From Oscillospiraceae bacterium (GTDB taxonomy: Bacteria > Bacillota > Clostridia > Oscillospirales > Butyricicoccaceae), in assembly GCA_015068285.1 (NCBI GenBank), contig SVKW01000001.1, forward strand, positions 134-64,133: DNA of 64,000 nt, read 5' to 3'. The notes beneath the pieces are model-generated. The model was not told the origin of the DNA and did no database searches. It was given only the letters and a program-made list of their open reading frames with translations. How positions within the stretch are numbered: position 1 is the first letter of the stretch; each line of letters starts with the position of its first letter. Below, piece after piece: positions 1-64,000 of the stretch. The translations under genes and the position numbers were made by a program.

Positions 1-165
1 GACAACGAAATCCATCTTGCATTCCGCACAGACGATTTCGACGCTGCTTATGCAAAGCACAAGGAAATGGGCTGCATCTGCTTTGAAAATCCTAAGATGG
101 GCATTTACTTCATCAGCGACCCTGACGGCTACTGGCTCGAAGTTGTTCCTACAAGAAAGAAGTAA
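1..165 (+). CDS. VOC/glyoxalase-fold protein, C-terminal fragment (5' end outside window)
   Basis: Frame 1 is open from base 1 to TAA at 163-165. The translation ...GIYFISDPDGYWLEVVPTRKK resembles the C-terminus of glyoxalase I/VOC proteins. A hairpin terminator follows. Confidence 0.55.
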   Translation, partial: DNEIHLAFRTDDFDAAYAKHKEMGCICFENPKMGIYFISDPDGYWLEVVPTRKK

Positions 166-182
166 TTTTTATACATACAAAA

Positions 183-210
183 AGACCACCTTTGCGGGTG
201 GTCTTTTGAC
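183..210 (+). terminator. Rho-independent terminator
   Basis: Hairpin agaccacc-tttgcg-ggtggtct followed by TTTT. Confidence 0.6.
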
Positions 211-224
211 ATACAATATTAACT

Positions 225-719
225 ATGAACTTGCCAGTGAGAAAGCCTACAAGACTTAAATCATACGACTATTCCACTCCGGGAGCTTATTTTATAACGA
301 TTTGCGCAGCCGGAATGAAGAATTATTTCAGCAGAATAAATGTAGGGGAGGTGCTTGCCCCTCCCGAAAACATTCTTTCGGTTTATGGAAAAATTGTTGA
401 CAGGAATATAAAAGCTCTCCCCCAACGATATTCTCATATAACAGTGGACAAGTATGTTATAATGCCTAACCACATACATCTTATCCTGGTGTTAAAAACG
501 GGAGCAGCAAGCGGCTCCCCTACAATAATTGACGCAGTTCGTGCGTTAAAGTCATTGACTGTGCGTGAATGCAGGGAAAATGGTTTTACAGCCGAAAATC
601 TTTTTCAACGTTCATTCCACGACCATATAATCCGCAGTGAAAATGACTATAGAATGATATGGGAATATATTGATACCAATGTCATACGCTGGGAAAAGGA
701 CTGTTTTTATACTGAATAA
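225..719 (+). CDS. RAYT-like HUH/Y1 (IS200/IS605 TnpA-fold) transposase, apparently stand-alone
   Basis: 164-aa ORF with an HUH motif (VIMPNHIHLILV) and a C-terminal Tyr-containing helix (SENDYRMIWEYIDTNVIRW). No tnpB and no obvious IS ends. It is flanked only by ordinary terminators. Confidence 0.75.
   Translation: MNLPVRKPTRLKSYDYSTPGAYFITICAAGMKNYFSRINVGEVLAPPENILSVYGKIVDRNIKALPQRYSHITVDKYVIMPNHIHLILVLKTGAASGSPTIIDAVRALKSLTVRECRENGFTAENLFQRSFHDHIIRSENDYRMIWEYIDTNVIRWEKDCFYTE
499..524 (+). repeat. REP-like hairpin plus CTACA tail embedded in the RAYT-like CDS
   Basis: cgggagcagcaagcggctcccctaca (codons T92-T100, GAASGSPT) forms a 6-bp stem gggagc/gctccc. It is 26/26 identical to intergenic 49346-49371. 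Confidence 0.85.
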
Positions 720-725
720 CAAAAA

Positions 726-751
726 ATACCGCTCTTTCGAGCGGTATTTTT
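726..751. terminator. Bidirectional hairpin terminator between the RAYT-like gene and purL
   Basis: ataccgctc-tttc-gagcggtat with A-run and T-run flanks. Confidence 0.6.
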
Positions 752-762
752 ATGTTTACCTA

Positions 763-3700
763 TTATTTGTAGTAGTCTACAGCGCCCTTGAAGATGAGCT
801 GTTCCTGTGTATCAGGTACATTCTTATAGAGGTGGAGACCGTTACGTTCTGTGTGGCCCATCTTACCGAATACACGTCCGTCAGGAGATGTGATACCTTC
901 GATAGCCATTACAGAGTTGTTAGGATTGAACAGGATATCGCTTGTTGCGTTGCCGTTAAGGTCGACATACTGAGTTGCGATCTGGCCATTCTTGATGAGC
1001 TTCTTGAGCTCCTTCTCGTTTACGATGAAGCGGCCTTCACCGTGGGAGATAGCGATAGTATGGATGTCGCCGACATTAGTATGCATGAGCCATGGGGACT
1101 TGTTGGAAGCGATTCTTGTATGAACAAGGCGGGACTGATGTCTGCCGATTGTGTTGAATGTGAGTGTTGGGTTATTTTCGTTTGGCTCAACGATCTTGCC
1201 GTAAGGAACGAGACCGAGCTTTACGAGAGCCTGGAAGCCGTTGCAGATACCGCACATAAGACCGTCACGCTTACCCAAGAGAGCACGGATTTCCTTTGCA
1301 ACGCGTGGGTTTCTGAGGAGAGAAACGATGAACTTTGCAGAGCCGTCCGGTTCGTCACCGCCAGAGAAGCCGCCAGGAAGAGCCACGATATGGCTGTTCT
1401 TGATAGCTCTTGCAAGACGCTTTGCGCTTTCCTGAACTTCTTCAGGAGTTCTGTTTCTTACAACAAAGATCTCTGTCTTTGCACCGTACTTTTCAAATGC
1501 GCGGGCTGTATCGTATTCGCAGTTTGTGCCTGGGAATACAGGGATGAGAACGCTTGGCTGCGGAGCCTTGACAAGTGGAGAAAGAACCTTTTCAGCCTTG
1601 TAGGAAAGGTTTTCATAGATCTTGTTTTCTTCGCCGCCTGTTGTTGGGTATACAGGTTCAAGTGTTTCTGCCCAGAGCTTTTCAAGCTTTTCAATGGAAA
1701 GAATATTGCCGTGAACATAGATGTTGTAATCCTTAGTTGTCACACCGATCTTCTTGCCGAAGCGGAGAACGCCGTCTGTTTCAACTACGAATGCGCCGTA
1801 CTTCTTTTCAAAGAGCTCGTCCTGAGAAAGAGTATTTACAAGCTTTGCACCGATCTTGTTACCGAATGCCATCTTTGTGACAGCTTCTGCGATACCGCCT
1901 ACGCCGACTGCATAAGCAGAGAGGATGCGCTTATCTTCGATAGCCTTCTGCACATTCTTGAATGTCTTGACGAGGGATTCCTTATTGTAAAGGCCGTTTT
2001 CGTCCTTTTCAGGCTGGATAAGATAGAGGCTTGTGTCGTTTCTCTTGAATTCAGGAGAAATTACATTGTCAGCCTTAGTTGCGGAAGCAACGAAGGAGAT
2101 AAGTGTTGGCGGAACGTCGATGTCTTCGAAGGAGCCGGACATGGAGTCCTTACCGCCGATAGCGCCGAGACCGAGAGCGAGCTGAGCTTCAAAGCCGCCG
2201 AGGAGGGCTGCAAATGGCTTACCCCAACGCTTAGGGTCCTTACGGAGTCTTTCAAAGTATTCCTGGAAGGAGAGCCATGCATTCTTCATGTCGCCGCCTG
2301 CTGCGATCATCTTTGCAACGGAGGAAACAACTGCATAGTATGCGCCATAATATGGGCTCTGCTGTGCGAGGAATGGGTCATAGCCATAAGCCATGACGGA
2401 AGCTGTATTTGTATTGCCTTCACGGACAGGAATGAGGGCTGCCATAGCCTGAGCAGGTGTCATCTGGCGCTTGCCGCCGAATGGCATAAGCACTGTGCCT
2501 GCGCCGATAGTTGCGTCGAAGCGTTCAACAAGACCGCGCTGGGAAGCAACATTGAGGCTTGCCATCATATATTCCCATGCTTCGTCGAGTGGAGCATTTT
2601 CAACCTGCTGTGTGAGAGCGTCATTGAGGATTTCAACCTGAGCGTACTTTGTTGCGCCTGCGGAGTTGAGGAAGTCACGGGAGAGGTCAACGATCTTTTC
2701 ACCTTCGTGGAAGATTTCAAGACGGTTTGTATCTGTAACTTCTGCAACAACAACTGCAGAGAGGTTTTCCTTGTTTGCTTCCTTTACGAATCTTTCAGCG
2801 TCCTTAGCTGCTACAACAACAGCCATTCTTTCCTGAGATTCGGAGATAGCAAGTTCTGTGCCTGTGAGACCGTCGTACTTCTTTGGTACTACGTCGAGGT
2901 TAATCTTTAAGGAGTCAGCAAGCTCGCCGATAGCAACGGAAACACCGCCTGCGCCGAAGTCGTTGCAGCGCTTGATCATGCGTGTAACCTTGCCGTTGCG
3001 GAAGAGACGCTGGATCTTTCTTTCTTCAGGTGGATTACCCTTCTGAACTTCTGCGCCGCAGGATTCGAGAGATGTAACGTCGTGAGCCTTGGAGGAGCCG
3101 GAAGCACCGCCAACGCCGTCACGGCCTGTTGCGCCACCGAGGAGGATGACTACGTCGCCGCATTCAGGGCTCTTGCGGATAACATTCTTGGCTGGAGCAG
3201 CACCGATAACAGCGCCGACTTCCATACGCTTTGCTACGAAGCCATCGTGGTAAACTTCAGCAACATGGCCTGTTGCAAGACCAATCTGGTTGCCGTAGGA
3301 GCTGTAACCTGCAGCAGCTGTCTGGCAGATCTTGCTCTGTGGGAGCTTACCCTTGAGAGTGTCAGCTACAGGTGTGAGAGGATTGCCTGCACCTGTGAGA
3401 CGCATTGCCTGATATACATAGCTTCTGCCGGAGAGCGGGTCACGGATAGCGCCGCCGAGGCATGTTGCTGCGCCGCCGAATGGTTCGATTTCTGTTGGGT
3501 GGTTATGTGTTTCGTTCTTGAACATCATGAGCCACTTCTGCTTCTTGCCGTCTACATCAACGTTGATCTTTACGGAGCAAGCATTGATTTCTTCAGATTC
3601 GTCGAGGTTCTTCATGATGCCTGTTCTCTTGAGGTACTTTGCGCCCAGTGTTGCAAGGTCCATAAGAGTACATGGACGGTTCTTGTTAGGATAGAGCTGT

Positions 3701-4458
3701 TCCTTGATTTCGAGGTACTTATCATAGGAAGCCTTTACTGCTGCGTGCTCGATCTTGATTTCGTCGATCTGTGTCATAAATGTTGTATGACGGCAGTGGT
3801 CGGACCAATAAGTGTCGATCATCTTAAGCTCTGTAAGGCTTGGGTCACGCTTTTCTTCATTCTTGAAGTAGCTCTGGCAGAATGCTACGTCGTCTGTATC
3901 CATAGCAAGACCGTATTCCTTAATGAAGCCAGCGAACTTGTCCTCTGTCATATTGATAAAGCCTTCAATATATGGAGTCTTTTCAGGAACAGGCTGGATG
4001 TTTTCAAGTGTTTCAAACTTTTCAAGGGATGCTTCTCTCATTTCAACAGGGTTGATAATGTGAGCCTTGATGCGTGCAACTTCCTGTTCGGAAAGCTTAC
4101 CGTTAAGAACGATAACCTTTGCACAGCGGCAGATTGGACGAACGCCGCCTGTTACGAACTGGATACACTGCTGAGCGGAGTCTGCGCGCTGGTCAAACTG
4201 GCCAGGGAGGAACTCGATGCCGAAGATGATGCCTTCGTCGTTTACTTCGAAGCATACATCGTCGACCTGTGGCTCGGAGAAGACACTCTTGATTGTCTTC
4301 TGGAATGTTTCTTCGTCGATGCCTTCGACGTCATATCTGTTGTAGATTTTGATATCCTCAAGGTTTACGATACCGAGATTCTTTCTGATATCGTTAAGCA
4401 TTGAGCGCTCTTCATTGGCAAACTCAGCCTTTTTGGATACATAAACTCTAAATACCAT
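763..4458 (-). CDS. purL: Phosphoribosylformylglycinamidine (FGAM) synthase, single-chain form
   Basis: 1231-aa ORF with PurM-like repeats and a C-terminal class I glutamine amidotransferase (GICNGFQALVKLG ... SHGEGRF). Last gene of the pur operon. Confidence 0.95.
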   Translation of the reverse strand: MVFRVYVSKKAEFANEERSMLNDIRKNLGIVNLEDIKIYNRYDVEGIDEETFQKTIKSVFSEPQVDDVCFEVNDEGIIFGIEFLPGQFDQRADSAQQCIQFVTGGVRPICRCAKVIVLNGKLSEQEVARIKAHIINPVEMREASLEKFETLENIQPVPEKTPYIEGFINMTEDKFAGFIKEYGLAMDTDDVAFCQSYFKNEEKRDPSLTELKMIDTYWSDHCRHTTFMTQIDEIKIEHAAVKASYDKYLEIKEQLYPNKNRPCTLMDLATLGAKYLKRTGIMKNLDESEEINACSVKINVDVDGKKQKWLMMFKNETHNHPTEIEPFGGAATCLGGAIRDPLSGRSYVYQAMRLTGAGNPLTPVADTLKGKLPQSKICQTAAAGYSSYGNQIGLATGHVAEVYHDGFVAKRMEVGAVIGAAPAKNVIRKSPECGDVVILLGGATGRDGVGGASGSSKAHDVTSLESCGAEVQKGNPPEERKIQRLFRNGKVTRMIKRCNDFGAGGVSVAIGELADSLKINLDVVPKKYDGLTGTELAISESQERMAVVVAAKDAERFVKEANKENLSAVVVAEVTDTNRLEIFHEGEKIVDLSRDFLNSAGATKYAQVEILNDALTQQVENAPLDEAWEYMMASLNVASQRGLVERFDATIGAGTVLMPFGGKRQMTPAQAMAALIPVREGNTNTASVMAYGYDPFLAQQSPYYGAYYAVVSSVAKMIAAGGDMKNAWLSFQEYFERLRKDPKRWGKPFAALLGGFEAQLALGLGAIGGKDSMSGSFEDIDVPPTLISFVASATKADNVISPEFKRNDTSLYLIQPEKDENGLYNKESLVKTFKNVQKAIEDKRILSAYAVGVGGIAEAVTKMAFGNKIGAKLVNTLSQDELFEKKYGAFVVETDGVLRFGKKIGVTTKDYNIYVHGNILSIEKLEKLWAETLEPVYPTTGGEENKIYENLSYKAEKVLSPLVKAPQPSVLIPVFPGTNCEYDTARAFEKYGAKTEIFVVRNRTPEEVQESAKRLARAIKNSHIVALPGGFSGGDEPDGSAKFIVSLLRNPRVAKEIRALLGKRDGLMCGICNGFQALVKLGLVPYGKIVEPNENNPTLTFNTIGRHQSRLVHTRIASNKSPWLMHTNVGDIHTIAISHGEGRFIVNEKELKKLIKNGQIATQYVDLNGNATSDILFNPNNSVMAIEGITSPDGRVFGKMGHTERNGLHLYKNVPDTQEQLIFKGAVDYYK

Positions 4459-5716
4459 CTCTTTTTCCCCCTATATCCTTTCTATAGAAGCTTTTTTCAA
4501 AGGAAATTTTATCTATATTTTTATATACATGGTCCTGAGCAGACTGTAAATCTTCACCGATATATGTGAGACCGAGCACTCTGCCGCCGTTTGTATAATA
4601 CTTGCCGTCCTTCATTGTTGTGCCGCTGTGGAACACATAGAAGTCTTCGCACTGGCCCTTTTCATCGAGACCTTCAATAAGCTTATTCTTTTCATAGCTG
4701 CCAGGATAGCCGCCCGAAACCATCATAACGCATACGCAGGCGCCATCCTTTGTTTCGATTTCAACATCAGCCAGCTTTTCGTCGATGATAGCGTCCATGA
4801 TTGTGAGCAGATCTGTCTTGAGAAGGGACAGGCAGACCTGAGCTTCAGGGTCGCCGAAACGGCAGTTGTATTCGATGACCTTAGGACCTTCTTCTGTAAT
4901 GATAAGACCGAAGTAAAGCACGCCCTTGAATGTTCTGCCTTCCTTGTTCATGGCTTCCATTGTTGGAATCATGATTTCGCGGACTGCTCTTTCTTCAACT
5001 TCCTTTGTGTAAACAGGGTTTGGAGCGATAACGCCCATACCGCCTGTGTTGAGACCCTTGTCGCCGTCTAAAGCTCTCTTGTGGTCCTTTGCGGAAGTAA
5101 GAGGCTTAATGCACTTGCCGTCTGTGAAAGCGAGGACGGAAACCTCTGTGCCTGTCAGGAACTCTTCGACAACGATTTTGGAGCTGCTTGCGCCAAACAT
5201 ACCGTTATCGATCATTTCATGGATAGCAGACTTTGCTTCTTCAAGGTTTTCAGCGATGATAACGCCCTTGCCGAGAGCAAGACCGGAAGCCTTGATTACG
5301 ACAGGGAACTTGTTCATCTTTTCAACATATTCAATGGCTTTTGCGCTTTCTGTGAAGATTTCGTAAGCGGCTGTAGGAATGCCGTACTTCTTCATAAGAT
5401 CCTTGGCGAAAGCCTTGGAGCCTTCGATGATAGCCGCGTCCTTCTTAGGACCGAAAGCGCGGATACCTGCTTCTTCCATAGCGTCGACCATGCCGAGCAC
5501 CAATGGATCGTCTGGGGAAACTACGCAAAGGTCGATATTTTCCTTCTTGCAGAAATCGACCATGCCTTCTATATCTGTGGCTTTGATCGGCACATTTGTT
5601 GCGAGCGCTCCGATACCGCCGTTGCCAGGAGCGCAGAAGATTTCTCTGCCTTCGCCTGTAAGGCTTTTAATCGTAGCGTGCTCTCTGCCGCCGCCACCTA
5701 CTACCAAAATTTTCAT
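4448..5716 (-). CDS. purD: Phosphoribosylamine-glycine ligase
   Basis: MKILVVGGGGREHA... ATP-grasp GARS. The start was moved to the ATG at 5714-5716, which is preceded by GGAGG. Overlaps the purL start by 11 nt. Confidence 0.95.
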   Translation of the reverse strand: MKILVVGGGGREHATIKSLTGEGREIFCAPGNGGIGALATNVPIKATDIEGMVDFCKKENIDLCVVSPDDPLVLGMVDAMEEAGIRAFGPKKDAAIIEGSKAFAKDLMKKYGIPTAAYEIFTESAKAIEYVEKMNKFPVVIKASGLALGKGVIIAENLEEAKSAIHEMIDNGMFGASSSKIVVEEFLTGTEVSVLAFTDGKCIKPLTSAKDHKRALDGDKGLNTGGMGVIAPNPVYTKEVEERAVREIMIPTMEAMNKEGRTFKGVLYFGLIITEEGPKVIEYNCRFGDPEAQVCLSLLKTDLLTIMDAIIDEKLADVEIETKDGACVCVMMVSGGYPGSYEKNKLIEGLDEKGQCEDFYVFHSGTTMKDGKYYTNGGRVLGLTYIGEDLQSAQDHVYKNIDKISFEKSFYRKDIGGKRDGI

Positions 5717-5745
5717 TATTCCTCCGGAATGAGTGTGTTGTTCTC

Positions 5746-6291
5746 TCATATTTTTCTGATGTTCTGTCTTAAGCTCTGTATCATAAATGTAAATGACAGG
5801 CTGAAAAAGACCTCAAGCAGGCTTGTCACCATACCGATTTCTGTGAAAAACACGGCTGAAAGGGCGATATTCGCCCAGTTCCAGTAAAAATACCTGCGGT
5901 ATTTTGCCCTGTTTCCCTTCCGAAGCCTTATTATAATATGTGTCACGCACAAGTCAGCCATGACTGCCGCCATAAAGCAGCAGGCTGTGTGCAGCCACGC
6001 CATATTGGGCCATTTTTCAGGGAAATAGGGAAGGATTATCCCCGATATCAGCAGGAGTACTGCCGATATCAGGGTGAGTTTTTCAAATACAGTACCGATT
6101 GTGTGTTTTATTATGCTACCCAGGGAAACGCTTATGAAGCCTGCGAAAACCGTTCCCCATACAAGGAACAATTCACGCCGCCCCAATGCGTTGCCCAGCA
6201 CTGTGAAGTTGAGCTCTGTCATGCCGCTGCCCATTACAAAAAACAGAGTAAGGGCGGGAATTATCCCGTAGGCAAAAAGACAGGACAGCAT
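5746..6291 (-). CDS. Hypothetical multi-pass membrane protein embedded in the pur operon
   Basis: 181-aa ORF with several hydrophobic segments, tightly packed between purH and purD. No recognisable family. Confidence 0.55.
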   Translation of the reverse strand: MLSCLFAYGIIPALTLFFVMGSGMTELNFTVLGNALGRRELFLVWGTVFAGFISVSLGSIIKHTIGTVFEKLTLISAVLLLISGIILPYFPEKWPNMAWLHTACCFMAAVMADLCVTHIIIRLRKGNRAKYRRYFYWNWANIALSAVFFTEIGMVTSLLEVFFSLSFTFMIQSLRQNIRKI

Positions 6292-6297
6292 TTTATA

Positions 6298-7473
6298 TTA
6301 GTGGTGGAAAAGTCTGATGCCTGTGAAGGCCATTACCATATTGTACTTGTTGCAGACTTCGATAACATTGTCATCTCTTACAGAGCCGCCTGGTTCAGCA
6401 ATATACTGAACGCCTGTCTTGTATGCTCTTTCGATATTGTCGCCGAATGGGAAGAATGCATCGGAACCGAGGGAAACGCCCTTGAGAGTAGAAAGCCATG
6501 CCTTCTTTTCTTCCATTGTGAATACTTCCGGCTTTTCTTCAAAGAGATTCTGCCATGTGCCTTCACGGAGAACGTCATCGTGTTCTTCAGAGATGTAAAC
6601 ATCGATTGTGTTGTCTCTGTCAGCGCGGCCAAGGCCCTTCTTGAACTTGAGGTTAAGAACCTTTTCGTGCTGGCGGAGATACCAGTTGTCTGCCTTCTGG
6701 CCTGCAAGACGTGTGCAGTGGATTCTCGACTGCTGACCTGCGCCGATACCGATTGCCTGACCATCCTTTACATAGCATACAGAGTTGGACTGTGTATACT
6801 TGAGAGTGATGAGAGCAACAGCAAGGTCACGCTTTGCGTTGTCTGGAAGGTCCTTGTTTTCTGTTACGATATTATTGAAGAAATCCTTGTCGATCTTGAG
6901 CTCGTTTCTGCCCTGTTCGAATGTTACGCCGAAAACGTCCTTTGTTTCGATTGGAGCAGGAACATAGTTTGTATCGATCTTGATTACGTTGTAGCCGCCC
7001 TTCTTCTTTTCCTTGAGAATCTGGAGAGCTTCTTCTGTGAAGTCAGGAGCGATAACGCCGTCAGAAACTTCACGCTTGATGATGCGTGCTGTGCAAGCGT
7101 CGCAAGTATCGGAAAGAGCGATGAAATCGCCGAAAGAGGACATTCTGTCTGCGCCTCTTGCTCTTACATAAGCAGTAGCGATTGGTGTGAGCTCTTCGTT
7201 TGTTGGTGCAAAGTAGATCTGCTTTTCAACATCGTTGAGAGGAACTGCAACGGCTGCGCCTGCAGGAGAAACGTGCTTGAAGGATGTTGCAGCAGGAAGA
7301 CCTGTTGCGATCTTGAGTTCACGGACAAGCTGCCATGCGTTGAATGCATCGAGGAGGTTGATATAACCAGGTCTGCCGTTTAATACTGTGATTGGAAGTT
7401 CGCCTTCCTTCATAAAGATGCGGGATGGCTTCTGGTTAGGGTTACAACCATATTTAAGTTCAAGTTCTGTCAT
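6298..7473 (-). CDS. purH: AICAR formyltransferase (PurH formyltransferase domain only)
   Basis: 391 aa, MTELELKYGCNPNQ...KHVSPAGAAV... It matches the AICARFT half of PurH and lacks the MGS-like IMP cyclohydrolase domain. Confidence 0.9.
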   Translation of the reverse strand: MTELELKYGCNPNQKPSRIFMKEGELPITVLNGRPGYINLLDAFNAWQLVRELKIATGLPAATSFKHVSPAGAAVAVPLNDVEKQIYFAPTNEELTPIATAYVRARGADRMSSFGDFIALSDTCDACTARIIKREVSDGVIAPDFTEEALQILKEKKKGGYNVIKIDTNYVPAPIETKDVFGVTFEQGRNELKIDKDFFNNIVTENKDLPDNAKRDLAVALITLKYTQSNSVCYVKDGQAIGIGAGQQSRIHCTRLAGQKADNWYLRQHEKVLNLKFKKGLGRADRDNTIDVYISEEHDDVLREGTWQNLFEEKPEVFTMEEKKAWLSTLKGVSLGSDAFFPFGDNIERAYKTGVQYIAEPGGSVRDDNVIEVCNKYNMVMAFTGIRLFHH

Positions 7474-7488
7474 TTTTCTAACTCCCGA

Positions 7489-8193
7489 TTACTTATTTTT
7501 ATTGATGATTGTTGTCTTTTCGCTGCCGTCCTTGAGGGAGATATAGCGTACGAAAAGGGAAACCTTGTTGTCTTCGTTAAGGCTGTTCCACAGCATATTT
7601 GTAAAGCCTTCCATATCATCATTTACAGCAACCTTGCGTGGTTCGCCGACAAATGTTGGGATTGGGTTGCCGTCCTGCTCATAAGTGTGGATGATTCTGC
7701 CTTCACCATTGACCGGTGCCATATATTCATAGAAATATCTGAGGCACTGAGCGTCATTGCCTTCGTCGCTCTTGAGAATGCTCATCTTGAATGCGCCTGT
7801 CTTGTTGTCGACAACTGCGGAGATACGAGGTGTCCAGTTTGGTGGGTCCGGCTCGAATTCACGAGTGCGGAGAGCTTCTTCAAAGCTCTTGCCTTCCTTC
7901 ATGAAATCATAAACTGTATCTGTCTGGTCGCCGTTTGTAACGATTGTATGACCGTTGATTACGCGGACAGGGGCATAGATAACGAGGCTTGGGTCAGAAA
8001 GCTTGCTTTCATCAAATGCCTTTGTGCGGATGCCTTCTTCAAATGGAACGAAAACGCGGTTGCGGGAGTTTACGCTTCTGCCCATGATGAAGTAAGCGAG
8101 AACAATGTTTTCTTCTGTCTTGCCGACGAGAACACCGCGTCCCGGATATGTGTTATTCTTGAGATAATTTTCAAGGTTAATCATTTTTATCAT
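7489..8193 (-). CDS. IMP cyclohydrolase, PurO (archaeal-like) type
   Basis: 234 aa with NTYPGRGVLVG...FIMGRSVNSRNR, characteristic of the IMP_cyclohyd family. It supplies the function missing from the short PurH. Confidence 0.85.
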   Translation of the reverse strand: MIKMINLENYLKNNTYPGRGVLVGKTEENIVLAYFIMGRSVNSRNRVFVPFEEGIRTKAFDESKLSDPSLVIYAPVRVINGHTIVTNGDQTDTVYDFMKEGKSFEEALRTREFEPDPPNWTPRISAVVDNKTGAFKMSILKSDEGNDAQCLRYFYEYMAPVNGEGRIIHTYEQDGNPIPTFVGEPRKVAVNDDMEGFTNMLWNSLNEDNKVSLFVRYISLKDGSEKTTIINKNK

Positions 8194-8230
8194 TTCCTCT
8201 CTTGTTTTTTGTGGATCAATAAAGTTTCAT

Positions 8231-8423
8231 GCTGGGGCATTAAGGTGCCTGCGGCGCTATTTAATAAAACGCCCGTCGGGCTACACCTCATCCGTCAGCC
8301 TTACGGCTGCCACCTTCCCAAATGGGGTCCCCGGGCGGCCTGCCGTCTGGGGTATGAATCAAGGGGAAGGCTCTATCCCTCCGCCAATCTTTGATTGACA
8401 CCTCCCCTTACACAGGGGAGGCT
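8231..8423. repeat. REP/BIME-like hairpin mosaic inside the pur operon
   Basis: Modules: cattaaggtgcctgcggcgc, acacctcatcc+gtcagccttacggctg, ccttccc...ggggtccccgggcggcctgccgtctgggg...aggggaagg, and cctcccc-ttacaca-ggggagg. A near-copy of the composite lies at 20901-21046. Confidence 0.85.
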
Positions 8424-8429
8424 TGACCT

Positions 8430-9017
8430 TTACTGATTTGCAAGCTTATTGATGACTTCAGGGAGAATAATCCATTCTGCCTCTGTCATAACGCGCTTCT
8501 GGAGCACTTCAGGAGTGTCACCGTCTTCTACATACACAGCCTTCTGTGCCAATATTTCGCCGCCATCCACGATTTCATCGACATAGTGGACGGTTGCGCC
8601 TGTAACTTTTACACCCTTTTTGAGAGCTTCCTCATGGACTTTAAGACCGTAATAGCCTTCGCCGCAGAAGGATGGGATGAGTGAAGGGTGGATATTTATG
8701 ATTTTCTTTTCAAACGCTCTGATGAACTTTGGAGAAAGTACGCTGAGGAAGCCTGCAAGGACGACAAGACCGCAGCCTTCGGCATTGATAGCGTCTATCA
8801 TCGCCTGTTCAGCATCTTCCTTTGAAGCAAAGTCCTTCTTGCGGATAACGGCAGTTTTGATGCCGTGATTTTTAGCGCGTTCAAGAGCGTAAGCAGATGT
8901 TTTGTTTGCAATAACGAGGGCAACCTCGGCATTTTTGATCTTGCCCGAATCAATGGCATCTAAAATTGCCTGAAGGTTTGTGCCGCCGCCCGAAACGAGA
9001 ACAGCAAGTTTTAGCAT
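8430..9017 (-). CDS. purN: Phosphoribosylglycinamide formyltransferase
   Basis: MLKLAVLVSGGGTNLQAI... with the HPSLIP motif. Overlaps the purM end. Confidence 0.95.
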   Translation of the reverse strand: MLKLAVLVSGGGTNLQAILDAIDSGKIKNAEVALVIANKTSAYALERAKNHGIKTAVIRKKDFASKEDAEQAMIDAINAEGCGLVVLAGFLSVLSPKFIRAFEKKIINIHPSLIPSFCGEGYYGLKVHEEALKKGVKVTGATVHYVDEIVDGGEILAQKAVYVEDGDTPEVLQKRVMTEAEWIILPEVINKLANQ

Positions 9018-10042
9018 AATTCGATACCGTGTTCGCCGTCTTCTACATGGCCGATTACATAAGCATCTTCGCCGTTTGCCTTGAGAATTTCGAGAGCCTT
9101 TTCCACGTCTTCCTTAGCTACGATTGTGATCATACCAACGCCCATGTTGAATGTGGAGAACATATCAGGCATTGGGATGCCGCCGCGTTCTGCGATGAGC
9201 TTGAAGATTGGGAGAATGCGTACGGAATCCTGCTGGATAACAGCCTTCTTGCCCTTTGGAAGAGCTCTTGGAATGTTTTCATAGAAGCCGCCGCCTGTGA
9301 TGTGAGCGATGCTCTTAACCTTGATTTCATCGAGGAGAGCAAGAACTGGCTTTACATAAATCTTTGTAGGTGTGATGAGAGCTTCGCCAAGTGTCTTGCC
9401 GAGAGATTCTTCATACTTGTTGAGGTCTGCGTTTTCAACGTCAAATACCTTACGAACGAGGGAGAAGCCGTTGGAATGAACGCCGCTGGATGGGATAGCG
9501 ATAAGAACGTCGCCTGCGTTTACGTTATCGTTAGAGAGAATGTTCTTCTTGTCAACGATACCGACAGCAAAGCCTGCGAGGTCATATTCTTCTTCCTTCA
9601 TGAGACCAGGATGTTCAGCTGTTTCACCGCCGATGAGAGCGCAGCCTGCCTGTACACAGCCTTCTGCAACGCCAGAAACGAGAGCAGCTACCTTTTCAGG
9701 ATAGTTCTTGCCGATTGCGATGTAGTCGAGGAAGAAAAGTGGCTTTGCGCCGCCGCAGATAATGTCGTTTACGCACATAGCAACACAGTCGATGCCGAGA
9801 GTGTCATGCTTGTCCATAAGATAACCGAGCTTTACCTTTGTGCCGCAGCCGTCTGTGCCCGAAACGAGAACTGGTTCCTCATAGCCTGTCGGGAGAGCGA
9901 TGAGACCGCCGAAGCCGCCGAGACCGGAGAGAACGTGCTCTGTCATTGTGCGTGCAACGCTTGCCTTCATGAGTTCAACAGCCTTGTAGCCCGCTGTTAC
10001 GTCAACGCCCGCTGCCTTGTAGCTATCGCTGAAATTTTTCAT
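9011..10042 (-). CDS. purM: Phosphoribosylformylglycinamidine cyclo-ligase (AIR synthase)
   Basis: ...SGTDGCGTKVKL... PurM family. ATG at 10040-10042 preceded by AAAGGTGA; the track start at 10051 is a GTG. Confidence 0.95.
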   Translation of the reverse strand: MKNFSDSYKAAGVDVTAGYKAVELMKASVARTMTEHVLSGLGGFGGLIALPTGYEEPVLVSGTDGCGTKVKLGYLMDKHDTLGIDCVAMCVNDIICGGAKPLFFLDYIAIGKNYPEKVAALVSGVAEGCVQAGCALIGGETAEHPGLMKEEEYDLAGFAVGIVDKKNILSNDNVNAGDVLIAIPSSGVHSNGFSLVRKVFDVENADLNKYEESLGKTLGEALITPTKIYVKPVLALLDEIKVKSIAHITGGGFYENIPRALPKGKKAVIQQDSVRILPIFKLIAERGGIPMPDMFSTFNMGVGMITIVAKEDVEKALEILKANGEDAYVIGHVEDGEHGIELC

Positions 10043-10104
10043 AGTGATCACCTTTATAGTTAAATATTTTTGTTTTCCTGTAAGGGGAAGAATGTGTATT
10101 GTTC

Positions 10105-10213
10105 ACTTTTACCTCTCAGTCACACTTCGTGTGCCAGCTCTCCTGAAACAGGAGAGCCTTTTGCCTCTCCTTTTCCAAAGGAGAGGTGTCTGCCTTCCGG
10201 CAGACGGAGAGGT
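10105..10213. repeat. REP/BIME-like hairpin mosaic between purM and purF
   Basis: ttacctctcagtcac-acttcg-tgtgccagctctcc-tgaaaca-ggagag, compared with 49425-49470. Followed by cctctcc-ttttccaa-aggagagg and ctgcc-ttcc-ggcag. Confidence 0.8.
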
Positions 10214-10226
10214 TTGTTATAATATA

Positions 10227-11696
10227 TTAGATATCGAGCTTTTCGTCGAACTTATCCTTCATGTGAGCCTTTTCAACGCTGATAGGATATTCGCCTGTGA
10301 AGCAGCCGAGGCAGAAGCCCTTTGCCTTGCAGCCCTTGGCTACGCACTTTGCATCTTCGATATTGAGGAAGCCGAGAGAGTCAGCACCGATTGACTCACG
10401 CATTTCTTCCATAGACATACGGCAGGCAATAAGATTCTTCTTATTGTCGATATCTGTACCGAAGTAACATTCATTGATGAATGGAGGGGAGGAAAGGCGG
10501 AGATGGATTTCCTTTGCGCCTGCTTCTCTGAGAAGCTTTACGATACGGGCAGATGTTGTACCTCTTACAATAGAGTCATCAACGAGAACAACGCGCTTGC
10601 CTCTTACTGTGTCAGCGATTGGGTTAAGCTTGATCTTAACAGAGTTTTCACGCTGGGACTGGAGAGGCTGGATAAATGTTCTGCCTATGTATCTGTTCTT
10701 GAGAAGACCTACGCCGTAAGGGATGCCCGATTCTTCTGCATAACCCATAGCTGCATCAAGACCGGAGTCAGGAACACCGCAGACGATGTCAGCATCAACA
10801 GGGTGGGATTTTGCGAGGAAGCGGCCTGCCTGCTTTCTTGCTTCGTGAACGCTTGCGCCTTCGATTACAGAGTCAGGACGTGCAAAGTATACATATTCAA
10901 ATACGCAGAGACCGTCTGCAGGGCCGGAGCTCTTCTTGTATACCTTGAGTTCACCGTCTACAACTTCAACGATTTCGCCAGGCTCAACATCACGGAGGAA
11001 CTTTGCGCCGACAGAGTCGAGAGCGCAGGTTTCGGATGCGAATACATAGCCGCCCTTAAGTGTACCGATGCAGAGAGGACGGAAGCCGTGAGGGTCACGG
11101 GCTGCGATCATCTTTCTTGGGGACATGATAAGGAGGGAGTAGGAGCCTTCAAGCTTTTCCATAGCTCTTTCGATAGCTTCTTCGATAGAGGAAGCTGTGA
11201 GACGTTCCTTTGCGATGAGATAGGAGATAACTTCTGTGTCGTTTGTTGTGTGGAAAATAACGCCCTGATTTCTCAGTTCTTCACGGATCTCAACGCCGTT
11301 TACGAGATTACCGTTGTGAGCGAGAACGAGAGTACCTTTAGCGTGTCTTACAACGAGAGGCTGTGCGTTTACAGGGCTGGACTGTTCCTTCGGAGCATAT
11401 CTTACATGGCCGATAGCCATCTGGCCGAGAGGGAACTTTTCCATTACATCGAGTGTGAAAACTTCAGGAACAAGGCCGACATCCTTTACAGTTGTCATAA
11501 CACCGCGGTCGTTAACGCAGATACCGCAGGATTCCTGACCTCTGTGCTGGAGAGCATAAAGACCGAACTGAGTTTCACCTGCTACGTTGACGTCAGAGCC
11601 CGGCACTGTTGTGATGCCGAAAACACCGCACTCGTCATGGATGACGTCTTTTTCGAGTTCAAATTCTTCTTCTGTGAAAATATTGCTTGTAATCAT
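10227..11696 (-). CDS. purF: Amidophosphoribosyltransferase
   Basis: Propeptide then the CGVFGI Ntn nucleophile; PRTase motif VVLVDDSIVRGTT. ATG at 11694-11696 preceded by AGAAGG. Confidence 0.95.
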   Translation of the reverse strand: MITSNIFTEEEFELEKDVIHDECGVFGITTVPGSDVNVAGETQFGLYALQHRGQESCGICVNDRGVMTTVKDVGLVPEVFTLDVMEKFPLGQMAIGHVRYAPKEQSSPVNAQPLVVRHAKGTLVLAHNGNLVNGVEIREELRNQGVIFHTTNDTEVISYLIAKERLTASSIEEAIERAMEKLEGSYSLLIMSPRKMIAARDPHGFRPLCIGTLKGGYVFASETCALDSVGAKFLRDVEPGEIVEVVDGELKVYKKSSGPADGLCVFEYVYFARPDSVIEGASVHEARKQAGRFLAKSHPVDADIVCGVPDSGLDAAMGYAEESGIPYGVGLLKNRYIGRTFIQPLQSQRENSVKIKLNPIADTVRGKRVVLVDDSIVRGTTSARIVKLLREAGAKEIHLRLSSPPFINECYFGTDIDNKKNLIACRMSMEEMRESIGADSLGFLNIEDAKCVAKGCKAKGFCLGCFTGEYPISVEKAHMKDKFDEKLDI

Positions 11697-11754
11697 AATT
11701 ATACCTTCTTTCACATTTACGGATTTGTATATTTAATTTATTTTATTAACTTAT

Positions 11755-12453
11755 TTATTTGCCGATAAGGCGGTAATATGTTTCCTCTAAAATATCCACA
11801 TCATCAGTATTCCTTCTGAAACGGTCTTTATCCAGCTTTTCGCCCGTCTTGCTGTCCCAAAGACGGCAGCTTTCAGGAGAAATCTCGTCGGCAAGGAATA
11901 TATTTCCGTCCTCGTCCTTGCCAAATTCCAGCTTGCAGTCGACAAGTGTGATGCCGATATTTTCCATATAGCCGGAAAGAATCTCATTGACCCTGAGGGC
12001 TGTTTTTTCCATGTACTCCAGCTCGCTTTCCGAGCAGATAGCCATGGCCGCGATGTGGTATTTATTTACATAAGGGTCGCCCAGCCGTTCATCCTTATAG
12101 GAAAACTCAAGGATGGTGCGGCTCAGCTTTTTGCCCTCTGCAAAGCCGAAACGCTTGACCAGCGAGCCTGCCGCCACATTTCTTATGATTATTTCAATCG
12201 GGAAAATACGGAGCTTTCTTATAATCGTTTCGTTGTCGGATACTTCTCTTATATAATGTGTGGCAATGCCCTTTTCTTCCAGCAGACGCATAAAGTGATT
12301 TGTCACCTTATTATTTATCATACCCTCTGAATATCTGCGTTCAATGCCGAAAACAGGCACATCGTCCTTATATTCTATAAGATACTCACTCTCATTTTCC
12401 GTCTTGAATATCCTTTTATACTTTCCTTCGTAGATCTGACCGAGCTTATCCAT
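11755..12453 (-). CDS. purC: SAICAR synthetase
   Basis: 232-aa ORF in the PurC family, in operon context. Confidence 0.93.
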   Translation of the reverse strand: MDKLGQIYEGKYKRIFKTENESEYLIEYKDDVPVFGIERRYSEGMINNKVTNHFMRLLEEKGIATHYIREVSDNETIIRKLRIFPIEIIIRNVAAGSLVKRFGFAEGKKLSRTILEFSYKDERLGDPYVNKYHIAAMAICSESELEYMEKTALRVNEILSGYMENIGITLVDCKLEFGKDEDGNIFLADEISPESCRLWDSKTGEKLDKDRFRRNTDDVDILEETYYRLIGK

Positions 12454-12456
12454 AAT

Positions 12457-12954
12457 TTACTGAATACCTTCTGCCTGAAGCTTCTTGTCCTTTGCGATGA
12501 CAGTATTTGTCATGTCTTCCTTCATTGTGTCCAGCTTCTTTGCAAGATCTTCTTCGTAAACGCCGAGAATCTGTGCAGAGAGGATAGCTGCGTTTTCAGC
12601 GCCGTCGATAGCTACTGTAGCTACAGGAACGCCGGAAGGCATCTGAACTGTGGAAAGGAGAGCGTCAAGACCGTCAAGAGTAGAGGACTTGATCGGAACG
12701 CCGATGACAGGGAGTGTTGTGTGCGCCGCGAGAACGCCTGCAAGGTGAGCCGCCTTGCCTGCCGCTGCAACGATTGTACCGAAGCCGTTAGCCTTTGCAT
12801 TGGATGCAAAATCGCAGGCTTCCTTTGGTGTTCTGTGAGCAGACATGATTCTCATTTCCCATTCGATGCCAAAGGAGTCGAGCTTCTTTGCGCACTTCTT
12901 CATGATTTCGAGATCGCTGTCACTGCCCATTACGATAGCAACTTTTTTACCCAT
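12457..12954 (-). CDS. purE: N5-CAIR mutase
   Basis: MGKKVAIVMGSDSD... ATG at 12952-12954 preceded by GGAGG. Confidence 0.95.
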   Translation of the reverse strand: MGKKVAIVMGSDSDLEIMKKCAKKLDSFGIEWEMRIMSAHRTPKEACDFASNAKANGFGTIVAAAGKAAHLAGVLAAHTTLPVIGVPIKSSTLDGLDALLSTVQMPSGVPVATVAIDGAENAAILSAQILGVYEEDLAKKLDTMKEDMTNTVIAKDKKLQAEGIQ

Positions 12955-13040
12955 TTTGAACCTCCGTATATAATTGAAATTTTCTTCATAAAACACAGTT
13001 ACTTGTGAGCATTGCGCCCACAAGTAGCCGAGAAAAACAC

Positions 13041-14309
13041 TTATTTATTTTTCATAATATCGAGAATATACTTCTCTGTAAGCTCCATACCAGGAGAGGA
13101 GATATAAGCCATATTCTGCATTGTCTTTTCAGGTGTATTGCCCAGGATAGCGTGAACATTTTCAATGCTTACGCCCTTGAGAGCAAACTGAGCAGACTTG
13201 ATTGCAGAGCCGATACCTGCGAGAGCCTTCATGATACAGCCCGGGTTGCCGCCGTGGCAGATCATGCCGACAACGGAAGCCGCCATATTGTCGATAGTCT
13301 GGCAGAGCTGGTCAAAATTACCGCCGAGAAGGTGGCAGATAGCAACTGCAGAGCCTGTGCCGCCTGCAACTGCGCAGCCGCAGAGAGCGGAAAGCTTGCC
13401 GGAATAGGACTTGATATACATTGTTGTAAGGCAGGAAAGCATACCTGCACGCACGATTTCTTCATCTGTCTTGCCGAATGCCTTACCGATGGAGAATACA
13501 GGCATCATAGCGAGAATACCGTGAGAACCGGAGCCTGTAAGGCTCATTGCAGGCTTTGCAGCACCGGAAAGGCGAGCTTCGATAGCGCCGCAGGATGCGA
13601 TTTCAGCGTTCTTCTGCCAGTCGTCGGAAACTCTCTTGCCCGAGTTGTTTTCGATGAGGATCTTTGTCATTGGCACAACGTCCATTTCGATGCCTTCGTC
13701 AAGCAAGGCTGTGTCCATAAGGAATGCTTCCTGAAGGAACATCATTTCTTCGATAGGACCGTTCATGCAGTAGTCATATATTTCTCTGAAAGTATAGTTA
13801 TTTACGCAGTCATCAGCCGCTGCAGCCGCTGCAGCTTCTTCGTTATTCTGGAAGATAACTTCGCCGTCCTTCTTCATTTCAACGATGTTTGTATGGCTGT
13901 TCTTTACTGTGACTTCGCCGACGCCCTTGTCTGTTGTGACCTTGGCGTAGATATAGATCTTGGAATCAATGCCCGAAAGGTCTGTCTTTACCTTGCCGTC
14001 ATTGAGAAGCTGGCGAGCCATGACCATGTCTTCTTCCTTGATATCTTCGATAACGAGAAGACCCTTTGTGCTGTCGCCTGCTACTGCGCCGAGAGCTGCA
14101 GCAAAGTCCTTGCCCATATCAGGTGTGCCAGGGATAGGACATGTGAGAGCGTTTTTATAGATACCGGAGTTAAGACTCATTTCAACACTGAGGACCTTGC
14201 CCGGAACGATGTCTCTTGCTTTTGCACAAGCGTAGGCGATAGCGCCCGGTTCTGTGCAGCCGAAAGCCGGCTTGATGTCATTCTTAACGAAAAGCGCTAA
14301 GTTTTTCAT
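13041..14309 (-). CDS. UPF0597 / serine dehydratase alpha-like protein (L-cysteine desulfidase family)
   Basis: 422 aa with N-terminus ...KPAFGCTEPGAIAYA..., typical of this family. Confidence 0.8.
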   Translation of the reverse strand: MKNLALFVKNDIKPAFGCTEPGAIAYACAKARDIVPGKVLSVEMSLNSGIYKNALTCPIPGTPDMGKDFAAALGAVAGDSTKGLLVIEDIKEEDMVMARQLLNDGKVKTDLSGIDSKIYIYAKVTTDKGVGEVTVKNSHTNIVEMKKDGEVIFQNNEEAAAAAAADDCVNNYTFREIYDYCMNGPIEEMMFLQEAFLMDTALLDEGIEMDVVPMTKILIENNSGKRVSDDWQKNAEIASCGAIEARLSGAAKPAMSLTGSGSHGILAMMPVFSIGKAFGKTDEEIVRAGMLSCLTTMYIKSYSGKLSALCGCAVAGGTGSAVAICHLLGGNFDQLCQTIDNMAASVVGMICHGGNPGCIMKALAGIGSAIKSAQFALKGVSIENVHAILGNTPEKTMQNMAYISSPGMELTEKYILDIMKNK

Positions 14310-14581
14310 AACTTTACCCCACTTAAATTAAAAATATTTTTACCATTATATTATACATTAAAACTTTCCTGTTTTCAAGTCAAAAATAGCACTTTTTTGC
14401 AATTTTTTCGTCAAAAATGGCACCTATACGATTTTGGAGAACTTTCGGACGGCAGGTCTTCCGCCCTGTTTGTTCCAAAAAGTAAAGATGCATTGCTTTA
14501 CACCCTCCCATTTCATTTGTCAAGTAGAAAATTGCCCTGAAAATTTGTATATATTGCCATGCCTGTTTGTTGTCATTTCAC

Positions 14582-14610
14582 TTGACATTTTCATCATAAA
14601 CCTCTACAAT
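14582..14610 (+). promoter_or_regulatory. Sigma-A type promoter of nrdJ
   Basis: TTGACA (14582-14587), 17-nt spacer, TACAAT (14605-14610). Confidence 0.65.
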
Positions 14611-14682
14611 ATATAGTGCAGACAGGAAATGAAATTACAATATTTTGTTTTCGTTTCAGGCAAGAAACAATAGATATTGTGG
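14604..14682 (+). promoter_or_regulatory. Three phased NrdR boxes
   Basis: ctacaatatatagtgc (14604-14619), ttacaatattttgttt (14635-14650) and acaatagatattgtgg (14667-14682), compared with the consensus acaCwAtATaTwGtgt. Centres are 31 and 32 bp apart. Box 1 overlaps the -10 element. Confidence 0.7.
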
Positions 14683-14701
14683 CACGACAATTATTTAATC
14701 A

Positions 14702-14778
14702 GTGACGAAGTCACACCTTAATGCACCACAGGTGCAATTCATGAGCGTCAGCTCAATTCATGCCGTAAGGCAATTCAT
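14702..14778 (+). repeat. Tandem mini-hairpin array in the nrdJ 5' UTR
   Basis: gtgac-gaa-gtcac ACCTTAAT gcacc-aca-ggtgc AATTCAT gagc-gtca-gctc AATTCAT gcc-gtaa-ggc AATTCAT. Confidence 0.8.
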
Positions 14779-14836
14779 TCTGAAATATTAACTTATAGTT
14801 TTCACTTCACGACTCACACATACAAAAGGAGATATT

Positions 14837-17110
14837 ATGAACATTGGAAACAGCGGTCTTTCCGTTTTGAAAAAGCGTTATCTCATCAAGGACGAGCAGG
14901 GCAACCCAACTGAAAATGTCGAGGATATGTTCAACCGTGTTGCCGACACTATCGCTTCTGCCGATGAAAAATACGGCGGCGATGTGAAGGCATCATCAAA
15001 GACATTCTACGACATGATGACAGACATGGAGTTTTTGCCTAACTCCCCTACTCTTATGAATGCCGGCAGAATGCTCGGTCAGCTTTCAGCCTGCTTTGTG
15101 CTTCCTGTTGACGACAGCATGGAAGATATTTTTGAAGCTATCAAGAATGCCGCTCTTATCCATAAGTCGGGCGGCGGCACAGGCTTCTCTTTCACACGTC
15201 TCCGTCAGAAGGGTGCGCCTGTAAACTCCACAGGCGGTGTGGCATCCGGCCCTGTCACATTTATGAAGGTTTTCAACTCTGCAACCGAGGCTGTCAAGCA
15301 GGGCGGCACACGCAGAGGCGCAAATATGGGTATGCTCCAGATAGACCATCCTGACATTCTGGAATTCATCGACTGCAAGGCAGACGGAAGCGAAATCACA
15401 AACTTCAATATTTCTGTCGCAGTTACGGAAAAGTTTATGGAAGCGGCTCTCAGGGGCGAAAATTATGACCTTATCGACCCTCGCACAGGCGAAGCTGTAG
15501 CACAGCTCAATGCAAAGGAAGTATTTGACAAGATTGTCACAGCGGCTCACAACAACGGCGAGCCGGGCATCGTATTCATCGACCGCTTAAACCGCGACAA
15601 TGTTGTGCCGAATCAGGGCAAAATCGAGGCTACAAATCCTTGCGGCGAGCAGCCACTCCTCCCTTACGAAAGCTGTAATTTAGGCTCTATCAACCTTGTT
15701 GCAATGCTCAAGGAAACAGAAAAGGGCTTTGAAGTGGATTTCGAAAAGCTTGAACGCGTCACACGCAACGCTGTCCACTTCCTCGACAATGTAATCGACG
15801 TAAACAACTACCCTCTCCCTGCCATCGACAAGACTACAAAGGACACACGCAAAATCGGTCTCGGCGTAATGGGCTTTGCCGATATGCTTCTCATGCTCGG
15901 CATTCCGTACAATTCCGAAGAAGGCGTTATGATGGCTGAAAAGGTGATGGGCTTTATCAATAACACAGCCAAGGACGAAAGCCGCAGACTTGCCGAAGTA
16001 AGAGGTGCATTCCCTCTCTTTAATGAGAGCATTTATGCAGGCGGCAAGCCGATAAGAAACGGCACAGTTACAACTATCGCCCCGACAGGCACACTTTCCA
16101 TCATTGCAGGCGTTTCCTCCGGTGTTGAGCCTGTTTTCGCATACGTTTTCATCAGAAACGTTATGGACGGCACAGAGTTTATCGAGGTAAATCCTATTCT
16201 CAAGCGTACTCTTGAAAAGCGCGGACTTTATTCCGAAGCTCTTATGAAGAAGATTTCCGAAGAAGGCTCTCTCGCTCACATTGACGAGATTCCTGAGGAT
16301 ATCAAGCGTGTATTTGTCTCTGCTCACGATGTAAGCCCAATCTGGCACATCAGAATGCAGGCGGCTTTCCAGAATAATATTGACAACGCAGTCAGCAAGA
16401 CTGTAAACTTCCAGAGCACTGCCACAAAGGAAGATGTTCAGGAAGTGTATGAGCTGGCTTACAAGCTGGGCTGTAAAGGCGTTACAATTTACCGTGACGG
16501 CAGCCGTATGGGTCAGGTGCTCAATGTGGGCAAGGTCAACAACGGCAAGGAAGAAAACGCTGACGAATCTCTCGTTTACGGCCACATCATGCCTCGTCCT
16601 CGCCCAACTATCACACAGGGCTTTACCGAAAAGGTGAAAATCGGCTGCGGCAACCTTTACATCACAGTAAATTACGATGAAAACGGCATCTGCGAGGTCT
16701 TCACAAGCACAGGCAGACACGGCGGCTGTCCTTCCCAGTCGGAGGCTATCAGCCGACTGACTTCCATCGCTCTCCGCTCGGGCGTTGACATCAAGGAGAT
16801 TCTTGAGCAGCTCCGCGGCATTCGTTGTCCTTCCACAATCCGTCAGCAGGGTATGTGCGTAACAAGCTGTCCTGACGCCATTGCCAAGGCTATCGAAAAG
16901 GTTCTCAAAATGCAGGATTTCGGCAAGAAAACCGAGGTAAAGGCTGAAAAGCCTGCGCCTGCTCCAACACCTGCTCCTGTGCCAAAGCCACAGGCTAAAA
17001 TCGACGAGGACAAGCACAAGATGAAGTTCTGTCCTGAATGCGGCGCAAAAATCGAGCACGCAGGCGGCTGCGTAATCTGCCCTAACTGCGGCTATTCCAA
17101 ATGCGGATAA
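14837..17110 (+). CDS. nrdJ: Class II (adenosylcobalamin-dependent) ribonucleotide reductase
   Basis: 757 aa with the ...ATNPCGEQPL... thiyl-radical loop and a C-terminal zinc ribbon CPECG...CPNCG. RBS AAAGGAG. Confidence 0.92.
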   Translation: MNIGNSGLSVLKKRYLIKDEQGNPTENVEDMFNRVADTIASADEKYGGDVKASSKTFYDMMTDMEFLPNSPTLMNAGRMLGQLSACFVLPVDDSMEDIFEAIKNAALIHKSGGGTGFSFTRLRQKGAPVNSTGGVASGPVTFMKVFNSATEAVKQGGTRRGANMGMLQIDHPDILEFIDCKADGSEITNFNISVAVTEKFMEAALRGENYDLIDPRTGEAVAQLNAKEVFDKIVTAAHNNGEPGIVFIDRLNRDNVVPNQGKIEATNPCGEQPLLPYESCNLGSINLVAMLKETEKGFEVDFEKLERVTRNAVHFLDNVIDVNNYPLPAIDKTTKDTRKIGLGVMGFADMLLMLGIPYNSEEGVMMAEKVMGFINNTAKDESRRLAEVRGAFPLFNESIYAGGKPIRNGTVTTIAPTGTLSIIAGVSSGVEPVFAYVFIRNVMDGTEFIEVNPILKRTLEKRGLYSEALMKKISEEGSLAHIDEIPEDIKRVFVSAHDVSPIWHIRMQAAFQNNIDNAVSKTVNFQSTATKEDVQEVYELAYKLGCKGVTIYRDGSRMGQVLNVGKVNNGKEENADESLVYGHIMPRPRPTITQGFTEKVKIGCGNLYITVNYDENGICEVFTSTGRHGGCPSQSEAISRLTSIALRSGVDIKEILEQLRGIRCPSTIRQQGMCVTSCPDAIAKAIEKVLKMQDFGKKTEVKAEKPAPAPTPAPVPKPQAKIDEDKHKMKFCPECGAKIEHAGGCVICPNCGYSKCG

Positions 17111-17121
17111 GATATAGAAAA

Positions 17122-17149
17122 AGACTTGCCATAACGGCAAGTCTTTTTT
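17122..17149 (+). terminator. nrdJ terminator
   Basis: agacttgcc-ataa-cggcaagtct followed by TTTTT. Confidence 0.75.
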
Positions 17150-17153
17150 ACAC

Positions 17154-17221
17154 GGGACGTCGAGGGCGCCGTCCCCTACAAATAGTATTAAAAGTAGGGG
17201 CGGGTTTCCACGCCCGCCCGC
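17154..17221. repeat. Inverted doublet of GTAG-tailed hairpins (REPIN-like)
   Basis: gggacg-tcgagggcgc-cgtccc-CTACA (17154-17180), a 13-nt spacer, then GTAG-gggcggg-tttccac-gcccgccc (17194-17221) in the opposite orientation. Confidence 0.8.
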
Positions 17222-17336
17222 TTTTTCGACAATTATAAGTAATATCCGTTTGATATATTACCATTTGTAATCATAAATAAAAATATTTTACGAGTTTTGT
17301 CCCATTCCGGCACGGTGAATTGTCTTATATATAAAA

Positions 17337-17361
17337 GGGACATTCGTAAACGTCCCCTACA
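17337..17361. repeat. GTAG-tailed hairpin
   Basis: gggac-attcgtaaa-cgtccc-CTACA. Confidence 0.75.
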
Positions 17362-17402
17362 CAGACAACATAAAAGCCTCCACGATTTGTGGAGGCTTCG
17401 TT

Positions 17403-19241
17403 TTACTTCATTGCGTCTTTTCTTAAATAATATCTTACGATTCGGTTATCGTTAAGCATTTTTTCGGCTGTTCCGGATACCTCGGAAACCAGCTTGCCGT
17501 TTTCGACACGCTGACCTGATGTATGTGTCACAGGGAGGACTTCCTTCATTTCGTCAAGCATCTTATTATAGCTTGGGCCTTCCCAGCCGATGATGTCAAA
17601 CAGCTCGCTCATAAGATAGCACGGGCTGATTGGCTGACCTTCACCCTTGATTTCGCCATACTGAGCCTTCGCCGCATCATTCGCCCATATAATATATGGT
17701 GTGGAATAGTAATTGAAGAAGGCTTCATCGCTGTCGCCCAGAATATCCATTCCCATCTCCTTATAGACCGAATTGTCATCGCCGAGCCATGGATTATGGT
17801 CGCCGAAAAGCACCACGAAAATCGGCTCGTCGTCCTCGTTGAGAGTGTCGAGCATCTTTTTCAGCTCTTTCTGTGTATCCTTTACGCCGCCGAGGTAATT
17901 GTTGAGAATATCGCGGCTTGCATCCGAAATACCCTCGTTGAGAATGTGACCTTCGCCGTAATATGTCTTGCCGATTTCATAAGGGCCGTGATTCTGATAT
18001 GTCACGCTGAAATTGAAATAAGGCGCTTCGTCCTTATGCTTTTCGTAATTTGCGATAATATCAGGGAAAAGCACGCTGTCAGGGGCAACATTGTTGTCAT
18101 AAATGTCCTTGAAATGATTTTCTGTAAAGAAATAACGGTCAAAACCGAGATTTTTATTGATGTTAAGGCGGTTATAGAACCATTCGTAGCCTGGGTGCGC
18201 GCCCTCTGTGATGTAGCCGTTGTCACGGAGATAGTGGACATAGGACCATGACGGTGTTCTGAATGAGCCGAGAGAGGACATACCTGTCATAAAGCATCTT
18301 TCGGTGTCGATAGTGCCGCCTGCGAAAATATTCGTCACCAGCTCACCGCTGTAATTTTCAGCTTTGAGATCGTGCCAGACTTCATAGACCGAAGGCTCGA
18401 TTTCAAGGCTTTCAAACTTGCTTAAATCGTTGAAGGCTTCCAGCATAATGCCGATGATATTAGGCTTTTTGTCCTCAGGAATTGTATCATCAGGATAATT
18501 TGCAAGGATCGCCTTTGCGTTTTCCTCGCTGTAGCCCTCAGGGGCAGGGTCACGCATCTTTGTAATGCTGTTGAAGAATGGATAGACAAAGCCGCGGGAG
18601 ACATATCGCTGAGTGTCCGACCATATATTTATAAGGTCGTTGTTGGCAGTATTGAGGTAGACTGTATCGCTGAGATAATATTTCGGGAAGAAGGCAAAAG
18701 CAAGGGCAAGCATAAGAATCACGCTGACGATTCTTGTTTTAAGCGCCTTCATTCTGCCCGGGCAGATGAAATATAAAACCACAGTGCCCAAAATGATACA
18801 AGCGAAAAATACCACAAGACGAGGGGCAAAATTAAGGGTGTCACCGCCGCCGGTTATATTGAAAACCTCGCTGACAAGCTTGAGGTCCTCAAAATAGAAT
18901 GGGTCATTTCTCATGGACAGCTTATAATAGTTGACCATCGTGCCGATGAAAATGACAGCAGACGGCACCAGAAAACTTATCCACGCCCTGCCGATAAGAA
19001 GATAGGCAAAAAGGGTGATGAAAATCACAGGCGCTATGTTGAGAATTGCGATAAGGGGATTTTTAAAGTAGCTTACAAGCATAGGCATACCGAAATTTGC
19101 CACAGAAAGCGCCATTGAAAGCACGCCGACACAAGCAGCGGCGCATATCATCATTACAATATGATATGCCCACAAAATGCCGGCTTTGCCCTTGTTTTGC
19201 TCAGGGTCAAGGGCCTTGATTTTCAGATTTTTAAGTTTCAT
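17403..19241 (-). CDS. LtaS-like sulfatase-family transferase (membrane anchored)
   Basis: N-terminal multi-TM region plus an extracellular alkaline-phosphatase/sulfatase-like domain. ATG at 19239-19241 preceded by GGAGATGA. Confidence 0.8.
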   Translation of the reverse strand: MKLKNLKIKALDPEQNKGKAGILWAYHIVMMICAAACVGVLSMALSVANFGMPMLVSYFKNPLIAILNIAPVIFITLFAYLLIGRAWISFLVPSAVIFIGTMVNYYKLSMRNDPFYFEDLKLVSEVFNITGGGDTLNFAPRLVVFFACIILGTVVLYFICPGRMKALKTRIVSVILMLALAFAFFPKYYLSDTVYLNTANNDLINIWSDTQRYVSRGFVYPFFNSITKMRDPAPEGYSEENAKAILANYPDDTIPEDKKPNIIGIMLEAFNDLSKFESLEIEPSVYEVWHDLKAENYSGELVTNIFAGGTIDTERCFMTGMSSLGSFRTPSWSYVHYLRDNGYITEGAHPGYEWFYNRLNINKNLGFDRYFFTENHFKDIYDNNVAPDSVLFPDIIANYEKHKDEAPYFNFSVTYQNHGPYEIGKTYYGEGHILNEGISDASRDILNNYLGGVKDTQKELKKMLDTLNEDDEPIFVVLFGDHNPWLGDDNSVYKEMGMDILGDSDEAFFNYYSTPYIIWANDAAKAQYGEIKGEGQPISPCYLMSELFDIIGWEGPSYNKMLDEMKEVLPVTHTSGQRVENGKLVSEVSGTAEKMLNDNRIVRYYLRKDAMK

Positions 19242-19350
19242 TTTATTATCATCTCCGTTTAATGTAAAAATACGCATAATTACCATTATAATAAATAATA
19301 CCATAAACCGACAGTTTTTTCAATACGAAAGCTTTTGCAAGTCATTCTGA

Positions 19351-19379
19351 TTGACAGAAACGCCGACAGGTGCTACCAT
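19351..19379 (+). promoter_or_regulatory. Putative promoter of the GNAT gene
   Basis: TTGACA, 17-nt spacer, TACCAT. It leaves a leader of about 165 nt. Confidence 0.45.
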
Positions 19380-19551
19380 ATATACATAATTACATTTAAG
19401 GAGATTGCTGTTTGAGAAAAAACAACACCTTGGAGATTGTTGCATAGCCGGGAGGCTTTGTAATAATTATTCCGCACAAGCCTCCCGTTGCAGACGATAA
19501 AATAATCTTATGCACGTTGTCGGTCAACAACTATCAGGAGGAAAAATAAAG

Positions 19552-20175
19552 ATGAAAAATGACTATATTATCCGTCAGGAAAGAAAAGAAGACTATCGTG
19601 AAGTTGAAAACCTCGTCCGTGAGGCTTTCTGGAATACATTCCGCCCGGGCTGCTCGGAGCATTATCTTTTGCACATTCTCAGAGATAATGCAGATTTCAT
19701 AGAGGAGCTTGATTTTGTTATGGAAAAGGACGGCAGAATCATCGGCCAGAATGTTTTCGTCAAGGCGAATATAAAGGCTGATGACGGCAGGAATATTCCC
19801 GTGCTTACCATGGGGCCAATTTCCATTGCGCCCGATATGCAGAAGAAGGGCTATGGTAAGATTCTGCTCGATTATTGCCTCAAAAAGGCAGCGGCGCTGG
19901 GCTATGGGGCAGTATGTATTGAAGGCAATATCGGCTTCTACGGCAAAAGCGGTTTTGGCTATTCCCACGATTTCGGCATCAGCTATCACGGTATGCCTAA
20001 AGGCGAAAAGGTGCCGTTTTTCCTTTGCAAGGAGTTTGTTAAAGGCTATCTTGACGGTATAACAGGAGAATATGCTCCGCCCGAATGCTATTTTGTAAGC
20101 GACAGCGAAGTGGATGAGTTTGACAAGGGCTTCCCGCCTAAGGAAAAGCTCAGACTTCCGGGGCAGATTTTCTAA
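19552..20175 (+). CDS. GNAT family N-acetyltransferase
   Basis: MKNDYIIRQERKEDYREVENL... with the acetyl-CoA motif QKKGYGKILL. ATG preceded by AGGAGG. Confidence 0.85.
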   Translation: MKNDYIIRQERKEDYREVENLVREAFWNTFRPGCSEHYLLHILRDNADFIEELDFVMEKDGRIIGQNVFVKANIKADDGRNIPVLTMGPISIAPDMQKKGYGKILLDYCLKKAAALGYGAVCIEGNIGFYGKSGFGYSHDFGISYHGMPKGEKVPFFLCKEFVKGYLDGITGEYAPPECYFVSDSEVDEFDKGFPPKEKLRLPGQIF

Positions 20176-20185
20176 TTAACAGAGA

Positions 20186-20217
20186 ACAGGCATGGCGCAA
20201 AGCTGTGCCTGTTTTTT
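20186..20217 (+). terminator. Terminator after the GNAT gene
   Basis: acaggca...tgcctgt followed by TTTTTT. Confidence 0.6.
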
Positions 20218-20329
20218 ATGTAAAATTTAAGTTTTATCTTTACTATTTGGCGATAAGATGATATTATATTTATATATGCGATGAAAATATGTGCGGCATA
20301 TACACACTTTCTTCATTATGAGAATGGTT

Positions 20330-20380
20330 ACACCTCATCCACCATCTTCGATGGTCCCCCTTCTCCTGCTGGAGAAGGCT
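20330..20380. repeat. Two-hairpin mosaic element (type B)
   Basis: acacctcatcc-accat-cttcg-atggt-cccccttctcc-tgct-ggagaaggct. Confidence 0.85.
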
Positions 20381-20414
20381 AAGACAAAAATATAATTTTA
20401 AGGAGAAATATAAA

Positions 20415-20885
20415 ATGGCAAATCCAATCGTAAAGATGCACATTCAGGATATGGGCGTTATCGAAATCGAGCTTTACCCTGAAATCGCACCTATTTCTGT
20501 TGAAAACTTCCTCAAGCTCTGCAAGAGCGGCTTCTATAACGGCACATTCTTCCACCGTGTTATCCGCAACTTTGTTATTCAGGGCGGCGACCCAACAGGT
20601 ACAGGCATGGGCGGTCCGGGCTGGAATATCAAGGGAGAATTTGCTTCCAACGGCGTAAAGAATGACCTCAAGCACACACGCGGCGTGCTTTCCATGGCTC
20701 GCGCAGGTCATCCTGACTCTGCAGGCAGCCAGTTCTTCATCATGCACGATGATGCTCCGCACCTTGACGGCGATTACGCTGCTTTCGGCAAGGTTACAAG
20801 CGGCATGGATGTTGTAGACTCCATCGTTTCCGCTTACTATGTCGGTATGCGCGGCACTATCGAAAAGGTAGACGTAGAGGAATAA
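20415..20885 (+). CDS. ppiB: Cyclophilin-type peptidyl-prolyl isomerase
   Basis: FHRVIRNFVIQGGDPTGTGMGG... cyclophilin signature. Confidence 0.93.
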   Translation: MANPIVKMHIQDMGVIEIELYPEIAPISVENFLKLCKSGFYNGTFFHRVIRNFVIQGGDPTGTGMGGPGWNIKGEFASNGVKNDLKHTRGVLSMARAGHPDSAGSQFFIMHDDAPHLDGDYAAFGKVTSGMDVVDSIVSAYYVGMRGTIEKVDVEE

Positions 20886-20900
20886 TTTTAATAGTTAATT

Positions 20901-21046
20901 GTCCCTTCGGGACATTAAGGTGCCTGCGGCACTATCTGTTAAACGGTCTGCGACCTACACCTCATCCACCACCAAAGGTGGTCCCCCTTCCCGAATGAGG
21001 TCCCCAACAAGCCTGCTTGCTGGGGTGTGAATCAAGGGGAAGGCTC
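20901..21046. repeat. REP/BIME-like mosaic, near-copy of 8231-8372
   Basis: gtccc-ttcg-gggac, cattaaggtgcctgcggcac, acacctcatcc-accacc-aaa-ggtggt-ccccttccc, and a nested ccccaacaagc-ctg-cttgctgggg closed by aggggaagg. Confidence 0.85.
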
Positions 21047-21091
21047 TGAAATTGTTTATTTTTCAATTACATATTATAAAGGATTACAACA

Positions 21092-22417
21092 ATGGACACC
21101 CGATTACAAAAATTGATTTTTGAAAATCCCGCTGTTTTTAAAGTTTCAAAAGGCGAAGAAACTCTCTGGCTCAATCCGCTCAAAGAGCCTTTTGAGCTTA
21201 TCAGGGACGAACTCTCCGTTACAAAGGAGCAGATTGCCGATGCAAGCGAGCGTCTTGACCGCTTCGCGCCTTTCATCGAGGAGGCTTTCCCTGAAACAAA
21301 GGAAAGTGACGGCATTATCGAATCTCCGCTGCGCGAAATCGAAAATATGAAGGAGCTTCTCTCCCAGAAATTTTCCATCGAAATCGCAGGCAGACTGCTT
21401 CTCAAAATGGACTCCGACCTTCCTATCGCAGGCTCTGTCAAGGCGAGAGGCGGCATTTATGAAGTGCTTTACTACACAGAAAAGCTGGCTCTTGAAAACG
21501 GCATCATCACAGAGGATGATAACTACAGAGAGCTTGTAAATCACAAGGATTTCTTCAATAAATACGCTATCCACGTTGGCTCGACAGGCAATCTCGGTCT
21601 TTCCATCGGCATTATGTCGGCTGTTATCGGCTACCGCGTAACTGTTCATATGTCACGCGAGGCAAAGCAGTGGAAGAAGGATAAGCTTCGCTCCTTTGGG
21701 GTAAATGTTGTTGAATACGACGGCGACTTTACAGAAGCTGTAGCCAAGGGCAGAGCGCTCTCCGACACAGACCCTATGAGCTATTTTGTCGACGACGAAA
21801 ACTCCATCAATCTTTTCATGGGCTATGCTGTTGCGGCAGAGCGTCTTGAAAGACAGCTTTCCGATATGGACATCACAATCGATGAAGATCATCCGCTCTT
21901 TGTCTATCTTCCATGCGGCGTAGGAGGCGCTCCGGGCGGCATTACATTTGGTCTCAAGCACATTTTCGGCGACAATGTACACTGCTTCTTCGTTGAGCCT
22001 ACAAACTGTCCGTCAATGCTTCTCGGTATGGCATCGGGGCTCCACAACGATGTTTCGGTTTACGATATCGGTCTCTCCGGCATCACTCACGCTGACGGTC
22101 TTGCTGTCGGCAGGCCATCAAAGCTTGTTGGCAAGCTGATGGAAAAGTTGCTTTCGGGCGTTTTCACCATTGACGATTACAGACTTTACGATTTTCTCCG
22201 CGACCTGGACAAGAGCGAAGGCATTTTCATCGAGCCTTCCGCCTGCGCGGCATTCAAGGGTGTGCTCGGTCTTGAAGAATATCTTGACGGCAGAGCTTAT
22301 GTTGAGGACAATGAGCTGACCGAGCTTATGGACAATGCTGTGCATATCGCATGGGCAACAGGCGGCGCGCTTGTACCAAGCAAGGAACGCGGCGAGTTTA
22401 TGGAAACTTATTTGTAG
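21092..22417 (+). CDS. dsdA: D-serine ammonia-lyase
   Basis: 441 aa, PLP fold-type II, with GSVKARGG (PLP lysine) and a typical DsdA N-terminus ...ETLWLNP... Confidence 0.88.
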   Translation: MDTRLQKLIFENPAVFKVSKGEETLWLNPLKEPFELIRDELSVTKEQIADASERLDRFAPFIEEAFPETKESDGIIESPLREIENMKELLSQKFSIEIAGRLLLKMDSDLPIAGSVKARGGIYEVLYYTEKLALENGIITEDDNYRELVNHKDFFNKYAIHVGSTGNLGLSIGIMSAVIGYRVTVHMSREAKQWKKDKLRSFGVNVVEYDGDFTEAVAKGRALSDTDPMSYFVDDENSINLFMGYAVAAERLERQLSDMDITIDEDHPLFVYLPCGVGGAPGGITFGLKHIFGDNVHCFFVEPTNCPSMLLGMASGLHNDVSVYDIGLSGITHADGLAVGRPSKLVGKLMEKLLSGVFTIDDYRLYDFLRDLDKSEGIFIEPSACAAFKGVLGLEEYLDGRAYVEDNELTELMDNAVHIAWATGGALVPSKERGEFMETYL

Positions 22418-22465
22418 TATGTAAAAGTTCTCTCCCTCAAAGGAAACCAAGAAAATTTTATGGTA

Positions 22466-22685
22466 ATCTTGCGATTTAATCGAAGTTTCCCCCAGAAATG
22501 TAACCCACCCCAGTCTGTCGATATGTGAGGAACGAACACACAAGGAGTCCAGAGTGCTCTCTGGTCCCGTGATCAAACTGCGTGGACCAGTTTGGGCATT
22601 TTGCTTCTTTTGTGCAAGCATAAAGAAGTCGTCGAAGACGCCCCACGCCTTGCGCGTGGCGGGGAAGTTTGATTTAAGCAAAGAT
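22466..22685. ncRNA. Candidate structured RNA (or MITE) of about 220 nt, unassigned
   Basis: 22466-22492 pairs with 22661-22685 (about 24 bp including G-U pairs, three small bulges). This encloses local hairpins at 22549-22564, 22561-22590, 22604-22628, 22630-22640 and 22643-22659. No credible ORF. Confidence 0.3.
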
Positions 22686-22706
22686 TGAAATTATGCACAG
22701 TGATTT

Positions 22707-22763
22707 ACAACAACCCCTCCACCATTCTGCCGAATGGTCCCCCTCCCCTTGCACAGGGGAGGC
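22707..22763. repeat. Two-hairpin mosaic element (type B)
   Basis: acaacccctcc-accat-tctgccga-atggt-ccccctcccc-ttgcaca-ggggaggc. Confidence 0.85.
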
Positions 22764-22816
22764 AGGGTAGTTCTTCTCAATATAACATTATAAAATAATA
22801 TAAAGGAGTGTTTAAA

Positions 22817-23587
22817 ATGCCTGAGATCAGCCTCAATATGCTGCTCATTTTATGTCCGCTCATCTTCCTCTCCTGCTTTGTCGATGCAGTTGCAGGCGGC
22901 GGCGGTGTTATCTCCCTTCCGGCATACCTTTTCATCGGTCTGCCATCCCACTATGCTCTGGCGAGTAACAAATTCTCCGCTTTCGTCGGCGGTATTTCGG
23001 CAACGCTCAAGTACATCACAAGCGGTAAAATCAACTTCTCCGCTGCCATCTGGTCGGCTGTCGGCGCTCTCATCGGCGCAAGCATCGGCTCCGGCTTTGC
23101 CCTTTTCATCGCGTCCGAAACTCTCAAGACAATCATGCTCATCGCTCTGCCTATCGTTGCGGTTTTCCTCGTCTGGCAGAAGGACAAGATGATTTCTCCA
23201 AAGCCTGTTGAACGCACAAATATTCAGAAAATCGTCATCAGCTTCCTTATCGGTCTCGGCATGGGCATCTATGACGGTCTTATCGGCCCGGGCACAGGCA
23301 CATTCATGATTATGCTTTTCTCTGCCCTCCTCGGCTACGATTTGCTGACATCAAGCGGCTGTGCAAAGCTTTCTAATCTTGCAAGTAACATGGCGAGCGT
23401 TGTAATCTTCCTTTTCAGCGGCAAAATCGTATATATTCTTGCAATTCCTGCCGCTGTCTGCGGCGCATTGGGCGCATATTTCGGCGCAAAGTACGCAATC
23501 AAGGGCGGCAGCAAAAAGGTGCAGTACTTCATGTTCGTCGTGCTCATCATGCTGTTCGTAAAGTTCGCATTCGACCTTTTTGCATAA
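22817..23587 (+). CDS. TauE/SafE (TSUP) family anion exporter
   Basis: Multi-TM protein with ...DAVAGGGGVISLPAYLF... The ATG at 22817 follows AAAGGAG; the track start at 22808 is a GTG. Confidence 0.85.
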   Translation: MPEISLNMLLILCPLIFLSCFVDAVAGGGGVISLPAYLFIGLPSHYALASNKFSAFVGGISATLKYITSGKINFSAAIWSAVGALIGASIGSGFALFIASETLKTIMLIALPIVAVFLVWQKDKMISPKPVERTNIQKIVISFLIGLGMGIYDGLIGPGTGTFMIMLFSALLGYDLLTSSGCAKLSNLASNMASVVIFLFSGKIVYILAIPAAVCGALGAYFGAKYAIKGGSKKVQYFMFVVLIMLFVKFAFDLFA

Positions 23588-23600
23588 GAATAAAAAATTA

Positions 23601-23630
23601 AGACTTCCCGAAAACGGGAAGTCTTTTTTT
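23601..23630 (+). terminator. Terminator after the TSUP gene
   Basis: agacttcccg-aaaa-cgggaagtct followed by TTTTTTT. Confidence 0.8.
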
Positions 23631-23765
23631 ATGTAACAAATTCTGAGCAAAAACAGGTGCGTTTCTGCTCACAAAATGACTCTTGAATTGGTTATATTTT
23701 TATGCTAATATGAAATCAAACAAATGAAGAACTCGCATTAAAATATATTTGTGAAAGGTATTTTG

Positions 23766-24350
23766 ATGAAAAAAACAATAATAAGTATTATTATATTATG
23801 TGTTGTATTTTTTGCTTTTCTATATATGAATAGGGGATATTATATAAATGAACCTTATGATTACTCTATAGGATTAGCTGTTCCAAATAAAGTTGCTAAA
23901 AGAATGACAACATTAGCTTTGCTAGAAACTTTCTTATCCTATCCAGAACCACTTCTTTATACCTCAAGTCAGTTCGTAAATGATTATATAGATACTTTAA
24001 AAAAGTTCGATAATTATGGATTAAATGAACTTATGAGTAGAGAGGATATAGTAGATGCTTTATTAGTTAAGTATAACGAATTAGAAGTGTATACTGGCGA
24101 ATATCACGAATTAGATGGAAGTTACAAGCAAAAGTTAACTGAATATGATGCATATAGATTTATGTGGATAGAGTTTTTAGCATCACAACTGAATTTGGAA
24201 GAAAATTCAGAACTTGTTAGTGCTATAAAGAGCAAGCATATATTATTTTATGATAATAATGGTAATAGGCGTGAACCATATTATCCATGGTACGAGTTTG
24301 CTTTGCAAAACCAAGAACATCAAGATTTTTTACAACATTTTTCACGGTGA
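23766..24350 (+). CDS. Hypothetical membrane-anchored/secreted protein, short paralog (AT-rich islet)
   Basis: N-terminal hydrophobic anchor MKKTIISIIILCVVFFAFLY. It shares a helical domain with the next ORF (MTTLALLETFLSYP vs MTTGALLETYLTHP, 10/14). Confidence 0.7.
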   Translation: MKKTIISIIILCVVFFAFLYMNRGYYINEPYDYSIGLAVPNKVAKRMTTLALLETFLSYPEPLLYTSSQFVNDYIDTLKKFDNYGLNELMSREDIVDALLVKYNELEVYTGEYHELDGSYKQKLTEYDAYRFMWIEFLASQLNLEENSELVSAIKSKHILFYDNNGNRREPYYPWYEFALQNQEHQDFLQHFSR

Positions 24351-24413
24351 AAGGAGTGATTATAGTTAATTTTATCGTTCGTGCACATAGACTAATTTTA
24401 TTAGGAGGTATTT

Positions 24414-25559
24414 ATGAAGAAATTATTATCACTAGTATTGTTGTGTTCTTTCACACTCTCTGTAAGTGCATTAGGAAGCATTGATACGCTTGAGCCTATA
24501 ACTATGTATACCATAGACGAGCCATATCAATATCCAATTGTCCCGAGTATGGATGAATGGGCAGAATTCAATAGTAATATTGATATGATAAATGCTTGTA
24601 TGGTCCCGCAGAGTATAGTTCAACATATGACGACAGGTGCATTATTAGAAACCTACTTAACCCATCCGTTAATTTCTAATATTTTCGCATATGACAATTA
24701 TAGCGAAGCCTTTGAAATTATGAAGAATTATTATGGATTTGGTCTTGATGAGTTAATGCAAAGAGCAGATCTTGCAGAAGTTGTTTTGACTAGATACAAT
24801 GAGATTGATGTGTTTGAAGAAGAGATGAATACAACATTAAGTATTGATGAACAGCTTGAAATCTACGAAACACAAATAAATGATTCATTTACTATGATGT
24901 ATATTGAAACATTAGCTGCAAATATGGACTATGACGAAAATAATCTTAGTCATATCGCACTTCAATCTGCAATTGAGGAAAAAACAAATGATAAAATTGC
25001 AAATATTGAATTTTATGGTGCTACTGCAACCTGTTATTATGATTCTTTGCCGTCAGATTCTGCAGTAGATCCTATGGTTTATTTGGTTGCAGTTACAACA
25101 CCTAAAGGAAATTTAGTAGATGCAGAAAAAAGAGAATTATACGAAGAATGGCCTGCCGCAAGCCTTCTAGCAGTTATGGAACGACATGAAAACTGTTATC
25201 GAAATGCAACTAGAGAACTTCCTGCTACCATCCTTTATAATTGCCATTCATATGCTTGGCATAGTCAAGCTGAAGGTAATGATATTACAATTTGGGATCC
25301 AAGTAGATATATGACAGATGGAAGTTATACTCAAATTGCTACTCCGAGAAGAAATGCGAGAATATATTATGATGCTCCAGTTAACAACAACAATGAAGGA
25401 GGAGTCCATTCTGGTATCGTAACAGCACTTAATCCTACAAGAGTTACATCTAAATGGGGTAACGGCGGATTATATACACATGAATATATGCATTGTCCAT
25501 ATGTTCACCCAGGAAATGCTAGCCAATATCAAGGAACAATCACGTATTGGTATCGCTAA
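24414..25559 (+). CDS. Secreted protein: shared N-terminal domain plus C-terminal predicted Cys-His (papain/CHAP-like) hydrolase domain
   Basis: Signal peptide MKKLLSLVLLCSFTLSVSA. The C-terminal region has YNCHSYAW (candidate nucleophile) and GGVHSGIV (candidate His). RBS AGGAGG. Confidence 0.7.
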   Translation: MKKLLSLVLLCSFTLSVSALGSIDTLEPITMYTIDEPYQYPIVPSMDEWAEFNSNIDMINACMVPQSIVQHMTTGALLETYLTHPLISNIFAYDNYSEAFEIMKNYYGFGLDELMQRADLAEVVLTRYNEIDVFEEEMNTTLSIDEQLEIYETQINDSFTMMYIETLAANMDYDENNLSHIALQSAIEEKTNDKIANIEFYGATATCYYDSLPSDSAVDPMVYLVAVTTPKGNLVDAEKRELYEEWPAASLLAVMERHENCYRNATRELPATILYNCHSYAWHSQAEGNDITIWDPSRYMTDGSYTQIATPRRNARIYYDAPVNNNNEGGVHSGIVTALNPTRVTSKWGNGGLYTHEYMHCPYVHPGNASQYQGTITYWYR

Positions 25560-25574
25560 ATGAGAGGTATTACT

Positions 25575-25778
25575 ATGAAAAGAATAATCGCAACGATATG
25601 TCTGCTTAGCGTACTGTTTACAATGTTTGCAGGTTTCAGCTTTGCAGCACAAAAACACCCAGACGACTGCACCTGTGAAAAGTGCGTCGTCTGCGTGAAA
25701 GACAAAGGTCTTGAATGTCACTGCCCGGCTTGCACAGTTGAGCCGAACTGGGGCTTGGGTGGAGGCAATGAGCCTTAA
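25575..25778 (+). CDS. Small secreted Cys-rich peptide (67 aa)
   Basis: MKRIIATICLLSVLFTMFAGFSFA signal peptide, then AQKHPDDCTCEKCVVCVKDKGLECHCPACTVEPNWGLGGGNEP (7 Cys, a CxCxxC motif twice). ATG at 25575 preceded by GAGAGG. Confidence 0.6.
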   Translation: MKRIIATICLLSVLFTMFAGFSFAAQKHPDDCTCEKCVVCVKDKGLECHCPACTVEPNWGLGGGNEP

Positions 25779-26690
25779 TTACAACTCAATCCCAAACAAT
25801 TCCAAAGCATCTTTACGGATAATCGCATCATATTCTTTACGATCAGTTATTCTGCATAAGTCGAGGGCATCCTTGAGCACAAGGGTGCCTTCTTCTTTTC
25901 TTTTTATGGCGCAGAGACCATAACCTTTATTTACGAGCAACTCGATAAGGCGAGTCAGACGGTTGACACGCATATGACGCTCGATGGCTTCGTCGGCTAT
26001 TTCATAACATTCCTTATAATAATCCAATCTGCCGAGAGCGCGCGAAAGATTATACTGGAACATGATAAGAAAGCGCGATATTTCCTCATCGCTGTCCACA
26101 TCCGGTCTGTTCTTAATATTTTCAACCAGCTTGCGGAAAATTTTTATTACCATTTCATAATCATCTTCTTCTGAATATGTATTGGCAAGCATACTGAGAA
26201 CATTGTATTCATCGCGGCTGAGGTGCATTTTCTCTATCGTATCAACAGAAAAATCCAGATGAACAAGGCTGATGGCATCGTTCAATATCTTTCTTGAGTT
26301 TTCTATATCCTTTTCAACATGCAGAGCATACACAGCCTGAGCACGCATTATCTGCTGCTCAAAATATTTGTTGTCGTCTGTATGCTGTCTGCTTTCTTCA
26401 ACGAGAGCAGGAAGCTTTTCAAACTCCCCTATGCGGATAGCATCTGCAATTTTATCGTGCAGAAGCATCTGCATATACTCATTGTAGGTCGGCTGGTTGA
26501 TATAGTAGCTGACAGGCAGGTCAAGCCTTGTCAGCAGGGCTTCTGCTATAAAGCGTGACGGCTTATGTCTGCCGTTTTCAATGCGGGAAAGAGTCTGGCG
26601 GGAGCAGATACCTTTGCATAAATCGTCTTGCGACATATCAAGCTCTCTGCGGCGGTCGATTATTATTTTTCCGAAATATGTGTTGTCCAT
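25779..26690 (-). CDS. XRE-HTH plus helical-repeat regulator, RRNPP (Rgg/PlcR)-like
   Basis: The N-terminal HTH (MSQDDLCKGICSRQTLSRIENGRHKPS) is followed by about 230 aa of helical, TPR-like sequence. Length (303 aa) and architecture fit peptide-sensing regulators. Confidence 0.7.
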   Translation of the reverse strand: MDNTYFGKIIIDRRRELDMSQDDLCKGICSRQTLSRIENGRHKPSRFIAEALLTRLDLPVSYYINQPTYNEYMQMLLHDKIADAIRIGEFEKLPALVEESRQHTDDNKYFEQQIMRAQAVYALHVEKDIENSRKILNDAISLVHLDFSVDTIEKMHLSRDEYNVLSMLANTYSEEDDYEMVIKIFRKLVENIKNRPDVDSDEEISRFLIMFQYNLSRALGRLDYYKECYEIADEAIERHMRVNRLTRLIELLVNKGYGLCAIKRKEEGTLVLKDALDLCRITDRKEYDAIIRKDALELFGIEL

Positions 26691-26765
26691 AGTTTGTCCC
26701 CCTTTCGTGGGTTATATCATTATTATAGCACAAAAGAAGATTTATTACAATTATCAGCTCAACTG

Positions 26766-26869
26766 ACAACCCCTCCACCATTCTGCGAATGGTCCCCCTC
26801 CCCGATAATGGGGTCCCCGGCAAGCCTGCTTGTTGGGGTGAAATCACAAGGGAGGCTAAGGGGAGGGCG
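26766..26869. repeat. Type B mosaic with nested hairpin
   Basis: acaacccctcc-accat-tctgcga-atggt-ccccctcccc ... ggggtccccggcaagc-ctgc-ttgttgggg ... gggaggct. Confidence 0.85.
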
Positions 26870-26995
26870 TAATATTTTGTAAATTTTTTTCATTTTTTCT
26901 CTTTTCATTTTCTCTATAATGTGATATACTTATTATGTTTCTATATGTTCATTTTTACATAGGGAACAATTTGGTTAAAAGAGAGGTATAAACCT

Positions 26996-28516
26996 ATGTC
27001 TAATGGGGGTAACAATGTCTCCGAGGCTGTAGTTGAAAAGAAGGGCGTTTCCGCCGTTGACTTTTTCTGTATCGGTTTCGGCGCTATCGTAGGTGTAGGA
27101 TGGGCGGTTTCCATCAACGGATGGATGACAAGCTGCGGCGGTCCTATTCCTGCAGCTCTGGGCTATCTTGCAGCTCTTATTCTTATGATTCCTGTAGCGC
27201 TCTGCTACTGTGAACTTGTTCCTATGCTTCCTGTCGCTGGCGGCGGTATGGCTTTCACATATCGCGCATTCAATGACGTGGTTGCAATTATAGACGGCTG
27301 GGCCACCTTTGGTGCCTTTGTCGCCATTATTCCGTGGGAAGCTATTCAGATCACTGACGTTTTAGGTTATCTCATCCCGAATATCAAGTCGGGCGAGCCA
27401 CTCTATAACGTAATGGGCTCTGATATCTATCTCATTTCCATCATTCTCGGCGTGTTCTTCTCGCTCATGCTCTTTGCTCTCAATATGCGTGGTCTTGAAG
27501 CTGCTGCCAAGGTACAGAAAGTTCTCTGCTTCGTTCTCGTAGGCTCGGCTATCATCGGCGCTGTTGCTTCCCTTATCGGCGGCTCCATGGATAACCTCCA
27601 GCCGATGTACGATGTATCCAATCCAAACATTTACGGCGAAGGCCTCAAGAAGGTTTCCCACAGCGGTATGATCGGTGGTATTCTTTCCATCCTTGCTTCC
27701 GCTCCGTTCTTCCTTGCAGGTTTTGAAACAATTCCACAGGGTGTTGAAGAAGCAGGCGGCGACGTTTCTTCTGTTGGTAAGACAGTTGTTCTCTCCGTTG
27801 TTCTCGCTTGTGTATTCTACGCATTCCTTCTCTTCGCATTCGGTACTTCATGGCCATGGCAGGAATTCGCCCTTATGGACGCTCCGGCCGCATCGACCAT
27901 GTTCAAGTCGCTCTATCCTGCTGAAATGTTCGGTCTCGGCATTTCCTTCGGTGAAATCCTTTACTGGTTCATCACAGTCGGCGCTATCGCTGGTCTTTTC
28001 ACAACATGGAACGGCTTCTTCATGGCTTCTGCTACAATGCTTATGAGTATGTCCCGTGGTAAGATTCTCCCTGAAGTATTCTCTCATCAGGACAAGCACG
28101 GCATTCCTGTTCCAGGTCTTCTCGTCTGCCTTGGTCTTTCCATCGCAGGTCCTTTCATGGGCTCCAATCTCGTTGACTCGCTGACTTGCTTCTCCTCCGC
28201 AGGCTTTATTCTTTCCTGGTGCCTCAACTCCTGGTCTCTTGTACGTCTCCGCTACACAGAGCCAGACCTCAAGCGCCCATATAGAATCCCCGGCGGTCTT
28301 GTAACAGGCTACTTTGCTGGATTTATCACAACACTCATTATGGTTCTTATGTTCATCCCAATGAGCCCATTCTTCATCGGCGACCTCGCTGTTAAGATGT
28401 TCTTCGCATGGATGGCAGTCGGTATGGTTCTTTACTTCTCCTGCTACGGCAGACGTAAGGGTCTCACACTTGAAGAAAAGCGCGCTGACATCTTCGCTAA
28501 GATGAACGAGAAGTAG
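26996..28516 (+). CDS. APC-family amino acid permease
   Basis: 506-aa polytopic membrane protein with an APC-like N-terminus ...DFFCIGFGAIVGVGW... Confidence 0.85.
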   Translation: MSNGGNNVSEAVVEKKGVSAVDFFCIGFGAIVGVGWAVSINGWMTSCGGPIPAALGYLAALILMIPVALCYCELVPMLPVAGGGMAFTYRAFNDVVAIIDGWATFGAFVAIIPWEAIQITDVLGYLIPNIKSGEPLYNVMGSDIYLISIILGVFFSLMLFALNMRGLEAAAKVQKVLCFVLVGSAIIGAVASLIGGSMDNLQPMYDVSNPNIYGEGLKKVSHSGMIGGILSILASAPFFLAGFETIPQGVEEAGGDVSSVGKTVVLSVVLACVFYAFLLFAFGTSWPWQEFALMDAPAASTMFKSLYPAEMFGLGISFGEILYWFITVGAIAGLFTTWNGFFMASATMLMSMSRGKILPEVFSHQDKHGIPVPGLLVCLGLSIAGPFMGSNLVDSLTCFSSAGFILSWCLNSWSLVRLRYTEPDLKRPYRIPGGLVTGYFAGFITTLIMVLMFIPMSPFFIGDLAVKMFFAWMAVGMVLYFSCYGRRKGLTLEEKRADIFAKMNEK

Positions 28517-28544
28517 GGCAATCGCCTGACAAATCAAAATAATA

Positions 28545-28574
28545 AGTGCCTGTCTGTTTCGGCAGGCACTTTTA
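28545..28574 (+). terminator. Terminator after the permease
   Basis: agtgcctg-tctgtttcgg-caggcact followed by TTTT. Confidence 0.65.
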
Positions 28575-28597
28575 CAATTTATCTACGGAGTATAATT

Positions 28598-29002
28598 ATG
28601 GATAACAAAGCAGTTTTAACCGAAATCGTCCCGACAAATGCCATATTGATGGAGCTTTTCACATACGCTCTTTTCAGTCTTGTGCTGATTTTGCTGATGG
28701 ACTGGTATGCGGCGAAGAAAATCGGCGGCAGGGACAAGATGGGCTATAAGGTGCTCAGTATGCCGCGGCATATTTCCCTCTATCTCATCTATGGCTTCAC
28801 ATTGGTGATTGCTCTGCTTTGTATGTATACCGATTTTACTGTGACACGCGGCACCCTTTCCTATTTCGGTATTCCCTATTTTATGGGGCTGACATATTAT
28901 CTTATGCAGATGCTCAGACGTGTAAAATCCGAAACAAAAGGCGGAAATCAGCCGCAAACAGCAGTTAAAAATACTCCAAAAAAGAAAAAGAAGAAGAAAT
29001 AA
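28598..29002 (+). CDS. Hypothetical small membrane protein with a poly-Lys tail
   Basis: 134 aa with three or four hydrophobic segments and the C-terminus ...TPKKKKKKK. GGAG RBS. Confidence 0.5.
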   Translation: MDNKAVLTEIVPTNAILMELFTYALFSLVLILLMDWYAAKKIGGRDKMGYKVLSMPRHISLYLIYGFTLVIALLCMYTDFTVTRGTLSYFGIPYFMGLTYYLMQMLRRVKSETKGGNQPQTAVKNTPKKKKKKK

Positions 29003-29116
29003 AGCTTTTTCTTGGCAGGTCGTCATAAATGCCGTCCCCTACAGTATAAGTATGAATAAAAAATTAAAGCCACTCGTCTGAGTGGCTTTTGTTATATATG
29101 CAGTGTGGTTTTATAA

Positions 29117-29167
29117 GGACTGATGCCCGCATCAGTCCACGGGACGTCGAGGGCGCCGTCCCCTACA
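29117..29167. repeat. Hairpin modules including a GTAG-tailed hairpin
   Basis: ggactgatg-cccg-catcagtcc, then gggacg-tcgagggcgc-cgtccc-CTACA, which is identical to 17154-17180. Confidence 0.85.
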
Positions 29168-29193
29168 TTGGCATCTGCAAATCGAAATGGTCG

Positions 29194-30036
29194 CTACTTC
29201 AATACGCTCTGGATTGCGATGCAGCCCGGGCCGCCCTGTGTGATGAATGCAGGAGTGAGAAGCACGATTTCGATTTCTGTATTTGGGAAGTGCTTCATAA
29301 GCTCAGCCTTTGCGATTTCAGCGCGCTTCATATTATCTGCGTGGCTGATTGTGATGAGATAATTTTCATCTGTGCCGTCCTTCCTGAGCTCAGGAATGAT
29401 GATGTCATTGAGCGCCTTCTGGAAGTTACGCACGAGGCCTGCCTTGATAAGGCGTGTGCAGTCTTCATTAAGTGTCATAACAGGCACAAGCTTGAGGGCG
29501 CCGCCGATGTAAGAAGCGAGAGGAGCAAGGCGTCCGCCGCGGCGGAGGAAGTCGAAGTCCTCAGGAATGAGGAAGGAAAGACCGTTTTCGATGCACTTGT
29601 TGACAGCGGCGATGATTTCGTCCTTTGTGCAGCCGTCTTCAACCATCTTCTGAGCCTTCTGCACCATATATTTATGAGGACCGCAGAGAGTCTTTGAATT
29701 GATAACTGTTATATTTTCTTTATTTTTGGACATTTCAGCGGCAGAGCAAGCCGACTGATATGTGCCGGAAAGACCGTGAGCCATTGCGATGTTGATAATA
29801 TCGTCATTTTTGTCAGCCGCGTCAAAGAGGGCGAGAATATCGCCGATTGCAGGCTGGGAGCTTGTTGGGATATGACCTTCACGGACGATATTTATAAAGT
29901 CCATAGAGCTGATTTCGTCCAGCTCCTTATATGTTGCACCGTTTACTGTAACAGTGAGGGGCGCGACCTGAAAACCCTTCTTTACAGCGTCAGCACTTGC
30001 TGTGAGAGTTGATGTATCAGCTATGATTTTAATCAT
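29194..30036 (-). CDS. DegV-family fatty-acid-binding protein
   Basis: MIKIIADTSTL...PTSSQPAIGD... DegV signature. ATG at 30034-30036 after AAAGAGGA. Confidence 0.88.
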   Translation of the reverse strand: MIKIIADTSTLTASADAVKKGFQVAPLTVTVNGATYKELDEISSMDFINIVREGHIPTSSQPAIGDILALFDAADKNDDIINIAMAHGLSGTYQSACSAAEMSKNKENITVINSKTLCGPHKYMVQKAQKMVEDGCTKDEIIAAVNKCIENGLSFLIPEDFDFLRRGGRLAPLASYIGGALKLVPVMTLNEDCTRLIKAGLVRNFQKALNDIIIPELRKDGTDENYLITISHADNMKRAEIAKAELMKHFPNTEIEIVLLTPAFITQGGPGCIAIQSVLK

Positions 30037-30315
30037 GGAAAAATCCTCTTTCAATATAATTAAGGCATACTGCCACTATAATCTATTACTGATAATATCA
30101 TATTATGTCGTATTTTGCAACTGTTTTTTCAGATTTTAACATATAATTTTCAATATTAGATGTAAAAATGTAACACAACATATTTTCTGTCCAAAAATAA
30201 AACGGCCGTTTGCAGTAAAACGACCGTTTTTTGCGTATTATAATATTACACGATAAATCTTATATGATTCCTGCAACCTTATAAACTCGAACAAAGCCTG
30301 CTTTGTTCGATATGC

Positions 30316-31686
30316 TTACAGCGCTTCCCTCTTGAAAATCTTCTTCTTTCTGAAGTATGTGGATGACATAAGGAAGCGGCAGACGATATCGATTGACATG
30401 GAAATCCATACATAATGGATTGTTGTGCCAGGAACGAGATATGTAAATACATAAGTGAGCACAACTCTGATGCCCCAGAGACAGATAACGGAGATATACA
30501 TAGGTGGCTTTGTGAGGCCTGCGCCCTTGAGCGCGCCTGTGATAACGCCGTGGAGATTCTGTGGGATGAGAGTACATGCTGTGATGATGAGGTAAATCGA
30601 GCCGAGGTCGATGATTTCCTGAGATGGTGTGAGAATGCCCATGAGGAACTTTCTGAATACCACCATAATCACCATAACTGTTGTTGTGATAATCGCCATG
30701 TACTTTGCAATGCGCTTGAAGTATTTGTGGCCGCTTTCAAGGTCTTTCGCGCCGAAGCAGCGACCGACAAGGGATGTTGTTGCGATACCGAAGCCCATTG
30801 TAGGCATATATGAGATACTTTCTGCCTGCATAGCAAGCTGATGAGATGCATAAGGAATATCGCCGTAGCTGATGATAGGCTTCATCATAGCGAGAGAGCC
30901 GAGCTGCCATACCATATTTTCAAATGCCGATGGAAGGCTGATTTTGTAGAGGTACTTGAGCTGAGCCACTGTGTTGGATACCGACTTTGTAAGCTCGCGG
31001 AACATATTTGTTATAATCTGCTTTTTGAGCATTATACCGATGCACAATACACACATAAGTACCTGTGAGATGACTGTTGCCCAGGCTGCGCCGTAAAGAC
31101 CGAAAGCAGGAACGCCGAAGCCGCCGAAAATGAGAAGGTAGCCAAGACCGATGTTTACGATGTTGTAGATGACCGAAACTGTCATCGGAGTCTTTGCGTC
31201 GCCGAAGCCCTGAAGCACGCTGGCATTACACAGCATAACTGTCCAGAACGGGAGACCGATGCAGATTATGCGCATATAGTCGATCGACTGCACCATTGTT
31301 TCCTCACTGCCGCCGAAGAATCTTACGATAGGCTCAGCAAAGAGCGCAATAAGACCTGAGAAGAAAACAACTATGCAGATAAGCGAAAGCATACCGACTA
31401 TTGAGGTTATCTTGAGATTTTCTGTCTTTTTCGCGCCTACATCACGGGCAACGCAGACTGTGATACCTACGCCCATACCCTTGACGAAAGACCACAGGAG
31501 CTGTGTCATACGCTGACCGATACCGACAGCATTGACAGCAAGCACGTCAACACGGCCAAGAAAGGCCATAAGCACTGTCGAGGAGATCATCTGCAGAATG
31601 CCCTCGATGGATACAGGAATTATCATTGACAGCACATTTTTTCTTATTTCGCTGTCGGATACTATTTCCCTTGGTTTAGTTTCCAT
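30316..31686 (-). CDS. MATE-family efflux transporter
   Basis: About 456-aa, 12-TM protein with MATE-like repeats. ATG at 31684-31686 after GGAGGG. Confidence 0.85.
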   Translation of the reverse strand: METKPREIVSDSEIRKNVLSMIIPVSIEGILQMISSTVLMAFLGRVDVLAVNAVGIGQRMTQLLWSFVKGMGVGITVCVARDVGAKKTENLKITSIVGMLSLICIVVFFSGLIALFAEPIVRFFGGSEETMVQSIDYMRIICIGLPFWTVMLCNASVLQGFGDAKTPMTVSVIYNIVNIGLGYLLIFGGFGVPAFGLYGAAWATVISQVLMCVLCIGIMLKKQIITNMFRELTKSVSNTVAQLKYLYKISLPSAFENMVWQLGSLAMMKPIISYGDIPYASHQLAMQAESISYMPTMGFGIATTSLVGRCFGAKDLESGHKYFKRIAKYMAIITTTVMVIMVVFRKFLMGILTPSQEIIDLGSIYLIITACTLIPQNLHGVITGALKGAGLTKPPMYISVICLWGIRVVLTYVFTYLVPGTTIHYVWISMSIDIVCRFLMSSTYFRKKKIFKREAL

Positions 31687-31821
31687 AAAACCCTCCATAA
31701 ATTTTTATTTGGTTATATTGTACCAAATTACAGCACATTTTGCAATAGGAATGTAATATAATATTTTATACAGATTTAATAAACGACAGCTCACACCTGC
31801 TGTCTGCGCGGAGCGACTGTA

Positions 31822-32604
31822 ATGACCATAATTTACATAGATATTCTGTATATAATCAACAGCATTACGACATACATACTGCTCGACATATCGTCAAAGC
31901 TTTCGGGGGCATTTTTAAGGCGGAAATGCCATATCGTGGCATCGCTTTTGTCGGGGCTTATGGGAGTTATCGCCTTTTTCGCCCCATCGGGGGTGTTTAT
32001 CGGCATTTTTACAAGGATTTTTATATGTATCACTATAGTCTCGGCGGCTTTCAAGCCGGACATACACGATTTACTGCGGCTTTGCGGCATATTTTTCATC
32101 ACAAGCCTGTGTATGGGCGGCATTGTGATGCTCCTTTCCATGGGCAGCGTTTCGGCAAACGGGCTGATATATTTTAATATGACAGGGGCAAAATTATTCA
32201 CGGGATTTTTCATCGGCTACATAGTTTTTAACACCATAATGGGGCGGCGGGCAATGGCAAAGGAGAGCAAAATCGTAACTGTCGAGGCGTTTTTCGGGGA
32301 AAAATGCCTTAAATTTTCCGCTATGGCAGATACGGGAAATCTTCTGCGTGAGCCTGTGACAGGAATGTCCGTGATTCTTGTTTCGCCTGAAATACTGGAC
32401 GAAAACGAAATAAAAAGCCGCTGTTATCCTGTGCCTATGGGCACGGCAAGCGACAATTTCAGCCTTATTTATGCTTATAAGCCTGATATACTTATGATAA
32501 ACGGCAAAAGGAGGGATGAGTATATGGTGGGTAAATCGGCATGCGCCATAAGAGGAGTCGGGCAGACACGGGGAATTATAGGAGGTAATGTATGGGATTT
32601 ATAG
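31822..32604 (+). CDS. spoIIGA: Sigma-E processing aspartic protease SpoIIGA
   Basis: An N-terminal membrane domain plus ...MADTGNLLREPVTGMSVILV (DTGN active site). Immediately upstream of and overlapping sigE. Confidence 0.88.
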   Translation: MTIIYIDILYIINSITTYILLDISSKLSGAFLRRKCHIVASLLSGLMGVIAFFAPSGVFIGIFTRIFICITIVSAAFKPDIHDLLRLCGIFFITSLCMGGIVMLLSMGSVSANGLIYFNMTGAKLFTGFFIGYIVFNTIMGRRAMAKESKIVTVEAFFGEKCLKFSAMADTGNLLREPVTGMSVILVSPEILDENEIKSRCYPVPMGTASDNFSLIYAYKPDILMINGKRRDEYMVGKSACAIRGVGQTRGIIGGNVWDL

Positions 32605-33296
32605 AAAAGATTTTAAAATTGCTGAAGCGATTTTTCAACAGCGAGGATGGGGTATATTACATTGGCGGAAGCGAAAGCCTGCCTCCGCCCCTTTCGCCCG
32701 ACGAGGAGGCGAGGTACATAAGCGTTTATGACGGCACTCAGGAGGACATAAGGCAGATTTTAATTGAGCATAATCTCCGCCTTGTGGTGTATATTGCCCG
32801 AAAATTTGAAAGCACGGGCATCAATCTTGAAGACCTGATTTCGATAGGTACGATAGGACTTATCAAGGCTGTCAACACATATCGAAGCGATAAAAACACA
32901 AAACTTGCCACCTATGCATCGCGGTGTATTGAAAATGAGATTTTAATGTACCTCCGCAGGACGAGCAACTCACGGACAGAAATTTCGATAGACGAGCCGC
33001 TGACGACAGACGGCGAAGGGGGCGAGCTTTCACTTTCCGATGTGCTTGGCACCGAGCCTGACAGCGTAAGCCGCCCTCTTGAGGATATGACCGACAGGGA
33101 AATTCTCCATGCTTCTCTTGAAACCCTCTCTCCCCGCGAGCGTGAGATAATCTGTATGCGATATGGGCTTGACGGCAGTGACGGGCTGACGCAGAAGGAG
33201 GTTGCCGAAAAGCTGGGCATAAGCCAGTCGTATATCTCCCGCCTTGAAAAGAAAATCATCACACGCCTGCGCAGGGATATGCAGAAGGTGATGTAG
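32592..33296 (+). CDS. sigE: Sporulation sigma factor SigE (pro-sigma-E)
   Basis: ...YYIGGSESLPPPLSPDEE... pro-sequence junction with sigma-70 regions 2-4. Confidence 0.92.
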   Translation: MGFIEKILKLLKRFFNSEDGVYYIGGSESLPPPLSPDEEARYISVYDGTQEDIRQILIEHNLRLVVYIARKFESTGINLEDLISIGTIGLIKAVNTYRSDKNTKLATYASRCIENEILMYLRRTSNSRTEISIDEPLTTDGEGGELSLSDVLGTEPDSVSRPLEDMTDREILHASLETLSPREREIICMRYGLDGSDGLTQKEVAEKLGISQSYISRLEKKIITRLRRDMQKVM

Positions 33297-33524
33297 TATA
33301 GCTCCCTTCGGTCGCAGTTAAATCGCCTTCGGCAATGAAATTACTATCGTAGTGAAATATTCGCCCTGTGAATGCTAAAGTGCCTGCGGCGCATTGAATA
33401 GGCGGAATGTCGAGGGCGCCATTCCCTACAGAATACTTCATCGGTCAGCTTTGCTGACACCTTCCCAAATGTGGTATGAAACCCGCCCTTACAATATAAA
33501 AGCCACTCGATTTGAGTGGCTTTT
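33297..33524. repeat. Array of short hairpins separated by AT-rich 7-8-mers, with a GTAG-tailed hairpin and a terminator-like hairpin
   Basis: Contains gcc-ttcg-ggc, acta-tcg-tagt, gtgcc-tgc-ggcgc, ggaatg-tcgagggcgc-cattcc-CTACA (33404-33430), gtcagc-tttg-ctgac and aaagccactcgatttgagtggctttt. Confidence 0.85.
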
Positions 33525-33527
33525 GGT

Positions 33528-33914
33528 TTATTCTGCATCTTTAAAGGTTGGAGTGAACTTTTCACCGCATTTCTGGCAGGTTTGTGTGCCTAAAAATCCG
33601 TCGGCAGGCGAAATTGAAATCTTGTGAGTATCCATCGACTTGTTGCAGTAAGGGCATTTGATTATGATATTCCATTTATCCATCAGGTGCAGATAAATTC
33701 CGTAGAAAATCGCGGTCAGTATGCCGCCGACAGCCAGCATGAAATAGTAAAATCCATTGCCGATATTGCTCATTTTTCTGCCGCCGATATTGATTCCGAA
33801 ATCGCCGACACCGGTTGCAATCAGGAGCACCATACATACGATGTATATGGTGAAAAGAGTCTGGACAATATTGCTTTTGTGCTCGATTTCCTTTAACGTG
33901 TAACGTCTTTTCAT
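33528..33914 (-). CDS. Hypothetical membrane protein with a C-terminal zinc-ribbon
   Basis: Two or three TM segments, then CPYCNKS...CQKCGEKF. ATG at 33912-33914 after AGGAGG. Confidence 0.55.
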   Translation of the reverse strand: MKRRYTLKEIEHKSNIVQTLFTIYIVCMVLLIATGVGDFGINIGGRKMSNIGNGFYYFMLAVGGILTAIFYGIYLHLMDKWNIIIKCPYCNKSMDTHKISISPADGFLGTQTCQKCGEKFTPTFKDAE

Positions 33915-33994
33915 ACTGCACCTCCTGTTATTTAATGTTTTCATTATACATTATAAACACACATAAGTCAAGATTTATATATATGTATAAAAAA

Positions 33995-34205
33995 GCCTTC
34001 CCCTTGAGGGTAGTGAAACGGCGACCGCGGTGTTGAATTACAGCCCGGTGGGCTGTAAGACCCGCGGCGTGACCGAGCCGCAGCGAGACAGGTGTCAGCG
34101 AAGCTGACGGATGAGGTGTAGCCGCGTGGCGGCGTTTATTTAATATGACTTCGTCACCACCTCATCAGCCTCGGTAAACTCGGCAGCTTCCCCTCAAGGG
34201 GAAGC
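33995..34205. repeat. REP/BIME-like mosaic (reverse orientation relative to most copies)
   Basis: Contains aggtgtcagcgaagctgacggatgaggtgt, the reverse complement of the acacctcatcc+hairpin module. Also has nested hairpins (acagccc-ggt-gggctgt) and a terminal cttcccc-tcaa-ggggaag. Confidence 0.85.
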
Positions 34206-34220
34206 CGCAAAGAGCATATT

Positions 34221-34364
34221 TTACTTTTTCTTTCCGCAGTTGCAGGCATTAGGGCAGCCTGCGCAGCCGCCTTCGCACACGCCGTTTTTCTTGATGTGCT
34301 TTACAGCGCGAATCATCAGCAGCGCGATTATGCCGACCACGAGAATATTTGCAAAAAGTTCCAT
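34221..34364 (-). CDS. FeoB-associated Cys-rich membrane protein (47 aa; absent from the ORF track)
   Basis: Hand translation: MELFANILVVGIIALLMIRAVKHIKKNGVCEGGCAGCPNACNCGKKK. The ATG overlaps the feoB stop (TAATG). Confidence 0.8.
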   Translation of the reverse strand: MELFANILVVGIIALLMIRAVKHIKKNGVCEGGCAGCPNACNCGKKK

Positions 34365-36343
34365 TAGAAGAATACCTTTCCCACATTATACATGATAAAT
34401 GTGACGATATATGCGAAAATTGTCTGGTATGTAAGGGCGAAAACCGCGATTTTGCCCTTGCCGATTTCACGCTTGATTGCGCCGAGAGCGCCGATACACG
34501 GAGCGCACAGCAGGTTGAAAATCAGGAAGCAATAAGCGGAAAGCGGTGTGAAAGCCTGCTGGAGATTTGCCCAGATTTCCATGCCGTCTTCAGCAACTTC
34601 GGCTGTGCCGTAGAGAACGCCGAATGTGCCGACGATGTTTTCCTTTGCGGCAAGACCTGTCAGGGTTGCAACGGAAGCTTCCCATGTGCCGAATCCGAGA
34701 GGCTTGAACACTGGAGCAATAACTGAGCCGATGTCAGCAAGCATGGATTCGTTGCTGTCCACCATTTCAAATGCAAAGTTGAAGTTGCTCAGCAGCCAGA
34801 TTACGATGCAGGCAACGAAAATTACAGTACCTGCCTTGACAGCAAACGAGCGGACGCGCTCCCATGTGTGTTTGAAAACATTGCTTGCCTTTGGCATATG
34901 ATATGCAGGAAGTTCCATGATAAACGGCGCTTCTTCCGACTTGAAAGGCTTTGTTTTCTTGAGAATAAGACCGGAAATGAGGATAGCCACGATGCCGATG
35001 AAGTAGGCAGAAGGAGCCACCCAGCTTGCGCCGCCGAACATTGCGCCCGAAATCATTGCGATTACAGGGAGTTTAGCCGAGCAAGGCATAAATGATGTTG
35101 TGATAACTGTCATTTTACGGTCGGATTCGCTTTCGATAGTACGGGAAGCCATAATGCCCGGGACAGAACAGCCTGTGCCGATGAGAATCGGAATGAAGCT
35201 CTTGCCCGAAAGTCCGAATTTTCTGAAAATCTTATCGAGCAAAAATGCAATTCGAGCCATATAGCCGCTGTCTTCAAGGAGAGAGAGCAGGAAGAACAGG
35301 AGGGCGAGCTGAGGCAGGAAGCCGAGTACAGCGCCCACACCGCCGATAACACCGTCTGTGATAAGGGCGATGAGCCATTCGCTTGTGCCGATGGATGCCA
35401 GCAGATTCTGTGCGCCCGGAATGATGATTTCGCCGATGAGAACATCATTCACCCAGTCGGTGGCGATAGTGCCGATAGTTGTGACAGAGATATAATATAC
35501 GCAGAACATGACGAAGGCAAAAATCGGCAGAGCCAGATATTTGTTCATCAGTATCTTATCAGGGTTGAAAGTCTTTTTCACGCCGCACTTGTGGCAGGTT
35601 TTCATCGACTTTTCGATGTATTCATAGCGCTCTGTTGCGAAAATACTTTCGATATCGTCATCGAAAATGCCTTCAAGCTCCTTGCGTACTCTTTCGGCAG
35701 TTTCCAGAGTTTCTTTGGAAACCTCAATTCCGAGGCGCTGGTCATTTTCCAGCAGACGAACTGCGTAATAACGCTTGTAGTTCAGGTCACCAAGTGTGTT
35801 TTCCAGCTCGTTTACATGCTCCTCGATGTGGTGGTCGAAAATAAGGCGCTTCTGCGGCTCAGTTCCCTTGACAGAGTAGACCTTGTTGAGCAAATCTGTA
35901 AAACCTTCGCTTCTCAGTGCGGAAATCTCAACGAAAGGACAGCCGTAAGCTTCCTCGAGAGACTTAATGCAGATGAAAGTGCCCTGCTTTCGCACAACGT
36001 CCATCATATTGAGAGCCACAACGACAGGAATGCCTATCTCGCGGAGCTGTGTTGTGAGATAGAGATTTCTTTCAAGATTTGTTGCATCGACGATGTTGAT
36101 GATGACATCAGGATGCTCGTTGATGAGATAATTGCGGGCAACGATTTCCTCGTTTGTGTATGGCGAAAGGGAGTAAATGCCCGGAAGGTCGGTCAGCGTA
36201 ATGCTCTTGTCGGCAAGCAGCTTGCCCTCCTTCTTTTCAACAGTAACGCCCGGCCAGTTGCCGACGTACTGATTTGAGCCGGTCAGCCCGTTGAACAGAG
36301 TGGTTTTACCGCTGTTCGGGTTACCTGCGAGTGCTATCTTCAT
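34364..36343 (-). CDS. feoB: Ferrous iron transporter FeoB
   Basis: N-terminal G domain MKIALAGNPNSGKTTLFN plus the polytopic permease domain. Confidence 0.95.
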   Translation of the reverse strand: MKIALAGNPNSGKTTLFNGLTGSNQYVGNWPGVTVEKKEGKLLADKSITLTDLPGIYSLSPYTNEEIVARNYLINEHPDVIINIVDATNLERNLYLTTQLREIGIPVVVALNMMDVVRKQGTFICIKSLEEAYGCPFVEISALRSEGFTDLLNKVYSVKGTEPQKRLIFDHHIEEHVNELENTLGDLNYKRYYAVRLLENDQRLGIEVSKETLETAERVRKELEGIFDDDIESIFATERYEYIEKSMKTCHKCGVKKTFNPDKILMNKYLALPIFAFVMFCVYYISVTTIGTIATDWVNDVLIGEIIIPGAQNLLASIGTSEWLIALITDGVIGGVGAVLGFLPQLALLFFLLSLLEDSGYMARIAFLLDKIFRKFGLSGKSFIPILIGTGCSVPGIMASRTIESESDRKMTVITTSFMPCSAKLPVIAMISGAMFGGASWVAPSAYFIGIVAILISGLILKKTKPFKSEEAPFIMELPAYHMPKASNVFKHTWERVRSFAVKAGTVIFVACIVIWLLSNFNFAFEMVDSNESMLADIGSVIAPVFKPLGFGTWEASVATLTGLAAKENIVGTFGVLYGTAEVAEDGMEIWANLQQAFTPLSAYCFLIFNLLCAPCIGALGAIKREIGKGKIAVFALTYQTIFAYIVTFIMYNVGKVFF

Positions 36344-36354
36344 GGCTTTTCCTC

Positions 36355-36579
36355 CTATACAACTTCAATAAATTCGGCGTCAGCCTTGCGGATGCTCAGG
36401 CTGTAGCCACGGAGACGAAGCTCCATAGGGTCGCCCAGCGGCGCCATGCGTTCGATGTAAACATTAGTGCCCTTTGTCAGCCCCATATCCATAATGCGTC
36501 TGCGGACAGCGCCTTCGCCGCCAAGCTTTGTAACGCGTACTGTCTGACCAGGCTTGATTTTATCCAGAGTGTTTGTCAT
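36355..36579 (-). CDS. feoA: FeoA
   Basis: 74-aa SH3-like FeoA (...VRVTKLGGEG...RRRIMDMGL...). Confidence 0.92.
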   Translation of the reverse strand: MTNTLDKIKPGQTVRVTKLGGEGAVRRRIMDMGLTKGTNVYIERMAPLGDPMELRLRGYSLSIRKADAEFIEVV

Positions 36580-36597
36580 AATTAAAACCTCCCGAAA

Positions 36598-36646
36598 GTT
36601 AGGATTTCCTAACCTATGTTTTAAAAATTAGTTAGCTCTTGCTAAC
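36598..36646. promoter_or_regulatory. Two palindromic operators in the feoA leader
   Basis: GTTAGGA-tt-TCCTAAC (36598-36613) and GTTAGC-tctt-GCTAAC (36631-36646). Extra CTAAC/GTTAG half-sites flank the -35 element. Confidence 0.6.
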
Positions 36647-36652
36647 AACTAT

Positions 36653-36681
36653 AGTTTACCATAACTAACTCAATATGTCAA
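36653..36681 (-). promoter_or_regulatory. feoA promoter
   Basis: On the minus strand: TTGACA, 17-nt spacer, TAAACT. Confidence 0.55.
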
Positions 36682-36708
36682 TAGACAGTTAGTGTAAATT
36701 TACCAATA

Positions 36709-36832
36709 TTACCACGCAGTATGATTTGTGCTATAATTATAGTACACTTCCCTCTGTGCCTCCGCTGTATAAGGAGAGAGAAGCAAACTGCAGGGTGCGG
36801 CATCTTCGGCACACCGTGAGATGGTGTGTTTT
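36709..36832 (+). ncRNA. Candidate small RNA divergent from feoA (promoter to terminator)
   Basis: TTACCA, 17-nt spacer, extended TGcTATAAT (36732-36737). Then a 5' hairpin with a CCUCC loop, and cacacc-gtgagat-ggtgtg followed by TTTT (36810-36832). Confidence 0.3.
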
Positions 36833-36880
36833 ATGTCAGTGTGCGTGTCAATATGATTTAAATGAACATATGGTTATATT

Positions 36881-37026
36881 ACAACCCCTCCACCGCTGAC
36901 CGCGGTCCCCCTCCCCGATAATGAGGTCCCCGACAAGCCTGCTTGTTGGGGTGTGAATCACAGGTAGGCTGAATTCTCTCCCTCCGTCATCGCAAAGCGA
37001 TGCCACCTCCCTCGTCAGAGGGAGGC
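36881..37026. repeat. Two adjacent type B mosaics
   Basis: acaacccctcc-accgc-tga-ccgcggt-ccccctcccc ... nested ccccgacaagc-ctgc-ttgttgggg, then ctccctccgtca-tcgc-aaa-gcga-tgccacctccc-tcgtcaga-gggaggc. Confidence 0.85.
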
Positions 37027-37120
37027 AAGAGGTGTGGGTGCAGCGCCGTAAAAAGTTATTGAAATATCCTCTGCATTGTATTATAATAAATGTATATGCA
37101 AAACAAAGAGAGGTAATTTT

Positions 37121-38056
37121 ATGAAAAAAGGCGCGTTTTACATTGCGTTCGCCACGCTGGTTTTCAGCACCATGGAGATCGCGCTCAAGTTTGTTTCGGG
37201 GCAGTTTGACCCTATTCAGATGACATTTTCCCGCTTTTTCGTCGGCGGACTTGTCCTTTTGCCTGTGGCACTCAAGAAAATTAAGGAGAAGGGCGTTAAA
37301 ATCGACAAATCCTCCTTCCTTTATTTCGCAATGCTGGGCTTTTTCGGCATTTTTCTTTTCGGCACATTCTATCAGCTTTCAATTTCACGCATACAGTCCT
37401 CTGTTGTCGCTGTAACATTCAGCAGCAACCCTGTTTTCGTAACTCTGCTCGCCTATCTTATCCTGCGTGAGCCTATCTCGAAAAACCAGGTGGCAGGCCT
37501 GATTTTTGACATTATCGGTATTCTTATCATTATAAATCCGTTCAACACACAGCTCGATGCCCTCGGCATTGTTTTCGTCCTTTTAGCCACATTCTTCTTC
37601 TCCCTTTACGCTGTATTGGGCAAGAGAGAGACCAAGAAATACGGCGGTCTTGTCGTGACTTGCTTCGGCTTCCTTATCGGCGCTGTTGAAATGATGATTG
37701 TTTCGGCACTCGGCAATATTCCTGCCATTGCAGAGCTTTTCACAAGCATCGGACTTGAAAAGTTTGCAAATGTGCCTTTCCTTGCAGGCTATACAGCTTC
37801 AAATCTGCCAATTATGCTTTACGCATACATCGGCGTTACAGGTCTCGGCTTCTGCGCATACTTCCTTTCGATGGAAAAGACTTCTGCGGCGGAGACATCA
37901 CTGGTATTCTTCTTCAAGCCGGCCCTCGCCCCTGTGCTTGCCCTTCTGATTCTCGGTGAGCCGATTCCGTTCAATATGTTCATCGGTATCCTGCTCATTC
38001 TCGCAGGCTCCATGGTTTCAATTTATCCGAATCTTAAAAAAGCGCTGAAAAAATAG
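37121..38056 (+). CDS. EamA/DMT-family transporter
   Basis: 10-TM protein with duplicated EamA-like halves. ATG at 37121 after AGAGAGG. Confidence 0.85.
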   Translation: MKKGAFYIAFATLVFSTMEIALKFVSGQFDPIQMTFSRFFVGGLVLLPVALKKIKEKGVKIDKSSFLYFAMLGFFGIFLFGTFYQLSISRIQSSVVAVTFSSNPVFVTLLAYLILREPISKNQVAGLIFDIIGILIIINPFNTQLDALGIVFVLLATFFFSLYAVLGKRETKKYGGLVVTCFGFLIGAVEMMIVSALGNIPAIAELFTSIGLEKFANVPFLAGYTASNLPIMLYAYIGVTGLGFCAYFLSMEKTSAAETSLVFFFKPALAPVLALLILGEPIPFNMFIGILLILAGSMVSIYPNLKKALKK

Positions 38057-38070
38057 TAAAATAATGAAAG

Positions 38071-38096
38071 GCTCTCCATTCCGGAGAGCCTTTTTT
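38071..38096 (+). terminator. Terminator after the EamA gene
   Basis: ggctctcc-attc-cggagagcc followed by TTTTTT. Confidence 0.75.
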
Positions 38097-38099
38097 ACT

Positions 38100-38125
38100 G
38101 GCGGGCATGGAAACCCGCCCCTGCA
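38100..38125. repeat. Hairpin with a CTGCA tail (variant of the GTAG-tailed class)
   Basis: ggcggg-catggaaa-cccgcc-CCTGCA. Compare 17194-17221 in the opposite orientation. Confidence 0.7.
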
Positions 38126-38180
38126 ATAATCCCTTGTTTAATGCGAACTGTATCAAAAAAGACCTCCGTCCGGAGGTCTT

Positions 38181-38315
38181 TTATTTTTTGTCTGTACGAT
38201 ATAAAATATAGTCTACCGTTGTCTTATGAAAATCAGCAAGCTTTACCAATATTTCAGTAGGAATATCCAATTCACCGCGTTCATAGTTGCTATAAACTCG
38301 CTGACTGCATTTTAC
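38181..38315 (-). pseudogene. 5'-truncated XRE-family HTH gene remnant
   Basis: The open frame encodes only ...KCSQRVYSNYERGELDIPTEILVKLADFHKTTVDYILYRTDKK*. There is no start codon, and an in-frame stop lies at 38316-38318. A type B repeat sits immediately upstream. Confidence 0.6.
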
Positions 38316-38336
38316 TTATATTCTACATATTTTTCC

Positions 38337-38398
38337 TACCCCTCCACCATTCTACGAATGGTCCCCCTCCCCTCGCAAGGGGAGGCTGGGGGGTGGGA
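38337..38398. repeat. Type B mosaic element
   Basis: tacccctcc-accat-tctacga-atggt-ccccctcccc-tcgcaa-ggggaggc. Confidence 0.85.
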
Positions 38399-38477
38399 AA
38401 ACTTTTAGCGGTTTTTCCGCTAAAATTCACTTTTCTTATTTTATTATGATATAATTACAATAAAAAGAGGTGAAATT

Positions 38478-38771
38478 ATGACTATACTTGATGATTTTTT
38501 CGACGGCAACATCAACCCGGCAGAAAAATATATAAAGCCGGGAAGCGAATATCACTCCGTCACTTGTGAACTGACCGCAAGCATTGAAGCGCTGATGCCC
38601 TTTCTCAATAAAGAAGCCCGTATGATTTACGACAGAATCGAAGACCTCATGGCGAAACAAGGATATATCTCCGAAAAAGAGCGTTTCATCGAGGGTTTCT
38701 GTCTCGGCGCCCGGATAATCCTCGAAATTATGGCATATAAAAACTCCCCGTGGATTTCACGGGGAGAATAA
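38478..38771 (+). CDS. Small hypothetical protein (DUF6809-like, by recollection)
   Basis: 97 aa, MTILDDFFDGNINPAEKY... RBS AGAGGTGA. Divergent from the XRE remnant. Confidence 0.55.
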   Translation: MTILDDFFDGNINPAEKYIKPGSEYHSVTCELTASIEALMPFLNKEARMIYDRIEDLMAKQGYISEKERFIEGFCLGARIILEIMAYKNSPWISRGE

Positions 38772-38781
38772 TTCTTACATA

Positions 38782-40266
38782 TTAAATAATAACTGCGGCT
38801 GCGAGGAGTATTGCTATCACGATGCCCAATATCAGCAAAAATTTCCAGATGTGCTTGACGAATCTGTCGTAAGGAATTCTGCCCAATGTGAGGGCGCCCA
38901 TAAGCACGCCGCTTGTCGGTGTGATAAGATTTACAAGACCGCTTGCCGACTGGAATGCTGTAACCGCAATGTCGCGTCCGACGCCGACAAAGTCAGAAAG
39001 CGGAGCGATAATAGGCATTGAAAGTGTTGCAAGACCGCTGGACGACGGCACGAAGAATGAAAGCGGAATATAGAAAATAAAGGTTAAAATCGCATAAGCC
39101 ACATCGGAGATACCGCTGAGAAGCACTTCGCCCATGTGAAGCACGGAAGCTGTCATGCCGCCTGCGTTCATTACAACTGTGATACCGCGGGAAATGCCGA
39201 TGATGAGGACGACAGAGAACAAATCCTTTGCGCCCGATACGAATGTATCAAAGAAGTGCTGCTCGCCCTTGCCGATGATGATGCCTGTGATAATTGCGCA
39301 GGTGAGGAAGAGCATTGAAAGCTCGGCAAACCACCAGTCGCCAAGCGGCACCATGTGGCCCAAAATATTGCCGATTACAGGCAGACCCGTGAGGAAGCTG
39401 TGGGCATCTTCAAAAATCGTGATGCCGAATTTGCCCGACCACGGCACGATGCCGAGGACCATAATGACGAAGGACAGGGCGAAAATCGAAAGAATAAGCT
39501 TGTGCTGGCGTGTGAGCTGTGCATTTTCCGAAACATTGGAGGAATATGCCATAAAATGCTTTTCATTTTCGGCTTTCTGGTCATAGACTATCGACTTTTT
39601 AGGGTCTTTCTTGACCTTTTTTGCGTAATTCATAACGAAAATGCTGCCGAGAACAACGCAGATAACGAGAATTATAAGGCGAAGCACAAGACCGTCACCG
39701 ATGGAGATATCGGCAAAGCCTGATGCGATACCTGTTGCGAATGGGTTTACTGTCGAGCCCAGTGTGCCGAGGCCTGCGCCGAGGGCAACAACATAGACAC
39801 CGACAACAGAGTCATAGCCCATTGCGATGAAAACAGGAATGAGAATGAGGTAAAACGCCATGGTTTCTTCCCACATACCGAATGTTGTGCCGCCGAGGGC
39901 AAAAAGGCACATAAGCACAGGAATGAGCAGATGCTCCTTTCCGCGCAGCTTGCGGATAACCGACTTGATGCCGACATCAATAGCGCCCGACGACATTACG
40001 ACAGCGATATAGCCACCCATGACGAGGATGTATGTGGAGATATCAATGGCTTCCATAAAGCCCTGAATCGGTGCGATGAGCACATCCCATATACCCTGCG
40101 GATTTTTTTCAGCCGCTGTATATGTGCCGGCTATCGGCTGGAGCTTTTCAGCTTCGGGATCCACATATTCATAGGTGCCTGCCGGGACAATCCATGTGAG
40201 AATTGCCACAAGAGCTATTATTGCGAAAAGTGTTGTGTAGCTCGATGGCATTCTGAGTTTTTTCAT
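38782..40266 (-). CDS. YfcC-family (DcuC/ArcD-like) anaerobic carrier
   Basis: 494 aa, MKKLRMPSSYTTLFAIIALVAILTWIVPAG..., typical of the YfcC family. Confidence 0.85.
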   Translation of the reverse strand: MKKLRMPSSYTTLFAIIALVAILTWIVPAGTYEYVDPEAEKLQPIAGTYTAAEKNPQGIWDVLIAPIQGFMEAIDISTYILVMGGYIAVVMSSGAIDVGIKSVIRKLRGKEHLLIPVLMCLFALGGTTFGMWEETMAFYLILIPVFIAMGYDSVVGVYVVALGAGLGTLGSTVNPFATGIASGFADISIGDGLVLRLIILVICVVLGSIFVMNYAKKVKKDPKKSIVYDQKAENEKHFMAYSSNVSENAQLTRQHKLILSIFALSFVIMVLGIVPWSGKFGITIFEDAHSFLTGLPVIGNILGHMVPLGDWWFAELSMLFLTCAIITGIIIGKGEQHFFDTFVSGAKDLFSVVLIIGISRGITVVMNAGGMTASVLHMGEVLLSGISDVAYAILTFIFYIPLSFFVPSSSGLATLSMPIIAPLSDFVGVGRDIAVTAFQSASGLVNLITPTSGVLMGALTLGRIPYDRFVKHIWKFLLILGIVIAILLAAAVII

Positions 40267-40395
40267 TGGCGTTACCTCCTTGAGGGGGAAATTTTCATAG
40301 TATAATTATACTATAATCAAAGCGCAAATTTCAACAAAAATTCGGTTACAAATGAAAAAAATATGCCGTGTCCGCGCAGTTTGCGCAATTTACAA

Positions 40396-40857
40396 AGCCT
40401 TCCCCTCGAGGGGAAGGCTTTATTCGGGCCGTCGGGGACGCCGGTCCCTACACGGCTTCTGCAAACCGATGGAAAGATTCTTCGCATTCGCTCAGAATGA
40501 CAGATAGTTTTAAGCCTCCCCTTGTTAAGGGGAGGTGCTGAACGCAGTGAAGCGGAGGGGTGTAGGGCGTAGCCCGTCTATTTAATCCACAACCCCTCCA
40601 CCATCGTTCCGATGGTCCCCCTCCCCTTGTTAAGGGGAGGCTAAGTGAGATTGGTTGTAGGGGCGAGCATTGCTCGTCCGGAATATTATTTCACAACCCC
40701 TCCGACGGCTAACGCCGCCACCTCCCCTTGCACAGGGGAGGCTAACAGGTTTGCAACCGCACTTTTTCACTATCGACCGGCGAGAGCAAGCCCCCGCCCT
40801 ACAGTGCCACCTCATCCACCATCTACGATGGTCCCCCTTCCCCTCAAGGGGAAGGCT
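40396..40857. repeat. Mosaic of about 0.46 kb made only of hairpin modules
   Basis: In order: ccttcccc-tcga-ggggaagg; gggccg-tcggggacgc-cggtcc-CTACA; gattcttcgcattcgctcagaatgaca; cctcccc-ttgttaa-ggggagg; a type B element; GTAG-gggcgagca-t-tgctcgtcc; a type B variant; ggcgagagcaagcccccgcc-CTACA; a type B element. Confidence 0.9.
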
Positions 40858-40862
40858 TAATT

Positions 40863-41921
40863 TTACCCTACCATGCGTTTCATGGCGTCATAGTTGAATG
40901 AATGGAGCAGGGCGGTTTCTCTTGTGATTTTGCCCTGTTTCCACAGCTCGACAAGGCTTGAATCCATGGTTTTCATGCCCTGCGCCATACCTGAATACAT
41001 TATCGACTCAAGCTGATGCATTTTCGACTCTCTTATGAGATTTTTAACGGCATTTGTTGCCGTCATTATTTCAAAGGCAGGCACTCGTCCGCCCTCTTTG
41101 CCCTGCACAAGCTGCTGGGAAACGACAGCCTGAAGCACCATTGAAAGCTGGACGCGCACCTGTGTCTGCTGTCCCGGCGGAAAGGCATCTATTATTCTGT
41201 CGATGGCATTTGCCGCCCCCAATGTATGAAGGGTGGACAGCACAAGATGCCCTGTTTCTGCCGCTGTGATGGCGATATTTATCGTTTCGGCATCACGCAT
41301 TTCGCCTATGAAAATCACATCGGGCGACTGGCGAAGGGCAGATTTCAGCCCTGTCACATAATCTTTCGTATCAATGGAGATTTCTCTCTGGCTGACGATG
41401 CACCTGTTGTGCCTGTGCAGAAACTCGATAGGGTCCTCAAGTGTCATCACATGGCCCTCACGGGTGCTGTTTATGCGGTCGATAAGGCAGGCGAGAGTTG
41501 TGCTTTTGCCTGAGCCTGCAGGACCTGTCACAAGGACAAGTCCGCCTTTTTTGCGGCTTAAATCCATTACCGTTTCGGGAATGCCCAGCTTTTTATAATC
41601 GGGCAGGTTAAAATGCACGACACGCATTATAACGGCAAGGGAGCCCCGCTGTTTATATAAATTGACGCGGAAACGCCCCTCGCCGGGGAGAGAAAAGGAA
41701 AAATCATCGTCCCCTTCCTCGATATGCCGTGCCATTTCGCCCCTTTTTGCAAGGGCATAAATGCCCTCAACATAGCTCAGGGTGTGTTCCGGCTTTAAAA
41801 TTTCATTGCCCTGCCTGACAAGGCTGCCATTCATTTTGAAGCCGACAGGGCAGCCCGCCACAAGAAAGATGTCGGAGGCATTTTTAGCTATTGCGCTTTT
41901 GAGGATTTCTTCAAGGGTCAT
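40863..41921 (-). CDS. PilT/ComGA-like secretion ATPase
   Basis: Walker A GPAGSGKST, Walker B DVIFIGEMRD, His box GHLVLSTLHT. The ATG at 41919-41921 lies 1 nt after the upstream stop. An alternative TTG start is at 41945. Confidence 0.88.
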   Translation of the reverse strand: MTLEEILKSAIAKNASDIFLVAGCPVGFKMNGSLVRQGNEILKPEHTLSYVEGIYALAKRGEMARHIEEGDDDFSFSLPGEGRFRVNLYKQRGSLAVIMRVVHFNLPDYKKLGIPETVMDLSRKKGGLVLVTGPAGSGKSTTLACLIDRINSTREGHVMTLEDPIEFLHRHNRCIVSQREISIDTKDYVTGLKSALRQSPDVIFIGEMRDAETINIAITAAETGHLVLSTLHTLGAANAIDRIIDAFPPGQQTQVRVQLSMVLQAVVSQQLVQGKEGGRVPAFEIMTATNAVKNLIRESKMHQLESIMYSGMAQGMKTMDSSLVELWKQGKITRETALLHSFNYDAMKRMVG

Positions 41922-41922
41922 C

Positions 41923-42273
41923 TTATTTTCCGTCCCATAATTCAAGGATATTGCCGCCGTATTCGCCGTTTTGGTTGGGAATAAGGCGGTATTTTTCTAT
42001 TTCAAGCTTATTGTTTTCATTTTTTGCGCTGACATGGAGCGTCATGCTTTCGCCTTCGATTTCAAACTGGACTTTTTCGCCCTCATTCAGCTTTGCAAGC
42101 CGCTCCTGCGCCATCATATCGAGGGAATAATACTCGATAACGGCATTTTCCGCACGATTTGTCAGGGCGAGGTCGGCGTTTGCTGTCGAAAGGGCAAGAG
42201 ATGCAAGAGATGCCAGCATAATCACGGCAAAGGCTGTAAAGATGAGCGCCGCGCCGACGGGGGATTTTTTCAT
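41923..42273 (-). CDS. Small membrane-anchored protein (pseudopilin-like position)
   Basis: MKKSPVGAALIFTAFAVIMLASLASLAL... ATG after GGGAGG. ATGA overlap with the upstream ORF. Confidence 0.6.
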   Translation of the reverse strand: MKKSPVGAALIFTAFAVIMLASLASLALSTANADLALTNRAENAVIEYYSLDMMAQERLAKLNEGEKVQFEIEGESMTLHVSAKNENNKLEIEKYRLIPNQNGEYGGNILELWDGK

Positions 42274-42638
42274 CGGAGCGCCCTCCCGAATTCTATGGCG
42301 CACAGCTTTTCCGAGCCTGCTCTGAGGAATGGATAGGGGGCTGTTTTTTCGCAGGAGACCTTGGCTTCATAGAAGCTGTTTTTAATATTTCCTGTGATTT
42401 TCAGCACAAAAGCCGCCTTGTTTTCATCACATTCCTGCCAGTTTTCGTCGAAATATTGGGTAAAATCGCCTGTTTCAGCCTTTTCGATGGCATTCTGCGC
42501 TTTATATATGGCGTTGGTTTTGTCGGAGGACAAAACTGCGGTGTACCGCGCCGAGAGGAATATCCCCAGCGTGACCACGCCTGCAAATGCCAGTATCACT
42601 ATTGAAATTATCATTTCAAGCAGAGGAGCTTTTTGCAT
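42270..42638 (-). CDS. Pseudopilin-like protein
   Basis: MQKAPLLEMIISIVILAFAGVV: a short charged leader, then a hydrophobic helix with Glu at the position expected for prepilins, but no canonical G-F-T-L. Confidence 0.6.
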   Translation of the reverse strand: MQKAPLLEMIISIVILAFAGVVTLGIFLSARYTAVLSSDKTNAIYKAQNAIEKAETGDFTQYFDENWQECDENKAAFVLKITGNIKNSFYEAKVSCEKTAPYPFLRAGSEKLCAIEFGRALR

Positions 42639-42642
42639 TTTT

Positions 42643-43068
42643 TCACCTGTTTTTCGCAAAAATAAGGGGATAAACCCGATTATTTATGCCGATATTTATA
42701 TAAATCCTATGATTTTCTTCTGTCACTTCAAGGCTTTCCGCCGCGGCTATCTCATAGCCGTAATCGGGCTGAAACTCGGCATCTTCCTCGCCGAAATATT
42801 CCATAATCGCGCCGTTAAAATAATAAATACGGCTTATAAAGCCGTCTTCATCTGTAATTATCTGTCCGTTTTCCGCCGAAACCCTGTCCGATTGGCGGAT
42901 TTTTGTGGAAATATAGGAGAGCGCTGTGCGTGTCATGTGATTTTCTTCCATATCGGCGGCGATATTTTCATATACCGAGGCGGCTGTCGCTGTCAGCGCA
43001 AGGGTAAAGAGGGCAAATATCAGGCACAAGGTCAGGAAGAAAAGGCTTTGCAGGCTGTTTCTATTCAT
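42643..43068 (-). CDS. Small membrane-anchored protein of the pilus-like locus
   Basis: 141 aa with N-terminal hydrophobic helix SLFFLTLCLIFALFTLALTA. Overlaps its neighbours. Confidence 0.6.
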   Translation of the reverse strand: MNRNSLQSLFFLTLCLIFALFTLALTATAASVYENIAADMEENHMTRTALSYISTKIRQSDRVSAENGQIITDEDGFISRIYYFNGAIMEYFGEEDAEFQPDYGYEIAAAESLEVTEENHRIYINIGINNRVYPLIFAKNR

Positions 43069-43345
43069 GGGGAATCACCGTAATTTCAGGCAGAATATTG
43101 GAGGCAAAGGCATCATAAATGACGGTGTATCTGCCTTCGTCCACCATCAGCCCGTAATTTTCCTTGAGATATTCTATGTTGGCAGGGTAAAAGCCCTCGA
43201 TGGCATAGCAGGCGACCGCGCTTTTGTGTATGGCTTTTTCGAGATTTTCAAGCCGCTCGACTTCGAGCCTTTCATCGGCGGTATTCAGCAGTATTCCGAC
43301 TGTAATGATAAGAATTGCCGTAAAAATCAATGTTTTTCTGCTCAT
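43061..43345 (-). CDS. Small membrane-anchored protein of the pilus-like locus
   Basis: 94 aa with an N-terminal TM segment LIFTAILIITVGILL. Confidence 0.55.
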   Translation of the reverse strand: MSRKTLIFTAILIITVGILLNTADERLEVERLENLEKAIHKSAVACYAIEGFYPANIEYLKENYGLMVDEGRYTVIYDAFASNILPEITVIPHE

Positions 43346-43348
43346 TTT

Positions 43349-44395
43349 CTAACCTATTGCCGCCATAGCGCCTGTCAGCGGAAGGAGGACCGAAACTAAA
43401 ATCATGCCGACGATGAGGGCGATTATTCCCACAAGCGCAGGCTCGACAGCGTTTATAAATGCGGTTACGCTGTCTTCAAGCTCGTCTGTGTAGATGCCCG
43501 AAAGCTTTTTCATCGCCTCGTCGAGATTGCCCGTCTGCATTCCGACGGCCGCCATTCGCGTAAACATCAGGGGGAATGCCTCGGTTTTTTCCAAAAATTC
43601 GCCGAAGCTTATGCCGCTTGCCAGATCTGCGCGTAGGCTGTTTAATTTTTCCCCGACCGCCTTGTTTCCCATGATTTCAGCCGACATTGCCACCGCTTCA
43701 TCGAGGCAGGAGCCTGACGATAGGGCGAGGCTCATTGCCGATGAAAAGCGTACTGCTGAGCTTTTTAATGCTATATCCCTGATAAAAGGCAGTTTTACTG
43801 CAATTTTTTCAAGCTTCAACCTGCCTTTTTCGGTTTTTGAATATAAAATTACTGATATTGCGGCAAAAAATACGGCAATTATTATTCCAAAGGCGAAAAA
43901 GCCTGCCCCTTTGCCGAAATCCAGCATTGCCTGCGCCGCAGACGAAACTGTGCCGCCAAGCTGGCTGAATATTCGCCCGAACATGGGCAGGATTCTGAAC
44001 ACCAGCAGGGACACCACCAGCGACATTATGAAAAATAACGCCATGGGGTACATAACCGCCTGTTTCATGCCTGCTCTTATGCGTTTTTCCTTGTCATAAT
44101 GGCATGAAAGGGCGAGAAGCACCTCCTCAAGCCGTCCCGAAGCCTCGCCGAGAGCCACCATATTGCAGGCATATTCGGGAAAACAGCCTGCGTTGCGAAG
44201 GCTTTTTTCAAGGGTATTCTGTTTTTCAATGCTTTCGCCCACAAGGGCAAAGGCTCTTTGCAGTTTTTTGTTTTTCATATCGCTCATACCATCGGAAAAG
44301 AGGGCATACAGAGGCACACCTGCTCTGAGCAGGTATGCCGTCTGCAAACAAAAAAGGGAGATTTCTTCCTCGGTGAGCTGATTTTTATTCTTCAT
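43349..44395 (-). CDS. GspF/PilC-family platform protein
   Basis: Duplicated T2SS-F domains. ATG at 44393-44395 after GAGGAT. Confidence 0.85.
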   Translation of the reverse strand: MKNKNQLTEEEISLFCLQTAYLLRAGVPLYALFSDGMSDMKNKKLQRAFALVGESIEKQNTLEKSLRNAGCFPEYACNMVALGEASGRLEEVLLALSCHYDKEKRIRAGMKQAVMYPMALFFIMSLVVSLLVFRILPMFGRIFSQLGGTVSSAAQAMLDFGKGAGFFAFGIIIAVFFAAISVILYSKTEKGRLKLEKIAVKLPFIRDIALKSSAVRFSSAMSLALSSGSCLDEAVAMSAEIMGNKAVGEKLNSLRADLASGISFGEFLEKTEAFPLMFTRMAAVGMQTGNLDEAMKKLSGIYTDELEDSVTAFINAVEPALVGIIALIVGMILVSVLLPLTGAMAAIG

Positions 44396-44502
44396 TTTAT
44401 CCTCGATATTCCCCCTGCACATTGCCCCTTTCCCTGTATGGCGGAAAGGAAAAACCATAGCTCGGAAAGGGGCTTGTGCATCTTTATCGGTTAGTTTTTA
44501 CC

Positions 44503-45354
44503 CTAATATACGTATTTTATGCTGTAATTTGCTTTATTTGAGATGAATTTTGCTATGTAATCGCTGTTTTTAGCCGACGAAGTAAATGTGGGGTCCATTG
44601 TCGTCCAGCTTTCGCCGTCAAAATAGAGCTTGCCTGTTTTCACCCAGCCGATATCCTCGATATAGACCTCATTCCATGCGTGATAGCCGTTGCTCGGGGC
44701 AACATAGCCTGTCACAAGCTTTGTGGGAATGCCCAGAGAGCGTGTCATTGCCGCCATAACCGCCGCATAGTCAAAGCATATCCCCATCTTATTGGCAACC
44801 ACCATATCCACATCGGGAAGATAGCCGCTTTTGACAGTTTTCGCCTTCTGATGGTCATATTTCATGGCATTCGTCACATAACCATAGACGATATCCACCT
44901 TTTCCAGGTCGGTTTCGGCATCTTTTGTGATTTCGCGGGCTGTTTTTATAACATTGGACTCGTCTGTATAGTTTACATACTGGCTGCTGCGGAGAAAGGG
45001 CGAATGTGGGTTTTCCAGCTTCACATCGACATAAAACGTATTGAGCACGCTGTATTTTGTGCCTGTGATGTTGCGCAGGACACGCAGCTTATACTGCCCG
45101 TCACCCATCTGCAAAGGATAAACCTCGCTTTCGCCGTTATTTTTAAGGTCGTATGTATAACGCTCGCCGTCCTTCTCCGCCATCACCTTGATGCGCTTAT
45201 CTCCGCCGCCCGTATAGCAGGCGGAAAAATAGCCGTCCTTTGCCCCTGCGGCATCAATAGTGGCGCCGTTTGCAGTTTTCGATGTATCTGCGGCGCATAC
45301 AGCCGTGGTCACAGCAAGGCCGAGCGCCAGAATCAATGATATTATCCGTTTCAT
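44503..45354 (-). CDS. Secreted transglutaminase-like cysteine protease-fold protein
   Basis: Signal peptide MKRIISLILALGLAVTTAVCA. Core GICFDYAAVMAAM...GYHAWNEVY (Cys-His-Asp/Asn transglutaminase core). Confidence 0.8.
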   Translation of the reverse strand: MKRIISLILALGLAVTTAVCAADTSKTANGATIDAAGAKDGYFSACYTGGGDKRIKVMAEKDGERYTYDLKNNGESEVYPLQMGDGQYKLRVLRNITGTKYSVLNTFYVDVKLENPHSPFLRSSQYVNYTDESNVIKTAREITKDAETDLEKVDIVYGYVTNAMKYDHQKAKTVKSGYLPDVDMVVANKMGICFDYAAVMAAMTRSLGIPTKLVTGYVAPSNGYHAWNEVYIEDIGWVKTGKLYFDGESWTTMDPTFTSSAKNSDYIAKFISNKANYSIKYVY

Positions 45355-45394
45355 ATCGTACTCCTTTATATAATTATGGTGGGATTGTGCAAAT

Positions 45395-45595
45395 GGGGTG
45401 GAAAGATCCTTCGCTTCGATCAGGATGACAGGCTTTTTTCTTGCCTCCCTCTGACGAGGGAGGGGGACAACGAAGTGGTGGAAGGAGAGAAACCTATCTA
45501 ATCCGTCGGAGACACCGAAACTGTCAACTGTCCACTATCAACTTTCAACTGATGATATCAGGGGTGGAAATTCTTCACATTCGTTCAGAATGACA
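45395..45595. repeat. REP/BIME-like mosaic; contains a 76-nt unit repeated at 47703-47778
   Basis: gatccttcgcttcgatcaggatgaca, then 45442-45517 tgcctccctctgacgagggagggggacaacgaagtggtggaaggagagaaacctatctaatccgtcggagacaccg. Next come aactgtcaactgtccactatcaactttcaact and a second attcttcacattcgttcagaatgaca. Confidence 0.9.
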
Positions 45596-45619
45596 TTGCC
45601 GAAAGGCTTCTGTTTTTCC

Positions 45620-45666
45620 CCATAAAAAATAAGCTGTGACTATATTATAGCAAAATAGTCACAGCT
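45620..45666 (-). terminator. Terminator of the regulator cassette
   Basis: On the minus strand: agctgtgacta-ttttgctataata-tagtcacagct followed by TATTTTTTAT. Confidence 0.7.
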
Positions 45667-45719
45667 CGTCAAGTATTTTAGTCACAAATTATTATTTTAT
45701 GACTTTTATTTAATTTTAT

Positions 45720-46184
45720 TTATGACTTCCACGATGCCAGTTCATCGGTTTCCGAGGCTTCGCCCATAAGCTTCATAAGCTCAAGCTCGCTTCTGAAACG
45801 CTGGGTGACACCCTTTTCGACCCACTGCACAGTGCCCTGCCATGTGGCATTCTGCCTGAACTGCACCTGTACGATAAATGTCGCCTTATCCCCCTTTGGC
45901 TCAGGCTGGGACGCTATCTTCTTTTCTTCCATAAATGCCATCCTCTTTTCGTCATTATTCCTTTTCACGCCGAAAAATGAGCGTATTTCATGTGATGCCT
46001 GCGGAAAATTGCAGTAATCAAACACATTTTCAAGTATTTTCACGAAATCTGCCATGCACGAAACAGCATAGCCCTGCTTTTCCATACCTATATAAAGTCT
46101 GCCCTTAAAATCATAATTTTCCACGCCGTCAAGGCAGAAAACCGAGCGCACAGCCGCGCTGGTGTACTGTGGCTTTTTCACCAT
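45720..46184 (-). CDS. Hypothetical protein, partner of the SARP-like regulator
   Basis: 154 aa with the C-terminal segment ATFIVQVQFRQNATWQGTVQWVEKGVTQRFRSELELMKLM. GGAGGG RBS, 11 nt after the regulator stop. Confidence 0.6.
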   Translation of the reverse strand: MVKKPQYTSAAVRSVFCLDGVENYDFKGRLYIGMEKQGYAVSCMADFVKILENVFDYCNFPQASHEIRSFFGVKRNNDEKRMAFMEEKKIASQPEPKGDKATFIVQVQFRQNATWQGTVQWVEKGVTQRFRSELELMKLMGEASETDELASWKS

Positions 46185-46195
46185 AACACGCCCTC

Positions 46196-47395
46196 CTACA
46201 CAGCAGGCTCTATCGGCGTGACCTTACATTCAAGCGCCACAACACTGCCTCTGTAAACCTCGCTGAAGGCTTTGCGGATACGCTTTACGATAATATCGCT
46301 GTTTTCGTAAGTCACTGTCGGCAGCATTACGATATACTGTGACGGGCTGTAGCGTGAAACCACATCGCCTCGTCTGAGACTGCCCACAAGCACATCTCTG
46401 AGAATGTCCATCATCTGCTCGTTTTTATCCTGCGGCAGGCTTCCGCCCGAAACCGAGGAAACTGTAAACAGCGCAACGAAAATCGACTGTCCGCTTCTCT
46501 CAAGCATTCTTGCTTCTCTGCGGTATACATTCCTGAAAACCTCATATTCGCAGAAAAATGCGCCGCGAATGCCGTTTTCCCCTGCTTTTTCACGCAAATC
46601 GTCCTTGATGTTGAGAATATCGGCTTCGATTGCCTTTACACCCTTGACGATTTCATTGTAAATGGCGCGAAGCTCCTCCGAAGGGATAACGCCAAGCTCG
46701 CTGTAGAAAAGGTCGTTGACATATTCATAATATGCCATAGCCTCCTTTTTCCTGTCCATAGCAAAGAGGGCGCGCATTTTTGAGATGTGACAGCTTTCAA
46801 CAAATGGGTCTATTTTCGCCGCCTTTGTGGCGACAAGGTCGATTTCTTCAAATCTGCCCTCTTTTCTCAACAGCTCACAGCATTTTTCCACGCTGTCGAA
46901 GAAAATGTCCTTGTATTTTACAGCCATCGGCACCGCCCACTTTTCATAGACGCAGTTTTCAAGGAAATCGCCGTTATAAATATCAATGACCTTGCCGTAA
47001 TTTTCGGCTGTCGGCTCATTTTCAGCCTGAGCGTAGGCATTTTCCAGAAGCTCGGTGTCGATAATACACTCGATTTCGTCATTCCAGCGGCAGATGCCTC
47101 GCTTATTGATGATATATTCGCCGTTTTCACCTCTGCCGACAGTATCGAGCAGACCGCGCAGGCGGTATACAAGATTTTTCAGGGCATTATTCGGGTTGTC
47201 AATACCGTCCTCCCAGAGAATCTCCACAAGCTCCTCTGTTGTGACATCGCGGTGACGGTTTGCCAGCAGGTATTTGAGCAGCAGCCAGACCTGCTTTGTA
47301 CGGCTTTTTTCGTCGGTAAGCACATTTCCGTCATACTCCATGGAAAAGGCGCCCAGCATATTTATTTTTATAGGTTGTCTTCTGATTTCTGCCAT
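46196..47395 (-). CDS. SARP-type wHTH plus BTAD regulator with a C-terminal degenerate GGDEF domain
   Basis: N-terminus INMLGAFSMEYDGNVL...LLKYLLANRHRDVTTEELVEILW...LVYRLRGLL (OmpR/SARP wHTH) and a BTAD-like helical region. The C-terminus has ...SLRRGDVVSRYSPSQYIVMLP..., aligning with RxxD-x5-GGDEF. Confidence 0.7.
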   Translation of the reverse strand: MAEIRRQPIKINMLGAFSMEYDGNVLTDEKSRTKQVWLLLKYLLANRHRDVTTEELVEILWEDGIDNPNNALKNLVYRLRGLLDTVGRGENGEYIINKRGICRWNDEIECIIDTELLENAYAQAENEPTAENYGKVIDIYNGDFLENCVYEKWAVPMAVKYKDIFFDSVEKCCELLRKEGRFEEIDLVATKAAKIDPFVESCHISKMRALFAMDRKKEAMAYYEYVNDLFYSELGVIPSEELRAIYNEIVKGVKAIEADILNIKDDLREKAGENGIRGAFFCEYEVFRNVYRREARMLERSGQSIFVALFTVSSVSGGSLPQDKNEQMMDILRDVLVGSLRRGDVVSRYSPSQYIVMLPTVTYENSDIIVKRIRKAFSEVYRGSVVALECKVTPIEPAV

Positions 47396-47439
47396 AAGAC
47401 CTCCATCTGGTCACAAGTTTTTTATGTGCCCTAATTATA

Positions 47440-47496
47440 TCACAGAAAAACCACAAAATCAACTGCGTTTTTCGATTTTGTGACTTTTTCTTGTGA
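47440..47496. promoter_or_regulatory. Imperfect 21-23-nt inverted repeat built from TCACA-type heptads upstream of the regulator
   Basis: TCACAGAAAAACCACAAAATC, 13 nt, GATTTTGTGACTTTTTCTTGTGA. A further TCACAAG lies at 47411-47417. Confidence 0.5.
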
Positions 47497-47530
47497 CCGT
47501 TTTGGAGAAGCGGTGTGATAAATCATATTT

Positions 47531-47952
47531 AGTAAGGCGGAATGTCGAGGGCGCCATTCCCTACAAATAATCCGTGAAACCACTTCGCAGAGGCTGATGC
47601 CCACATCAGCCCGCAGGACGTTGACAAGCACCGTTCCCTGCATGGGATTGTATAAAAGGGAAAGAGATTCTTCACTTCGTTCAGAATGACAGAAAGTTTT
47701 CCTGCCTCCCTCTGACGAGGGAGGGGGACCACGAAGTGGTGGAAGGAGAGAAACCTATCCAATCCGTCGGAGACACCGCACCTCTTCACTTTTACGCGGC
47801 GAGAGCAAGCCCCCGCCCTACAGGACACCTCATCCGTCAGCTTCGCTGACACCTTCCCAAATGGGGTCCCCGACAAGCCTGCTTGTTGGGGTGTGAATCA
47901 AGGGGAAGGCAGAAATAAGATTGTTCGCAGGGGGCGGGCATTGCTCGTCTGC
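47531..47952. repeat. Mosaic of about 0.42 kb made of hairpin modules
   Basis: ggaatg-tcgagggcgc-cattcc-CTACA (47539-47565); ggctgatg-ccca-catcagcc; ggacg-ttgacaagcac-cgttcc-CTGCA; attcttcacttcgttcagaatgaca; the 76-nt unit at 47703-47778; ggcgagagcaagcccccgcc-CTACA; a long type B element; gggcgggcattgctcgtctgc. Confidence 0.9.
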
Positions 47953-47976
47953 TGAGGGATATTGTTATGACAAAAC

Positions 47977-48002
47977 AAAAGCACCTCGGATGAGGTGCTT
48001 TT
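47977..48002 (-). terminator. Terminator of the amidohydrolase gene; exact 26-nt copy at 55805-55830
   Basis: aaaagcacctc-ggat-gaggtgctttt. Confidence 0.75.
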
Positions 48003-48015
48003 AGTTTTACTCTTA

Positions 48016-49281
48016 TTATTCGTAATCGTCGATGATGGAATGCGGAATGCTTTCCTTGCCCTCCTTCATAACGAAGGAGCAATCGAGCAGAGCCTTATCG
48101 TCTGTGAGCAAATCACGCTTCCAGCCTGCAATATCGGCATATTTGCCGGGCTCGATAGTGCCAATCTTATCGGCAAGACCGAGAATTTCAGCATTGACCG
48201 CTGTTGCCGCCCTGAGTGTGCGGAATGGGTCCATGCCGTTGCGAAGCCATGCGGAATATTCTCTGCCGCACTCGTAATTCTGGTAGCCTACAACAAGGTC
48301 TGTGCCATAGCCCAGACGAATCTTGCTGTTTTTGAGGATTTCGCGGCTGTTTACAAGATTTTCTCTGTAATGACGGAGCTTTTTCTGGAATTCAGGGGAT
48401 TTCTGCGCCAGTTTTTCCTCATCGAGAAGAACGATTTCATCGTAAGGGCAGAATGTAGGCACAACATAGACATCCTTTTCTTCGAGAAGGCGTGCCGTTT
48501 CCTCATTGATGAGGGAAGCGTGCTCGATGCCGTCGATACCCATATTTGCAAGGGTTGTGCACAGGTCTGTTGTATAGGCGTGAGCTGTTACTGTTGTGTG
48601 GAGGGAATGTGCTGTGTCGATGATGGCTTTCAGCTCATCGTCGGAAAGCTGCTTGTCCTCAGGGGAGTCATTAGGTGTGAAGAATCCGCCTGTAGCCATG
48701 ATTTTGATATAATCAGCGCCTATCTTAACTTCGTGACGGACTGCATCGCGGAAAAACTCAGCGCCAGAGCCCATTGTTGGGTACTGTGTTTCCATAAAGC
48801 GTGAAAGGGCAGGATTTGTGGCGATTTTCTGTGTGGAGTCGCCGTGAGAGCCGGGCGCACAGATAAAGTGGGGAGCGGCAATCATACGTGAGCCTTCGAT
48901 ATAGCCCATATCAATAGCGCGCTTTACATCGAGGGAATAGTCCTCTCTGAACCAGCCGATGTGGCGGATAGTTGTGAAGCCGCCTGCAAGAGCCTTTCTT
49001 GCACATTCAGCCGCTGCGAGAGCGCGCATACCGTCGGAATAGAAGATTGCGTCCTTGTCTATCTCGCGCCAGTCGAAATAGCTGGCATGGACATGGGCAT
49101 CTATCATGCCCGGTGTGACTGTAAGGTGTGAAAGGTCGATGATTTTGCAGTTTTCAGGGGTTTCGAGATTTTCGCCCACTGCTTCGATGTATTTATCCCT
49201 GATGAGGATTTCCTTGTTAAGCTGAAGCTCGTCACGGATGCCGTCATAGAGCTTGCCGCAGATGATTTTTATATATGACAT
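48016..49281 (-). CDS. Metal-dependent amidohydrolase
   Basis: 421 aa with ...TPGMIDAHVHAS... (HxH metal site) and TIM-barrel amidohydrolase family features. Confidence 0.85.
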   Translation of the reverse strand: MSYIKIICGKLYDGIRDELQLNKEILIRDKYIEAVGENLETPENCKIIDLSHLTVTPGMIDAHVHASYFDWREIDKDAIFYSDGMRALAAAECARKALAGGFTTIRHIGWFREDYSLDVKRAIDMGYIEGSRMIAAPHFICAPGSHGDSTQKIATNPALSRFMETQYPTMGSGAEFFRDAVRHEVKIGADYIKIMATGGFFTPNDSPEDKQLSDDELKAIIDTAHSLHTTVTAHAYTTDLCTTLANMGIDGIEHASLINEETARLLEEKDVYVVPTFCPYDEIVLLDEEKLAQKSPEFQKKLRHYRENLVNSREILKNSKIRLGYGTDLVVGYQNYECGREYSAWLRNGMDPFRTLRAATAVNAEILGLADKIGTIEPGKYADIAGWKRDLLTDDKALLDCSFVMKEGKESIPHSIIDDYE

Positions 49282-49345
49282 GGTTTTTCCTTTCTTTTTG
49301 AATTTGGTGCGATATTTAATTGCAAGCAGGGATTTTATCTGTCTG

Positions 49346-49652
49346 CGGGAGCAGCAAGCGGCTCCCCTACAGATTTTAATAAATGTGGTATGCCTGAGGT
49401 GAGGATTAAATAAGGATTTACCTCTCCGTCACGCAGCAGCGTGCCACCTCTCCTGAAACAGGAGAGGCAAGTGAGATAGTACTAACCACAGGAGATCCTT
49501 CACTGCGTTCAGGATGACATATAGAGTTGTAGCGGGAGCAGCAAGCGGTCCCCCTACGGATTTTGATAAATGTGGTATGGATTAAATAAGGCGGAATGTC
49601 GAGGACGCCATTCCCTACAAAATCCCCCTTGCCTCCCTCGTCGGAGGGAGGC
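49346..49652. repeat. REP/BIME-like mosaic with an internal direct repeat of about 60 nt
   Basis: gggagc-agcaagcg-gctccc-CTACAgattttaataaatgtggtatg...gattaaataagg (from 49347) is repeated from 49534. Also ttacctctccgtcac-gcagca-gcgtgccacctctcc-tgaaaca-ggagagg, gatccttcactgcgttcaggatgaca, ggaatg-tcgaggacgc-cattcc-CTACA and cctccc-tcgtcgga-gggagg. Confidence 0.9.
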
Positions 49653-49724
49653 GAGAAATGATTATATGTAGTCCACAAGACAACAAAAGGACAGCGTTTT
49701 GATACGCTGTCCTCATGGTTTATC

Positions 49725-50285
49725 TTATTTTACGATTTCCTTCTTGTACTTTGCCTTGCCGTCTCTGAAAATGTTGCCGCCGTGGCAGTCGATAGCGCAG
49801 ATGAGAGGCATATCCTTAACTGTGAACTTCTTTACAGATTCGCAGCCGAGATCGTGATATGCTACAACTTCCAGTTCCTTAACTGCTTCAGCAACGACAG
49901 CCGCTGCACCGCCGATAGCGCAGAAGTATACAGAGCCGTTTCTGATGATAGCATCGACAGTAGCCTGATTTCTTTCGCCCTTACCGATCATTGCGCCGAG
50001 ACCGAGGTCGAGAAGGCGTGGGGAGAATGGGTCCATACGGCTCGATGTTGTAGGACCGCAGGAGCCGACCACTTCGCCAGGCTTTGCTTCTGTTGGACCT
50101 GCATAGTAAATGATAGAGCCGTCGATAGGATATGGAGTCTGCTCGCCGTTGTCAAGAGCTGCCATAATGCGCTTGTGAGCCGCGTCACGGGATGTGTAGA
50201 TTGTACCTGTAAGCTCGATAGCGTCGCCTGCCTTGAGAGTCTTTGCTGCTTCTTTGATGTCCGCTGTGTTTATCTTGATAGCCAT
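49725..50285 (-). CDS. Fe-S hydro-lyase beta subunit (class I fumarate hydratase / tartrate dehydratase beta type)
   Basis: 186 aa, ...GTIYTSRDAAHKR...YYAGPT...GPTTSSRMD... TAATG overlap with the upstream ORF. Confidence 0.85.
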   Translation of the reverse strand: MAIKINTADIKEAAKTLKAGDAIELTGTIYTSRDAAHKRIMAALDNGEQTPYPIDGSIIYYAGPTEAKPGEVVGSCGPTTSSRMDPFSPRLLDLGLGAMIGKGERNQATVDAIIRNGSVYFCAIGGAAAVVAEAVKELEVVAYHDLGCESVKKFTVKDMPLICAIDCHGGNIFRDGKAKYKKEIVK

Positions 50286-51049
50286 TAGATCTTATCTCCT
50301 ATTCTTTTTACTCTTTCTAATATATCTTTAATTGATATTTTTTTACTTTCGTTTTCCCTTGTTTCCTCTGCTCTGACAGAATTTGCAAGGTCATTAAAGT
50401 CTGTGGCAAGACCGTTTATCTTGTCCTTTAAGCTTTCCCAGACTTCTTCTGTGTTTTCCTCGATCTTCATTGCGGGAACAACAACAGTTTTTGTTTTTAT
50501 CTGCGCCTCAAGCTGGGCATTTCTCGCTCTGAGCGCTTCGATCTCAGCCTGATAGGAGCTGACGTCGATTTTACCGATGCTCTTTTCACGCTCAAGGGCA
50601 AGGGCAAGGACTTTATTTTCATTTTCAAGCCCTTCGATTTTCTCGTTTACCGATTTTTCTTTATTTATGTAGTCGTTGAGCTGAGCCTTGATGCTCTTGA
50701 TGCTTTCAAAAAGCTCATTCTTCTCATTCTGAAGCTTTTCATTTGATTCACCCAGCGCCTTGTTTTCGTTATTCAGGTCTTCAAGCTCAAGGGCAAGGCT
50801 TTCCTTTTCGTTTTTCAAAGCCTCAACCGTATCTGTCAGCGAATTGACAGATTCCTGAAGCTCGGCTTTCGCCGTTTCAACGGCGTTGTCACGCTCGTTT
50901 ATAAGCTTTTCGTTTTCCTCCTGAAGCTGGGTGTACTTTTCCTTTTCTTCCTCAAGAGCCGCCTTCTGCTTATCGACAAGATTATCAATATAAGCGATGA
51001 CCTGCTCCTTGCTGAAGCCCATCAGGGATTTTTTAAAAATCTTTCCCAA
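50285..51049 (-). CDS. Coiled-coil protein with a DivIVA-like N-terminus
   Basis: N-terminus ...FKKSLMGFSKEQVIAYIDNL..., then about 200 aa of heptad-rich E/K/L/N sequence. TTG start directly after the upstream stop. Confidence 0.65.
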   Translation of the reverse strand: MGKIFKKSLMGFSKEQVIAYIDNLVDKQKAALEEEKEKYTQLQEENEKLINERDNAVETAKAELQESVNSLTDTVEALKNEKESLALELEDLNNENKALGESNEKLQNEKNELFESIKSIKAQLNDYINKEKSVNEKIEGLENENKVLALALEREKSIGKIDVSSYQAEIEALRARNAQLEAQIKTKTVVVPAMKIEENTEEVWESLKDKINGLATDFNDLANSVRAEETRENESKKISIKDILERVKRIGDKI

Positions 51050-51385
51050 CTATATCACCTCATGCTTTCTGAGAATAGCCAGCACTTCTTCCTCGCTTTT
51101 TATGCCTACAGAGCGTGTTTTTTCCACACCGTTTACATAGAGGGCGATGCAGGGAATGCTGATGATGTTGCTTTTTGCGGCAGCCAGCGGAGCCGAATCG
51201 ATGTCTACGCCGTACACCTTGACATTATCATAATACTGATGACCGATATTTTCAAGCCCCCACATCATATTTTTGCTGTTTTCGTCCCACTTTGCCATAA
51301 AAAACATAATGAGTGGACGCTTTTCATTCTGAATTATATAATTGAAATCGTCATTTGTCAGCATTTCAAGCCGTTTGTTATCCAT
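51050..51385 (-). CDS. Thioredoxin-fold protein lacking the CxxC motif
   Basis: 111 aa with thioredoxin-like topology cues (..IMFFMAKWDENSKNM.. where WCGPC is expected; ..IPCIALY..). Confidence 0.6.
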   Translation of the reverse strand: MDNKRLEMLTNDDFNYIIQNEKRPLIMFFMAKWDENSKNMMWGLENIGHQYYDNVKVYGVDIDSAPLAAAKSNIISIPCIALYVNGVEKTRSVGIKSEEEVLAILRKHEVI

Positions 51386-51570
51386 AGCGCGCTCCTTAAA
51401 ACTATGTCATTATATTATTATTTATATGTATACCCCATCCCGTATACTTATGCGCATAGAATTATCATTATATCTTATTCCATTATAACACATACTTGCA
51501 GAAAAACCAATGTTTTTTTCTTTACAAGAGGAAAAATTTTTGATATTATAATAAAGGTAAGTGGATTGTG

Positions 51571-51737
51571 CCCGGCTTCCTCTGACGAGGGGGCGAATCC
51601 TGTTTAATCTGTCGAGCCCCGCCCTTACATTATATGCGGTACGTCGGCAAGCGCCGTACCCTACAGAGATTGTGCGTATTTTCGGACCGTCGGGGACGCC
51701 GGTCCCTACAACTGTCAACTCTCAATTTTCAACTCAA
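51571..51737. repeat. REP/BIME-like mosaic abutting the tRNA
   Basis: ggtacg-tcggcaagcgc-cgtacc-CTACA (51638-51665), ggaccg-tcggggacgc-cggtcc-CTACA (51684-51710), and aactgtcaactctcaattttcaactcaat. Compare 45516-45552. Confidence 0.88.
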
Positions 51738-51742
51738 TATAT

Positions 51743-51819
51743 GTCTCCGTAGCTCAGCTGGATAGAGCGTCAGACTCCGACTCTGAAGGCCGTGCGTTCG
51801 AATCGCATCGGGGATGCCA
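51743..51819 (+). tRNA. tRNA-Arg (anticodon CCG), CCA encoded
   Basis: Hand-folded cloverleaf. Acceptor gtctccg/cggggat, D arm gctc-agctggata-gagc. Anticodon arm tcaga-ctCCGac-tctga, T arm gtgcg-ttcgaat-cgcat. Ends in discriminator G plus CCA. Confidence 0.88.
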
Positions 51820-51822
51820 AAA

Positions 51823-51849
51823 ACCCATTTCGTATGAAATGGGTTTTTT
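51823..51849 (+). terminator. Terminator after the tRNA
   Basis: acccattt-cgtatg-aaatgggt followed by TTTTT. Confidence 0.7.
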
Positions 51850-51950
51850 CTATAAAACCCCCGCTGTTTTATTGAGATTTGTAATATATTGTTGAATAGC
51901 CCCTTTTTCCGTGCTACAATGACCGAAGAAACGCTGTTTTTTGCCGGCTG

Positions 51951-51963
51951 CAACCATTGGTTG
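51951..51963. promoter_or_regulatory. CAACC-N3-GGTTG palindrome overlapping a TTGACA, upstream of XRE-TM paralog A
   Basis: caaccattggttgaca, 120 nt upstream of the ATG. The same arrangement lies 124 nt upstream of paralog B. Confidence 0.5.
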
Positions 51964-52070
51964 ACATATTTCAAGGTTCAGTTGGTAGCTTTTTTTCTGC
52001 ATTTTTTATAAAATCAAGTAGTAATCGGACGGGCAAACATCATCTGTCTTTCCGATGAAAGGTCATTCTT

Positions 52071-53321
52071 ATGAATATACATCTTAAAATACAGGAGCTC
52101 CGCAAGAAGGCAGGACTTTCTCAGGAGGGTTTTGCCGAGCGGCTTGGCGTTTCCCGTCAGGCTGTTTCCAAGTGGGAATCGGGCGCAAGCACTCCTGACA
52201 TTGAAAAAATAATCGCCATTTCCAAAATCTTTGAAATCTCTCTTTCCGAGCTTCTGACGGGCGAAAAGGAGGAGGCGCCTCTCTCCGCTGAGGCTCCGGC
52301 AGAAATCGCTGTAAACGATGAAAAATACGAGGAGCTTTTGCAGGACCATCTCCTGCAGATAGATGAGATGCTCAAAAAGGGAAAGAAAAAGCGTCTTATA
52401 TGGGGCATTGCCATTATTCTTGTTGTGGTCATTGTGATTTTCGGATATCTGATCCATCACAACAATGAGCTTCACGCTCTTGAAGCCAACATCAAAACAC
52501 TGCAAAGCGATATGTCCGGCATTGCCAATATACGCACCGACATAAACCACCAGATTTATTCCATCCGTCAGGAAATTTCCGACACCTTAAAGAAGGAATA
52601 CGGCATGGTAAGCGATTTTGACATCGAATACCGCGATATGAGTTTCCCTGACCGCACAGTTGTGCTTGATATTTACGCTTCACCAAGGCTGTGGAATAAC
52701 GGGGACAGAATAAGCTTTATCATCGAATCTGACGGAGAAAGGCTGACTGTCGACGGCATTTATGAAGACGGCACCGCGACGGCAACCGTTACTGTGCCGC
52801 TCACCGACAACATTCAGGTTTCCGCCTGCATTATAAGCGGCGGCACTACCGTGCAGGAAAGGCTTGACGACATTCGCTCGCTTCTCAGCCTTCATCTTTT
52901 AGATGTTGACGGACACGGCTCAATAAGCTCGACTTACACCGAAGGCAGCGACAGTTTTACCCTTGATGGCTCTGTCTCGGTTTTTGTAAGCACCAAGCTT
53001 TACGATGAAAACAAGTCGGCAAAATCCCAGATAAAATCCCTCACTCTTGAGTTTATCGAAAACGGAAAGGCAACTCAGACTGTCGATATGCTTGAGCTTA
53101 AGCCCGACTTCAATGCCGCCGAAATGTGCAATTTCAACTATTCGGTGGATACCATTGAGCGGCCGCTCAAAGCGGGGGACACCTATGAATTTGTTGTCAC
53201 CCTCACCGACCTTAACAATGTGACATACCGCGGTGTGTTGGAGCGCATTGAAATAGGCGATAATCTCACCATCGAGCACGATAAGTCATATTACGGCAGT
53301 TTTGAGGCAATTCTGCCATAA
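52071..53321 (+). CDS. Membrane-tethered XRE-HTH one-component regulator, paralog A
   Basis: N-terminal HTH (LSQEGFAERLGVSRQAVSKWESG), one TM segment (LIWGIAIILVVVIVIFGYLI), then an extracytoplasmic beta-rich domain of about 290 aa with no recognised family. Confidence 0.75.
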   Translation: MNIHLKIQELRKKAGLSQEGFAERLGVSRQAVSKWESGASTPDIEKIIAISKIFEISLSELLTGEKEEAPLSAEAPAEIAVNDEKYEELLQDHLLQIDEMLKKGKKKRLIWGIAIILVVVIVIFGYLIHHNNELHALEANIKTLQSDMSGIANIRTDINHQIYSIRQEISDTLKKEYGMVSDFDIEYRDMSFPDRTVVLDIYASPRLWNNGDRISFIIESDGERLTVDGIYEDGTATATVTVPLTDNIQVSACIISGGTTVQERLDDIRSLLSLHLLDVDGHGSISSTYTEGSDSFTLDGSVSVFVSTKLYDENKSAKSQIKSLTLEFIENGKATQTVDMLELKPDFNAAEMCNFNYSVDTIERPLKAGDTYEFVVTLTDLNNVTYRGVLERIEIGDNLTIEHDKSYYGSFEAILP

Positions 53322-53447
53322 AATACGGAACATACGGTTTCTCTCAACAGCGGATATCCCCGATAACAGCCATCGGGGATTTATCCCATTTTTAACCTGT
53401 GTTTCATTAAATACATTAAATAATATACATATTTCGGAGGCATCATT

Positions 53448-53831
53448 ATGAAACAGAAAATCACATCTATCGGTACACTCATTGTAGGTCTTCTTCTCGC
53501 TGTTGGTCCGCAGTTTATCTTCAAGCCATGCCCGACAACAGAAAAGTTCATGAAGTGTTTCTGGAGCTGTAAGGCTCTCATCGTTGTCGGCGCTGTAGTT
53601 GCAATTATCGCACTTCTTCAGCTTATGGCAAAGGAAAAGGAAAGCAAGAAGCTTCTCTCGGTAGCCGCTCTCGCTCTTCTCGTTTCCGCAATTCTCATTC
53701 CAACAGTCATCATCGGCGGATGTGCAAAGCCTGAAATGGCTTGTAAGATGCTCACATTCCCTGTGACACATTCCCTCTCCGTTATCGGCATCGTGCTTCA
53801 GGGCATCGGTCTTGTAGGCAAAAACAAGTAA
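53448..53831 (+). CDS. Small 4-TM Cys-containing membrane protein (DUF4418-like, by recollection)
   Basis: 127 aa with ...FKPCPTTEKFMKCFWSCKA... and ...GGCAKPEMACKM... RBS GGAGG. Confidence 0.6.
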   Translation: MKQKITSIGTLIVGLLLAVGPQFIFKPCPTTEKFMKCFWSCKALIVVGAVVAIIALLQLMAKEKESKKLLSVAALALLVSAILIPTVIIGGCAKPEMACKMLTFPVTHSLSVIGIVLQGIGLVGKNK

Positions 53832-53919
53832 ACAACGCGCTTTTCGGGTATTTTCGGTTGCTAAATCGGGAATACCCATACTGCGTTTATGAAAATATAA
53901 AATATCAAAGGAATTAAAA

Positions 53920-55131
53920 ATGATTACCCAGACTATTGCGCTTAAAAATCTCGGCCGCAGACCTGTCCGTACATGGTGCATGATTTTCTTTGTTTTCATG
54001 CTGGCGGCTTCGCTTTTCCTCAGCTCTGTCCTTGTCGACAGTATGGAAAGCACAATCGAAAAGACAACAAACCGAATGGGCGCCGATGTTATCGTTGTGC
54101 CTAAGGAATTTGAACGGGAAATGGCAGATTCTCTCTTTCTCGGCGAGCTTTGCAACTTCACATTTGACAAGAAGTGGGTTGAAAACATCTCAGCCGTTGA
54201 AGGCGTTGCAAAGGCTTCACCTCAGCTTTATATGGAAACTCTCGATGCAGCCTGCTGTGCCGCACCTGTTCAGCTTGTGGCTTATGACCCTGAAACAGAC
54301 TTTATCATCACTTCCTGGCTTGAGGACGAAAATATCCCTGCGCCAAAGAAGGGCGAAGTTATCGTAGGCTCTCTTGTAACTGCTGATGCAGAAGGCGGCG
54401 ACGGCATTCTTCTCTTCAATACATTATTCCCTGTTATAGCTCATCTTGAAAAGACAGACACAAACTACGATACCTGCGTATTTATGACATACGAAACTGC
54501 TCAGGAAATCATGAGCAGTGAAAAGTGGTATGAAACATTCCGCGAAGAGCCTGTTACAGACGAGCTTGCTTCGACAGTCATGATCAGAATTGAAAACGGT
54601 GTGGACAAGAAGGATGTTGCCCGCAACATCAACTTCAAGATGGACAAGGAATCCCCTGTTTCCGCTTACACAACAAACACAATCATGAGCGAGGCTATGG
54701 ACGCTTCCGAAAGCATGAAGGGCTATACATCTGTTCTCATCACACTTCTTCTCGTTCTCGTAATCGTTGCTCTCGTATGCGTATTCACAATTACAATCAA
54801 TGAAAGAACAAAGGAATTCGGTATTCTCTCCTCTCTCGGCGCTTCTATAGGCAAGCTCTGCCAGATCGTCCTCGGCGAAGGCTTTATTATCGGCTTCACA
54901 GGCGGTCTTATCGGCTGCGCAGTTTCGGCTGTTGTTCTTATAATCTTCAAAGGCACTCTCACAGTCCTTCTTGAGCTTCCAAGACTCAATACAGGCTTTG
55001 GCTATCTTATGATGCTGGGCGCAAAGTGCCTCGGCATCGCTCTCATCGTTTCTGTTCTGGCTTCCCTTTATTCGGCATGGAAGGTCAGCCGCAGCGAGCT
55101 TCACACACTTATCAAAGGGGAGGAATTGTAA
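53920..55131 (+). CDS. FtsX/MacB-type ABC transporter permease
   Basis: N-terminus ALKNLGRRPVRT, a large periplasmic-type loop and a C-terminal FtsX 3-TM bundle. Confidence 0.85.
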   Translation: MITQTIALKNLGRRPVRTWCMIFFVFMLAASLFLSSVLVDSMESTIEKTTNRMGADVIVVPKEFEREMADSLFLGELCNFTFDKKWVENISAVEGVAKASPQLYMETLDAACCAAPVQLVAYDPETDFIITSWLEDENIPAPKKGEVIVGSLVTADAEGGDGILLFNTLFPVIAHLEKTDTNYDTCVFMTYETAQEIMSSEKWYETFREEPVTDELASTVMIRIENGVDKKDVARNINFKMDKESPVSAYTTNTIMSEAMDASESMKGYTSVLITLLLVLVIVALVCVFTITINERTKEFGILSSLGASIGKLCQIVLGEGFIIGFTGGLIGCAVSAVVLIIFKGTLTVLLELPRLNTGFGYLMMLGAKCLGIALIVSVLASLYSAWKVSRSELHTLIKGEEL

Positions 55132-55793
55132 TGCTTATCACAAAACAGCTCACAAAGACATTTTCCCGCCAGAAGAATGACTTTGACGCAGTTCACGAAG
55201 TGGATTTTGAAATAAAGCCGGGCGATTTCTGCGTGCTTACAGGTCCTTCCGGCTGCGGCAAGAGTACATTCTTCCATATGATATGCGGCATCACAAAGCC
55301 TGATTCGGGCGAGATTCTCTTTGACGGTCAGAACATCGAAAAGGACAGCGCTCAGAAATGGGCAGCCCGCAGAGCAACTGACATCAGCTATGTTCTTCAG
55401 GGCGACAGCCTGCTTGCCAACTTCACAGTTCTTGAAAACATCTGTCTGCCGCATCAGCTTTCCTCAAAGTCTGTCGATCTTAAAGATAAGGCTCTCGAAA
55501 TCCTCCGCGAATTTGGCCTTGAAAATATGGCTGACGAATACCCTGCAAATCTTTCGGGCGGTGAACGCAGACGTGTTGCCATTGCCCGCGCATTTGTACA
55601 CGAGCCTAAGCTTGTTGTAGCCGACGAGCCTACAAGTGACCTGGACGAGGAAAACACAAAAATCATCCTTGACTATTTCACACGCCAGGCAAAAAACGGC
55701 AAGGCTATTCTCATCAGTACCCATGACCTTTCCTTTATCAACGATGAAATGAAGCATTATGTGATGAAAAAGGGCGTTATGTCAAAAGTCTAA
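55131..55793 (+). CDS. ABC transporter ATP-binding protein
   Basis: Walker A GPSGCGKST, signature LSGGERRR, Walker B LVVADEPTSDLD. The ATG overlaps the permease stop (TAATG). Confidence 0.92.
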   Translation: MLITKQLTKTFSRQKNDFDAVHEVDFEIKPGDFCVLTGPSGCGKSTFFHMICGITKPDSGEILFDGQNIEKDSAQKWAARRATDISYVLQGDSLLANFTVLENICLPHQLSSKSVDLKDKALEILREFGLENMADEYPANLSGGERRRVAIARAFVHEPKLVVADEPTSDLDEENTKIILDYFTRQAKNGKAILISTHDLSFINDEMKHYVMKKGVMSKV

Positions 55794-55804
55794 AATGCAA
55801 TTTT

Positions 55805-55830
55805 AAAAGCACCTCGGATGAGGTGCTTTT
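55805..55830 (+). terminator. Terminator after the ABC operon (exact copy of 47977-48002)
   Basis: aaaagcacctc-ggat-gaggtgctttt followed by TT. Confidence 0.75.
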
Positions 55831-55881
55831 TTATTGTAAAACGGGGCAAAATATGCTAAAATTAAGAAAAAACCCCCTCCG

Positions 55882-55894
55882 CAACCTGAGGTTG
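55882..55894. promoter_or_regulatory. CAACC-N3-GGTTG palindrome upstream of XRE-TM paralog B
   Basis: caacctgaggttgaca. The downstream agttggt and taaaatc blocks are also conserved with the paralog A upstream region. Confidence 0.5.
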
Positions 55895-56005
55895 ACAAAA
55901 ATCGAGCGGAAGTTGGTGGTATTTTCGCCGATTTTTCACTAAAATCGAATCATAATAAATAAGGTTGTGCACACCTCACCATGTCCCAAGGAGGTAACTT
56001 TATCT

Positions 56006-57268
56006 ATGAATATTCATCTTAAAATACAGGAGCTTCGCAAGAATGCAGGGCTTTCTCAGGAGGCTCTTGCCGAGCAGCTTGGCGTTTCCCGTCAGGCGGT
56101 TTCCAAATGGGAGTCGGGCATAAATATTCCCGACATCGACAAGATTATCGCCATTTCAAAAATCTTCGGCGTTTCCCTTTCCGAGCTCCTTACAGGCGAA
56201 AAGGAGAATGTTTCGGTTGCCGCTGAAACTCCTGTCCCCGACGAAAAATATGAGGAGCTTTTGCAGCAGCATCTTATGCAGGTCGATGCCATGCTCAAAG
56301 AATCGGGCAGAAAAAAGCGCTCAGGCTGGAGCATTGCTTTCCGAATTATTGCGGCGGTCGTCATCTGCTATCTGGTGCTTTTCTATGTCGATAAGCTTCA
56401 GCGTATGGAAAACAATATAAATAATCTCCAGAGCAATGTGGGCAACATCCGCACCGACATAAATCATCAGATTTATTCGATTCAGAAGGAGATTTCCGAA
56501 AGCTTAAAGAAGGAATACGGTCTTATCAGCGACTACACTCTCGATTACCGCGATATGGATTTCCCTCGCCGCACGGTTGTGCTCGATATTTCGGCTTCGC
56601 CGAGACTCTGGAATGAGGGCGACAGCATGGCTTTTATTGTTGAGGCCGACGGCGAGCAGCTTTCCTGCGAGGGAGTTTACAACAACGGCACGGTTTATGC
56701 CGAGATTGAGGTACCTCTCTCGGACAATATTCAGGTTTCGGCGCTTATCACCAACGGCGGCACTGTCAAGCAGGAGAAAATCGACGAGCTTCATGAGCTT
56801 CTCAGTATGCATCTACTTGAAGTGAACGGTCACGGCTCGATTCGCTCGTCACGCGTACTTGGTGATGACCAGCTGACTATGTCGGGCGATATTACTGTTT
56901 ATGCTCACAGTAGGCTTTATGACGAAAGTCAGCCTGTTTTGTCGCGCATAAAGTCGGCAACTTTTGAGCTTATCGAAAACGGCAAGACAACTCAGACTGT
57001 CGATTTGCTGGCGGAAAGTATGAAAAACCGCCCTTATGACAGTCCTATCGACAATGTCCGTGCCGATTTTGATTATACTGTAGGCACTATCGAGCGCACC
57101 ATGAAGGCGGGTGACACTTTTGATTATGTCGTGACGATTGTCGACAACAACGATGTCACTTATAAGGGTATTCTCGAAAGCATTATGGTGACAGACGACC
57201 TCTCTGTCGAGCACAACAAGCGCGACTACGGCGACTTTGAAGTAACTCTGCCTGATAAGGTTGAGTAA
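56006..57268 (+). CDS. Membrane-tethered XRE-HTH one-component regulator, paralog B
   Basis: Same architecture as 52071-53321. The first 67 residues are 57/67 identical by hand alignment. ATG at 56006. Confidence 0.75.
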   Translation: MNIHLKIQELRKNAGLSQEALAEQLGVSRQAVSKWESGINIPDIDKIIAISKIFGVSLSELLTGEKENVSVAAETPVPDEKYEELLQQHLMQVDAMLKESGRKKRSGWSIAFRIIAAVVICYLVLFYVDKLQRMENNINNLQSNVGNIRTDINHQIYSIQKEISESLKKEYGLISDYTLDYRDMDFPRRTVVLDISASPRLWNEGDSMAFIVEADGEQLSCEGVYNNGTVYAEIEVPLSDNIQVSALITNGGTVKQEKIDELHELLSMHLLEVNGHGSIRSSRVLGDDQLTMSGDITVYAHSRLYDESQPVLSRIKSATFELIENGKTTQTVDLLAESMKNRPYDSPIDNVRADFDYTVGTIERTMKAGDTFDYVVTIVDNNDVTYKGILESIMVTDDLSVEHNKRDYGDFEVTLPDKVE

Positions 57269-57275
57269 ATTATAT

Positions 57276-57305
57276 GAAAAAGCACCCATCCGGGTGCTTT
57301 TTATT
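57276..57305 (+). terminator. Terminator after paralog B
   Basis: agcaccc-atcc-gggtgct followed by TTTTT. Confidence 0.7.
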
Positions 57306-57321
57306 TTGCGTTTGATTTTGT

Positions 57322-57596
57322 GGGAGGGCATACCCAAGGGTACTAGCTTCGCGTCGCGAGACCCTCCCCTACGGATATTGACCACGAAAGAGCAGTTGTA
57401 GGGGCGGTTGCTTTCCGCTCCTGTGAAATATCCCCCCTGTCCTGCGGACATCCCCCCTTTAGGCAAGGGGGGCTATTAAAGAGGTGTCTCCGACGGATTA
57501 AATGGGAGTCACTCCCTCAGTCAGCCTTACGGCTGCCAGCTCCCTCGTCTGAGGGAGCCAAGCGTCTTGTACGTAGGGGCGAGCATTGCTCGTCTG
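57322..57596. repeat. REP/BIME-like mosaic
   Basis: gggaggg...ccctccc-CTACG; GTAG-gggcgg-ttgctttc-cgctcc (57398-57422); cccccc-tttaggca-agggggg. Then ggtgtctccgacggattaaatggg plus ctccctcagtcagcc-ttac-ggctgccagctccc-tcgtctga-gggagc, and GTAG-gggcgagca-t-tgctcgtc (57573-57596). Confidence 0.88.
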
Positions 57597-57601
57597 CTTT
57601 T

Positions 57602-60163
57602 TTACGCCAGTATGATTTCCTTTAGTTTCAGCAGGTTATTGCCGTTGATATTGAGGAAAAACGGGGTGTTTGCAGGGATTCCGCCGTCATAAGTGCCGCA
57701 GTATTCGAGAAACTCCGCTGCCGACGATGTTTCATAGAACAAATCGGCGTCAGGCTCTGTAAACTGACGATTCCAGTCGACAAACTCGAAAACCGCGCCC
57801 GAAACCTTGAGTGAAATGCTTTCCTCAGTTTCGTTGTGGATATAATAGCCGCTCGGCAGGTCAAGTGCAGGTTCGAGCTCCAGCTCGGCAATGCGCTCGG
57901 TGTCGTCTGTTGTGATATACTCCACAGGGTCGACAACCATTGTGCTGCCGTCAAAGCTCTTTATCAACGCAGGGGTAAAACCACCCATATTTTCGGTAAT
58001 ATCAAGCAGAAGCTCTGCCCAAGGAATGTATTTGTTAATATAGTCCCTGCCTCTGCTCTGTTCAATATTTCTGGCATGAGCCTTTAATTCAGCATACCAC
58101 TCCGCGCCGCTTACATATTCTATCTGCGGAGTTTCATAAGTGACCTGTTTCACTATGTCGTCACAAACGCGGGCTATCACTTCCGCTTTAAGTCCAAAGC
58201 CAAAAACATTGGCTTCAAAGCCGCGAAAAGCATAACTTAAAGTATACTTATTCATAGATAATAACTGTTCGTATTCATCTTTGTGAGCTGAGATATACTT
58301 TTCCGTGCTTGAATGTTCAAGCGGCTCAGAAATTATAGTATTGAAAAGTCTGTCGATATTTTCGTCAGATGTGGTATCAAGGCTTTGCGGCGGCTGAAGC
58401 ATCATAATGTGTGTCAGAGGATATGACCTTTGAATTTCACCTGTATTATAGTCTACAATACTGTATGTCATATCTGCCCTGCACATGAAAATGCTTTCTG
58501 TTTTGCTGAGATAGCTTGCGTCGCTTCCGCCGCCTCCTGTTACCTTAAGCAACGAGTAATTTGTTCCATTTATATAAAGTCCTGCACCTATATCGCTGAA
58601 CCTCTTATTATCAGGATTATAATTGAAATAAGCACTCACACCATGAACTACATCCACTTCACCCGCAGTAGTGTTTATGGTTTCAAGAAGATATTCTGTC
58701 TGTATCCATTCTTTTTCAGAAGAAAAATATGTATTTTTAACTGTATCTTCTCTGATAAAGCCGACATTTTCCTTAAAATAGGCAATAATTCCGCCCCAAT
58801 CATCATTTTTATACATATCGTATGTATCGCCAAGGAACTTGTCGGTAATATTCTCTCCATCTTTATCGAAAACATTTTTCCTGCCGTTTCTGTAAAAATC
58901 ATTGAGAACATTTTTCAGCAAATCATAGGCTCCGTAGCTATCGCTCGCTTCGCTCAGCGGAAGCGTCGTAACTATCTTGTGGCTTGTATTATCAGCGTAA
59001 CGGTTTCCTTTAAGACTGTCAATAATATTTTCCATCAGTCCATCCGTGCCCGATTCCTTGATAATATCATGATACTTATTTATTTCATAATCGGTCAGCT
59101 GATGAGGATTCATGGCATAAGTGTATATATCACCGCTTATACCGTTATACTGCACCGCATATTTATTGAGCACATCGGCAACTGTCTGATATTTTTCTTC
59201 TGTGGTGCCCTTTTCAACGCCCGAAAAGCCTATCACAATGCATAAAACTGCGATAACGGCAACAACAGCCACAGCCCAGATGACATTCTTACGCTTATTT
59301 GCGATAGCCGTAATGCGCTCCTTCATCTCTTTTGCGCCGCCCGAAATCGTAGCCGCCATAGACAGGCGGTTATGAGGGCGGTTTTTCGCCATTTCGATGA
59401 GAGTAACGCCATAGTCTCTGCTGCCGTTTTCCCCCAGTATTTCAAGTGCAAGCTCATCGCAGGCAAGCTCGCCGTCACGCTTGGCTGTGAAAAAGCTGAG
59501 CCAGACGAGAGGATTCCACCACCACATTACGACACACACCATGCCGAGGAAGTTCCAGAGGTTGTCCCAATGGCGGTAGTGGCACATTTCGTGGGTGATG
59601 ACATTATTTATATGGCGCTCGTCACAGGCGGCTTCTGTCAGGTAAATCGCAGGCTTAATAACGCCGAAAAGGCATGGCGTTGTCAGCACATTTGTCTTAT
59701 AGACGGGCAGATTATGTGAGGTTTCAAGCTTTACTCTGTCCTTTTTAAGCCTTGTGTAAAGGCTTATATTTACATAGCTAAACCAGAGGGCAAGGACGCC
59801 TGCTCCTGCGATATGTACGATACTGAACACCTTCGCCCAGTCGATATTTTTCTCCACAGGCTGTGGGGAAACGGGCTGTGGCGGTGTTATATTTTCGATA
59901 GTCGGAACTTGGGAAATCTCCGGATTTTCCGCTGTTATCGGCGGATAATAGGTTTCTCTGTCTGCCGTTTCGCCGATGTCATGGCTTATCGGCAGAGGGA
60001 TTTCTATGCCAAGGTCAAAAATCGGCATTGGCATAAGCAGGCGCACCAGCACAATTAGCCACAGGGCGTAAATAAATCTGCGGCTTGTGCCTCTGGCGAA
60101 AAGAGCGCGGATGATAAAGACCGCGATTATGAGAAATGATGAGCCGAGGAAGTTTGTGAGCAT
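57602..60163 (-). CDS. BlaR1/MecR1-like M56 peptidase signal transducer with a large uncharacterised extracellular domain
   Basis: An N-terminal TM region with HEMCHYRHWDN (HExxH), then about 550 aa lacking penicillin-binding motifs on inspection. Confidence 0.8.
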   Translation of the reverse strand: MLTNFLGSSFLIIAVFIIRALFARGTSRRFIYALWLIVLVRLLMPMPIFDLGIEIPLPISHDIGETADRETYYPPITAENPEISQVPTIENITPPQPVSPQPVEKNIDWAKVFSIVHIAGAGVLALWFSYVNISLYTRLKKDRVKLETSHNLPVYKTNVLTTPCLFGVIKPAIYLTEAACDERHINNVITHEMCHYRHWDNLWNFLGMVCVVMWWWNPLVWLSFFTAKRDGELACDELALEILGENGSRDYGVTLIEMAKNRPHNRLSMAATISGGAKEMKERITAIANKRKNVIWAVAVVAVIAVLCIVIGFSGVEKGTTEEKYQTVADVLNKYAVQYNGISGDIYTYAMNPHQLTDYEINKYHDIIKESGTDGLMENIIDSLKGNRYADNTSHKIVTTLPLSEASDSYGAYDLLKNVLNDFYRNGRKNVFDKDGENITDKFLGDTYDMYKNDDWGGIIAYFKENVGFIREDTVKNTYFSSEKEWIQTEYLLETINTTAGEVDVVHGVSAYFNYNPDNKRFSDIGAGLYINGTNYSLLKVTGGGGSDASYLSKTESIFMCRADMTYSIVDYNTGEIQRSYPLTHIMMLQPPQSLDTTSDENIDRLFNTIISEPLEHSSTEKYISAHKDEYEQLLSMNKYTLSYAFRGFEANVFGFGLKAEVIARVCDDIVKQVTYETPQIEYVSGAEWYAELKAHARNIEQSRGRDYINKYIPWAELLLDITENMGGFTPALIKSFDGSTMVVDPVEYITTDDTERIAELELEPALDLPSGYYIHNETEESISLKVSGAVFEFVDWNRQFTEPDADLFYETSSAAEFLEYCGTYDGGIPANTPFFLNINGNNLLKLKEIILA

Positions 60164-60166
60164 AGT

Positions 60167-60544
60167 TTACTCCTTTCTCATGCTGTCGAGGATGGCGTAA
60201 AGCTCGTCGATATCCTCCTTTTTGAGACCGCCTGCCCCTGCCATGCTCGATATCATCATGCCGACAGAGCCATCGTAGACCTTGTTTAAAAAGTGACCTG
60301 TTTCCTGCATTTCTGCGTCATTTTTCGTTAAAATCGGGTAGAAAAACTTGTTTCTGCCCTTGTTTTCGGCGCGTACTGCGCCTTTCTCAGCCATTCGGCT
60401 GAGCATTGTGGAAACTGTGCCCTTCGTCCATTTTGTTTCGTCAAAAAGGATTTCGACCAGCTCTGTAAGGCTTTGAGGGGCGTTTTCCCACAGCTTCTGC
60501 ATGATTTTCCATTCGCCGTCCGAGAGGATTGGGTGGTTATTCAT
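60167..60544 (-). CDS. BlaI/MecI/CopY-family repressor
   Basis: 125-aa winged-helix protein: ...EWKIMQKLWENAPQSLTELVEIL...KGTVSTMLSRMAEKG... Confidence 0.88.
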   Translation of the reverse strand: MNNHPILSDGEWKIMQKLWENAPQSLTELVEILFDETKWTKGTVSTMLSRMAEKGAVRAENKGRNKFFYPILTKNDAEMQETGHFLNKVYDGSVGMMISSMAGAGGLKKEDIDELYAILDSMRKE

Positions 60545-60562
60545 AAATCAGACTCCTTTCAG

Positions 60563-60622
60563 GTTGACACTTGTCGACTTGTGTTTGATTTCACTATATC
60601 ACAAAGGTAGACATTTGTCAAC
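60563..60622 (-). promoter_or_regulatory. blaI-like promoter with two GACA-N2-TGTC operators
   Basis: On the minus strand: TTGACA, 17-nt spacer, TATAGT. Operators gttGACActTGTCgac (60563-60578) and gtaGACAttTGTCaac (60607-60622); the second overlaps the -35 element. Confidence 0.6.
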
Positions 60623-60671
60623 TATGAATTTGGACAAAATTAAACCCCTGATTTTCTCAGGGGTTTTGCTA

Positions 60672-61844
60672 TTATATAACCAAAATTTCTTTCTGCACAG
60701 GGCCGTAGACCGCGAGCTTTTTATCCTTTGTGATGTGGACATCATATTCAAGGCGGACACCGATTTTTTCAGTATAGATTCCCGGCTCGACAGAAAACAT
60801 CGTGCACGGAAGAAGTGTGCGGACATCGTGAGTTTCAAAATCGTCGAGATTTGCGCCGATGCCGTGACATTCGTGGCCGATGTTGTGGCCTGTGCGGTGC
60901 ATAAGATACTTATCCACGCCCTTTTCGGCGAAAAATGCCTGCAGACGGGCATCCACATCACAGCCGCGAATCGGCTTGTTTTCATCGAGATGAGTCTGTA
61001 TCATATCCCATGCAAGCTGACGGGCTTCGTTGACCATATCGAATATGCGCTGATACTCAGGGTCGATTTCCGCGCCCACATTCATGCACCACGAAACATC
61101 GTAATAGACGGCATTTTCATCGGGAAGTCTGCCAGAAATGTCGATAATAATTCGGCTGCCCTCTTTTATCTGGTAAGAGCCATGCTCCTCAGGCTCATAG
61201 CCCGGGTCGCTTGCATGGTCGTCCACGCCGAAAAACGGAGGGTCCATGTGGATTGGCTCATTGGCGATAAGCTCATTCATCTTCTGAAGCATCATCCATT
61301 CGTCGATGTATTCACCCTTGTCGACGCTTTCTCTTATCCACTTAAAGGTGTTGTCGAGGATGCGGTGAATGATAGCGCCAGCCTGACGATGGCTTTCTAT
61401 CTGCTCATCGGTAAGCACTGCGCCGAAATACTGCATAAGGTCGGCCGAGCAAATAAGCTCGACACCGAAGGATTTTATGTACTCGACAAGACCGCCGTCC
61501 ATTGTGGAAACTGTGGGCACATTGCCGTCTGGCGAATACTGGCAGGCGATTTTCATGCCCGGTTTAAACACCTGTGAAAGCACATTTTTCTGCCCTTTTA
61601 TGCCTGTGTAGAGCAGTTTTTCCCCCGGAAGATGGTCCAAAAGCAGAGGCTCGATTGCCGAAAGGATTTTCTTTGGCTCGCCCTGCTTTGGTATGAAATA
61701 GAAAAGTCTGCGTGTGCAAGCTCTGCCGCGAAGGGCGAGAAAATCCTTGGTTATATGGTCGTGACCGTGATAATCTGTGAAAAGCCAGCCGTCAAGGTTG
61801 TACTCGGCGAGAAGCTGCTGTATTTTTGCGATTTTTTCTGTCAT
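60672..61844 (-). CDS. M24-family Xaa-Pro aminopeptidase
   Basis: ...HRTGHNIGHECHGIG... and ...FSVEPGIY... pita-bread fold metal ligands. ATG at 61842-61844 after AGGTGG. Confidence 0.85.
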   Translation of the reverse strand: MTEKIAKIQQLLAEYNLDGWLFTDYHGHDHITKDFLALRGRACTRRLFYFIPKQGEPKKILSAIEPLLLDHLPGEKLLYTGIKGQKNVLSQVFKPGMKIACQYSPDGNVPTVSTMDGGLVEYIKSFGVELICSADLMQYFGAVLTDEQIESHRQAGAIIHRILDNTFKWIRESVDKGEYIDEWMMLQKMNELIANEPIHMDPPFFGVDDHASDPGYEPEEHGSYQIKEGSRIIIDISGRLPDENAVYYDVSWCMNVGAEIDPEYQRIFDMVNEARQLAWDMIQTHLDENKPIRGCDVDARLQAFFAEKGVDKYLMHRTGHNIGHECHGIGANLDDFETHDVRTLLPCTMFSVEPGIYTEKIGVRLEYDVHITKDKKLAVYGPVQKEILVI

Positions 61845-61853
61845 AATTGCCAC

Positions 61854-62417
61854 CTATTTCTTAATAATTCGGTGATAGGCATTCTTCACAGGCTTATAAA
61901 GCAGGGCAATGCCCACAACTGTGAAGGCTGAATTGATGAATGTTGCAGGAATTGCCGTAAGCTCGGCAATGAAAGCGGCGCCGAGAGAGCTGCCCATGAT
62001 TGTAAGCTCGATGGTATTCCATACAAGGTCGAGAACTGTGTTGGCGATGCCGTAAATCACCGAGCAGATGATGGCGTAAATGTATTCCTTTTTGCTGTCG
62101 CCGTCTGCCTTTTTGCAGAGGGCAAGGAAGATATAGCCGACGAGAAGGCACTTGATGACTGTGCAGCAGAATACGTTTGGAATTGCGTGTATATAGCCGT
62201 TCATAACGTCAAAAATCACATAGCCGATAACGCCTGCGATGGCGGCACGGACAGGACCGAGGCACACTATTGCAAGCATAACGAAAATGTGTCCGAAATG
62301 TACGAATGGAGTGCCCACAGCGGCAGGCAACGGGATTCGGAATGCCTGAATGCCCATAAATATGATTGCTGCAAAAAGAGCTGTTGCGGCGATGGATTTT
62401 GTATTTGTCTGTTTCAT
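61854..62417 (-). CDS. ECF-transporter S (substrate-capture) component, specificity unknown
   Basis: 187-aa, 6-TM protein, MKQTNTKSIAATALFAAIIFMGIQAFRIPLP... Confidence 0.7.
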   Translation of the reverse strand: MKQTNTKSIAATALFAAIIFMGIQAFRIPLPAAVGTPFVHFGHIFVMLAIVCLGPVRAAIAGVIGYVIFDVMNGYIHAIPNVFCCTVIKCLLVGYIFLALCKKADGDSKKEYIYAIICSVIYGIANTVLDLVWNTIELTIMGSSLGAAFIAELTAIPATFINSAFTVVGIALLYKPVKNAYHRIIKK

Positions 62418-62528
62418 AGATTCGCTCCTTTTTGGTGGTATGATTTAATTATAGCCCTAAACTGATACCTTTTAAAGTGGCAGTTTTGAGGTTTTTGTGG
62501 GTGTCAGTTTGTTTGGAAGCAAAGTAAA

Positions 62529-62570
62529 AAGCCGTCTGCAAGGGGGAATGCAAACGGCTTTTTTGCAGCT
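62529..62570. terminator. Bidirectional terminator downstream of clpB
   Basis: aaaaagccgtctgca-agggggaa-tgcaaacggctttttt. Confidence 0.7.
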
Positions 62571-62650
62571 TACGCTGCTTTGTATCAGGAGGACCGGGTG
62601 TCCGACCGCCTGCCAGCCTGTTGGCTGGGGAGTGTTTGAGAAAGGAAAGC

Positions 62651-64000
62651 TTAGTTGGATTTTACGGCGAGGGCATCGTTTTCGACGACAACTTCGATAT
62701 GGCTGCCGTCTGTGACTGTGCCTTCGATGATTTTTCTGCCGATGAGGGTTTCGAGGTTGCTCTGGATATATCTCTTGAGTGGACGAGCGCCGTAAATCGG
62801 GTCGTAGGCATTGTCGCAGATGTAATTTTTCGCCTCGTCGGAGAGGGAAATTGTCATCTGTCTGCCTTCAAGACGCTTACGCAGGCGGTTTACAAGGAGG
62901 TCGATAATCTGGTAAATCTCGCTCTTTGCCAGCGGCTTATAGAAGACGATTTCGTCCAGTCTGTTGAGGAATTCAGGCTTGAAGGAGCGCTTAAGAAGGG
63001 CTGTCATCTGCTCTCTTGTTTCCTCTTTTATCTCACCGTTTTCGCCGATACCGGAGAGAAGATATTCCGAGCCCAAGTTAGATGTCAATATGATAATTGT
63101 ATTCTTGAAATCGACCGTCTTACCCTTGGAATCTGTGATTCTGCCGTCGTCAAGCACCTGAAGAAGTGTGTTGAAAACGTCCGGATGCGCCTTTTCTATC
63201 TCATCGAAAAGCACGACGGAATAAGGCTTTGTGCGGACGGCTTCTGTAAGCTGACCGCCCTCTTCATAGCCCACATAGCCCGGAGGAGCGCCGATGAGAC
63301 GGGATACAGAAAACTTCTCCATATACTCCGACATATCGATGCGGACTATCGAGTTTTCATCGTCGAAAAGCTGCTCGGCAAGAGCCTTTGCAAGCTCGGT
63401 TTTGCCCACGCCTGTCGGACCTAAAAACAGGAAGGAGCCAATCGGGCGGTTAGGGTCGCCGATGCCTGCGCGGGAGCGGATTATGGCTTCTGTAACCTTA
63501 TTTACCGCCTCATCCTGACCGATTACACGGCTGTGAAGGGCTTTATCCAGATTCAGAAGCTTGTCGCGCTCAGATTCAACAAGGCGTGTGACAGGGATGC
63601 CTGTCCAGCGGCCGATGATTTTTGCAATCTCCTCCTCGGTGACATGGTCGCGGAGGATGGATGGGGAGGATGTGTCCTGAGCTTCGGACAGCTTTTTCAT
63701 AAGCTCAGGCAGCTTGCCGTATTTGAGTTCAGCCAGCTTTGTAAGGTCATATTCACGCTCAAGGCGCTCGATTTCAGCGTTGACAGCCTCGATTTCCTCC
63801 TTGATTTTGTGGACAGAGCCGATATTCGCCTTTTCATTGTCCCATTTTGCCTTCATTTCGGCATATTCTTCACGGAGGGAAGCCAGTTCTTTGCGTGTAT
63901 GCTCAAGATTCTGGATGGAAACGGCATCGGTTTCACGCTTGAGCGCCGCTTCTTCGATTTCATACTGCATGATTTTGCGGGAGATTTCGTCAAGCTCACC
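62651..64000 (-). CDS. clpB: ClpB chaperone, C-terminal part (gene continues beyond the window)
   Basis: Coiled-coil M-domain, NBD2 Walker A FLGPTGVGKTELAK, and sensor ...GARPLKRYIQ... The frame is open to the window edge. Confidence 0.93.
   Translation of the reverse strand, partial: GELDEISRKIMQYEIEEAALKRETDAVSIQNLEHTRKELASLREEYAEMKAKWDNEKANIGSVHKIKEEIEAVNAEIERLEREYDLTKLAELKYGKLPELMKKLSEAQDTSSPSILRDHVTEEEIAKIIGRWTGIPVTRLVESERDKLLNLDKALHSRVIGQDEAVNKVTEAIIRSRAGIGDPNRPIGSFLFLGPTGVGKTELAKALAEQLFDDENSIVRIDMSEYMEKFSVSRLIGAPPGYVGYEEGGQLTEAVRTKPYSVVLFDEIEKAHPDVFNTLLQVLDDGRITDSKGKTVDFKNTIIILTSNLGSEYLLSGIGENGEIKEETREQMTALLKRSFKPEFLNRLDEIVFYKPLAKSEIYQIIDLLVNRLRKRLEGRQMTISLSDEAKNYICDNAYDPIYGARPLKRYIQSNLETLIGRKIIEGTVTDGSHIEVVVENDALAVKSN

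Follow-up and report, generated by a model that had tools for sequence, protein, structure and literature searches.

A RAYT-like gene of Clostridia with an inverted pair of REP sequences inside its coding region

The gene and its chromosomal site

Close to the start of the stretch of DNA analysed here (the window, 64 kb) an open reading frame occupies positions 225-719 of the forward strand, from an ATG at 225 to a TAA at 717-719, and encodes a protein of 164 amino acids. An initial annotation made from the sequence had described it as a RAYT-like transposase with a HUH motif and a C-terminal tyrosine, and both motifs are in place. Translation gives H83-I-H85 within PNHIHLIL (codons at 471-479, forward strand), which aligns with the HUH motif of TnpAREP, whose residues in the Escherichia coli enzyme are H59 and H61 (PMC3479197). 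The putative catalytic tyrosine, Y148 in WEYIDTN (codon at 666-668, forward strand), aligns with the catalytic Y115 of E. coli TnpAREP (PDB 4ER8), and N152 with N119 of the same structure. The HUH residues and Y148 are invariant in an alignment of 42 homologues; the residue that follows the Asn of the tyrosine motif is V in the window protein and P in many relatives. A reading in which the catalytic tyrosine is missing, the window protein having SFHDH and not SYYDH, was rejected, as the tyrosine is Y148 in the last helix.

Profile scores are below their thresholds for this protein, with 20.6 bits for Pfam Y1_Tnp (PF01797; gathering score 23) and 62.3 bits for the REP_Tyr_transpos equivalog NF047646 of NCBIfam (cutoff 80), and most relatives carry a precomputed PF01797 match. 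PDB 4ER8 is a sequence match (E = 0.004) and also the top Foldseek hit of the AlphaFold model (pLDDT 82.6; E = 6.5e-7, TM-score 0.56), followed by the TnpA proteins of ISDra2 and IS608. Taken together, the two motifs, the best fold match and the sub-cutoff NCBIfam score identify a RAYT/TnpAREP-type Y1 HUH protein, of which 6410 homologues were found at E <= 1e-5 and whose closest class appears to be TnpAREP subclass 2.4, or RAYT Group 4.

The gene occurs once in the window, between a glyoxalase-like gene upstream and a convergent purL downstream. An orthologue with 79 % identity has the matching AhpC-glyoxalase/RAYT/purL context, and another with 76 % identity has the same upstream gene. Judged from this sequence context, it appears to be a vertically inherited, single-copy, housekeeping-like gene at a conserved chromosomal site. 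As the initial annotation had said, the locus has neither tnpB nor IS ends, and there is no sign of many identical copies with IS200-type ends; a mobile copy of the IS200 kind was rejected, since the gene occurs once, keeps its neighbours in orthologues and has no tnpB beside it. Only terminator-like hairpins were found on the two flanks of the gene, and no REP or IS end: one of the upstream gene at 184-207 (forward strand), seen by eye and unscored in the hairpin scan, and a 13-bp perfect palindrome at 722-751 (strand undefined), detected by that scan between the RAYT gene and purL. At the gathering threshold Rfam assigned no RNA family to the hairpins and reported only a tRNA. Thus the window gene lacks the flanking REP by which RAYT/TnpAREP genes are recognised, and its inverted REP pair sits inside the open reading frame; some relatives carry flanking REPs in addition.

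An inverted REP pair within the open reading frame

The segment at 499-524 had been singled out as a hairpin followed by CTACA, and this description is accurate: a 6-bp stem (GGGAGC/GCTCCC) closes an 8-nt loop, CTACA follows, and the 26 nucleotides (CGGGAGCAGCAAGCGGCTCCCCTACA) are translated as GAASGSPT. On the reverse strand the segment reads as TGTAG plus hairpin, and we call it the 3' intragenic REP. As a local hairpin it is weak (-5.6 kcal/mol, z = -2.4). In the AlphaFold model GAASGSPT forms the loop that joins the HUH strand to helix 101-118. The initial annotation did not contain a second copy, which lies in opposite orientation at 341-366 (forward strand, TGTAGGGGAGGTGCTTGCCCCTCCCG), again as TGTAG plus a hairpin, with the stem GGGAGG/CCTCCC. 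This 5' intragenic REP encodes VGEVLAPP, the tip of a beta-hairpin in the model (residues 40-47), and is identical at 22/26 positions to the reverse complement of 499-524, one of the changes in the stem being compensatory. A search for inverted repeats extends the arms to 335-366 and 499-530 (32 nt, 81 % complementary, 132 nt apart). The HUH codons lie between the two copies, each of which is translated into a surface loop modelled with low confidence; the interior of the pair (367-498, forward strand) encodes helix 53-68 and the HUH-carrying strands according to the predicted secondary structure. GAASGSPT is not a lineage-specific insertion, since 42 homologues align through it without gaps; the window protein is also not longer than E. 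coli RayT. Folding of the region 330-535 gives as its minimum-free-energy structure a long-range stem between the 5' and 3' REPs, with -66.9 kcal/mol and z = -5.6 for RNA and z = -5.4 for DNA.

Conservation and covariation of the pair

We compared 82 homologous genes; the isolates Fumia xinanensis NSJ-33, Gemmiger formicilis and Christensenella intestinihominis are represented among the 80 loci of relatives. Both internal copies are present in 73/82 genes, down to 38 % protein identity; counted singly, the 5' GTAGG-hairpin occurs at the homologous position in 75/82 and the 3' hairpin-CCTAC in 78/82. The 5' copy keeps the same position, orientation and frame in 74/75 genes. On the reading that we favour, the inverted internal pair is an ancestral, conserved trait of a large clade of Clostridia. 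Two intact genes (L043 and L057) have lost both copies and seven more lack one, so the internal REPs are dispensable for the protein.

The internal REPs fall into about ten very different sequence types, and the peptides encoded by them differ completely from type to type. In 60 genes the CCTAC is translated as P-T, in 18 others as P-L-Q/R/H. As GTAG/CTAC is invariant even though CTAC is read in two frames, what is conserved is the DNA. The alternatives raised by the initial annotation, a conserved peptide or a conserved DNA hairpin, consequently both hold at different depths: among close relatives the protein is kept as well (consensus AGASPCPT, with A95, P99 and T100 invariant), and in the wider family only the DNA hairpin and CCTAC persist, on some ten unrelated stems and in two frames.

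Within each gene the two copies follow one another. When only the 20 variable nt are compared, 17.8/20 positions of the 5' copy agree with the reverse complement of the 3' copy in the same gene, against 8.8/20 for the copies of other genes. Watson-Crick complementarity between the two is 89 %, and 45 % (maximum 53 %) with shuffled partners, and at least three pair types occur at 19/28 positions. These figures are fixed-register counts made in Python and not the output of formal alignment tools, since loop lengths vary among the REP types. The two internal copies thus co-vary through about ten REP types.

One way to account for this covariation is that the copies pair with each other in mRNA or single-stranded DNA, as a long-range stem of 23-28 bp that sequesters the HUH-coding core. 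Such pairing would reduce translation or provoke cleavage and so hold the amount of RAYT down, and transcripts of extragenic REPs might likewise pair with the mRNA, serving as a copy-number sensor. Transposases commonly restrict their own expression, and both the covariation and the predicted fold of 330-535 agree with pairing. That said, covariation of the same extent is predicted if one protein recognises both copies, and pairing alone would not call for arms that are palindromic, for an invariant GTAG or for identity to extragenic REPs; we regard autoregulation of this kind as quite improbable.

Another possibility, in line with what has been proposed for subclass 2.4, is that the REPs are passive passengers. 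An ancestral RAYT would have taken them up, with its frame preserved, in two surface loops that tolerate insertions; occasional conversion would keep them similar to the plentiful extragenic REPs, they would have no role for gene or repeats, and cassette loss (see below) would be collateral damage. In-frame REPs are documented in tnpAREP and other genes and are regarded as tolerable in loops (PMC3733652 and the main text of PMC6006769), both segments are low-confidence loops in our model, L043 and L057 remain intact without them, and the cost of the arrangement is evident from the HUH-less derivatives. It is harder to reconcile with passengers that the 5' copy is fixed and that both copies persist down to such low protein identity, or that there is no net lengthening, the distance from HuH to Tyr being 63 aa against a median of 88 aa given for subclass 2.4 in the main text of PMC6006769. 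Moreover, the copies match each other far above chance, the asymmetric loop included, and conversion of a 25-nt tract most plausibly needs RAYT acting on the internal copies. We consider the passenger explanation possible, though less likely than the one favoured below.

Extragenic REPs

The initial annotation had reported an exact intergenic counterpart of 499-524, and the 26 nucleotides are indeed repeated without a mismatch at 49346-49371 (reverse strand; repeat family D11), where 100 shuffles gave an expectation of 0 matches. The close variant that it also reported exists, with 3 mismatches, at 49533-49558 and not at 49534-49559; it belongs to a double-foot form at 49529-49558 (reverse strand), in which GTAG (49529-49532) and CTAC (49554-49557) stand around the palindrome. 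The internal hairpin with its CTACA is a genuine REP of the GTAG type that also exists extragenically.

Nor is the match confined to the window, as 17 metagenome contigs contain an identical 25-mer and so does the DNA beside the orthologue L103. The contigs are mostly from other organisms and range from 41 to 69 % G+C, and a tblastn search with the window RAYT protein found no homologue in any of the 17. Because of these sites without a RAYT match, and because the similarity of 49346-49371 to the gene stops at the 26-27-mer boundaries and hence at the ends of the element, we rejected the idea that the intergenic 26-mer descends from a broken-down gene. The same observations weigh against a protein-level coincidence, in which the loops are kept because the protein needs them, the hairpins arise by accident and the 26-mer is gene debris. 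AGASPCPT in the closest clade, with its three invariant residues, speaks for such a coincidence; the unrelated peptides across the family, the persistence of hairpin and CCTAC in two frames and the covariation of the 5' and 3' copies contradict it, and we give it almost no credence.

Own-type extragenic REPs are few: two in the 64 kb of the window, which also contains at least seven other GTAGG-REP types without a cognate RAYT there, and only 23/82 RAYT genes have one within <= 10 kb. Of 135 extragenic GTAGG-hairpins, 78 correspond to the internal REP of at least one RAYT among those compared. For 26 hairpins the matching RAYT gene is the one at the same locus, where 5.2 are expected, and none of 20,000 simulations gave as many as 26. 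Extragenic REPs near a gene thus preferentially match the internal REP of that gene, at about five times the expectation. Orthologues L103 and L104 carry near-copies of the internal REP in their flanks, and REP density is 2.97 per kb within RAYT open reading frames against 0.116 per kb outside.

Copying and loss of the REP-to-REP cassette

The segment between and including the two REPs behaves as a discrete cassette that was copied once and deleted many times. The copy, at locus L061, is extragenic and runs exactly from GTAGGG to CCCCTACA, with 208 aligned nt that are 85 % identical and with the HUH codons deleted; at L028 a gene fragment terminates at CCCTAC. Conversely, exactly this cassette is absent from the HUH-less genes of ten protein clusters and from L039 (5606-5926), and in L105 and L106, where the DNA was read, a single GTAG-palindrome-CTAC element remains at the deletion junction. 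The nearest match of each HUH-less short form is a full-length protein (68-95 % identity over the C-terminal 62 aa, four of them >= 90 %), so the losses are recurrent and at least ten HUH-less genes lost the cassette independently. Because a REP is palindromic, an inverted pair is at the same time a direct repeat, and the HUH core would be lost when the copies recombine. Recurrent loss of this core would then be a fragility built into the palindromic inverted layout. Two annotation artefacts are explained by the arrangement: "transposase" fragments of 103-121 aa are products of the deletion, and recurrent peptides such as VGDGVLDVP and RAIRESPLQ are REPs in translated form. A 518-kb replicon of Monoglobus, considered as a complete-replicon case, was dropped because its 121-aa (366-nt) transposase fragment is distant and lies in a restriction-modification context.

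One may go further and regard the catalytic core of the RAYT itself as a REPIN, a REP-bounded cassette that is copied out or deleted by the enzyme or by recombination of its palindromic arms, which we think unlikely. If it were so, the gene would carry the seeds of its own repeats and a RAYT acquired by horizontal transfer could found a matching REP population. Coding constraint would anchor the REPs, which would explain an identical 25-mer at 41-69 % G+C, and loss of HUH would provide a built-in off-switch, possibly leaving functional HUH-less derivatives that bind REPs.

A proposed role for the internal REPs

The reading that we favour, by a modest degree, is that of a RAYT whose inverted internal REP pair serves as substrates, master copies and turnover partners. 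By analogy with E. coli TnpAREP, the enzyme would bind GTAG plus hairpin on single-stranded DNA, and for that reason the internal REPs would be treated as substrates, sharing with extragenic REPs a turnover by cleavage, strand transfer and conversion. They may act as master copies because selection on the coding sequence would shield them from decay. With such master copies the enzyme and its repeat family would stay matched and the gene could seed REPs; loss of the HUH core by recombination within the pair would be a by-product. A simple one-strand excision of the cassette in the manner of IS608 is not expected, as there is only one copy per strand in REP orientation.

Self-targeting, autoregulation and REP seeding, all suggested by the initial annotation, are unproven for the window RAYT, and whether the internal REPs function as master copy, self-substrate or regulator can be proposed only by inference. 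Seeding or turnover gains indirect support, at the level of sequence, from the own-type extragenic REPs, the cassette copy and the cassette deletions. Against the substrate and master-copy reading we counted the small number of own-type REPs, the other GTAGG-REP types that lack a cognate RAYT in the window, the intact genes without REPs, the weakness of the local hairpins and the low functional impact that Quentin et al. ascribe to such intragenic REPs (see below).

How REP families originate, are matched to their enzymes and persist becomes a testable question with this layout, in which an enzyme and its presumed substrate lie within one 500 bp and the same nucleotides are codons and recognition hairpins. 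Because the codons double as hairpins, each gene reports its REP, and the pairing and co-evolution of RAYT and REP can hence be read from sequence and tested with short oligonucleotides, on a scale of about ten REP types that co-vary with their genes across 76 sequence sources, namely 75 loci and the window.

Comparison with known systems

REPs in frame within tnpAREP genes have already been reported for subclass 2.4 (Quentin, Siguier, Chandler & Fichant 2018, PMC6006769), whose main text regards them as peripheral insertions with little functional impact. Literature under the name "RAYT" yielded no REPs inside RAYT open reading frames, the prior report being filed as "tnpAREP subclass 2.4". 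REPs inside tnpAREP genes were on record by 2018, and what appears to be new is the conserved paired architecture with its consequences. On the description in that main text, the window gene shares with subclass 2.4 the GTAG-type REPs whose stem bases are rich in G-C, an in-frame REP between HuH and Tyr in the beta3/alphaC loop, and double-foot GTAG...CTAC REPs such as the one at 49529-49558. The signature given there is NH[IFV]H, WQ and YIxNNP; the window protein has PNHIH, FQ and YIDTNV, and many relatives in the 80 loci carry WQ and YIxNNP. The window gene differs from that description in that its REPs form an inverted pair at fixed places in two separate loops, the first upstream of HuH, with the HUH core between them; in having no flanking REPs; and in its host clade, here Clostridia (Oscillospiraceae, Acutalibacteraceae and others). 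Its spacing from H85 to Y148 is not enlarged as by an insertion and falls within the 58-67 aa stated for subclasses without insertions. The main text of that paper does not mention covariation, a match of extragenic REPs to the gene of their own locus, a copied cassette or the repeated loss of the HUH cassette.

The E. coli REPtron (RayT/TnpAREP, subclass 2.2) has the same Y1 HUH fold, with 4ER8 as the best structural match, a single-copy housekeeping-like gene and GTAG at the foot of the hairpin, and its enzyme requires GTAG and the hairpin for binding and cleavage (PMC3479197). Unlike the window gene, the E. coli rayT open reading frame contains no GTAG or CTAC at all and is flanked by REPs/BIMEs, the E. 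coli REPs are long bulged palindromes, and RayT has a C-terminal regulatory tail that the window protein lacks. Relatives in Leptolinea and Fulvitalea have flanking REPs only. GTAG-dependent cleavage and strand transfer of single-stranded REP DNA is known only for the enzymes of E. coli, Stenotrophomonas maltophilia and Marinomonas.

In the REPIN-RAYT systems of Pseudomonas and other bacteria (Bertels & Rainey 2011, 2017), two inverted REPs are likewise combined in one unit, which in single-stranded form folds as a long hairpin; the RAYT gene is present once and transmitted vertically, and it co-evolves with the repeat. For the window gene a long-range stem is predicted, and a single extragenic copy of the whole unit was found among the relatives, at L061. 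REPINs are extragenic with short spacers, whereas here the unit is intragenic, its arms are translated and the 132 nt that stand as "spacer" belong to the essential coding sequence of the RAYT. IS200/IS605 elements (IS608, ISDra2) have in common with the window gene the Y1 HUH fold, a conserved tetranucleotide beside the hairpin and, presumably, recognition of hairpins in single-stranded DNA. Unlike them, the window gene is not multi-copy and has neither tnpB nor flanking subterminal hairpins, its hairpins being inside the open reading frame on opposite strands, and its tyrosine motif is Y---N, against Y---Q in IS200/IS605. Finally, intragenic REPs and the Rickettsia palindromic elements (Di Nocera et al. 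2013, PMC3733652) are also palindromes translated in frame into protein loops; those cases are sporadic and lie in unrelated genes, whereas here the host is the presumed cognate enzyme and the positions are fixed across the sampled homologues.

A single-copy, domesticated RAYT gene

The ORF at 225-719 (+, 164 aa), which the initial annotation had read as a domesticated REP-associated tyrosine transposase (RAYT, or TnpAREP), scores below threshold with both Pfam Y1_Tnp (20.6 bits; gathering score 23) and NCBIfam REP_Tyr_transpos (62 bits; cutoff 80). The sole solved structure matched in a sequence search is E. coli TnpAREP 4ER8, with Y148 aligned with its catalytic Y115 and N152 with N119, and an AlphaFold model (pLDDT 82.6, from 42 homologues) also has 4ER8 as its top PDB match, followed by ISDra2 and IS608 TnpA. 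The gene is present once in the 64-kb window, where no tnpB was found, and is flanked by terminator-like hairpins only. An orthologue with 79% identity keeps the order AhpC-glyoxalase, RAYT, purL seen in the window, and another with 76% identity has the same upstream gene. On the single copy, absent tnpB, flanks and synteny, an insertion sequence was rejected, including the multi-copy IS200-type ORF considered in the annotation. Its TnpAREP-like sequence and fold, single copy, lack of tnpB and shared gene context therefore identify the ORF as a domesticated RAYT, as had been supposed, and one inherited vertically. A RAYT 38% identical to the window protein, in locus L075 (153-4396), carries another REP type and is also convergent with purL.

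An inverted REP pair around the HUH core

The 26-mer CGGGAGCAGCAAGCGGCTCCCCTACA at 499-524 inside the ORF (hereafter the 3′ REP) is indeed identical to intergenic 49346-49371, as claimed; the close variant was real too, with three mismatches, but lies at 49533-49558, one base from where it had been placed. No copy was expected by chance (none in 100 shuffles). Similarity to the gene stops at the element ends, and on this ground we rejected a decayed gene as the origin of the intergenic copy. The 3′ REP forms a weak hairpin (−5.6 kcal/mol, z = −2.4) in which six base pairs close an 8-nt loop, with CTACA directly after the stem. Overlooked earlier was a 5′ REP, TGTAGGGGAGGTGCTTGCCCCTCCCG, at 341-366 on the coding strand, which has the opposite orientation and, once reverse-complemented, agrees with 499-524 at 22/26 positions, with one compensatory stem change. 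The HUH codons (471-479, +) lie between the two, so that the REPs delimit a cassette holding the HUH core. Both REPs encode loops in the AlphaFold model: residues 40-47 are a β-hairpin tip, and residues 91-100 join the HUH strand to the helix corresponding to TnpAREP α3, the DNA-binding helix (PMC3479197, PMC8266576). On the antisense strand, 500-519 (−), the 3′ REP followed by GTTTTTAACA scores as an intrinsic-terminator-like site.

A repeat search recovered arms 335-366 and 499-530 (81% complementary, separated by 132 nt), and the predicted fold of 330-535 is a long-range stem between the two REPs (z = −5.4 as ssDNA, −5.6 as RNA). Such a stem, in RNA or ssDNA, might serve autoregulation; we consider this unlikely as the explanation of the pair, and it is compatible with the master-copy role proposed below.

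Conservation as a DNA element

Homologous genes were sampled from 80 loci of Clostridia genomes, mostly metagenome-assembled with flanks of ≤10 kb; 75 loci and the window gave 82 genes, five loci falling outside the motif filter. Both copies, the 5′ one defined as a YGTAGG-hairpin that precedes the HUH codons by 110–150 nt and the 3′ one as a hairpin-CCTACR that follows them by 25–50 nt, occur in 73 of the 82, although such simple counts are inflated by relatedness among loci, and the existence of about 10 REP types and two reading frames is the more robust evidence. These types are mutually unrelated in sequence, whereas within a gene the 5′ copy agrees with the reverse-complemented 3′ copy at 17.8/20 variable nucleotides, versus 8.8/20 for copies of other genes. 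Watson-Crick complementarity of the copies is 89% (45% with shuffled partners, maximum 53%), and 19 of 28 paired positions show 3–4 pair types. GTAGG is read as V-G in 74/75 genes, CCTAC as P-T in 60 and as P-L-Q/R/H in 18; apart from these residues, the encoded peptides are unrelated between types.

The annotation had asked whether the segment is kept as protein or as DNA: close homologues keep 499-524 as protein (consensus AGASPCPT), and across the family the types and frames indicate DNA. The two CCTAC frames, unrelated peptides and co-varying copies show that the conserved object is a DNA element, namely a GTAG-type REP in two inverted copies per gene. That only the protein is conserved, with hairpins arising by chance, is contradicted by the frames and covariation and seems to us exceedingly improbable.

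Several loci (L054 at 4082-8966, L039, L056, L008 and L041) have 2–3 RAYT paralogues spaced by no more than a few kb, whose internal REPs are of different types; L041 is the exception, with two copies that are identical in the segments analysed (internal REPs and post-HUH region). An intermediate layout is seen in L029 (9865-10700), which lacks the 5′ internal REP, keeps the 3′ one and has two tandem GTAGG-hairpins of that type directly after the stop codon.

Association with extragenic REPs

Across 1.16 Mb of loci we counted 135 extragenic GTAGG-hairpins (stems ≥6 bp), of which 26 match the RAYT of their own locus (≤3 mismatches in 24 nt), against 5.2 expected under random gene pairing (0/20,000 simulations reached 26); 78 match an internal REP of any RAYT in the set. 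REP density is 2.97 per kb in RAYT ORFs versus 0.116 per kb outside, and the flanks of orthologues L103 and L104 hold near-copies of their own internal REP.

The window has at least seven further GTAGG-REP types versus only one RAYT, at 17154-17179(−), 17194-17219(+), 17337-17360(−), 29141-29166(−), 33404-33429(−), 40423-40452, 40657-40676(+), 47539-47564(−), 49593-49618(−), 51638-51664(−), 51684-51709(−) and 57573-57592(+); one example, CGGGACGTCGAGGGCGCCGTCCCCTACA, forms repeat family D4 (8 copies). Several are the same as REPs found within RAYT genes of other genomes (L017/L034/L038, L010/L028/L076, L050, L068, L051), which suggests that this genome has RAYT paralogues outside the window. 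Nor is the 26-mer match confined to the window, a point raised earlier: the exact 25-mer GGGAGCAGCAAGCGGCTCCCCTAC(A/G) occurs in 17 metagenome contigs (L081-L097) with G+C contents of 41–69%, and hence in very different organisms. No RAYT homologue was found in these contigs by tblastn with the window protein, and TTGAAGTTGNCGCC is the common upstream sequence of several high-GC copies.

Palindromic intergenic families without a GTAG foot (D3, D5, D6, D9, D12, D14, D17; e.g., CACCTCCCCTTRCACAGGGGAGGCT and a 66-nt unit GGTCCCCGACAAGCCTGCTTGTTGGGGTG...) lie at 8306-8423, 20331-21044, 22714-22764, 26769-26857, 36904-36970, 38338-38382, 40398-40862 and 47844-47910, often grouped with REPs in BIME-like arrays. 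Direct repeats 52070-53092 and 56005-57009 (families D1, D2, D10, D16; 71–82% identity, about 3.9 kb apart) look like diverged tandem paralogous genes. A tRNA gene (51743-51816; Rfam, 61.5 bits) lies directly 3′ of the two REPs at 51638-51709.

Copying and loss of the cassette

Directly 3′ of the gene in locus L061 lies an extragenic cassette copy whose limits are exactly GTAGGG and CCCCTACA. The alignment covers 208 nt at 85% identity, and a deletion of 24 nt has taken out the IMPNHIHM codons. L028 has a gene fragment ending at CCCTAC. Locus L039 (5606-5926) encodes a 106-aa ORF without the whole HUH core; searching with it returned 10 HUH-less protein clusters of 103–121 aa (P0122, P0135, P0136, P0139, P0142, P0151, P0166, P0170, P0179, P0214). 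All of them are intact ORFs that still encode the N-terminus, the helix following the 3′ REP and the Tyr helix; several show a junction peptide such as VGALHEAP|LR. In the two short forms read as DNA, in L105 (1555-1914) and L106 (2448-2807), the junction is one GTAG-palindrome-CTAC element; its loop orientation is unlike between the two, therefore their crossover points differ. Each short form is closest to a full-length protein (68–95% identity over the C-terminal 62 aa, ≥90% in four), so the deletions are recurrent and polyphyletic and do not form a single old family.

Since each REP is palindromic, the arms of the inverted pair are direct repeats as well, and the core could be lost through slippage or recombination from one arm to the other. 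Such deletion would be in frame only for P-L-Q/R types; the direct-repeat distance in the window gene is 154 nt, so there it would shift the frame. A chimeric gene in L065 (9892-10561) combines a 5′ REP of GGGCGATTCACGAATCGCCC type with a 3′ REP of GGGACGGCGTCCTCGACGTCCC type, and its sequence 5′ of the 5′ REP differs from the usual N-terminus; here the rearrangement seems to have had its breakpoint at a REP.

Internal REPs as possible master copies

What the sequences show is the layout of the pair, its conservation and covariation, its association with extragenic REPs, and the copying and loss of the cassette; binding and cleavage of REPs by the protein, the direction in which sequence passes between gene and repeats, and any benefit are inferred. 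The reading we favour by a little over an even chance is that internal REPs are real substrates: the enzyme would bind and cleave them, they would turn over together with extragenic REPs, and coding selection would shield them as master copies that keep enzyme and repeats matched, cassette loss being a by-product. That they are instead passive in-frame hitch-hikers made uniform by conversion is a less probable, though serious, account.

Comparison with known systems

For subclass 2.4 (RAYT Group 4), Quentin et al. (2018; PMC6006769) reported REPs inserted in frame inside tnpAREP genes, therefore the general phenomenon is already known. There they lie mostly in the β3/αC loop of the HuH-Tyr interval and are viewed as peripheral insertions, and "double-foot" REPs (GTAG and CTAC flanking one palindrome) could be accounted for by deletion between an inverted dimer. 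The motifs of the window protein (NHIH; FQ, with WQ in relatives; YIDTNV, with YIxNNP in relatives) fit subclass 2.4 loosely, whereas its HuH-to-Tyr distance of 63 aa does not fit the median of 88. In the parts of the literature searched, we found no description of a fixed inverted pair around the HUH core without protein lengthening, of a pair that co-varies and is nearly universal within a clade of Clostridia, of the statistical match to extragenic REPs, or of cassette copying and recurrent loss. Flanking inverted REPs are part of the RAYT definition (PMC2817692), and more distant relatives of the window protein in Leptolinea and Fulvitalea have flanking REPs only; in E. coli the rayT ORF is free of GTAG or CTAC, whereas the window RAYT carries its REPs inside the ORF.

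What the first reader, a model, noticed from the sequence alone, without database searches (positions are those of the whole stretch)
17154..57596. Family of at least 18 GTAG-tailed GC-rich hairpins with compensatory stem changes and conserved loops
- Copies in the hairpin-CTACA orientation: 17154, 17337, 29141, 33404, 40426, 40779, 47539, 47798, 49347, 49534, 49593, 51638 and 51684.
- Copies in the GTAG-hairpin orientation: 17194, 40657, 57398 and 57573.
- CTGCA-tailed variants: 38100 and about 47610.
- The stems differ but stay complementary around a nearly constant loop:
  - gggacg|tcgagggcgc|cgtccc (17154, 29141)
  - ggaatg|tcgagggcgc|cattcc (33404, 47539)
  - ggaccg|tcggggacgc|cggtcc (51684, 40426)
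  - ggtacg|tcggcaagcgc|cgtacc (51638)
- This covariation argues for selection on the hairpin structure itself, at the DNA or RNA level, not simple sequence drift.
- 17154-17221 is an inverted doublet, resembling a REPIN.
Basis: seen in the sequence. Interest (0 to 1): 0.65.

Follow-up and report, generated by a model that had tools for sequence, protein, structure and literature searches.

The report
REP hairpins also nested inside their transposase gene
The GTAG-tailed hairpins are real REP elements (short mobile palindromes) of a gut Clostridia bacterium. The unusual part is that the REP-associated tyrosine transposase (RAYT) genes that should move them carry two in-frame copies of their own REP inside the coding sequence.

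Summary
All 19 listed copies are present, and about 9 further copies bring the total to 28.

- **Tail:** CTAC is the most enriched 3' flank of perfect hairpins in the window (11 seen, 0.87 expected).
- **Location:** 25 of 28 units are non-coding.
- **Structure:** stems covary (98.9% paired over 107 distinct copies from many genomes, almost no G-U pairs).

They are GTAG-tagged REP elements in at least six subfamilies. They sit in BIME-like clusters (mosaics of REPs and other motifs) that differ between strains of the same species, and they are not the genes' terminators.

ORF 225-719 is a RAYT. It has the HUH motif and the catalytic Tyr, and its best fold match is E. coli TnpA_REP (4ER8).

New here: this RAYT, and about 75 of 85 homologues at 36-58% identity, carry two units in frame at fixed positions either side of the HUH-coding segment. 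One reads GTAG+hairpin, the other hairpin+CTAC. The encoded peptides vary freely, while the hairpin and tag persist against synonymous-recoding controls. The internal units match the extragenic REP subfamilies of the same or sister genomes.

I found no description of this layout in the literature I could search. Mobility and cleavage are inferred from E. coli biochemistry, not shown here.

The parts
225..719 (+). RAYT gene (REP-associated tyrosine transposase, 164 aa). HUH motif H83-I-H85, catalytic Tyr148, Q128 in the FQRSFHDH motif. Called 'type B' here.
   Evidence: Pfam Y1_Tnp E 5e-4. NCBIfam REP_Tyr_transpos 62.3 bits, below the cut-off of 80. PDB profile hit 4ER8 E 3e-5. AF2 model pLDDT 85, top Foldseek hit 4er8_A. 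More than 6400 homologues. Fixed single locus in 8 places read.
342..365 (-). Internal REP unit, left. The sense strand reads GTAGGGGAGGTGCTTGCCCCTCCC, which encodes VGEVLAPP (residues 40-47).
   Evidence: Lies in a loop between strands E36-39 and E48-51 of the model. Same position in homologues.
500..524 (+). Internal REP unit, right. GGGAGCAGCAAGCGGCTCCCCTACA encodes GAASGSPT (residues 93-100), just after the HUH strand.
   Evidence: 26-nt match 499-524 = 49346-49371, 100% identical. Loop with the lowest pLDDT in the folded core. A 6-aa insertion relative to E. coli TnpA_REP.
17154..17180 (+). REP subfamily A (GGGACG TCGAGGGCGC CGTCCC CTACA)
   Evidence: 47.5 bits. Lies just after the T-run terminator of the ribonucleotide reductase gene.
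17194..17219 (-). REP subfamily D (GTAG GGGCGGG TTTCCACG CCCGCCC). Tail-to-tail partner of the unit at 17154.
   Evidence: Matches the internal unit of the D-type RAYT in L003/L055.
17337..17361 (+). REP with an AT-rich loop (GGGAC ATTCGTAAAC GTCCC CTACA)
29017..29043 (+). Degenerate A-like REP (AGGTCGTCATAAATGCCGTCCCCTACA)
   Evidence: 38.7 bits
29115..29136 (-). Degenerate hairpin (GGACTGATGCGGGCATCAGTCC on the - strand) with the tag lost, abutting the REP at 29141
29141..29167 (+). REP subfamily A
   Evidence: 46.7 bits
33404..33430 (+). REP subfamily A (GGAATG stem)
   Evidence: 47.7 bits
36787..36818 (-). A-like REP with a CTGCA tail, in the divergent region between the inferred feoA ORF and the EamA-family gene
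   Evidence: (20.6 bits)
38100..38125 (+). REP subfamily D, CTGCA-tailed variant
40426..40452 (+). REP subfamily A (one G-T wobble)
   Evidence: The cluster 40398-40835 is absent from a strain contig.
40561..40579 (-). Short GTAG-tagged hairpin (TGTAGGGCGTAGCCCGTC)
40657..40680 (-). REP subfamily E (GTAG GGGCGAGCATTGCTCGTCC)
   Evidence: Same type as the internal units of the L073 RAYT.
40779..40804 (+). REP subfamily C (GGCGAGAGCAAGCCCCCGCC CTACAG)
   Evidence: Same type as the internal units of L019/L020/L031/L032.
47539..47565 (+). REP subfamily A
   Evidence: 48 bits
47584..47612 (-). Degenerate hairpin (GGGCTGATGTGGGCATCAGCC on the - strand), tag lost
   Evidence: 16 bits
47616..47642 (+). 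A-like REP with a CTGCA tail
   Evidence: 36.1 bits
47798..47823 (+). REP subfamily C
47927..47952 (-). Degenerate E-type unit with a GCAG tag (GCAGGGGGCGGGCATTGCTCGTCTGC)
   Evidence: read from the sequence
49347..49371 (+). REP subfamily B, identical to the right internal unit of the RAYT
   Evidence: family D12
49534..49558 (+). REP subfamily B with tags on both sides (GTAG C hairpin CTACG). L001 has a different REP type after the same GTAG.
49593..49619 (+). REP subfamily A. Part of an 84-bp unit (49580-49663) absent from strain L003. Identical hairpin+CTAC (26 nt) to the left internal unit of the A-type RAYT in L001.
51638..51665 (+). REP subfamily A with an 11-nt central part (GGTACG stem)
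51684..51710 (+). REP subfamily A, 33 nt upstream of tRNA-Arg(CCG)
57322..57372 (+). REP subfamily F (GGGAGGG...CCCTCCC CTAC) with a 25-nt insertion in its loop relative to strain L001
   Evidence: Type F matches an internal unit of the L003/L055 RAYT.
57398..57421 (-). GTAG-tagged hairpin (GTAG GGGCGGTTGCTTTCCGCTCC)
57573..57596 (-). REP subfamily E. The whole cluster from about 57322 to 57596 is absent from strain L003.

Best explanation
**What they are.** The hairpins are REP elements of the GTAG-tagged superfamily. They are short non-autonomous DNA palindromes that act as single-stranded DNA.

**Unit anatomy.** Each unit runs C | GGNNNG (6-bp basal stem) | an unpaired T-C position | a 2-bp inner stem | a 4-5 nt loop | CNNNCC | CTAC(A/G). 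On the other strand this reads 5'-GTAG followed by the hairpin.

**Proposed mechanism (inferred).** When a strand is transiently single-stranded, for example at a replication fork, the hairpin extrudes. A RAYT (an HUH/Tyr single-strand nuclease-ligase) then binds the foot of the stem plus the GTAG tag. It cuts and rejoins DNA nearby, which creates, moves or deletes units and builds mosaic clusters.

**Several systems in one lineage.** At least six subfamilies (A to F) coexist with several RAYT paralogues. The window encodes type B at 225-719. Sister strains carry types A and D/F.

**Peculiarity of this clade.** Each RAYT gene carries an inverted pair of its own REP type in frame. GTAG+hairpin lies about 40 codons before the HUH motif, and hairpin+CTAC lies about 10 codons after it, in two surface loops. 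Enzyme and substrate sequence are therefore inherited as one piece. I infer that the internal copies serve as protected master or cis copies that keep REP and RAYT matched.

**Shown versus inferred.**
- Shown: anatomy, covariation, extragenic bias, strain polymorphism, RAYT identity, nested units and their match to extragenic subfamilies.
- Inferred from E. coli TnpA_REP biochemistry: binding, cleavage, strand transfer, and any role for the nested copies.
For: **Tag and hairpin**
- CTAC is enriched 12.7-fold after hairpins.
- The tail C-T-A-C is invariant or nearly so and the 5' C is present in 104 of 110 aligned copies.

**Structure**
- 98.9% of cells pair and 142 cells show changes on both sides over 107 distinct copies.
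- Only about 5 of 855 cells are G-U.

**Extragenic and clustered**
- 25 of 28 units are non-coding.
- Clusters lie at 40.4-40.8, 47.5-47.95, 49.3-49.6, 51.6-51.7 and 57.3-57.6 kb.

**Not terminators**
- Flanking genes have separate T-run terminators.

**RAYT identity**
- H83/H85, Q128 and Y148 align with H59/H61, Q95 and Y115 of 4ER8.
- Foldseek top hit is 4er8_A.
- NCBIfam REP_Tyr_transpos E 4.5e-17.
- Some database entries name homologues RayT.

**Cognate link**
- The right internal unit of the window's RAYT is identical to 49346-49371.
- The L001 RAYT carries A-type units, and the L003/L055 RAYTs carry D- and F-type units found extragenically in the window.
- Across 77 loci, internal 22-mers recur in the locus's own flanks in 27% of cases, against 5.8% for non-cognate pairs (p about 2e-9).

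**Nested units**
- Present at fixed offsets in about 75 of 85 homologues, with widely different peptides.
- Stems average 7.5 pairs against 2.4 after synonymous recoding; 142 of 152 units reach p <= 0.05.

**Gain and loss between strains**
-.

**Rearrangement breakpoints at internal REPs**
- L044:5606-5917 and L059:8620-8790.

**Published basis for the mechanism**
- GTAG is needed for binding and cleavage by E. coli TnpA_REP (PMC3479197).
Against: - No biochemical or direct mobility evidence exists for this organism. The strain differences could arise by recombination between repeats. The 438-bp indel 40398-40835 is bounded by two copies of a CCTTCCCCTCnAGGGGAAGG hairpin.
- The RAYT scores below NCBIfam's equivalog cut-off (62.3 bits against 80) and below Pfam's gathering score.
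- The window's own strain lacks the A-type RAYT at the site where sister strains have it. The most abundant subfamily (A, 10 copies) therefore has no demonstrated cognate enzyme in this genome, and the rest of the genome could not be read.
- Orientation relative to the local majority coding strand is not significant (21 against 13, p = 0.23).
- The cognate test uses only 10-20 kb per genome.
Confidence: 0.85

Rival explanations
1. The hairpins work mainly as RNA elements. They would be 3'-end stabilisers, attenuators or terminators that spread by duplication, with selection acting on the transcript.
For: - Several copies lie just downstream of genes: 17154, 33404, 38100 and 57573.
- Three copies are followed by a T-run: 17194, 57573 and, weakly, 38100.
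- Di Nocera et al. argue that many GTAG REPs are transcribed (PMC3733652).
Against: - Flanking genes have their own canonical terminators between the stop codon and the REP.
- A-type units are followed by CTACAAA or CTACAGA, not by T-runs.
- Units also occur in divergent promoter regions (36787; 51638 and 51684 upstream of the tRNA) and inside a coding sequence.
- G-U pairs are nearly absent, at about 0.6% of cells, no more frequent than other non-pairs.
- In a metatranscriptome assembly, the bins holding A-type REPs have depth 0-1.7. Neighbouring non-GTAG repeat modules reach 230-1650. This is contig-based and therefore weak.
Confidence: 0.08
2. The extragenic units are debris of decayed RAYT genes, or the similarity arises because the protein needs those peptides. 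On this view the internal hairpins are a by-product of protein-level selection.
For: In the closest homologues the two peptide motifs (VGQGLAPAEN, TAGASPCPT) are almost invariant.
Against: - tblastn and blastn of the RAYT against the window find nothing but the 25-26 nt unit itself.
- Across the wider family the peptides differ completely (VGNGVLDIP, VGAIHESP, VGARIARP, VGGDAHIAP and others), while GTAG/CTAC and stem complementarity stay.
- Synonymous recoding destroys the stems (2.4 pairs against 7.5 observed).
- Both peptides sit in loops, one with the lowest confidence in the folded core of the model. One is absent from E. coli TnpA_REP.
Confidence: 0.04
3. The units are domesticated binding sites for host DNA proteins (nucleoid proteins, gyrase, polymerase), as proposed for E. 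coli BIMEs. The RAYT would then be irrelevant to their present maintenance.
For: - REP clusters with alternating orientation and accessory motifs resemble BIMEs.
- The RAYT sits at a fixed locus like a housekeeping gene.
- The A-type RAYT is missing from its site in the window's strain, yet 10 A-type units persist.
Against: - Clusters are gained and lost between strains at 93-99.9% identity without visible consequence.
- Many copies are degenerate.
- No host factor can be tested here.
- This reading does not exclude RAYT-driven origin and spread.
Confidence: 0.1

Closest known systems
E. coli REP/BIME elements with TnpA_REP (RAYT, the 'REPtron'; Ton-Hoang 2012 PMC3333891, Messing 2012 PMC3479197)
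   Same: - GC-rich imperfect palindrome with a GTAG tag at the foot and an unpaired position inside the stem.
- Clusters mixed with other motifs.
- An HUH/Tyr enzyme whose HUH, Gln and Tyr residues align, with 4ER8 as the best fold match.
   Different: - In E. coli the REPs flank the RAYT gene. Here the window's RAYT has no flanking unit and carries two units inside its reading frame.
- The enzyme is only about 19% identical to E. coli's and falls below NCBIfam's equivalog cut-off.
- The host is a Clostridia gut bacterium, not a proteobacterium.
REPIN-RAYT systems of Pseudomonas and Enterobacteria (Bertels & Rainey 2011 PMC3116915; Bertels et al. 2017 PMC5581495)
   Same: - Single-copy RAYT at a fixed locus, apparently vertically inherited.
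- Several RAYT paralogues, each with its own REP family.
- Inverted REP pairs.
   Different: - The extragenic doublet 17154-17221 joins two different subfamilies and cannot form a long REPIN hairpin.
- The only regular same-type inverted pair is the one inside the RAYT gene, with a spacer of about 130 nt that encodes the HUH motif.
- The flank-based 16-mer survey of 2017 did not look inside genes, and found only a weak REP association for the RAYT group it reports in Clostridia.
GTAG-tagged REP superfamily (Di Nocera, De Gregorio & Rocco 2013, PMC3733652; includes the Stenotrophomonas family described by Rocco et al. 2010)
   Same: - GTAG tag.
- Multiple families per genome.
- Head-to-head and tail-to-tail dimers.
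- Occasional in-frame intragenic copies.
   Different: - A term search of that paper found no mention of Firmicutes or Clostridia.
- The text of that paper read here (term searches and its section on REPs and tyrosine transposases) mentions no REPs inside RAYT genes.
- G-T pairs were frequent there and taken as a sign of RNA function. They are rare here.
IS200/IS605 insertion sequences (IS608, ISDra2)
   Same: - Y1 HUH transposase fold.
- Recognition of DNA hairpins plus a short guide next to the foot.
- Single-strand mechanism.
   Different: - The hairpins are not subterminal ends of a mobile gene-carrying unit.
- The RAYT gene does not appear in multiple contexts.
- The two internal hairpins are inverted, not in the same orientation.
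Rickettsia palindromic elements (RPE) inserted in frame in protein genes
   Same: Short palindromic repeats are tolerated in frame and add a peptide to surface regions.
   Different: RPE insert in many unrelated genes. Here the only coding host in the window is the cognate transposase, at two positions conserved across a family of more than 6400 proteins.

Membership tests
REP elements, GTAG-tagged superfamily | Short (20-40 nt) GC-rich imperfect palindrome | tested here: met
   Units are 24-28 nt with a 6+2 bp stem, about -7.5 to -15 kcal/mol for the well-formed units.
REP elements, GTAG-tagged superfamily | Unpaired GTAG (CTAC on the other strand) at one foot of the stem | tested here: met
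   CTAC is the most enriched tail. The tail is invariant or nearly so in 110 aligned copies. A few copies have GCAG/CTGCA instead.
REP elements, GTAG-tagged superfamily | Many dispersed, mostly extragenic copies per genome | tested here: inconclusive
   The 64-kb window has 26 extragenic copies, and 25 of 28 units are non-coding. Word depth over the units is 100-5000 against 5-20 for flanks in faecal metagenomes, but that sums over many organisms. The whole genome was not available.
REP elements, GTAG-tagged superfamily | A RAYT gene in the same genome whose associated REP is of the same type | tested here: met
   RAYT 225-719 matches type B. Types A, D and F match RAYT paralogues of sister strains. 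Cognate enrichment is 27% against 5.8%.
REPIN | Two REPs of the same family in inverted orientation, close together, able to form one long hairpin | tested here: not met
   17154 (type A) and 17194 (type D) share only CCCCTAC/GTAGGGG. The same-type inverted pair exists only inside RAYT genes, about 155 nt start to start.
REPtron | RAYT gene flanked on both sides by its REPs | tested here: not met
   There are no units in the flanks 172-224 or 720-762, only terminators. Some homologues (L036, L060, L066, L068, L077) have flanking units as well as the internal pair.
RAYT / TnpA_REP | HUH motif and catalytic tyrosine on the Y1 transposase fold | tested here: met
   NHIHLIL and Y148 are invariant in alignment A1. 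They align to H59/H61 and Y115 of 4ER8. Foldseek 4er8_A E 2.9e-7, TM 0.60.
RAYT / TnpA_REP | Score above the curated family threshold | tested here: not met
   NCBIfam NF047646: 62.3 bits against a cut-off of 80. Pfam PF01797: 20.6 bits against 23. It is a distant member.
RAYT / TnpA_REP | Binds and cleaves its REP as single-stranded DNA in a GTAG-dependent way | not testable with these tools
   Known for E. coli only (PMC3479197).
Intrinsic terminator | GC-rich hairpin directly followed by a T-run, at the 3' end of a transcription unit | tested here: not met
   Only 17194, 57573 and, weakly, 38100 have a T-run. The genes have separate terminators.
IS200/IS605 | Transposase gene bounded by subterminal hairpins, the whole unit present in several contexts | tested here: not met
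   The RAYT sits in one context in all 8 places read. There are no RAYT fragments elsewhere in the window.

The most novel reading that the evidence does not exclude
In this large Clostridia RAYT clade (more than 6400 database proteins) the REP-RAYT system is organised 'inside out'. Each transposase gene carries an inverted pair of its own REP in frame, bracketing the HUH-coding segment.

The pair appears to be maintained at the DNA level and kept similar to the extragenic population. The two internal copies are often exact reverse complements of each other. The nested pair would act as a protected master copy and/or a cis site for the enzyme (self-cleavage, autoregulation or cassette exchange).

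This would physically couple the evolution of enzyme and substrate. It would also explain why flank-based surveys found little REP association for the RAYT group they report in Clostridia.
Probability: 0.4. Interest if true: 0.8.

Novelty: new variant of a known kind. Interest (0 to 1): 0.62.

Why it matters
- **New host range.** REP-RAYT systems have been studied almost only in Proteobacteria. Here a rich, multi-family system appears in uncultured gut Clostridia.
- **Pairing enzyme with substrate.** If the nested pair is general, the REP type of each RAYT can be read directly from its gene. That makes enzyme-substrate pairing and their co-evolution testable across thousands of genomes.
- **An unexplained selfish or domesticated design.** A nuclease gene that contains its own target sites poses a direct question about self-cleavage, autoregulation or cassette exchange.
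- **Practical effects on metagenomics.** These clusters vary between strains, so they can serve as markers. They also coincide with spurious ORFs in simple ORF listings (for example 47529-47876 and 49418-49678), and they are so abundant in faecal metagenomes that they probably fragment assemblies.

Tried and rejected
- **RAYT pseudogene debris.** tblastn and blastn of the RAYT against the window found only the 25-26 nt units. Rejected.
- **Known RNA family.** Rfam at gathering thresholds found only tRNA-Arg.
- **Terminator reading.** A consensus scan shows separate terminators for the genes. Rejected for most copies.
- **REPIN reading of 17154-17221.** The two units belong to different subfamilies. 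Rejected.
- **Replication-linked orientation.**
  - A-type units are 10 of 10 on the + strand of the window (p = 0.002).
  - Across loci, orientation against the local majority coding strand is not significant (21 against 13).
  - GC skew of the window is uninformative. Left open.
- **RNA evidence.** Only assembled contigs of metatranscriptomes were available. They give weak support against abundant REP RNA and cannot map 3' ends.
- **Clean excision footprints.**
  - The indel boundaries seen are not uniform.
  - One is bounded by a duplicated non-GTAG hairpin.
  - One switches REP type exactly after a shared GTAG. No single target rule emerged.
- **Literature on REPs inside RAYT genes.** Term searches and reading of PMC3733652, PMC6006769, PMC5581495, PMC2817692 and PMC12306157 found none. 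One search was too broad to be useful.
- **L001 coordinates in alignment A5.** These were wrong, and the alignment was redone as A6.

Full report
**1. The observation**

A hairpin scan with no prior pattern shows that CTAC is the most enriched 3' neighbour of perfect hairpins of at least 6 bp (11 seen, 0.87 expected). The loose pattern GCGCCNNNCCCTACA gives 13 matches against 3.0 +/- 1.7 in shuffles.

A covariance model built from ten A-type copies, together with reading of the intergenic regions, adds further copies. These are 29017, 36787(-), 40561(-), 47927(-), 57322-57372, and degenerate 29115(-) and 47584(-). Two more lie inside ORF 225-719. In total, 25 of 28 units fall in the 17% of the window outside long ORFs (p = 1.6e-16).

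**2. Anatomy and subfamilies**

The consensus of the largest subfamily (A) is C|GGNNNG|T|CG|(A/G)GG(A/G)|CG|C|CNNNCC|CTAC(A/G). The 5' C is present in 104 of 110 copies, the tail is invariant or nearly so, and the T opposite C is a conserved non-pair.

| Type | Sequence | Positions |
|---|---|---|
| B | GGGAGC AGCAAGCG GCTCCC CTACA | 49347, 49534, 500 |
| C | GGCGAGAGCAAGCCCCCGCC CTACAG | 40779, 47798 |
| D | GGGCGGGCGTGGAAACCCGCCC CTAC | 17194-, 38100 |
| E | GGACGAGCAATGCTCGCCC CTAC | 40657-, 57573-, 47927- |
| F | GGGAGGG...CCCTCCC CTAC | 57322 |

A few copies are singletons. Four copies carry CTGCA/GCAG instead of CTACA/GTAG.

**3. Covariation**

- In the ten window copies of type A, 96% of cells pair, 5 of 8 pairs change on both sides, and 0 of 500 shuffles reach this. 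Sliding the partner column destroys the signal.
- The model finds 110 copies in the window plus 82 related loci. Over the 107 distinct ones, 98.9% of cells pair and 142 cells show double changes. Stem positions 3-5 use all four Watson-Crick pairs.
- G-U occurs in only about 5 of 855 cells. The alignment is fitted to the model, which favours pairing, but the slide control uses the same alignment.
- The scarcity of G-U argues for a DNA hairpin, or a hairpin needed on both strands, rather than an RNA one.

**4. Not terminators, not gene debris, not a known RNA**

- The ribonucleotide reductase, sulfatase, fumarase, amidohydrolase and HTH genes each have a canonical T-run terminator that is separate from the units.
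- Units also lie in divergent promoter regions. 36787 sits between an inferred feoA ORF and the EamA-family gene. 51638 and 51684 sit between the thioredoxin gene and tRNA-Arg.
- Rfam finds nothing but the tRNA.
- tblastn and blastn with the RAYT find no other RAYT remnants.

**5. The enzyme**

ORF 225-719 encodes a 164-aa protein.
- Pfam Y1_Tnp gives a weak hit.
- NCBIfam REP-associated tyrosine transposase gives 62.3 bits, below the cut-off of 80.
- The best PDB sequence match is E. coli TnpA_REP 4ER8, which is also the best fold match for a confident AF2 model (pLDDT 85).
- H83/H85, Q128 and Y148 align with H59/H61, Q95 and Y115 of 4ER8. Q95 is one of the residues said to sequester nucleotides next to GTAG (PMC3479197).
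- There are more than 6400 homologues, nearly all from Clostridia metagenome-assembled genomes, and some are named RayT.
- The gene sits at one fixed locus (AhpC/glyoxalase | RAYT | purL) in all eight places read.

**6. The unexpected part: REPs nested in the RAYT reading frame**

Two units lie inside the gene.
- At 342-365 the sense strand reads GTAG+hairpin and encodes VGEVLAPP.
- At 500-524 it reads hairpin+CTACA and encodes GAASGSPT.
- The second is identical over 26 nt (499-524) to the extragenic copy at 49346-49371.

A scan of species-representative genomes returned 80 homologous loci at 36-58% identity. In about 75 of 85 genes the same two positions carry GTAG+hairpin and hairpin+CTAC. 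These positions are about 90-130 nt and 265-345 nt into the gene, which brackets the HUH codons. The two units are often exact reverse complements of each other.

The encoded peptides differ completely between homologues, while the tag and stem persist. Example pairs are VGQGLAPA/AGASPCPT, VGNGVLDIP/GASGTPHPT, VGEGLCALP/GGHGNPPLQ, VGAIHESP/RAIRESPLQ, VGARIARP/GRAMRAPT and VGAIIDRP/GRSMIAPT.

Recoding the same peptides with random synonymous codons drops the stem from 7.5 to 2.4 pairs, and 142 of 152 units reach p <= 0.05. Both peptides fall in loops of the model. The right-hand loop has the lowest confidence within the folded core of the model and is a 6-residue insertion relative to E. coli.

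The constraint is therefore on the nucleic acid, and the protein tolerates whatever the REP encodes.

**7. Each RAYT carries the REP type found around it**

Sister strains of the same species were fetched through the fumarase protein (93-99.9% identity). They hold a RAYT paralogue next to the HTH gene, at a site that is empty in the window.
- In L001 and L010 its internal units are type A. One has the same hairpin+CTAC (26 nt) as window 49593.
- In L003, and in L055 from the same goat-rectum assembly as L010, the internal units are types D and F.
- Types C and E match internal units of RAYTs in other genomes.

Over 77 loci, the internal 22-mers recur outside the gene in the locus's own flanks in 27% of cases. 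The figure for non-cognate pairs is 5.8% (mean 0.79 against 0.12 matches; p about 2e-9).

Of the 110 A-type model hits, 52 are inside RAYT genes and 58 are extragenic, in 27 sources.

**8. Turnover**

- REP clusters differ between strains. L003 lacks the whole 57.3-57.6 kb cluster.
- L007 replaces 40364-40619 with 32 bp.
- Faecal-metagenome contigs of related strains skip 40398-40835, or 40361-40720 plus 40772-40859.
- L003 lacks an 84-bp unit that contains REP 49593.
- At 49534, L001 has a different REP type immediately after a shared GTAG.
- Rearranged RAYT copies break at the internal units. L044:5606-5917 lacks the stretch between them. L059:8620-8790 is a tandem array of REP plus 35 nt, fused to the left internal unit of a truncated gene.
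- The L001 and L003 paralogues are mosaics with near-identical ends and a divergent centre.

These patterns fit breakage and rejoining at REPs. Recombination between repeats is an alternative for some of them, because the 438-bp indel is bounded by duplicated non-GTAG hairpins.

**9. Breadth**

The exact 24-nt B-type unit occurs in 20 metagenome contigs with distinct flanks and G+C from 41% to 69%. None is inside a detectable relative of this RAYT (tblastn with the window's protein, E <= 1e-3). This REP type therefore reaches well beyond Clostridia.

Word depth over the window's clusters is 100-5000 in faecal metagenomes, against 5-20 for the flanking genes.

**10. How it most likely works**

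By analogy with E. coli TnpA_REP (PMC3479197, PMC3333891), the hairpin extruded from single-stranded DNA, plus the GTAG tag, is bound by the RAYT. The enzyme cuts and rejoins nearby through a 5'-phosphotyrosine intermediate. This step is inferred.

The nested pair means that enzyme and recognition sequence travel as one piece. I propose that it acts as a protected master copy and/or a cis site, but nothing here tests that.

Open points:
- The A-type units have no demonstrated cognate enzyme in the window's own strain.
- Orientation bias is strong within the window (type A, 10 of 10 on the + strand) but not significant against a coding-strand proxy across loci.
- RNA data were limited to contigs.

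**11. Comparison and novelty**

As extragenic elements these are new members of the GTAG REP superfamily, in a phylum not mentioned in the main surveys I searched.

The nested, in-frame, position-conserved REP pair inside the RAYT is not mentioned in any paper I could search or read. The published layouts are REPs or terminal inverted repeats flanking the gene. The 2017 survey looked only at flanks. I therefore rate this a new variant of a known kind, with the caveat that the library lacks most subscription-journal papers.

Noticed in passing
window 8306-8423, 20331-20380, 20958-21044, 22714-22764, 26769-26857, 36870-37030, 38338-38390, 40500-40860, 45404-45529, 47665-47910, 49417-49530: Other families of multi-hairpin repeat modules lack a GTAG tag and often sit beside the REPs. 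Examples are GCCTCCCCTnnnnAGGGGAGGC, ACCCCTCCACCATnnnnnATGGTCCCCC, a 66-nt unit ending AATCAAGGGGAAGGC, and ATTCTTCGCATTCGCTCAGAATGACAG. They reach very high depth in faecal metagenomes and, unlike the GTAG units, in metatranscriptome contigs. Identity unknown.
   Followed up: partly
window 57268-57300 versus L001:2401-2895 and L003:3694-4170: A RAYT paralogue is present at this site in sister strains (type A in L001/L010, type D/F in L003) and absent from the window, as an almost ORF-sized indel. The two paralogues are mosaics. Their 5' ends are similar and their 3' ends nearly identical, while the centre, including both REPs and the HUH motif, is divergent.
   Followed up: partly
L044:5606-5917; L059:8620-9040: One RAYT copy lacks the stretch between its two internal REPs. 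Another is 5'-truncated and fused at its left internal REP to a tandem array of three [REP + about 35 nt] units.
   Followed up: partly
L099-L118 (metagenome contigs): The exact 24-nt B-type unit occurs in contigs of 41-69% G+C with unrelated flanks. Several high-GC copies share a longer 5' flank ending in CGCC (most with TTGAAGTT-like sequence before it), which suggests a larger element in soil bacteria.
   Followed up: partly
window 57322-57372: The F-type REP carries a 25-nt insertion in its loop relative to strain L001.
   Followed up: no
window 51743-51819: tRNA-Arg(CCG) lies 33 nt downstream of REP 51684, so two REPs sit in what should be its promoter region.
   Followed up: no
window 52071-53321 and 55967-57268: Two paralogous HTH-domain genes (71-82% nucleotide identity in blocks) bracket a DUF4418 gene and an ABC-transporter pair (MacB/FtsX-type permease and ATPase).
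   Followed up: no
L046:10001-10483 and 10789-11271; L014, L044, L059, L061: RAYT paralogues often sit in tandem. In L046 the two encoded proteins give identical alignments, and elsewhere the neighbours carry different internal REP types.
   Followed up: no
window 47529-47876 (-), 49418-49678 (-), 40670-40897 (+): ORFs of 76-116 codons run through REP clusters and are almost certainly spurious. Such clusters could seed false 'hypothetical proteins' in MAG annotation.
   Followed up: no

Follow-up and report, generated by a model that had tools for sequence, protein, structure and literature searches.

An uncultured rumen Oscillospiraceae bacterium appears to carry a PlcR-type RRNPP quorum-sensing module in which a fragment of a small secreted peptide would serve as the ligand and the terminators of the two convergent transcription units would be interdigitated. 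We favour this reading with moderate confidence, somewhat above even, from analysis of a 64,000-nucleotide stretch of DNA (the window) and of related modules. With its constant Cys/His-rich core, the pro-peptide would be unlike any described.

How would such a module work? The regulator would be made from its own constitutive-looking promoter and, once bound to peptide, would bind a palindrome upstream of a weak -35 element and activate the convergent operon (23766-25778, + strand). That operon would encode strain-variable secreted cargo together with a constant 67-aa Cys/His-rich pro-peptide. Sec would export the pro-peptide, and a fragment containing either the P-x-W-G-G segment or an H-P-x-x-C-x-C-x-x-C unit would re-enter the cell as the ligand of the regulator, closing a positive-feedback loop similar to that of PlcR-PapR. 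Transcription of the operon would end at a terminator formed by regulator codons 262-277, and that of the regulator at one formed by peptide codons 25-41. Processing, import and binding of the peptide, activation at the palindrome and termination at both sites are steps that we infer.

A convergent gene pair without intergenic bases

The module is centered on two open reading frames.

25575-25778, + strand: peptide ORF, 67 aa, stop codon TAA at 25776-25778
25779-26690, - strand: regulator ORF, 303 aa, stop codon at 25779-25781 (TTA on the + strand)

In the ORF reading of the window, these genes converge with abutting stop codons and zero intergenic bases, as an earlier note on this DNA had described; the coordinates, strands and stop codons of both were confirmed. 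The same note had singled out the 67-aa ORF as the sole small exported peptide nearby, which holds for ORFs of at least 30 aa within 22-30 kb. An alternative in-frame ATG at 25560 would yield a 72-aa form. We take the 67-aa form to be the real peptide because a ribosome-binding site, AGAGG (25563-25567), lies 7 nt before the start at 25575 and because every peptide homologue begins MK(R/K).

Is the juxtaposition of peptide and regulator a coincidence? The tail-to-tail layout recurs in all related modules fetched, with spacing anywhere between a gap of 3 nt and an overlap of 11 nt. In 12 of 12 distinct modules, among them some with regulators only 32-50% identical and with the remote peptides P0136 and P0137, the peptide lies in an operon converging on the regulator. 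This co-occurrence excludes the coincidental juxtaposition that had been kept as an option when the pairing was first proposed. The peptide gene itself abuts or overlaps the regulator 3' end convergently in 11 of the 12. In the exception, L021, the peptide gene comes first in the operon, a 387-aa gene abuts the regulator, and the peptide is 1.9 kb from the regulator end; adjacency of the peptide gene to the regulator is not obligatory. As to the wider surroundings, FeoAB genes for ferrous-iron transport lie next to the module in L013, L014, L018 and L021 and are missing at the window, L009, L026 and L030, an adjacency that is shared synteny among relatives.

A transcribed and conserved Cys-rich peptide

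The peptide gene is real and transcribed. It is present in RNA contigs of three metatranscriptomes at depth 11-117, and the flanking PALP and TauE genes have no contigs in those three. An RNA contig from X3 extends across cargo and peptide as far as 25864, leaving 25865-26690 uncovered; all of this RNA evidence consists of unstranded assembled contigs, whose ends may be assembly breaks at inverted repeats. Runs X1 and X2 are labelled TRANSCRIPTOMIC but behave like DNA metagenomes.

The peptide has three parts.

25575-25649, + strand: signal peptide, aa 1-25, with n-, h- and c-regions by eye
25656-25733, + strand: Cys/His core HPDDCTCEKCVVCVKDKGLECHCPAC, aa 28-53
25734-25775, + strand: W/G-rich tail TVEPNWGLGGGNEP, aa 54-67

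Judged by eye from the sequence, the signal is of the Sec type with S-F-A|A at -3 to +1. The mature peptide is hydrophilic and anionic (net charge about -3) and contains seven Cys (C32, C34, C37, C40, C48, C50 and C53), arranged as CxCxxC twice plus one extra. Within the 26-residue core, 7 Cys and 2 His form H-x3-C-x-C-x2-C units. Three features persist in every peptide: the N-terminal signal, a P-x-W-G-G tail, and either one or two copies of H-P-x-x-C-x-C-x-x-C. Sizes range overall from 51 to 67 aa. Among the remote relatives are peptides of 63 aa and 51 aa. Remote versions differ in nucleotide sequence and preserve both elements, Cys unit(s) and PxWGG tail. The dN/dS of the peptide is ~0.2-0.5, below 1, and by this comparison of sequences the peptide is under purifying selection.

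Could the ORF nevertheless be a spurious product of the terminator region, or its position fortuitous? Part of the peptide coding sequence doubles as a strong opposite-strand hairpin, which could alone conserve nucleotides. Yet the signal peptide, ribosome-binding site and Cys pattern recur in 12 of 12 modules, L021 keeps its peptide 1.9 kb from the regulator end with the hairpin gone, and remote versions exist with different nucleotide sequence; dN/dS below 1 and transcription argue in the same direction. We regard this reading as effectively refuted already, with hardly any probability left to it. Conservation and transcription of the ORF, whose lack would have told against the earlier note, are borne out by its homologues, its dN/dS and the metatranscriptome contigs.

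The peptide family is tiny and unannotated. The core was found nowhere outside these bacteria's modules among 1.84 billion representative proteins; a profile scan of viral_contigs gave no match, and a scan of genome_contigs matched one MAG. P0135, a 4340-aa mucin-like protein matched by the peptide profile, was rejected as a chance match. To our knowledge, the known RRNPP pro-peptides are not Cys-rich, and a literature search on RRNPP and cysteine-rich returned no relevant precedent for such a pro-peptide.

A small Cys-rich peptide adjoining an RRNPP regulator might also be a RiPP precursor (SCIFF/ranthipeptide-like or sactipeptide-like) under quorum-sensing control, and Rgg/SHP systems regulate radical-SAM RiPPs (PMC13361665). 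However, the module neighbourhoods examined contain no radical-SAM enzyme, other maturase or dedicated transporter, the cargo proteins are without Pfam match, and a Sec signal peptide stands in place of a RiPP leader. We consider a RiPP precursor very improbable.

A PlcR-like regulator

Two domains were recognized in the regulator.

aa 6-62 of the regulator, - strand: XRE HTH (Pfam HTH_3, residues 12-62, E 1.3e-9)
aa ~69-299 of the regulator, - strand: TPR-like peptide-binding domain, by profile, AlphaFold model and Foldseek

The RNPP_C score of the regulator, 24.1 bits, is just below the Pfam cut-off of 26.5 bits, and precomputed RNPP_C matches are present among its homologues. Searched against the PDB, the regulator profile matched PlcR (2qfc) at full length (PlcR residues 6-275, E 9e-13), with the HTH aligned too. 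The AlphaFold model is all-helical with a pLDDT of 90.7, and its top Foldseek matches are PlcR-PapR (3u3w and 2qfc first), Rgg2, ComR and PrgX. A comparison with NCBIfam gave no Rgg model match; the closest annotated relatives are HTH regulators of B. cereus-group plasmids, at about 28% identity. Three Asn residues, N170, N214 and N254, are invariant across the family. N170 aligns with PlcR N163, and N214 aligns, in a YN motif, with PlcR N201, which we take to be the peptide-backbone-binding Asn of PlcR. RNPP proteins characteristically have a conserved Asn that forms hydrogen bonds with the backbone of the peptide (PMC3601957, PMC3763537).

Judged by profile and predicted structure, the regulator is an RRNPP-type receptor, nearest to PlcR. 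The earlier proposal of an RRNPP peptide sensor gains support from the PlcR profile match, the AlphaFold fold and the Foldseek matches, and its C-terminal domain is modelled, as that proposal had it, as a TPR-like peptide-binding fold. The system adds an unannotated RRNPP sub-family from uncultured rumen and gut Oscillospiraceae.

A constant peptide among variable partners

Within one species, hypervariable regulators and cargo accompany a constant peptide core. The core sequences hardly vary (dS 0.1-0.2), whereas dS is saturated for the regulators, which diverge to 45-50% identity, and there is no pherotype-like co-diversification of peptide and regulator. The variable tail was considered as a specificity determinant and rejected as a firm claim: it is shuffled with respect to regulator clades (for example, L013 versus L020 and L012 versus L030) and is partly set by antisense overlap with the last codons of the regulator. 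The peptide is the sole component found in every module, with all other cargo swapped, and no second conserved small ORF was found accompanying the regulator.

These patterns bear on whether the peptide is signal or product. It might be a regulated output, made together with the remaining cargo: a secreted Cys/His-rich effector that could, for example, chelate metal, act in redox chemistry or be antimicrobial, with the true pheromone encoded elsewhere or unrecognised, as with orphan RRNPP regulators. A core with 7 Cys and 2 His resembles a metal site more than a pheromone, and a constant core beside diverging regulators is what would be expected of an effector; FeoAB genes flank L013, L014, L018 and L021. 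RRNPP regulators, moreover, often control neighbouring secreted products (PMC10075063, PMC10518010). Against this, the peptide alone is kept in every module while other cargo is swapped, its size and Sec signal are typical of RRNPP pro-peptides, and no further small ORF is conserved alongside the regulator. An anionic mature peptide (net about -3) is unlike most bacteriocins, there is no conserved immunity or transporter gene, and the FeoAB adjacency is shared synteny, which the window, L009, L026 and L030 lack. We think a purely effector role unlikely, although it deserves serious consideration, and we retain the peptide as probable source of the ligand.

Upstream of the peptide, the operon in the window contains two cargo genes.

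23766-24350, + strand: cargo gene 1, 194 aa (199 aa from GTG 23751), predicted to be secreted or anchored, helical domain
24414-25559, + strand: cargo gene 2, 381 aa, predicted to be secreted, N-terminal helical domain and C-terminal alpha/beta domain

Cargo gene 1 has no Pfam or NCBIfam match. Its product shares 30% identity with the N-terminal 190 aa of the 381-aa protein, and its family also includes a 207-aa protein of L021 and an array in L024. The 381-aa protein has 142 homologues across Firmicutes. YNCHSYAW, HS, SKW and H356 are invariant in alignment, as are C277 (in YNCHSYAW) and H332; these residues suggest a possible papain/CHAP-like Cys-His enzyme. Its AlphaFold model has a pLDDT of 88.6, and the best Foldseek match in the PDB, a S. 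aureus amidase, is not significant (E 0.057); a profile search against the PDB gave no match. Pfam CHAP was detected in 1 of 27 homologues (E 7e-5), and NCBI labels one homologue a CHAP-domain protein; no secure fold followed from any of these searches. Pfam matches are lacking for the cargo proteins of the modules generally. The suggestion in the earlier note that this upstream hydrolase-like protein could process the peptide is not sustained, since cargo differs between modules and the 381-aa family also occurs without peptide or regulator; on these comparisons, the putative hydrolase belongs to the variable cargo and is no conserved processing enzyme.

The module would drive sets of secreted proteins that vary among strains of a single species, a pattern expected of factors in strain-level competition or niche adaptation in the rumen.

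Predicted promoters and a candidate operator

Three elements were predicted upstream of the two transcription units.

23641-23674, no strand assigned: inverted repeat, candidate operator, core TGAGCA-N16-TGCTCA at 23644-23671, 8 bp upstream of the operon -35
23683-23711, + strand: putative weak operon promoter of the sigma-A type, by sequence; TTGAAT (23683-23688), 17-nt spacer, TAATAT (23706-23711)
26722-26750, - strand: predicted regulator promoter; TTGTAA, 17-nt spacer, TG-extended TATAAT, without palindrome

The arms of the inverted repeat are 14 nt long and 86% complementary, and its core palindrome has a single match in the 64-kb window. A larger inverted repeat (arms of 14-31 nt) occupies the equivalent position in L021, L013, L014, L012 and L009, and the repeat abuts the -35 in six modules. 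We consider it a candidate operator for the regulator. The operon promoter matches the consensus at 8 of 12 positions, under the scan threshold, and a TCTTG/-35 block and the -10 align across six modules; such weakness is as expected if the promoter were activator-dependent. The regulator promoter is the best promoter-like match of the region (10 of 12 positions plus the TG extension), and similar TGTGCTATAAT elements precede the regulator gene in L013, L018, L020, L021 and L030. No PlcR box (TATGNAN4TNCATA) was found near the module; a single match with one mismatch, at 62190, is fewer than expected by chance. No Rfam family was detected in 22400-27100.

Predicted terminators embedded in the partner's coding sequence

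With no intergenic bases between the genes, where would transcription end? The predicted sites lie beyond the abutting stop codons.

25863-25907, + strand: operon terminator, predicted intrinsic, within the regulator CDS at codons I262-D277 (motif KRKEEGTLVLKDAL); 13-bp stem at 25863-25892, then a T-run
25647-25697, - strand: regulator terminator, predicted intrinsic, within the peptide CDS at codons A25-V41; hairpin from 25697 to 25656, T-run TTTTTGTGC from 25655 to 25647

The operon terminator is the top terminator-like site of the region (fold z = -3.55) and is present in 11 of 12 modules. The X3 RNA contig, subject to the caution on contig ends given above, stops here, at 25864. In its stem, 96% of cells are paired and one A-U to G-C double change is seen; covariation is not above shuffles because most columns never vary. 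A synonymous-codon test therefore replaced the covariation shuffle test: codon identity at invariant residues is 0.86 in the terminator versus 0.47 elsewhere (permutation p = 0.0002). The region is synonymously constrained, and we attribute this to the terminator being built from the partner's codons.

The hairpin of the regulator terminator (-25.7 kcal/mol) lies 81 nt beyond the regulator stop, and the hairpin recurs at 69-84 nt in 9 of 9 modules that have a two-motif peptide as the last gene. It is lost in L021, where the peptide has been relocated and the H/Cys protein pattern is retained, a loss that represents a single module (L021-L023). At both predicted sites, the hairpin and T-run are conserved on the correct strand. 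These interdigitated predicted terminators would account for the lack of intergenic DNA between the transcription units, and the predicted mRNA 3' ends are complementary over about 260 nt. The earlier contention that transcription of each gene must read into the other is supported as a prediction, with both predicted terminators inside the partner's CDS.

Each of two convergent genes thus appears to encode the terminator of its partner, and the vanishing of the hairpin in L021 constitutes a natural 'relocation experiment'. Dual codon use may help explain the invariance of the KEEGxLVLKDA and DDCTCEKCVVC protein motifs, which counsels caution when interpreting such conservation or recoding such genes.

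Retention of the H/Cys protein pattern in L021 despite the lost RNA hairpin also bears on a further reading, that of a dual-function pro-peptide whose Cys/His core senses metal or redox state and controls release or activity of a C-terminal P-x-W-G-G pheromone, so that signalling is gated by extracellular metal or redox. Remote relatives, whether they have one Cys unit or two, conserve Cys unit(s) and PxWGG tail as separate elements, in keeping with this idea, which is however purely conjectural and found no precedent in the literature search on Cys-rich RRNPP systems; we consider it doubtful. Equally speculative, and in our view improbable, is an extended version in which quorum sensing is coupled to metal or redox: the metal or thiol/disulfide state of the H-P-x-x-C-x-C-x-x-C units would decide release or recognition of the P-x-W-G-G pheromone, and the ~260-nt complementary 3' ends would add mutual control of mRNA stability, forming a toggle of dual-use codons. 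Peptide signalling might then carry chemical information on metal or redox state.

Comparison with known systems

Among known systems, the PlcR-type module that we favour most resembles PlcR-PapR of the Bacillus cereus group. PlcR is the best match to the regulator by profile (E 9e-13) and by fold, with an XRE HTH and a TPR-like domain; in both systems a small pro-peptide with a Sec-type signal is encoded next to the regulator, and control of secreted proteins with positive feedback on the peptide gene is expected in both. The differences are considerable. Identity is only about 19-28%. The papR gene lies downstream of plcR and is co-directional, whereas here the peptide gene is convergent. 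PapR is without a Cys-rich core. The TATGNAN4TNCATA box is missing here, and a longer palindrome abuts the -35; the predicted terminators, moreover, are embedded in the partner's CDS.

PrgX of Enterococcus faecalis pCF10 is likewise an RRNPP receptor and a Foldseek match to the regulator. There, the receptor gene and the prgQ (iCF10) peptide operon face each other and produce overlapping complementary RNAs. The overlap in pCF10 involves 5' ends between facing promoters and works via transcriptional interference and antisense RNA, whereas the overlap here is predicted at 3' ends, between two terminators. Convergent genes with overlapping 3' UTRs, whose transcripts end past each other's stops, are also found in Firmicutes, as are bidirectional terminators. 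In contrast, the present module has two separate, unidirectional predicted terminators, each made wholly of the partner's codons.

Is the layout itself unusual for an RRNPP system, as the earlier note had held? It has a precedent in group III Rgg/SHP systems (for example, rgg1299 of Streptococcus thermophilus), in which shp is convergent with rgg and overlaps its 3' end (PMC13361665). The likeness extends to a convergent peptide gene at the 3' end of a receptor of the RRNPP fold. However, SHPs are short, hydrophobic and without a Sec signal, whereas the peptide here is 67 aa, hydrophilic, with a Sec-type signal and 7 Cys; the receptor resembles PlcR more than Rgg, and the peptide gene comes last in a multi-gene operon.

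Conserved pairing of the peptide and regulator genes

Is the small Cys-rich peptide gene truly linked to the regulator gene that it faces? We compared 12 distinct modules, each a regulator with a convergent cargo-peptide operon (window, L013, L014, L018, L020, L012, L009, L019, L021, L025, L026 and L030). A thirteenth is implied by P0002 and P0009, both of which list a longest contig of 1486 nt. Regulator identities among modules fall to 32-50%, and the peptide and regulator co-occur in 12 of 12, always with the peptide in the operon convergent on the regulator, which argues against the coincidental juxtaposition entertained in the earlier note. The peptide gene is the last of the operon in 11 of the 12, where its spacing from the regulator gene varies between a 3-nt gap and an 11-nt overlap. 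At loci L021-L023, where the regulator is 95-96% identical to that of the window, the operon begins with the peptide gene, continues with a 207-aa gene and ends with a 387-aa gene, and it is this last one that abuts the regulator. Peptide and regulator are thus obligatory partners, but the peptide gene need not be the one that abuts.

Features of the window module
23641-23674, inverted repeat with core TGAGCA-N16-TGCTCA, just upstream of the operon promoter and unique in the window
23683-23711, + strand, weak operon promoter read from the window sequence: TTGAAT (23683-23688), 17-nt spacer, TAATAT (23706-23711)
25575-25778, + strand, peptide ORF, 67 aa, with TAA at 25776-25778
25697->25656, - strand, predicted regulator terminator: hairpin, then TTTTTGTGC; -25.7 kcal/mol, 81 nt past the regulator stop
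25779-26690, - strand, regulator ORF, 303 aa, its stop being TTA on the + strand at 25779-25781
25863-25892, + strand, predicted operon terminator: stem, with T-run to ~25907, inside the regulator CDS at codons I262-D277 (KRKEEGTLVLKDAL)

The two ORFs and their abutting stops, with 0 intergenic bases, are confirmed on the window sequence as first described. The 67-aa form is real, rather than a 72-aa form from ATG 25560, because AGAGG lies 7 nt ahead of ATG 25575 and all homologues begin MK(R/K). The window is a contig of a JGI metagenome, and an Oscillospiraceae MAG is its nearest genome. SpoIIGA and a sporulation-type sigma factor are among the neighbours in the window, and contigs related to the window come from ruminant gut assemblies. 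Genes for the ferrous-iron transporter FeoA/FeoB (feoAB) flank the module in L013, L014, L018 and L021, not in the window; this adjacency may be plain synteny or a hint of a metal link.

The regulator is a PlcR-like RRNPP receptor

In Pfam the regulator matches HTH_3 (E 1.3e-9) and scores 24.1 bits against RNPP_C, just below the 26.5-bit threshold; precomputed RNPP_C matches are present in its homologues. A profile built from the regulator family aligns with PlcR (2qfc) along the full length (E 9e-13). The AlphaFold model (pLDDT 90.7) comprises an HTH followed by a helical-repeat domain, and a Foldseek search with it returned PlcR-PapR (3u3w, 2qfc) first, then Rgg2, ComR and PrgX, all peptide receptors of the RRNPP family. 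Profile, model and structural search agree on the RRNPP-like architecture proposed earlier, down to the C-terminal fold. RNPP proteins characteristically carry a conserved Asn that forms hydrogen bonds with the peptide backbone (PMC3601957, PMC3763537). N170, N214 and N254 are invariant in the regulator family at a spacing of about one repeat, and N214 and N170 align with PlcR N201 and N163, respectively. The closest annotated relatives are plasmid regulators of the B. cereus group, at ~28% identity.

A small family of expressed peptides

The peptide begins with a Sec-type N-terminus (MKR, a hydrophobic stretch, SFA|A), followed by AQKHPDDCTCEKCVVCVKDKGLECHCPACTVEPNWGLGGGNEP, which holds 7 Cys and two CxCxxC motifs. 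The family is tiny and unannotated, every NCBI copy being named 'hypothetical protein'. Searching 5.8 billion proteins through a word index gave 3 homologues. When 1.84 billion representatives were searched exhaustively with a profile, the family was recovered together with the remote relatives P0136 (63 aa) and P0137 (51 aa); a mucin-like protein matched by the same profile is a chance match. After the signal peptide, P0136 reads HPQNCHCKEC-LLK-HPDDCSCPYC-SAEPNWGGGVNAG and P0137 reads HPEDCECEEC-MITPLWGGGGGDDA. These relatives show which parts are essential: a signal peptide, then either one or two H-P-x-x-C-x-C-x-x-C units, and a P-x-W-G-G segment with a short hypervariable Gly/Asp-rich end after it.

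The peptide gene is real and expressed. Its dN/dS is ~0.2-0.5, and its conserved part (25575-25754) is represented at word depth 11-117 in three true metatranscriptomes by contigs that extend into the upstream cargo. The same metatranscriptomes contain no contigs for the neighbouring PALP and TauE genes, despite 93-97% conservation among the strains compared, which makes DNA carry-over unlikely. Sequencing runs X1 and X2 are labelled TRANSCRIPTOMIC; their contigs of up to 184 kb with even coverage resemble DNA metagenomes, and they were excluded as expression evidence.

Variable cargo downstream of a palindrome

Cargo proteins fall into three classes. Class A is built on a secreted helical domain of ~200 aa; to it belong the 199-aa protein of the window, the N-terminal part of the 381-aa protein and, from L021, the 207-aa and 387-aa proteins. 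Contig L024 carries an array of eight secreted class A paralogues (L024:2477-8730; ~214-233 aa, plus one of 375 aa) with no regulator or Cys peptide nearby. Class B proteins (226-248 aa; L009, L012, L013, L020, L026, L030) have a signal peptide and a C-terminal membrane anchor, and class C consists of singletons. A Pfam search of the cargo proteins gave no match in any. Where the first cargo gene starts is ambiguous (23751-24350): gene callers give 148 or 194 aa, the longest ORF begins at GTG 23751 and encodes 199 aa, and the best ribosome-binding site precedes ATG 23766. Invariant Cys and His residues in the C-terminal domain of the 381-aa protein hint at a possible papain/CHAP-like enzyme. 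This is the hydrolase-like protein once proposed to process the peptide; most modules lack it, so it is not a general peptide-processing enzyme.

Five other modules have a larger palindrome (arms of 14-31 nt) where the window has its inverted repeat, and their promoters align with that of the window. In L014 the entire module is inverted between its flanking genes, palindrome included; because the palindrome moves with it, it belongs to the module. It is a candidate operator for the regulator; its conservation in the window, L013 and L021 may in part stem from flanking DNA that they share. The regulator gene has a promoter of its own, with a TG-extended -10 and no palindrome.

How might such a module work? 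We lean towards an autoinducing circuit of the PlcR type. A fragment of the exported pro-peptide would be imported and bound by the regulator, the peptide-bound regulator would activate the palindrome-bearing promoter, and this promoter would drive both the variable secreted cargo and the pro-peptide itself.

Predicted terminators embedded in the opposing genes

The predicted operon terminator is the best terminator-like site of the region, and it is present in 11 of 12 modules. In eight diverged sequences 96% of the stem is paired, and one double change has replaced A-U by G-C or the reverse; a shuffle test is uninformative because most columns never vary. Among eight regulators whose dS is otherwise saturated, the invariant residues show a pairwise codon identity of 0.86 in this segment versus 0.47 elsewhere (permutation p = 0.0002), with Gly, Leu and Ala fixed as GGC, CTT and GCC. 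An RNA contig from run X3 extends from cargo through peptide and ends at 25864, and no contig covers the rest of a window-like regulator. This fits the predicted termination and a regulator mRNA that is much rarer; assembly may, however, also break off at a hairpin.

The predicted regulator terminator is composed of peptide codons A25-V41 (AQK-HPDDCTCEKCVVCV), and such a hairpin lies at 69-84 nt in 9 of 9 modules whose last gene encodes a two-motif peptide. In L021, whose peptide gene no longer lies next to the regulator, the encoded peptide retains AQKHPDDCTCDKCNEC while synonymous and VV-to-NE changes have destroyed the hairpin; the Cys pattern is therefore selected at the protein level. The equally diverged peptide genes of L009 and L019, still adjacent, keep it (-25.8 and -24.9 kcal/mol). 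Judged from this single relocated module, the hairpin would be kept only where it can terminate the regulator. The terminator-like hairpin of the L026 regulator is found on the far side of the 51-aa peptide gene. Modules with the 51-aa peptide hold a strong hairpin, CCCTCGG...CCGAGGG, between the cargo and peptide genes (L026:3916-4000), with a T-run on the regulator's strand only. In these modules an antisense regulator transcript would cover the whole peptide gene. Both predicted terminators are unidirectional, since each hairpin has its U-run on one strand only, and the operon and regulator mRNAs should have ~260 nt of complementary 3' ends (25647-25907).

Recombination around a constant peptide

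Judged by its flanking genes, the window is of the same species as MAG GCA_017441945.1 (nucleotide identity 95% for PALP, 97% for TauE, 95% for AA_permease; dS 0.13-0.19 for PALP and TauE). At its TauE locus (the inverted L014 module), the MAG has different cargo and a regulator 47% identical to the window's (dS saturated), with a peptide gene 91% identical (dS 0.15). A second MAG module (L030) lies beside AA_permease, and the single window module (23588-26995) sits exactly between TauE and AA_permease. The window module looks like a fusion of the two MAG loci by recombination, possibly via the conserved peptide gene; MAG binning errors are possible.

The regulators are recombinant mosaics (L030:5194-6123, L020:754-1677, L018:1339-2268): that of L030 is identical to L020 over alignment columns 0-75 (HTH region) and 93% identical to L018 over the C-terminal 85 columns. 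In L013 the regulator and promoter are of the window type, and the cargo and peptide tail of the L020 type. The peptide core thus stays constant amid freely recombining alleles of cargo and regulator.

Does the peptide carry the signal? Its variable last residues are partly set by antisense overlap with the regulator's last codons, and among the modules compared they were not found to track regulator clades. The main rival to the autoinducing circuit holds that the Cys/His peptide is an effector and that the true signal lies elsewhere; we regard this as less likely. Less likely again, though possible, is a pro-peptide with two functions whose action depends on metal or redox state.

A GC-rich intergenic element (CCCCTCCACC...GGTCCCCCTCCCC, short loop, GGGGAGG) is repeated many times in the window (~8401-8425, 20979-21027, 22710-22766, 26762-26870, 36881-36953, 38338-38390, 40515-40750, 47860-47893) and recurs at L014:6917-7480 and L018:1069-1338. 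One copy lies between the regulator promoter and the amino-acid permease gene. It looks REP- or MITE-like, with very high depth and many contig ends in metagenome runs.

Comparison with known systems

The literature searched describes no RRNPP pro-peptide that is Cys-rich. The autoinducing circuit that we favor would work like PlcR-PapR, and by the testable criteria the regulator belongs to the RRNPP family; the module differs in having no PlcR box. Group III Rgg/SHP systems share the gene geometry of the module, but by its peptide and its receptor the module falls outside that group.
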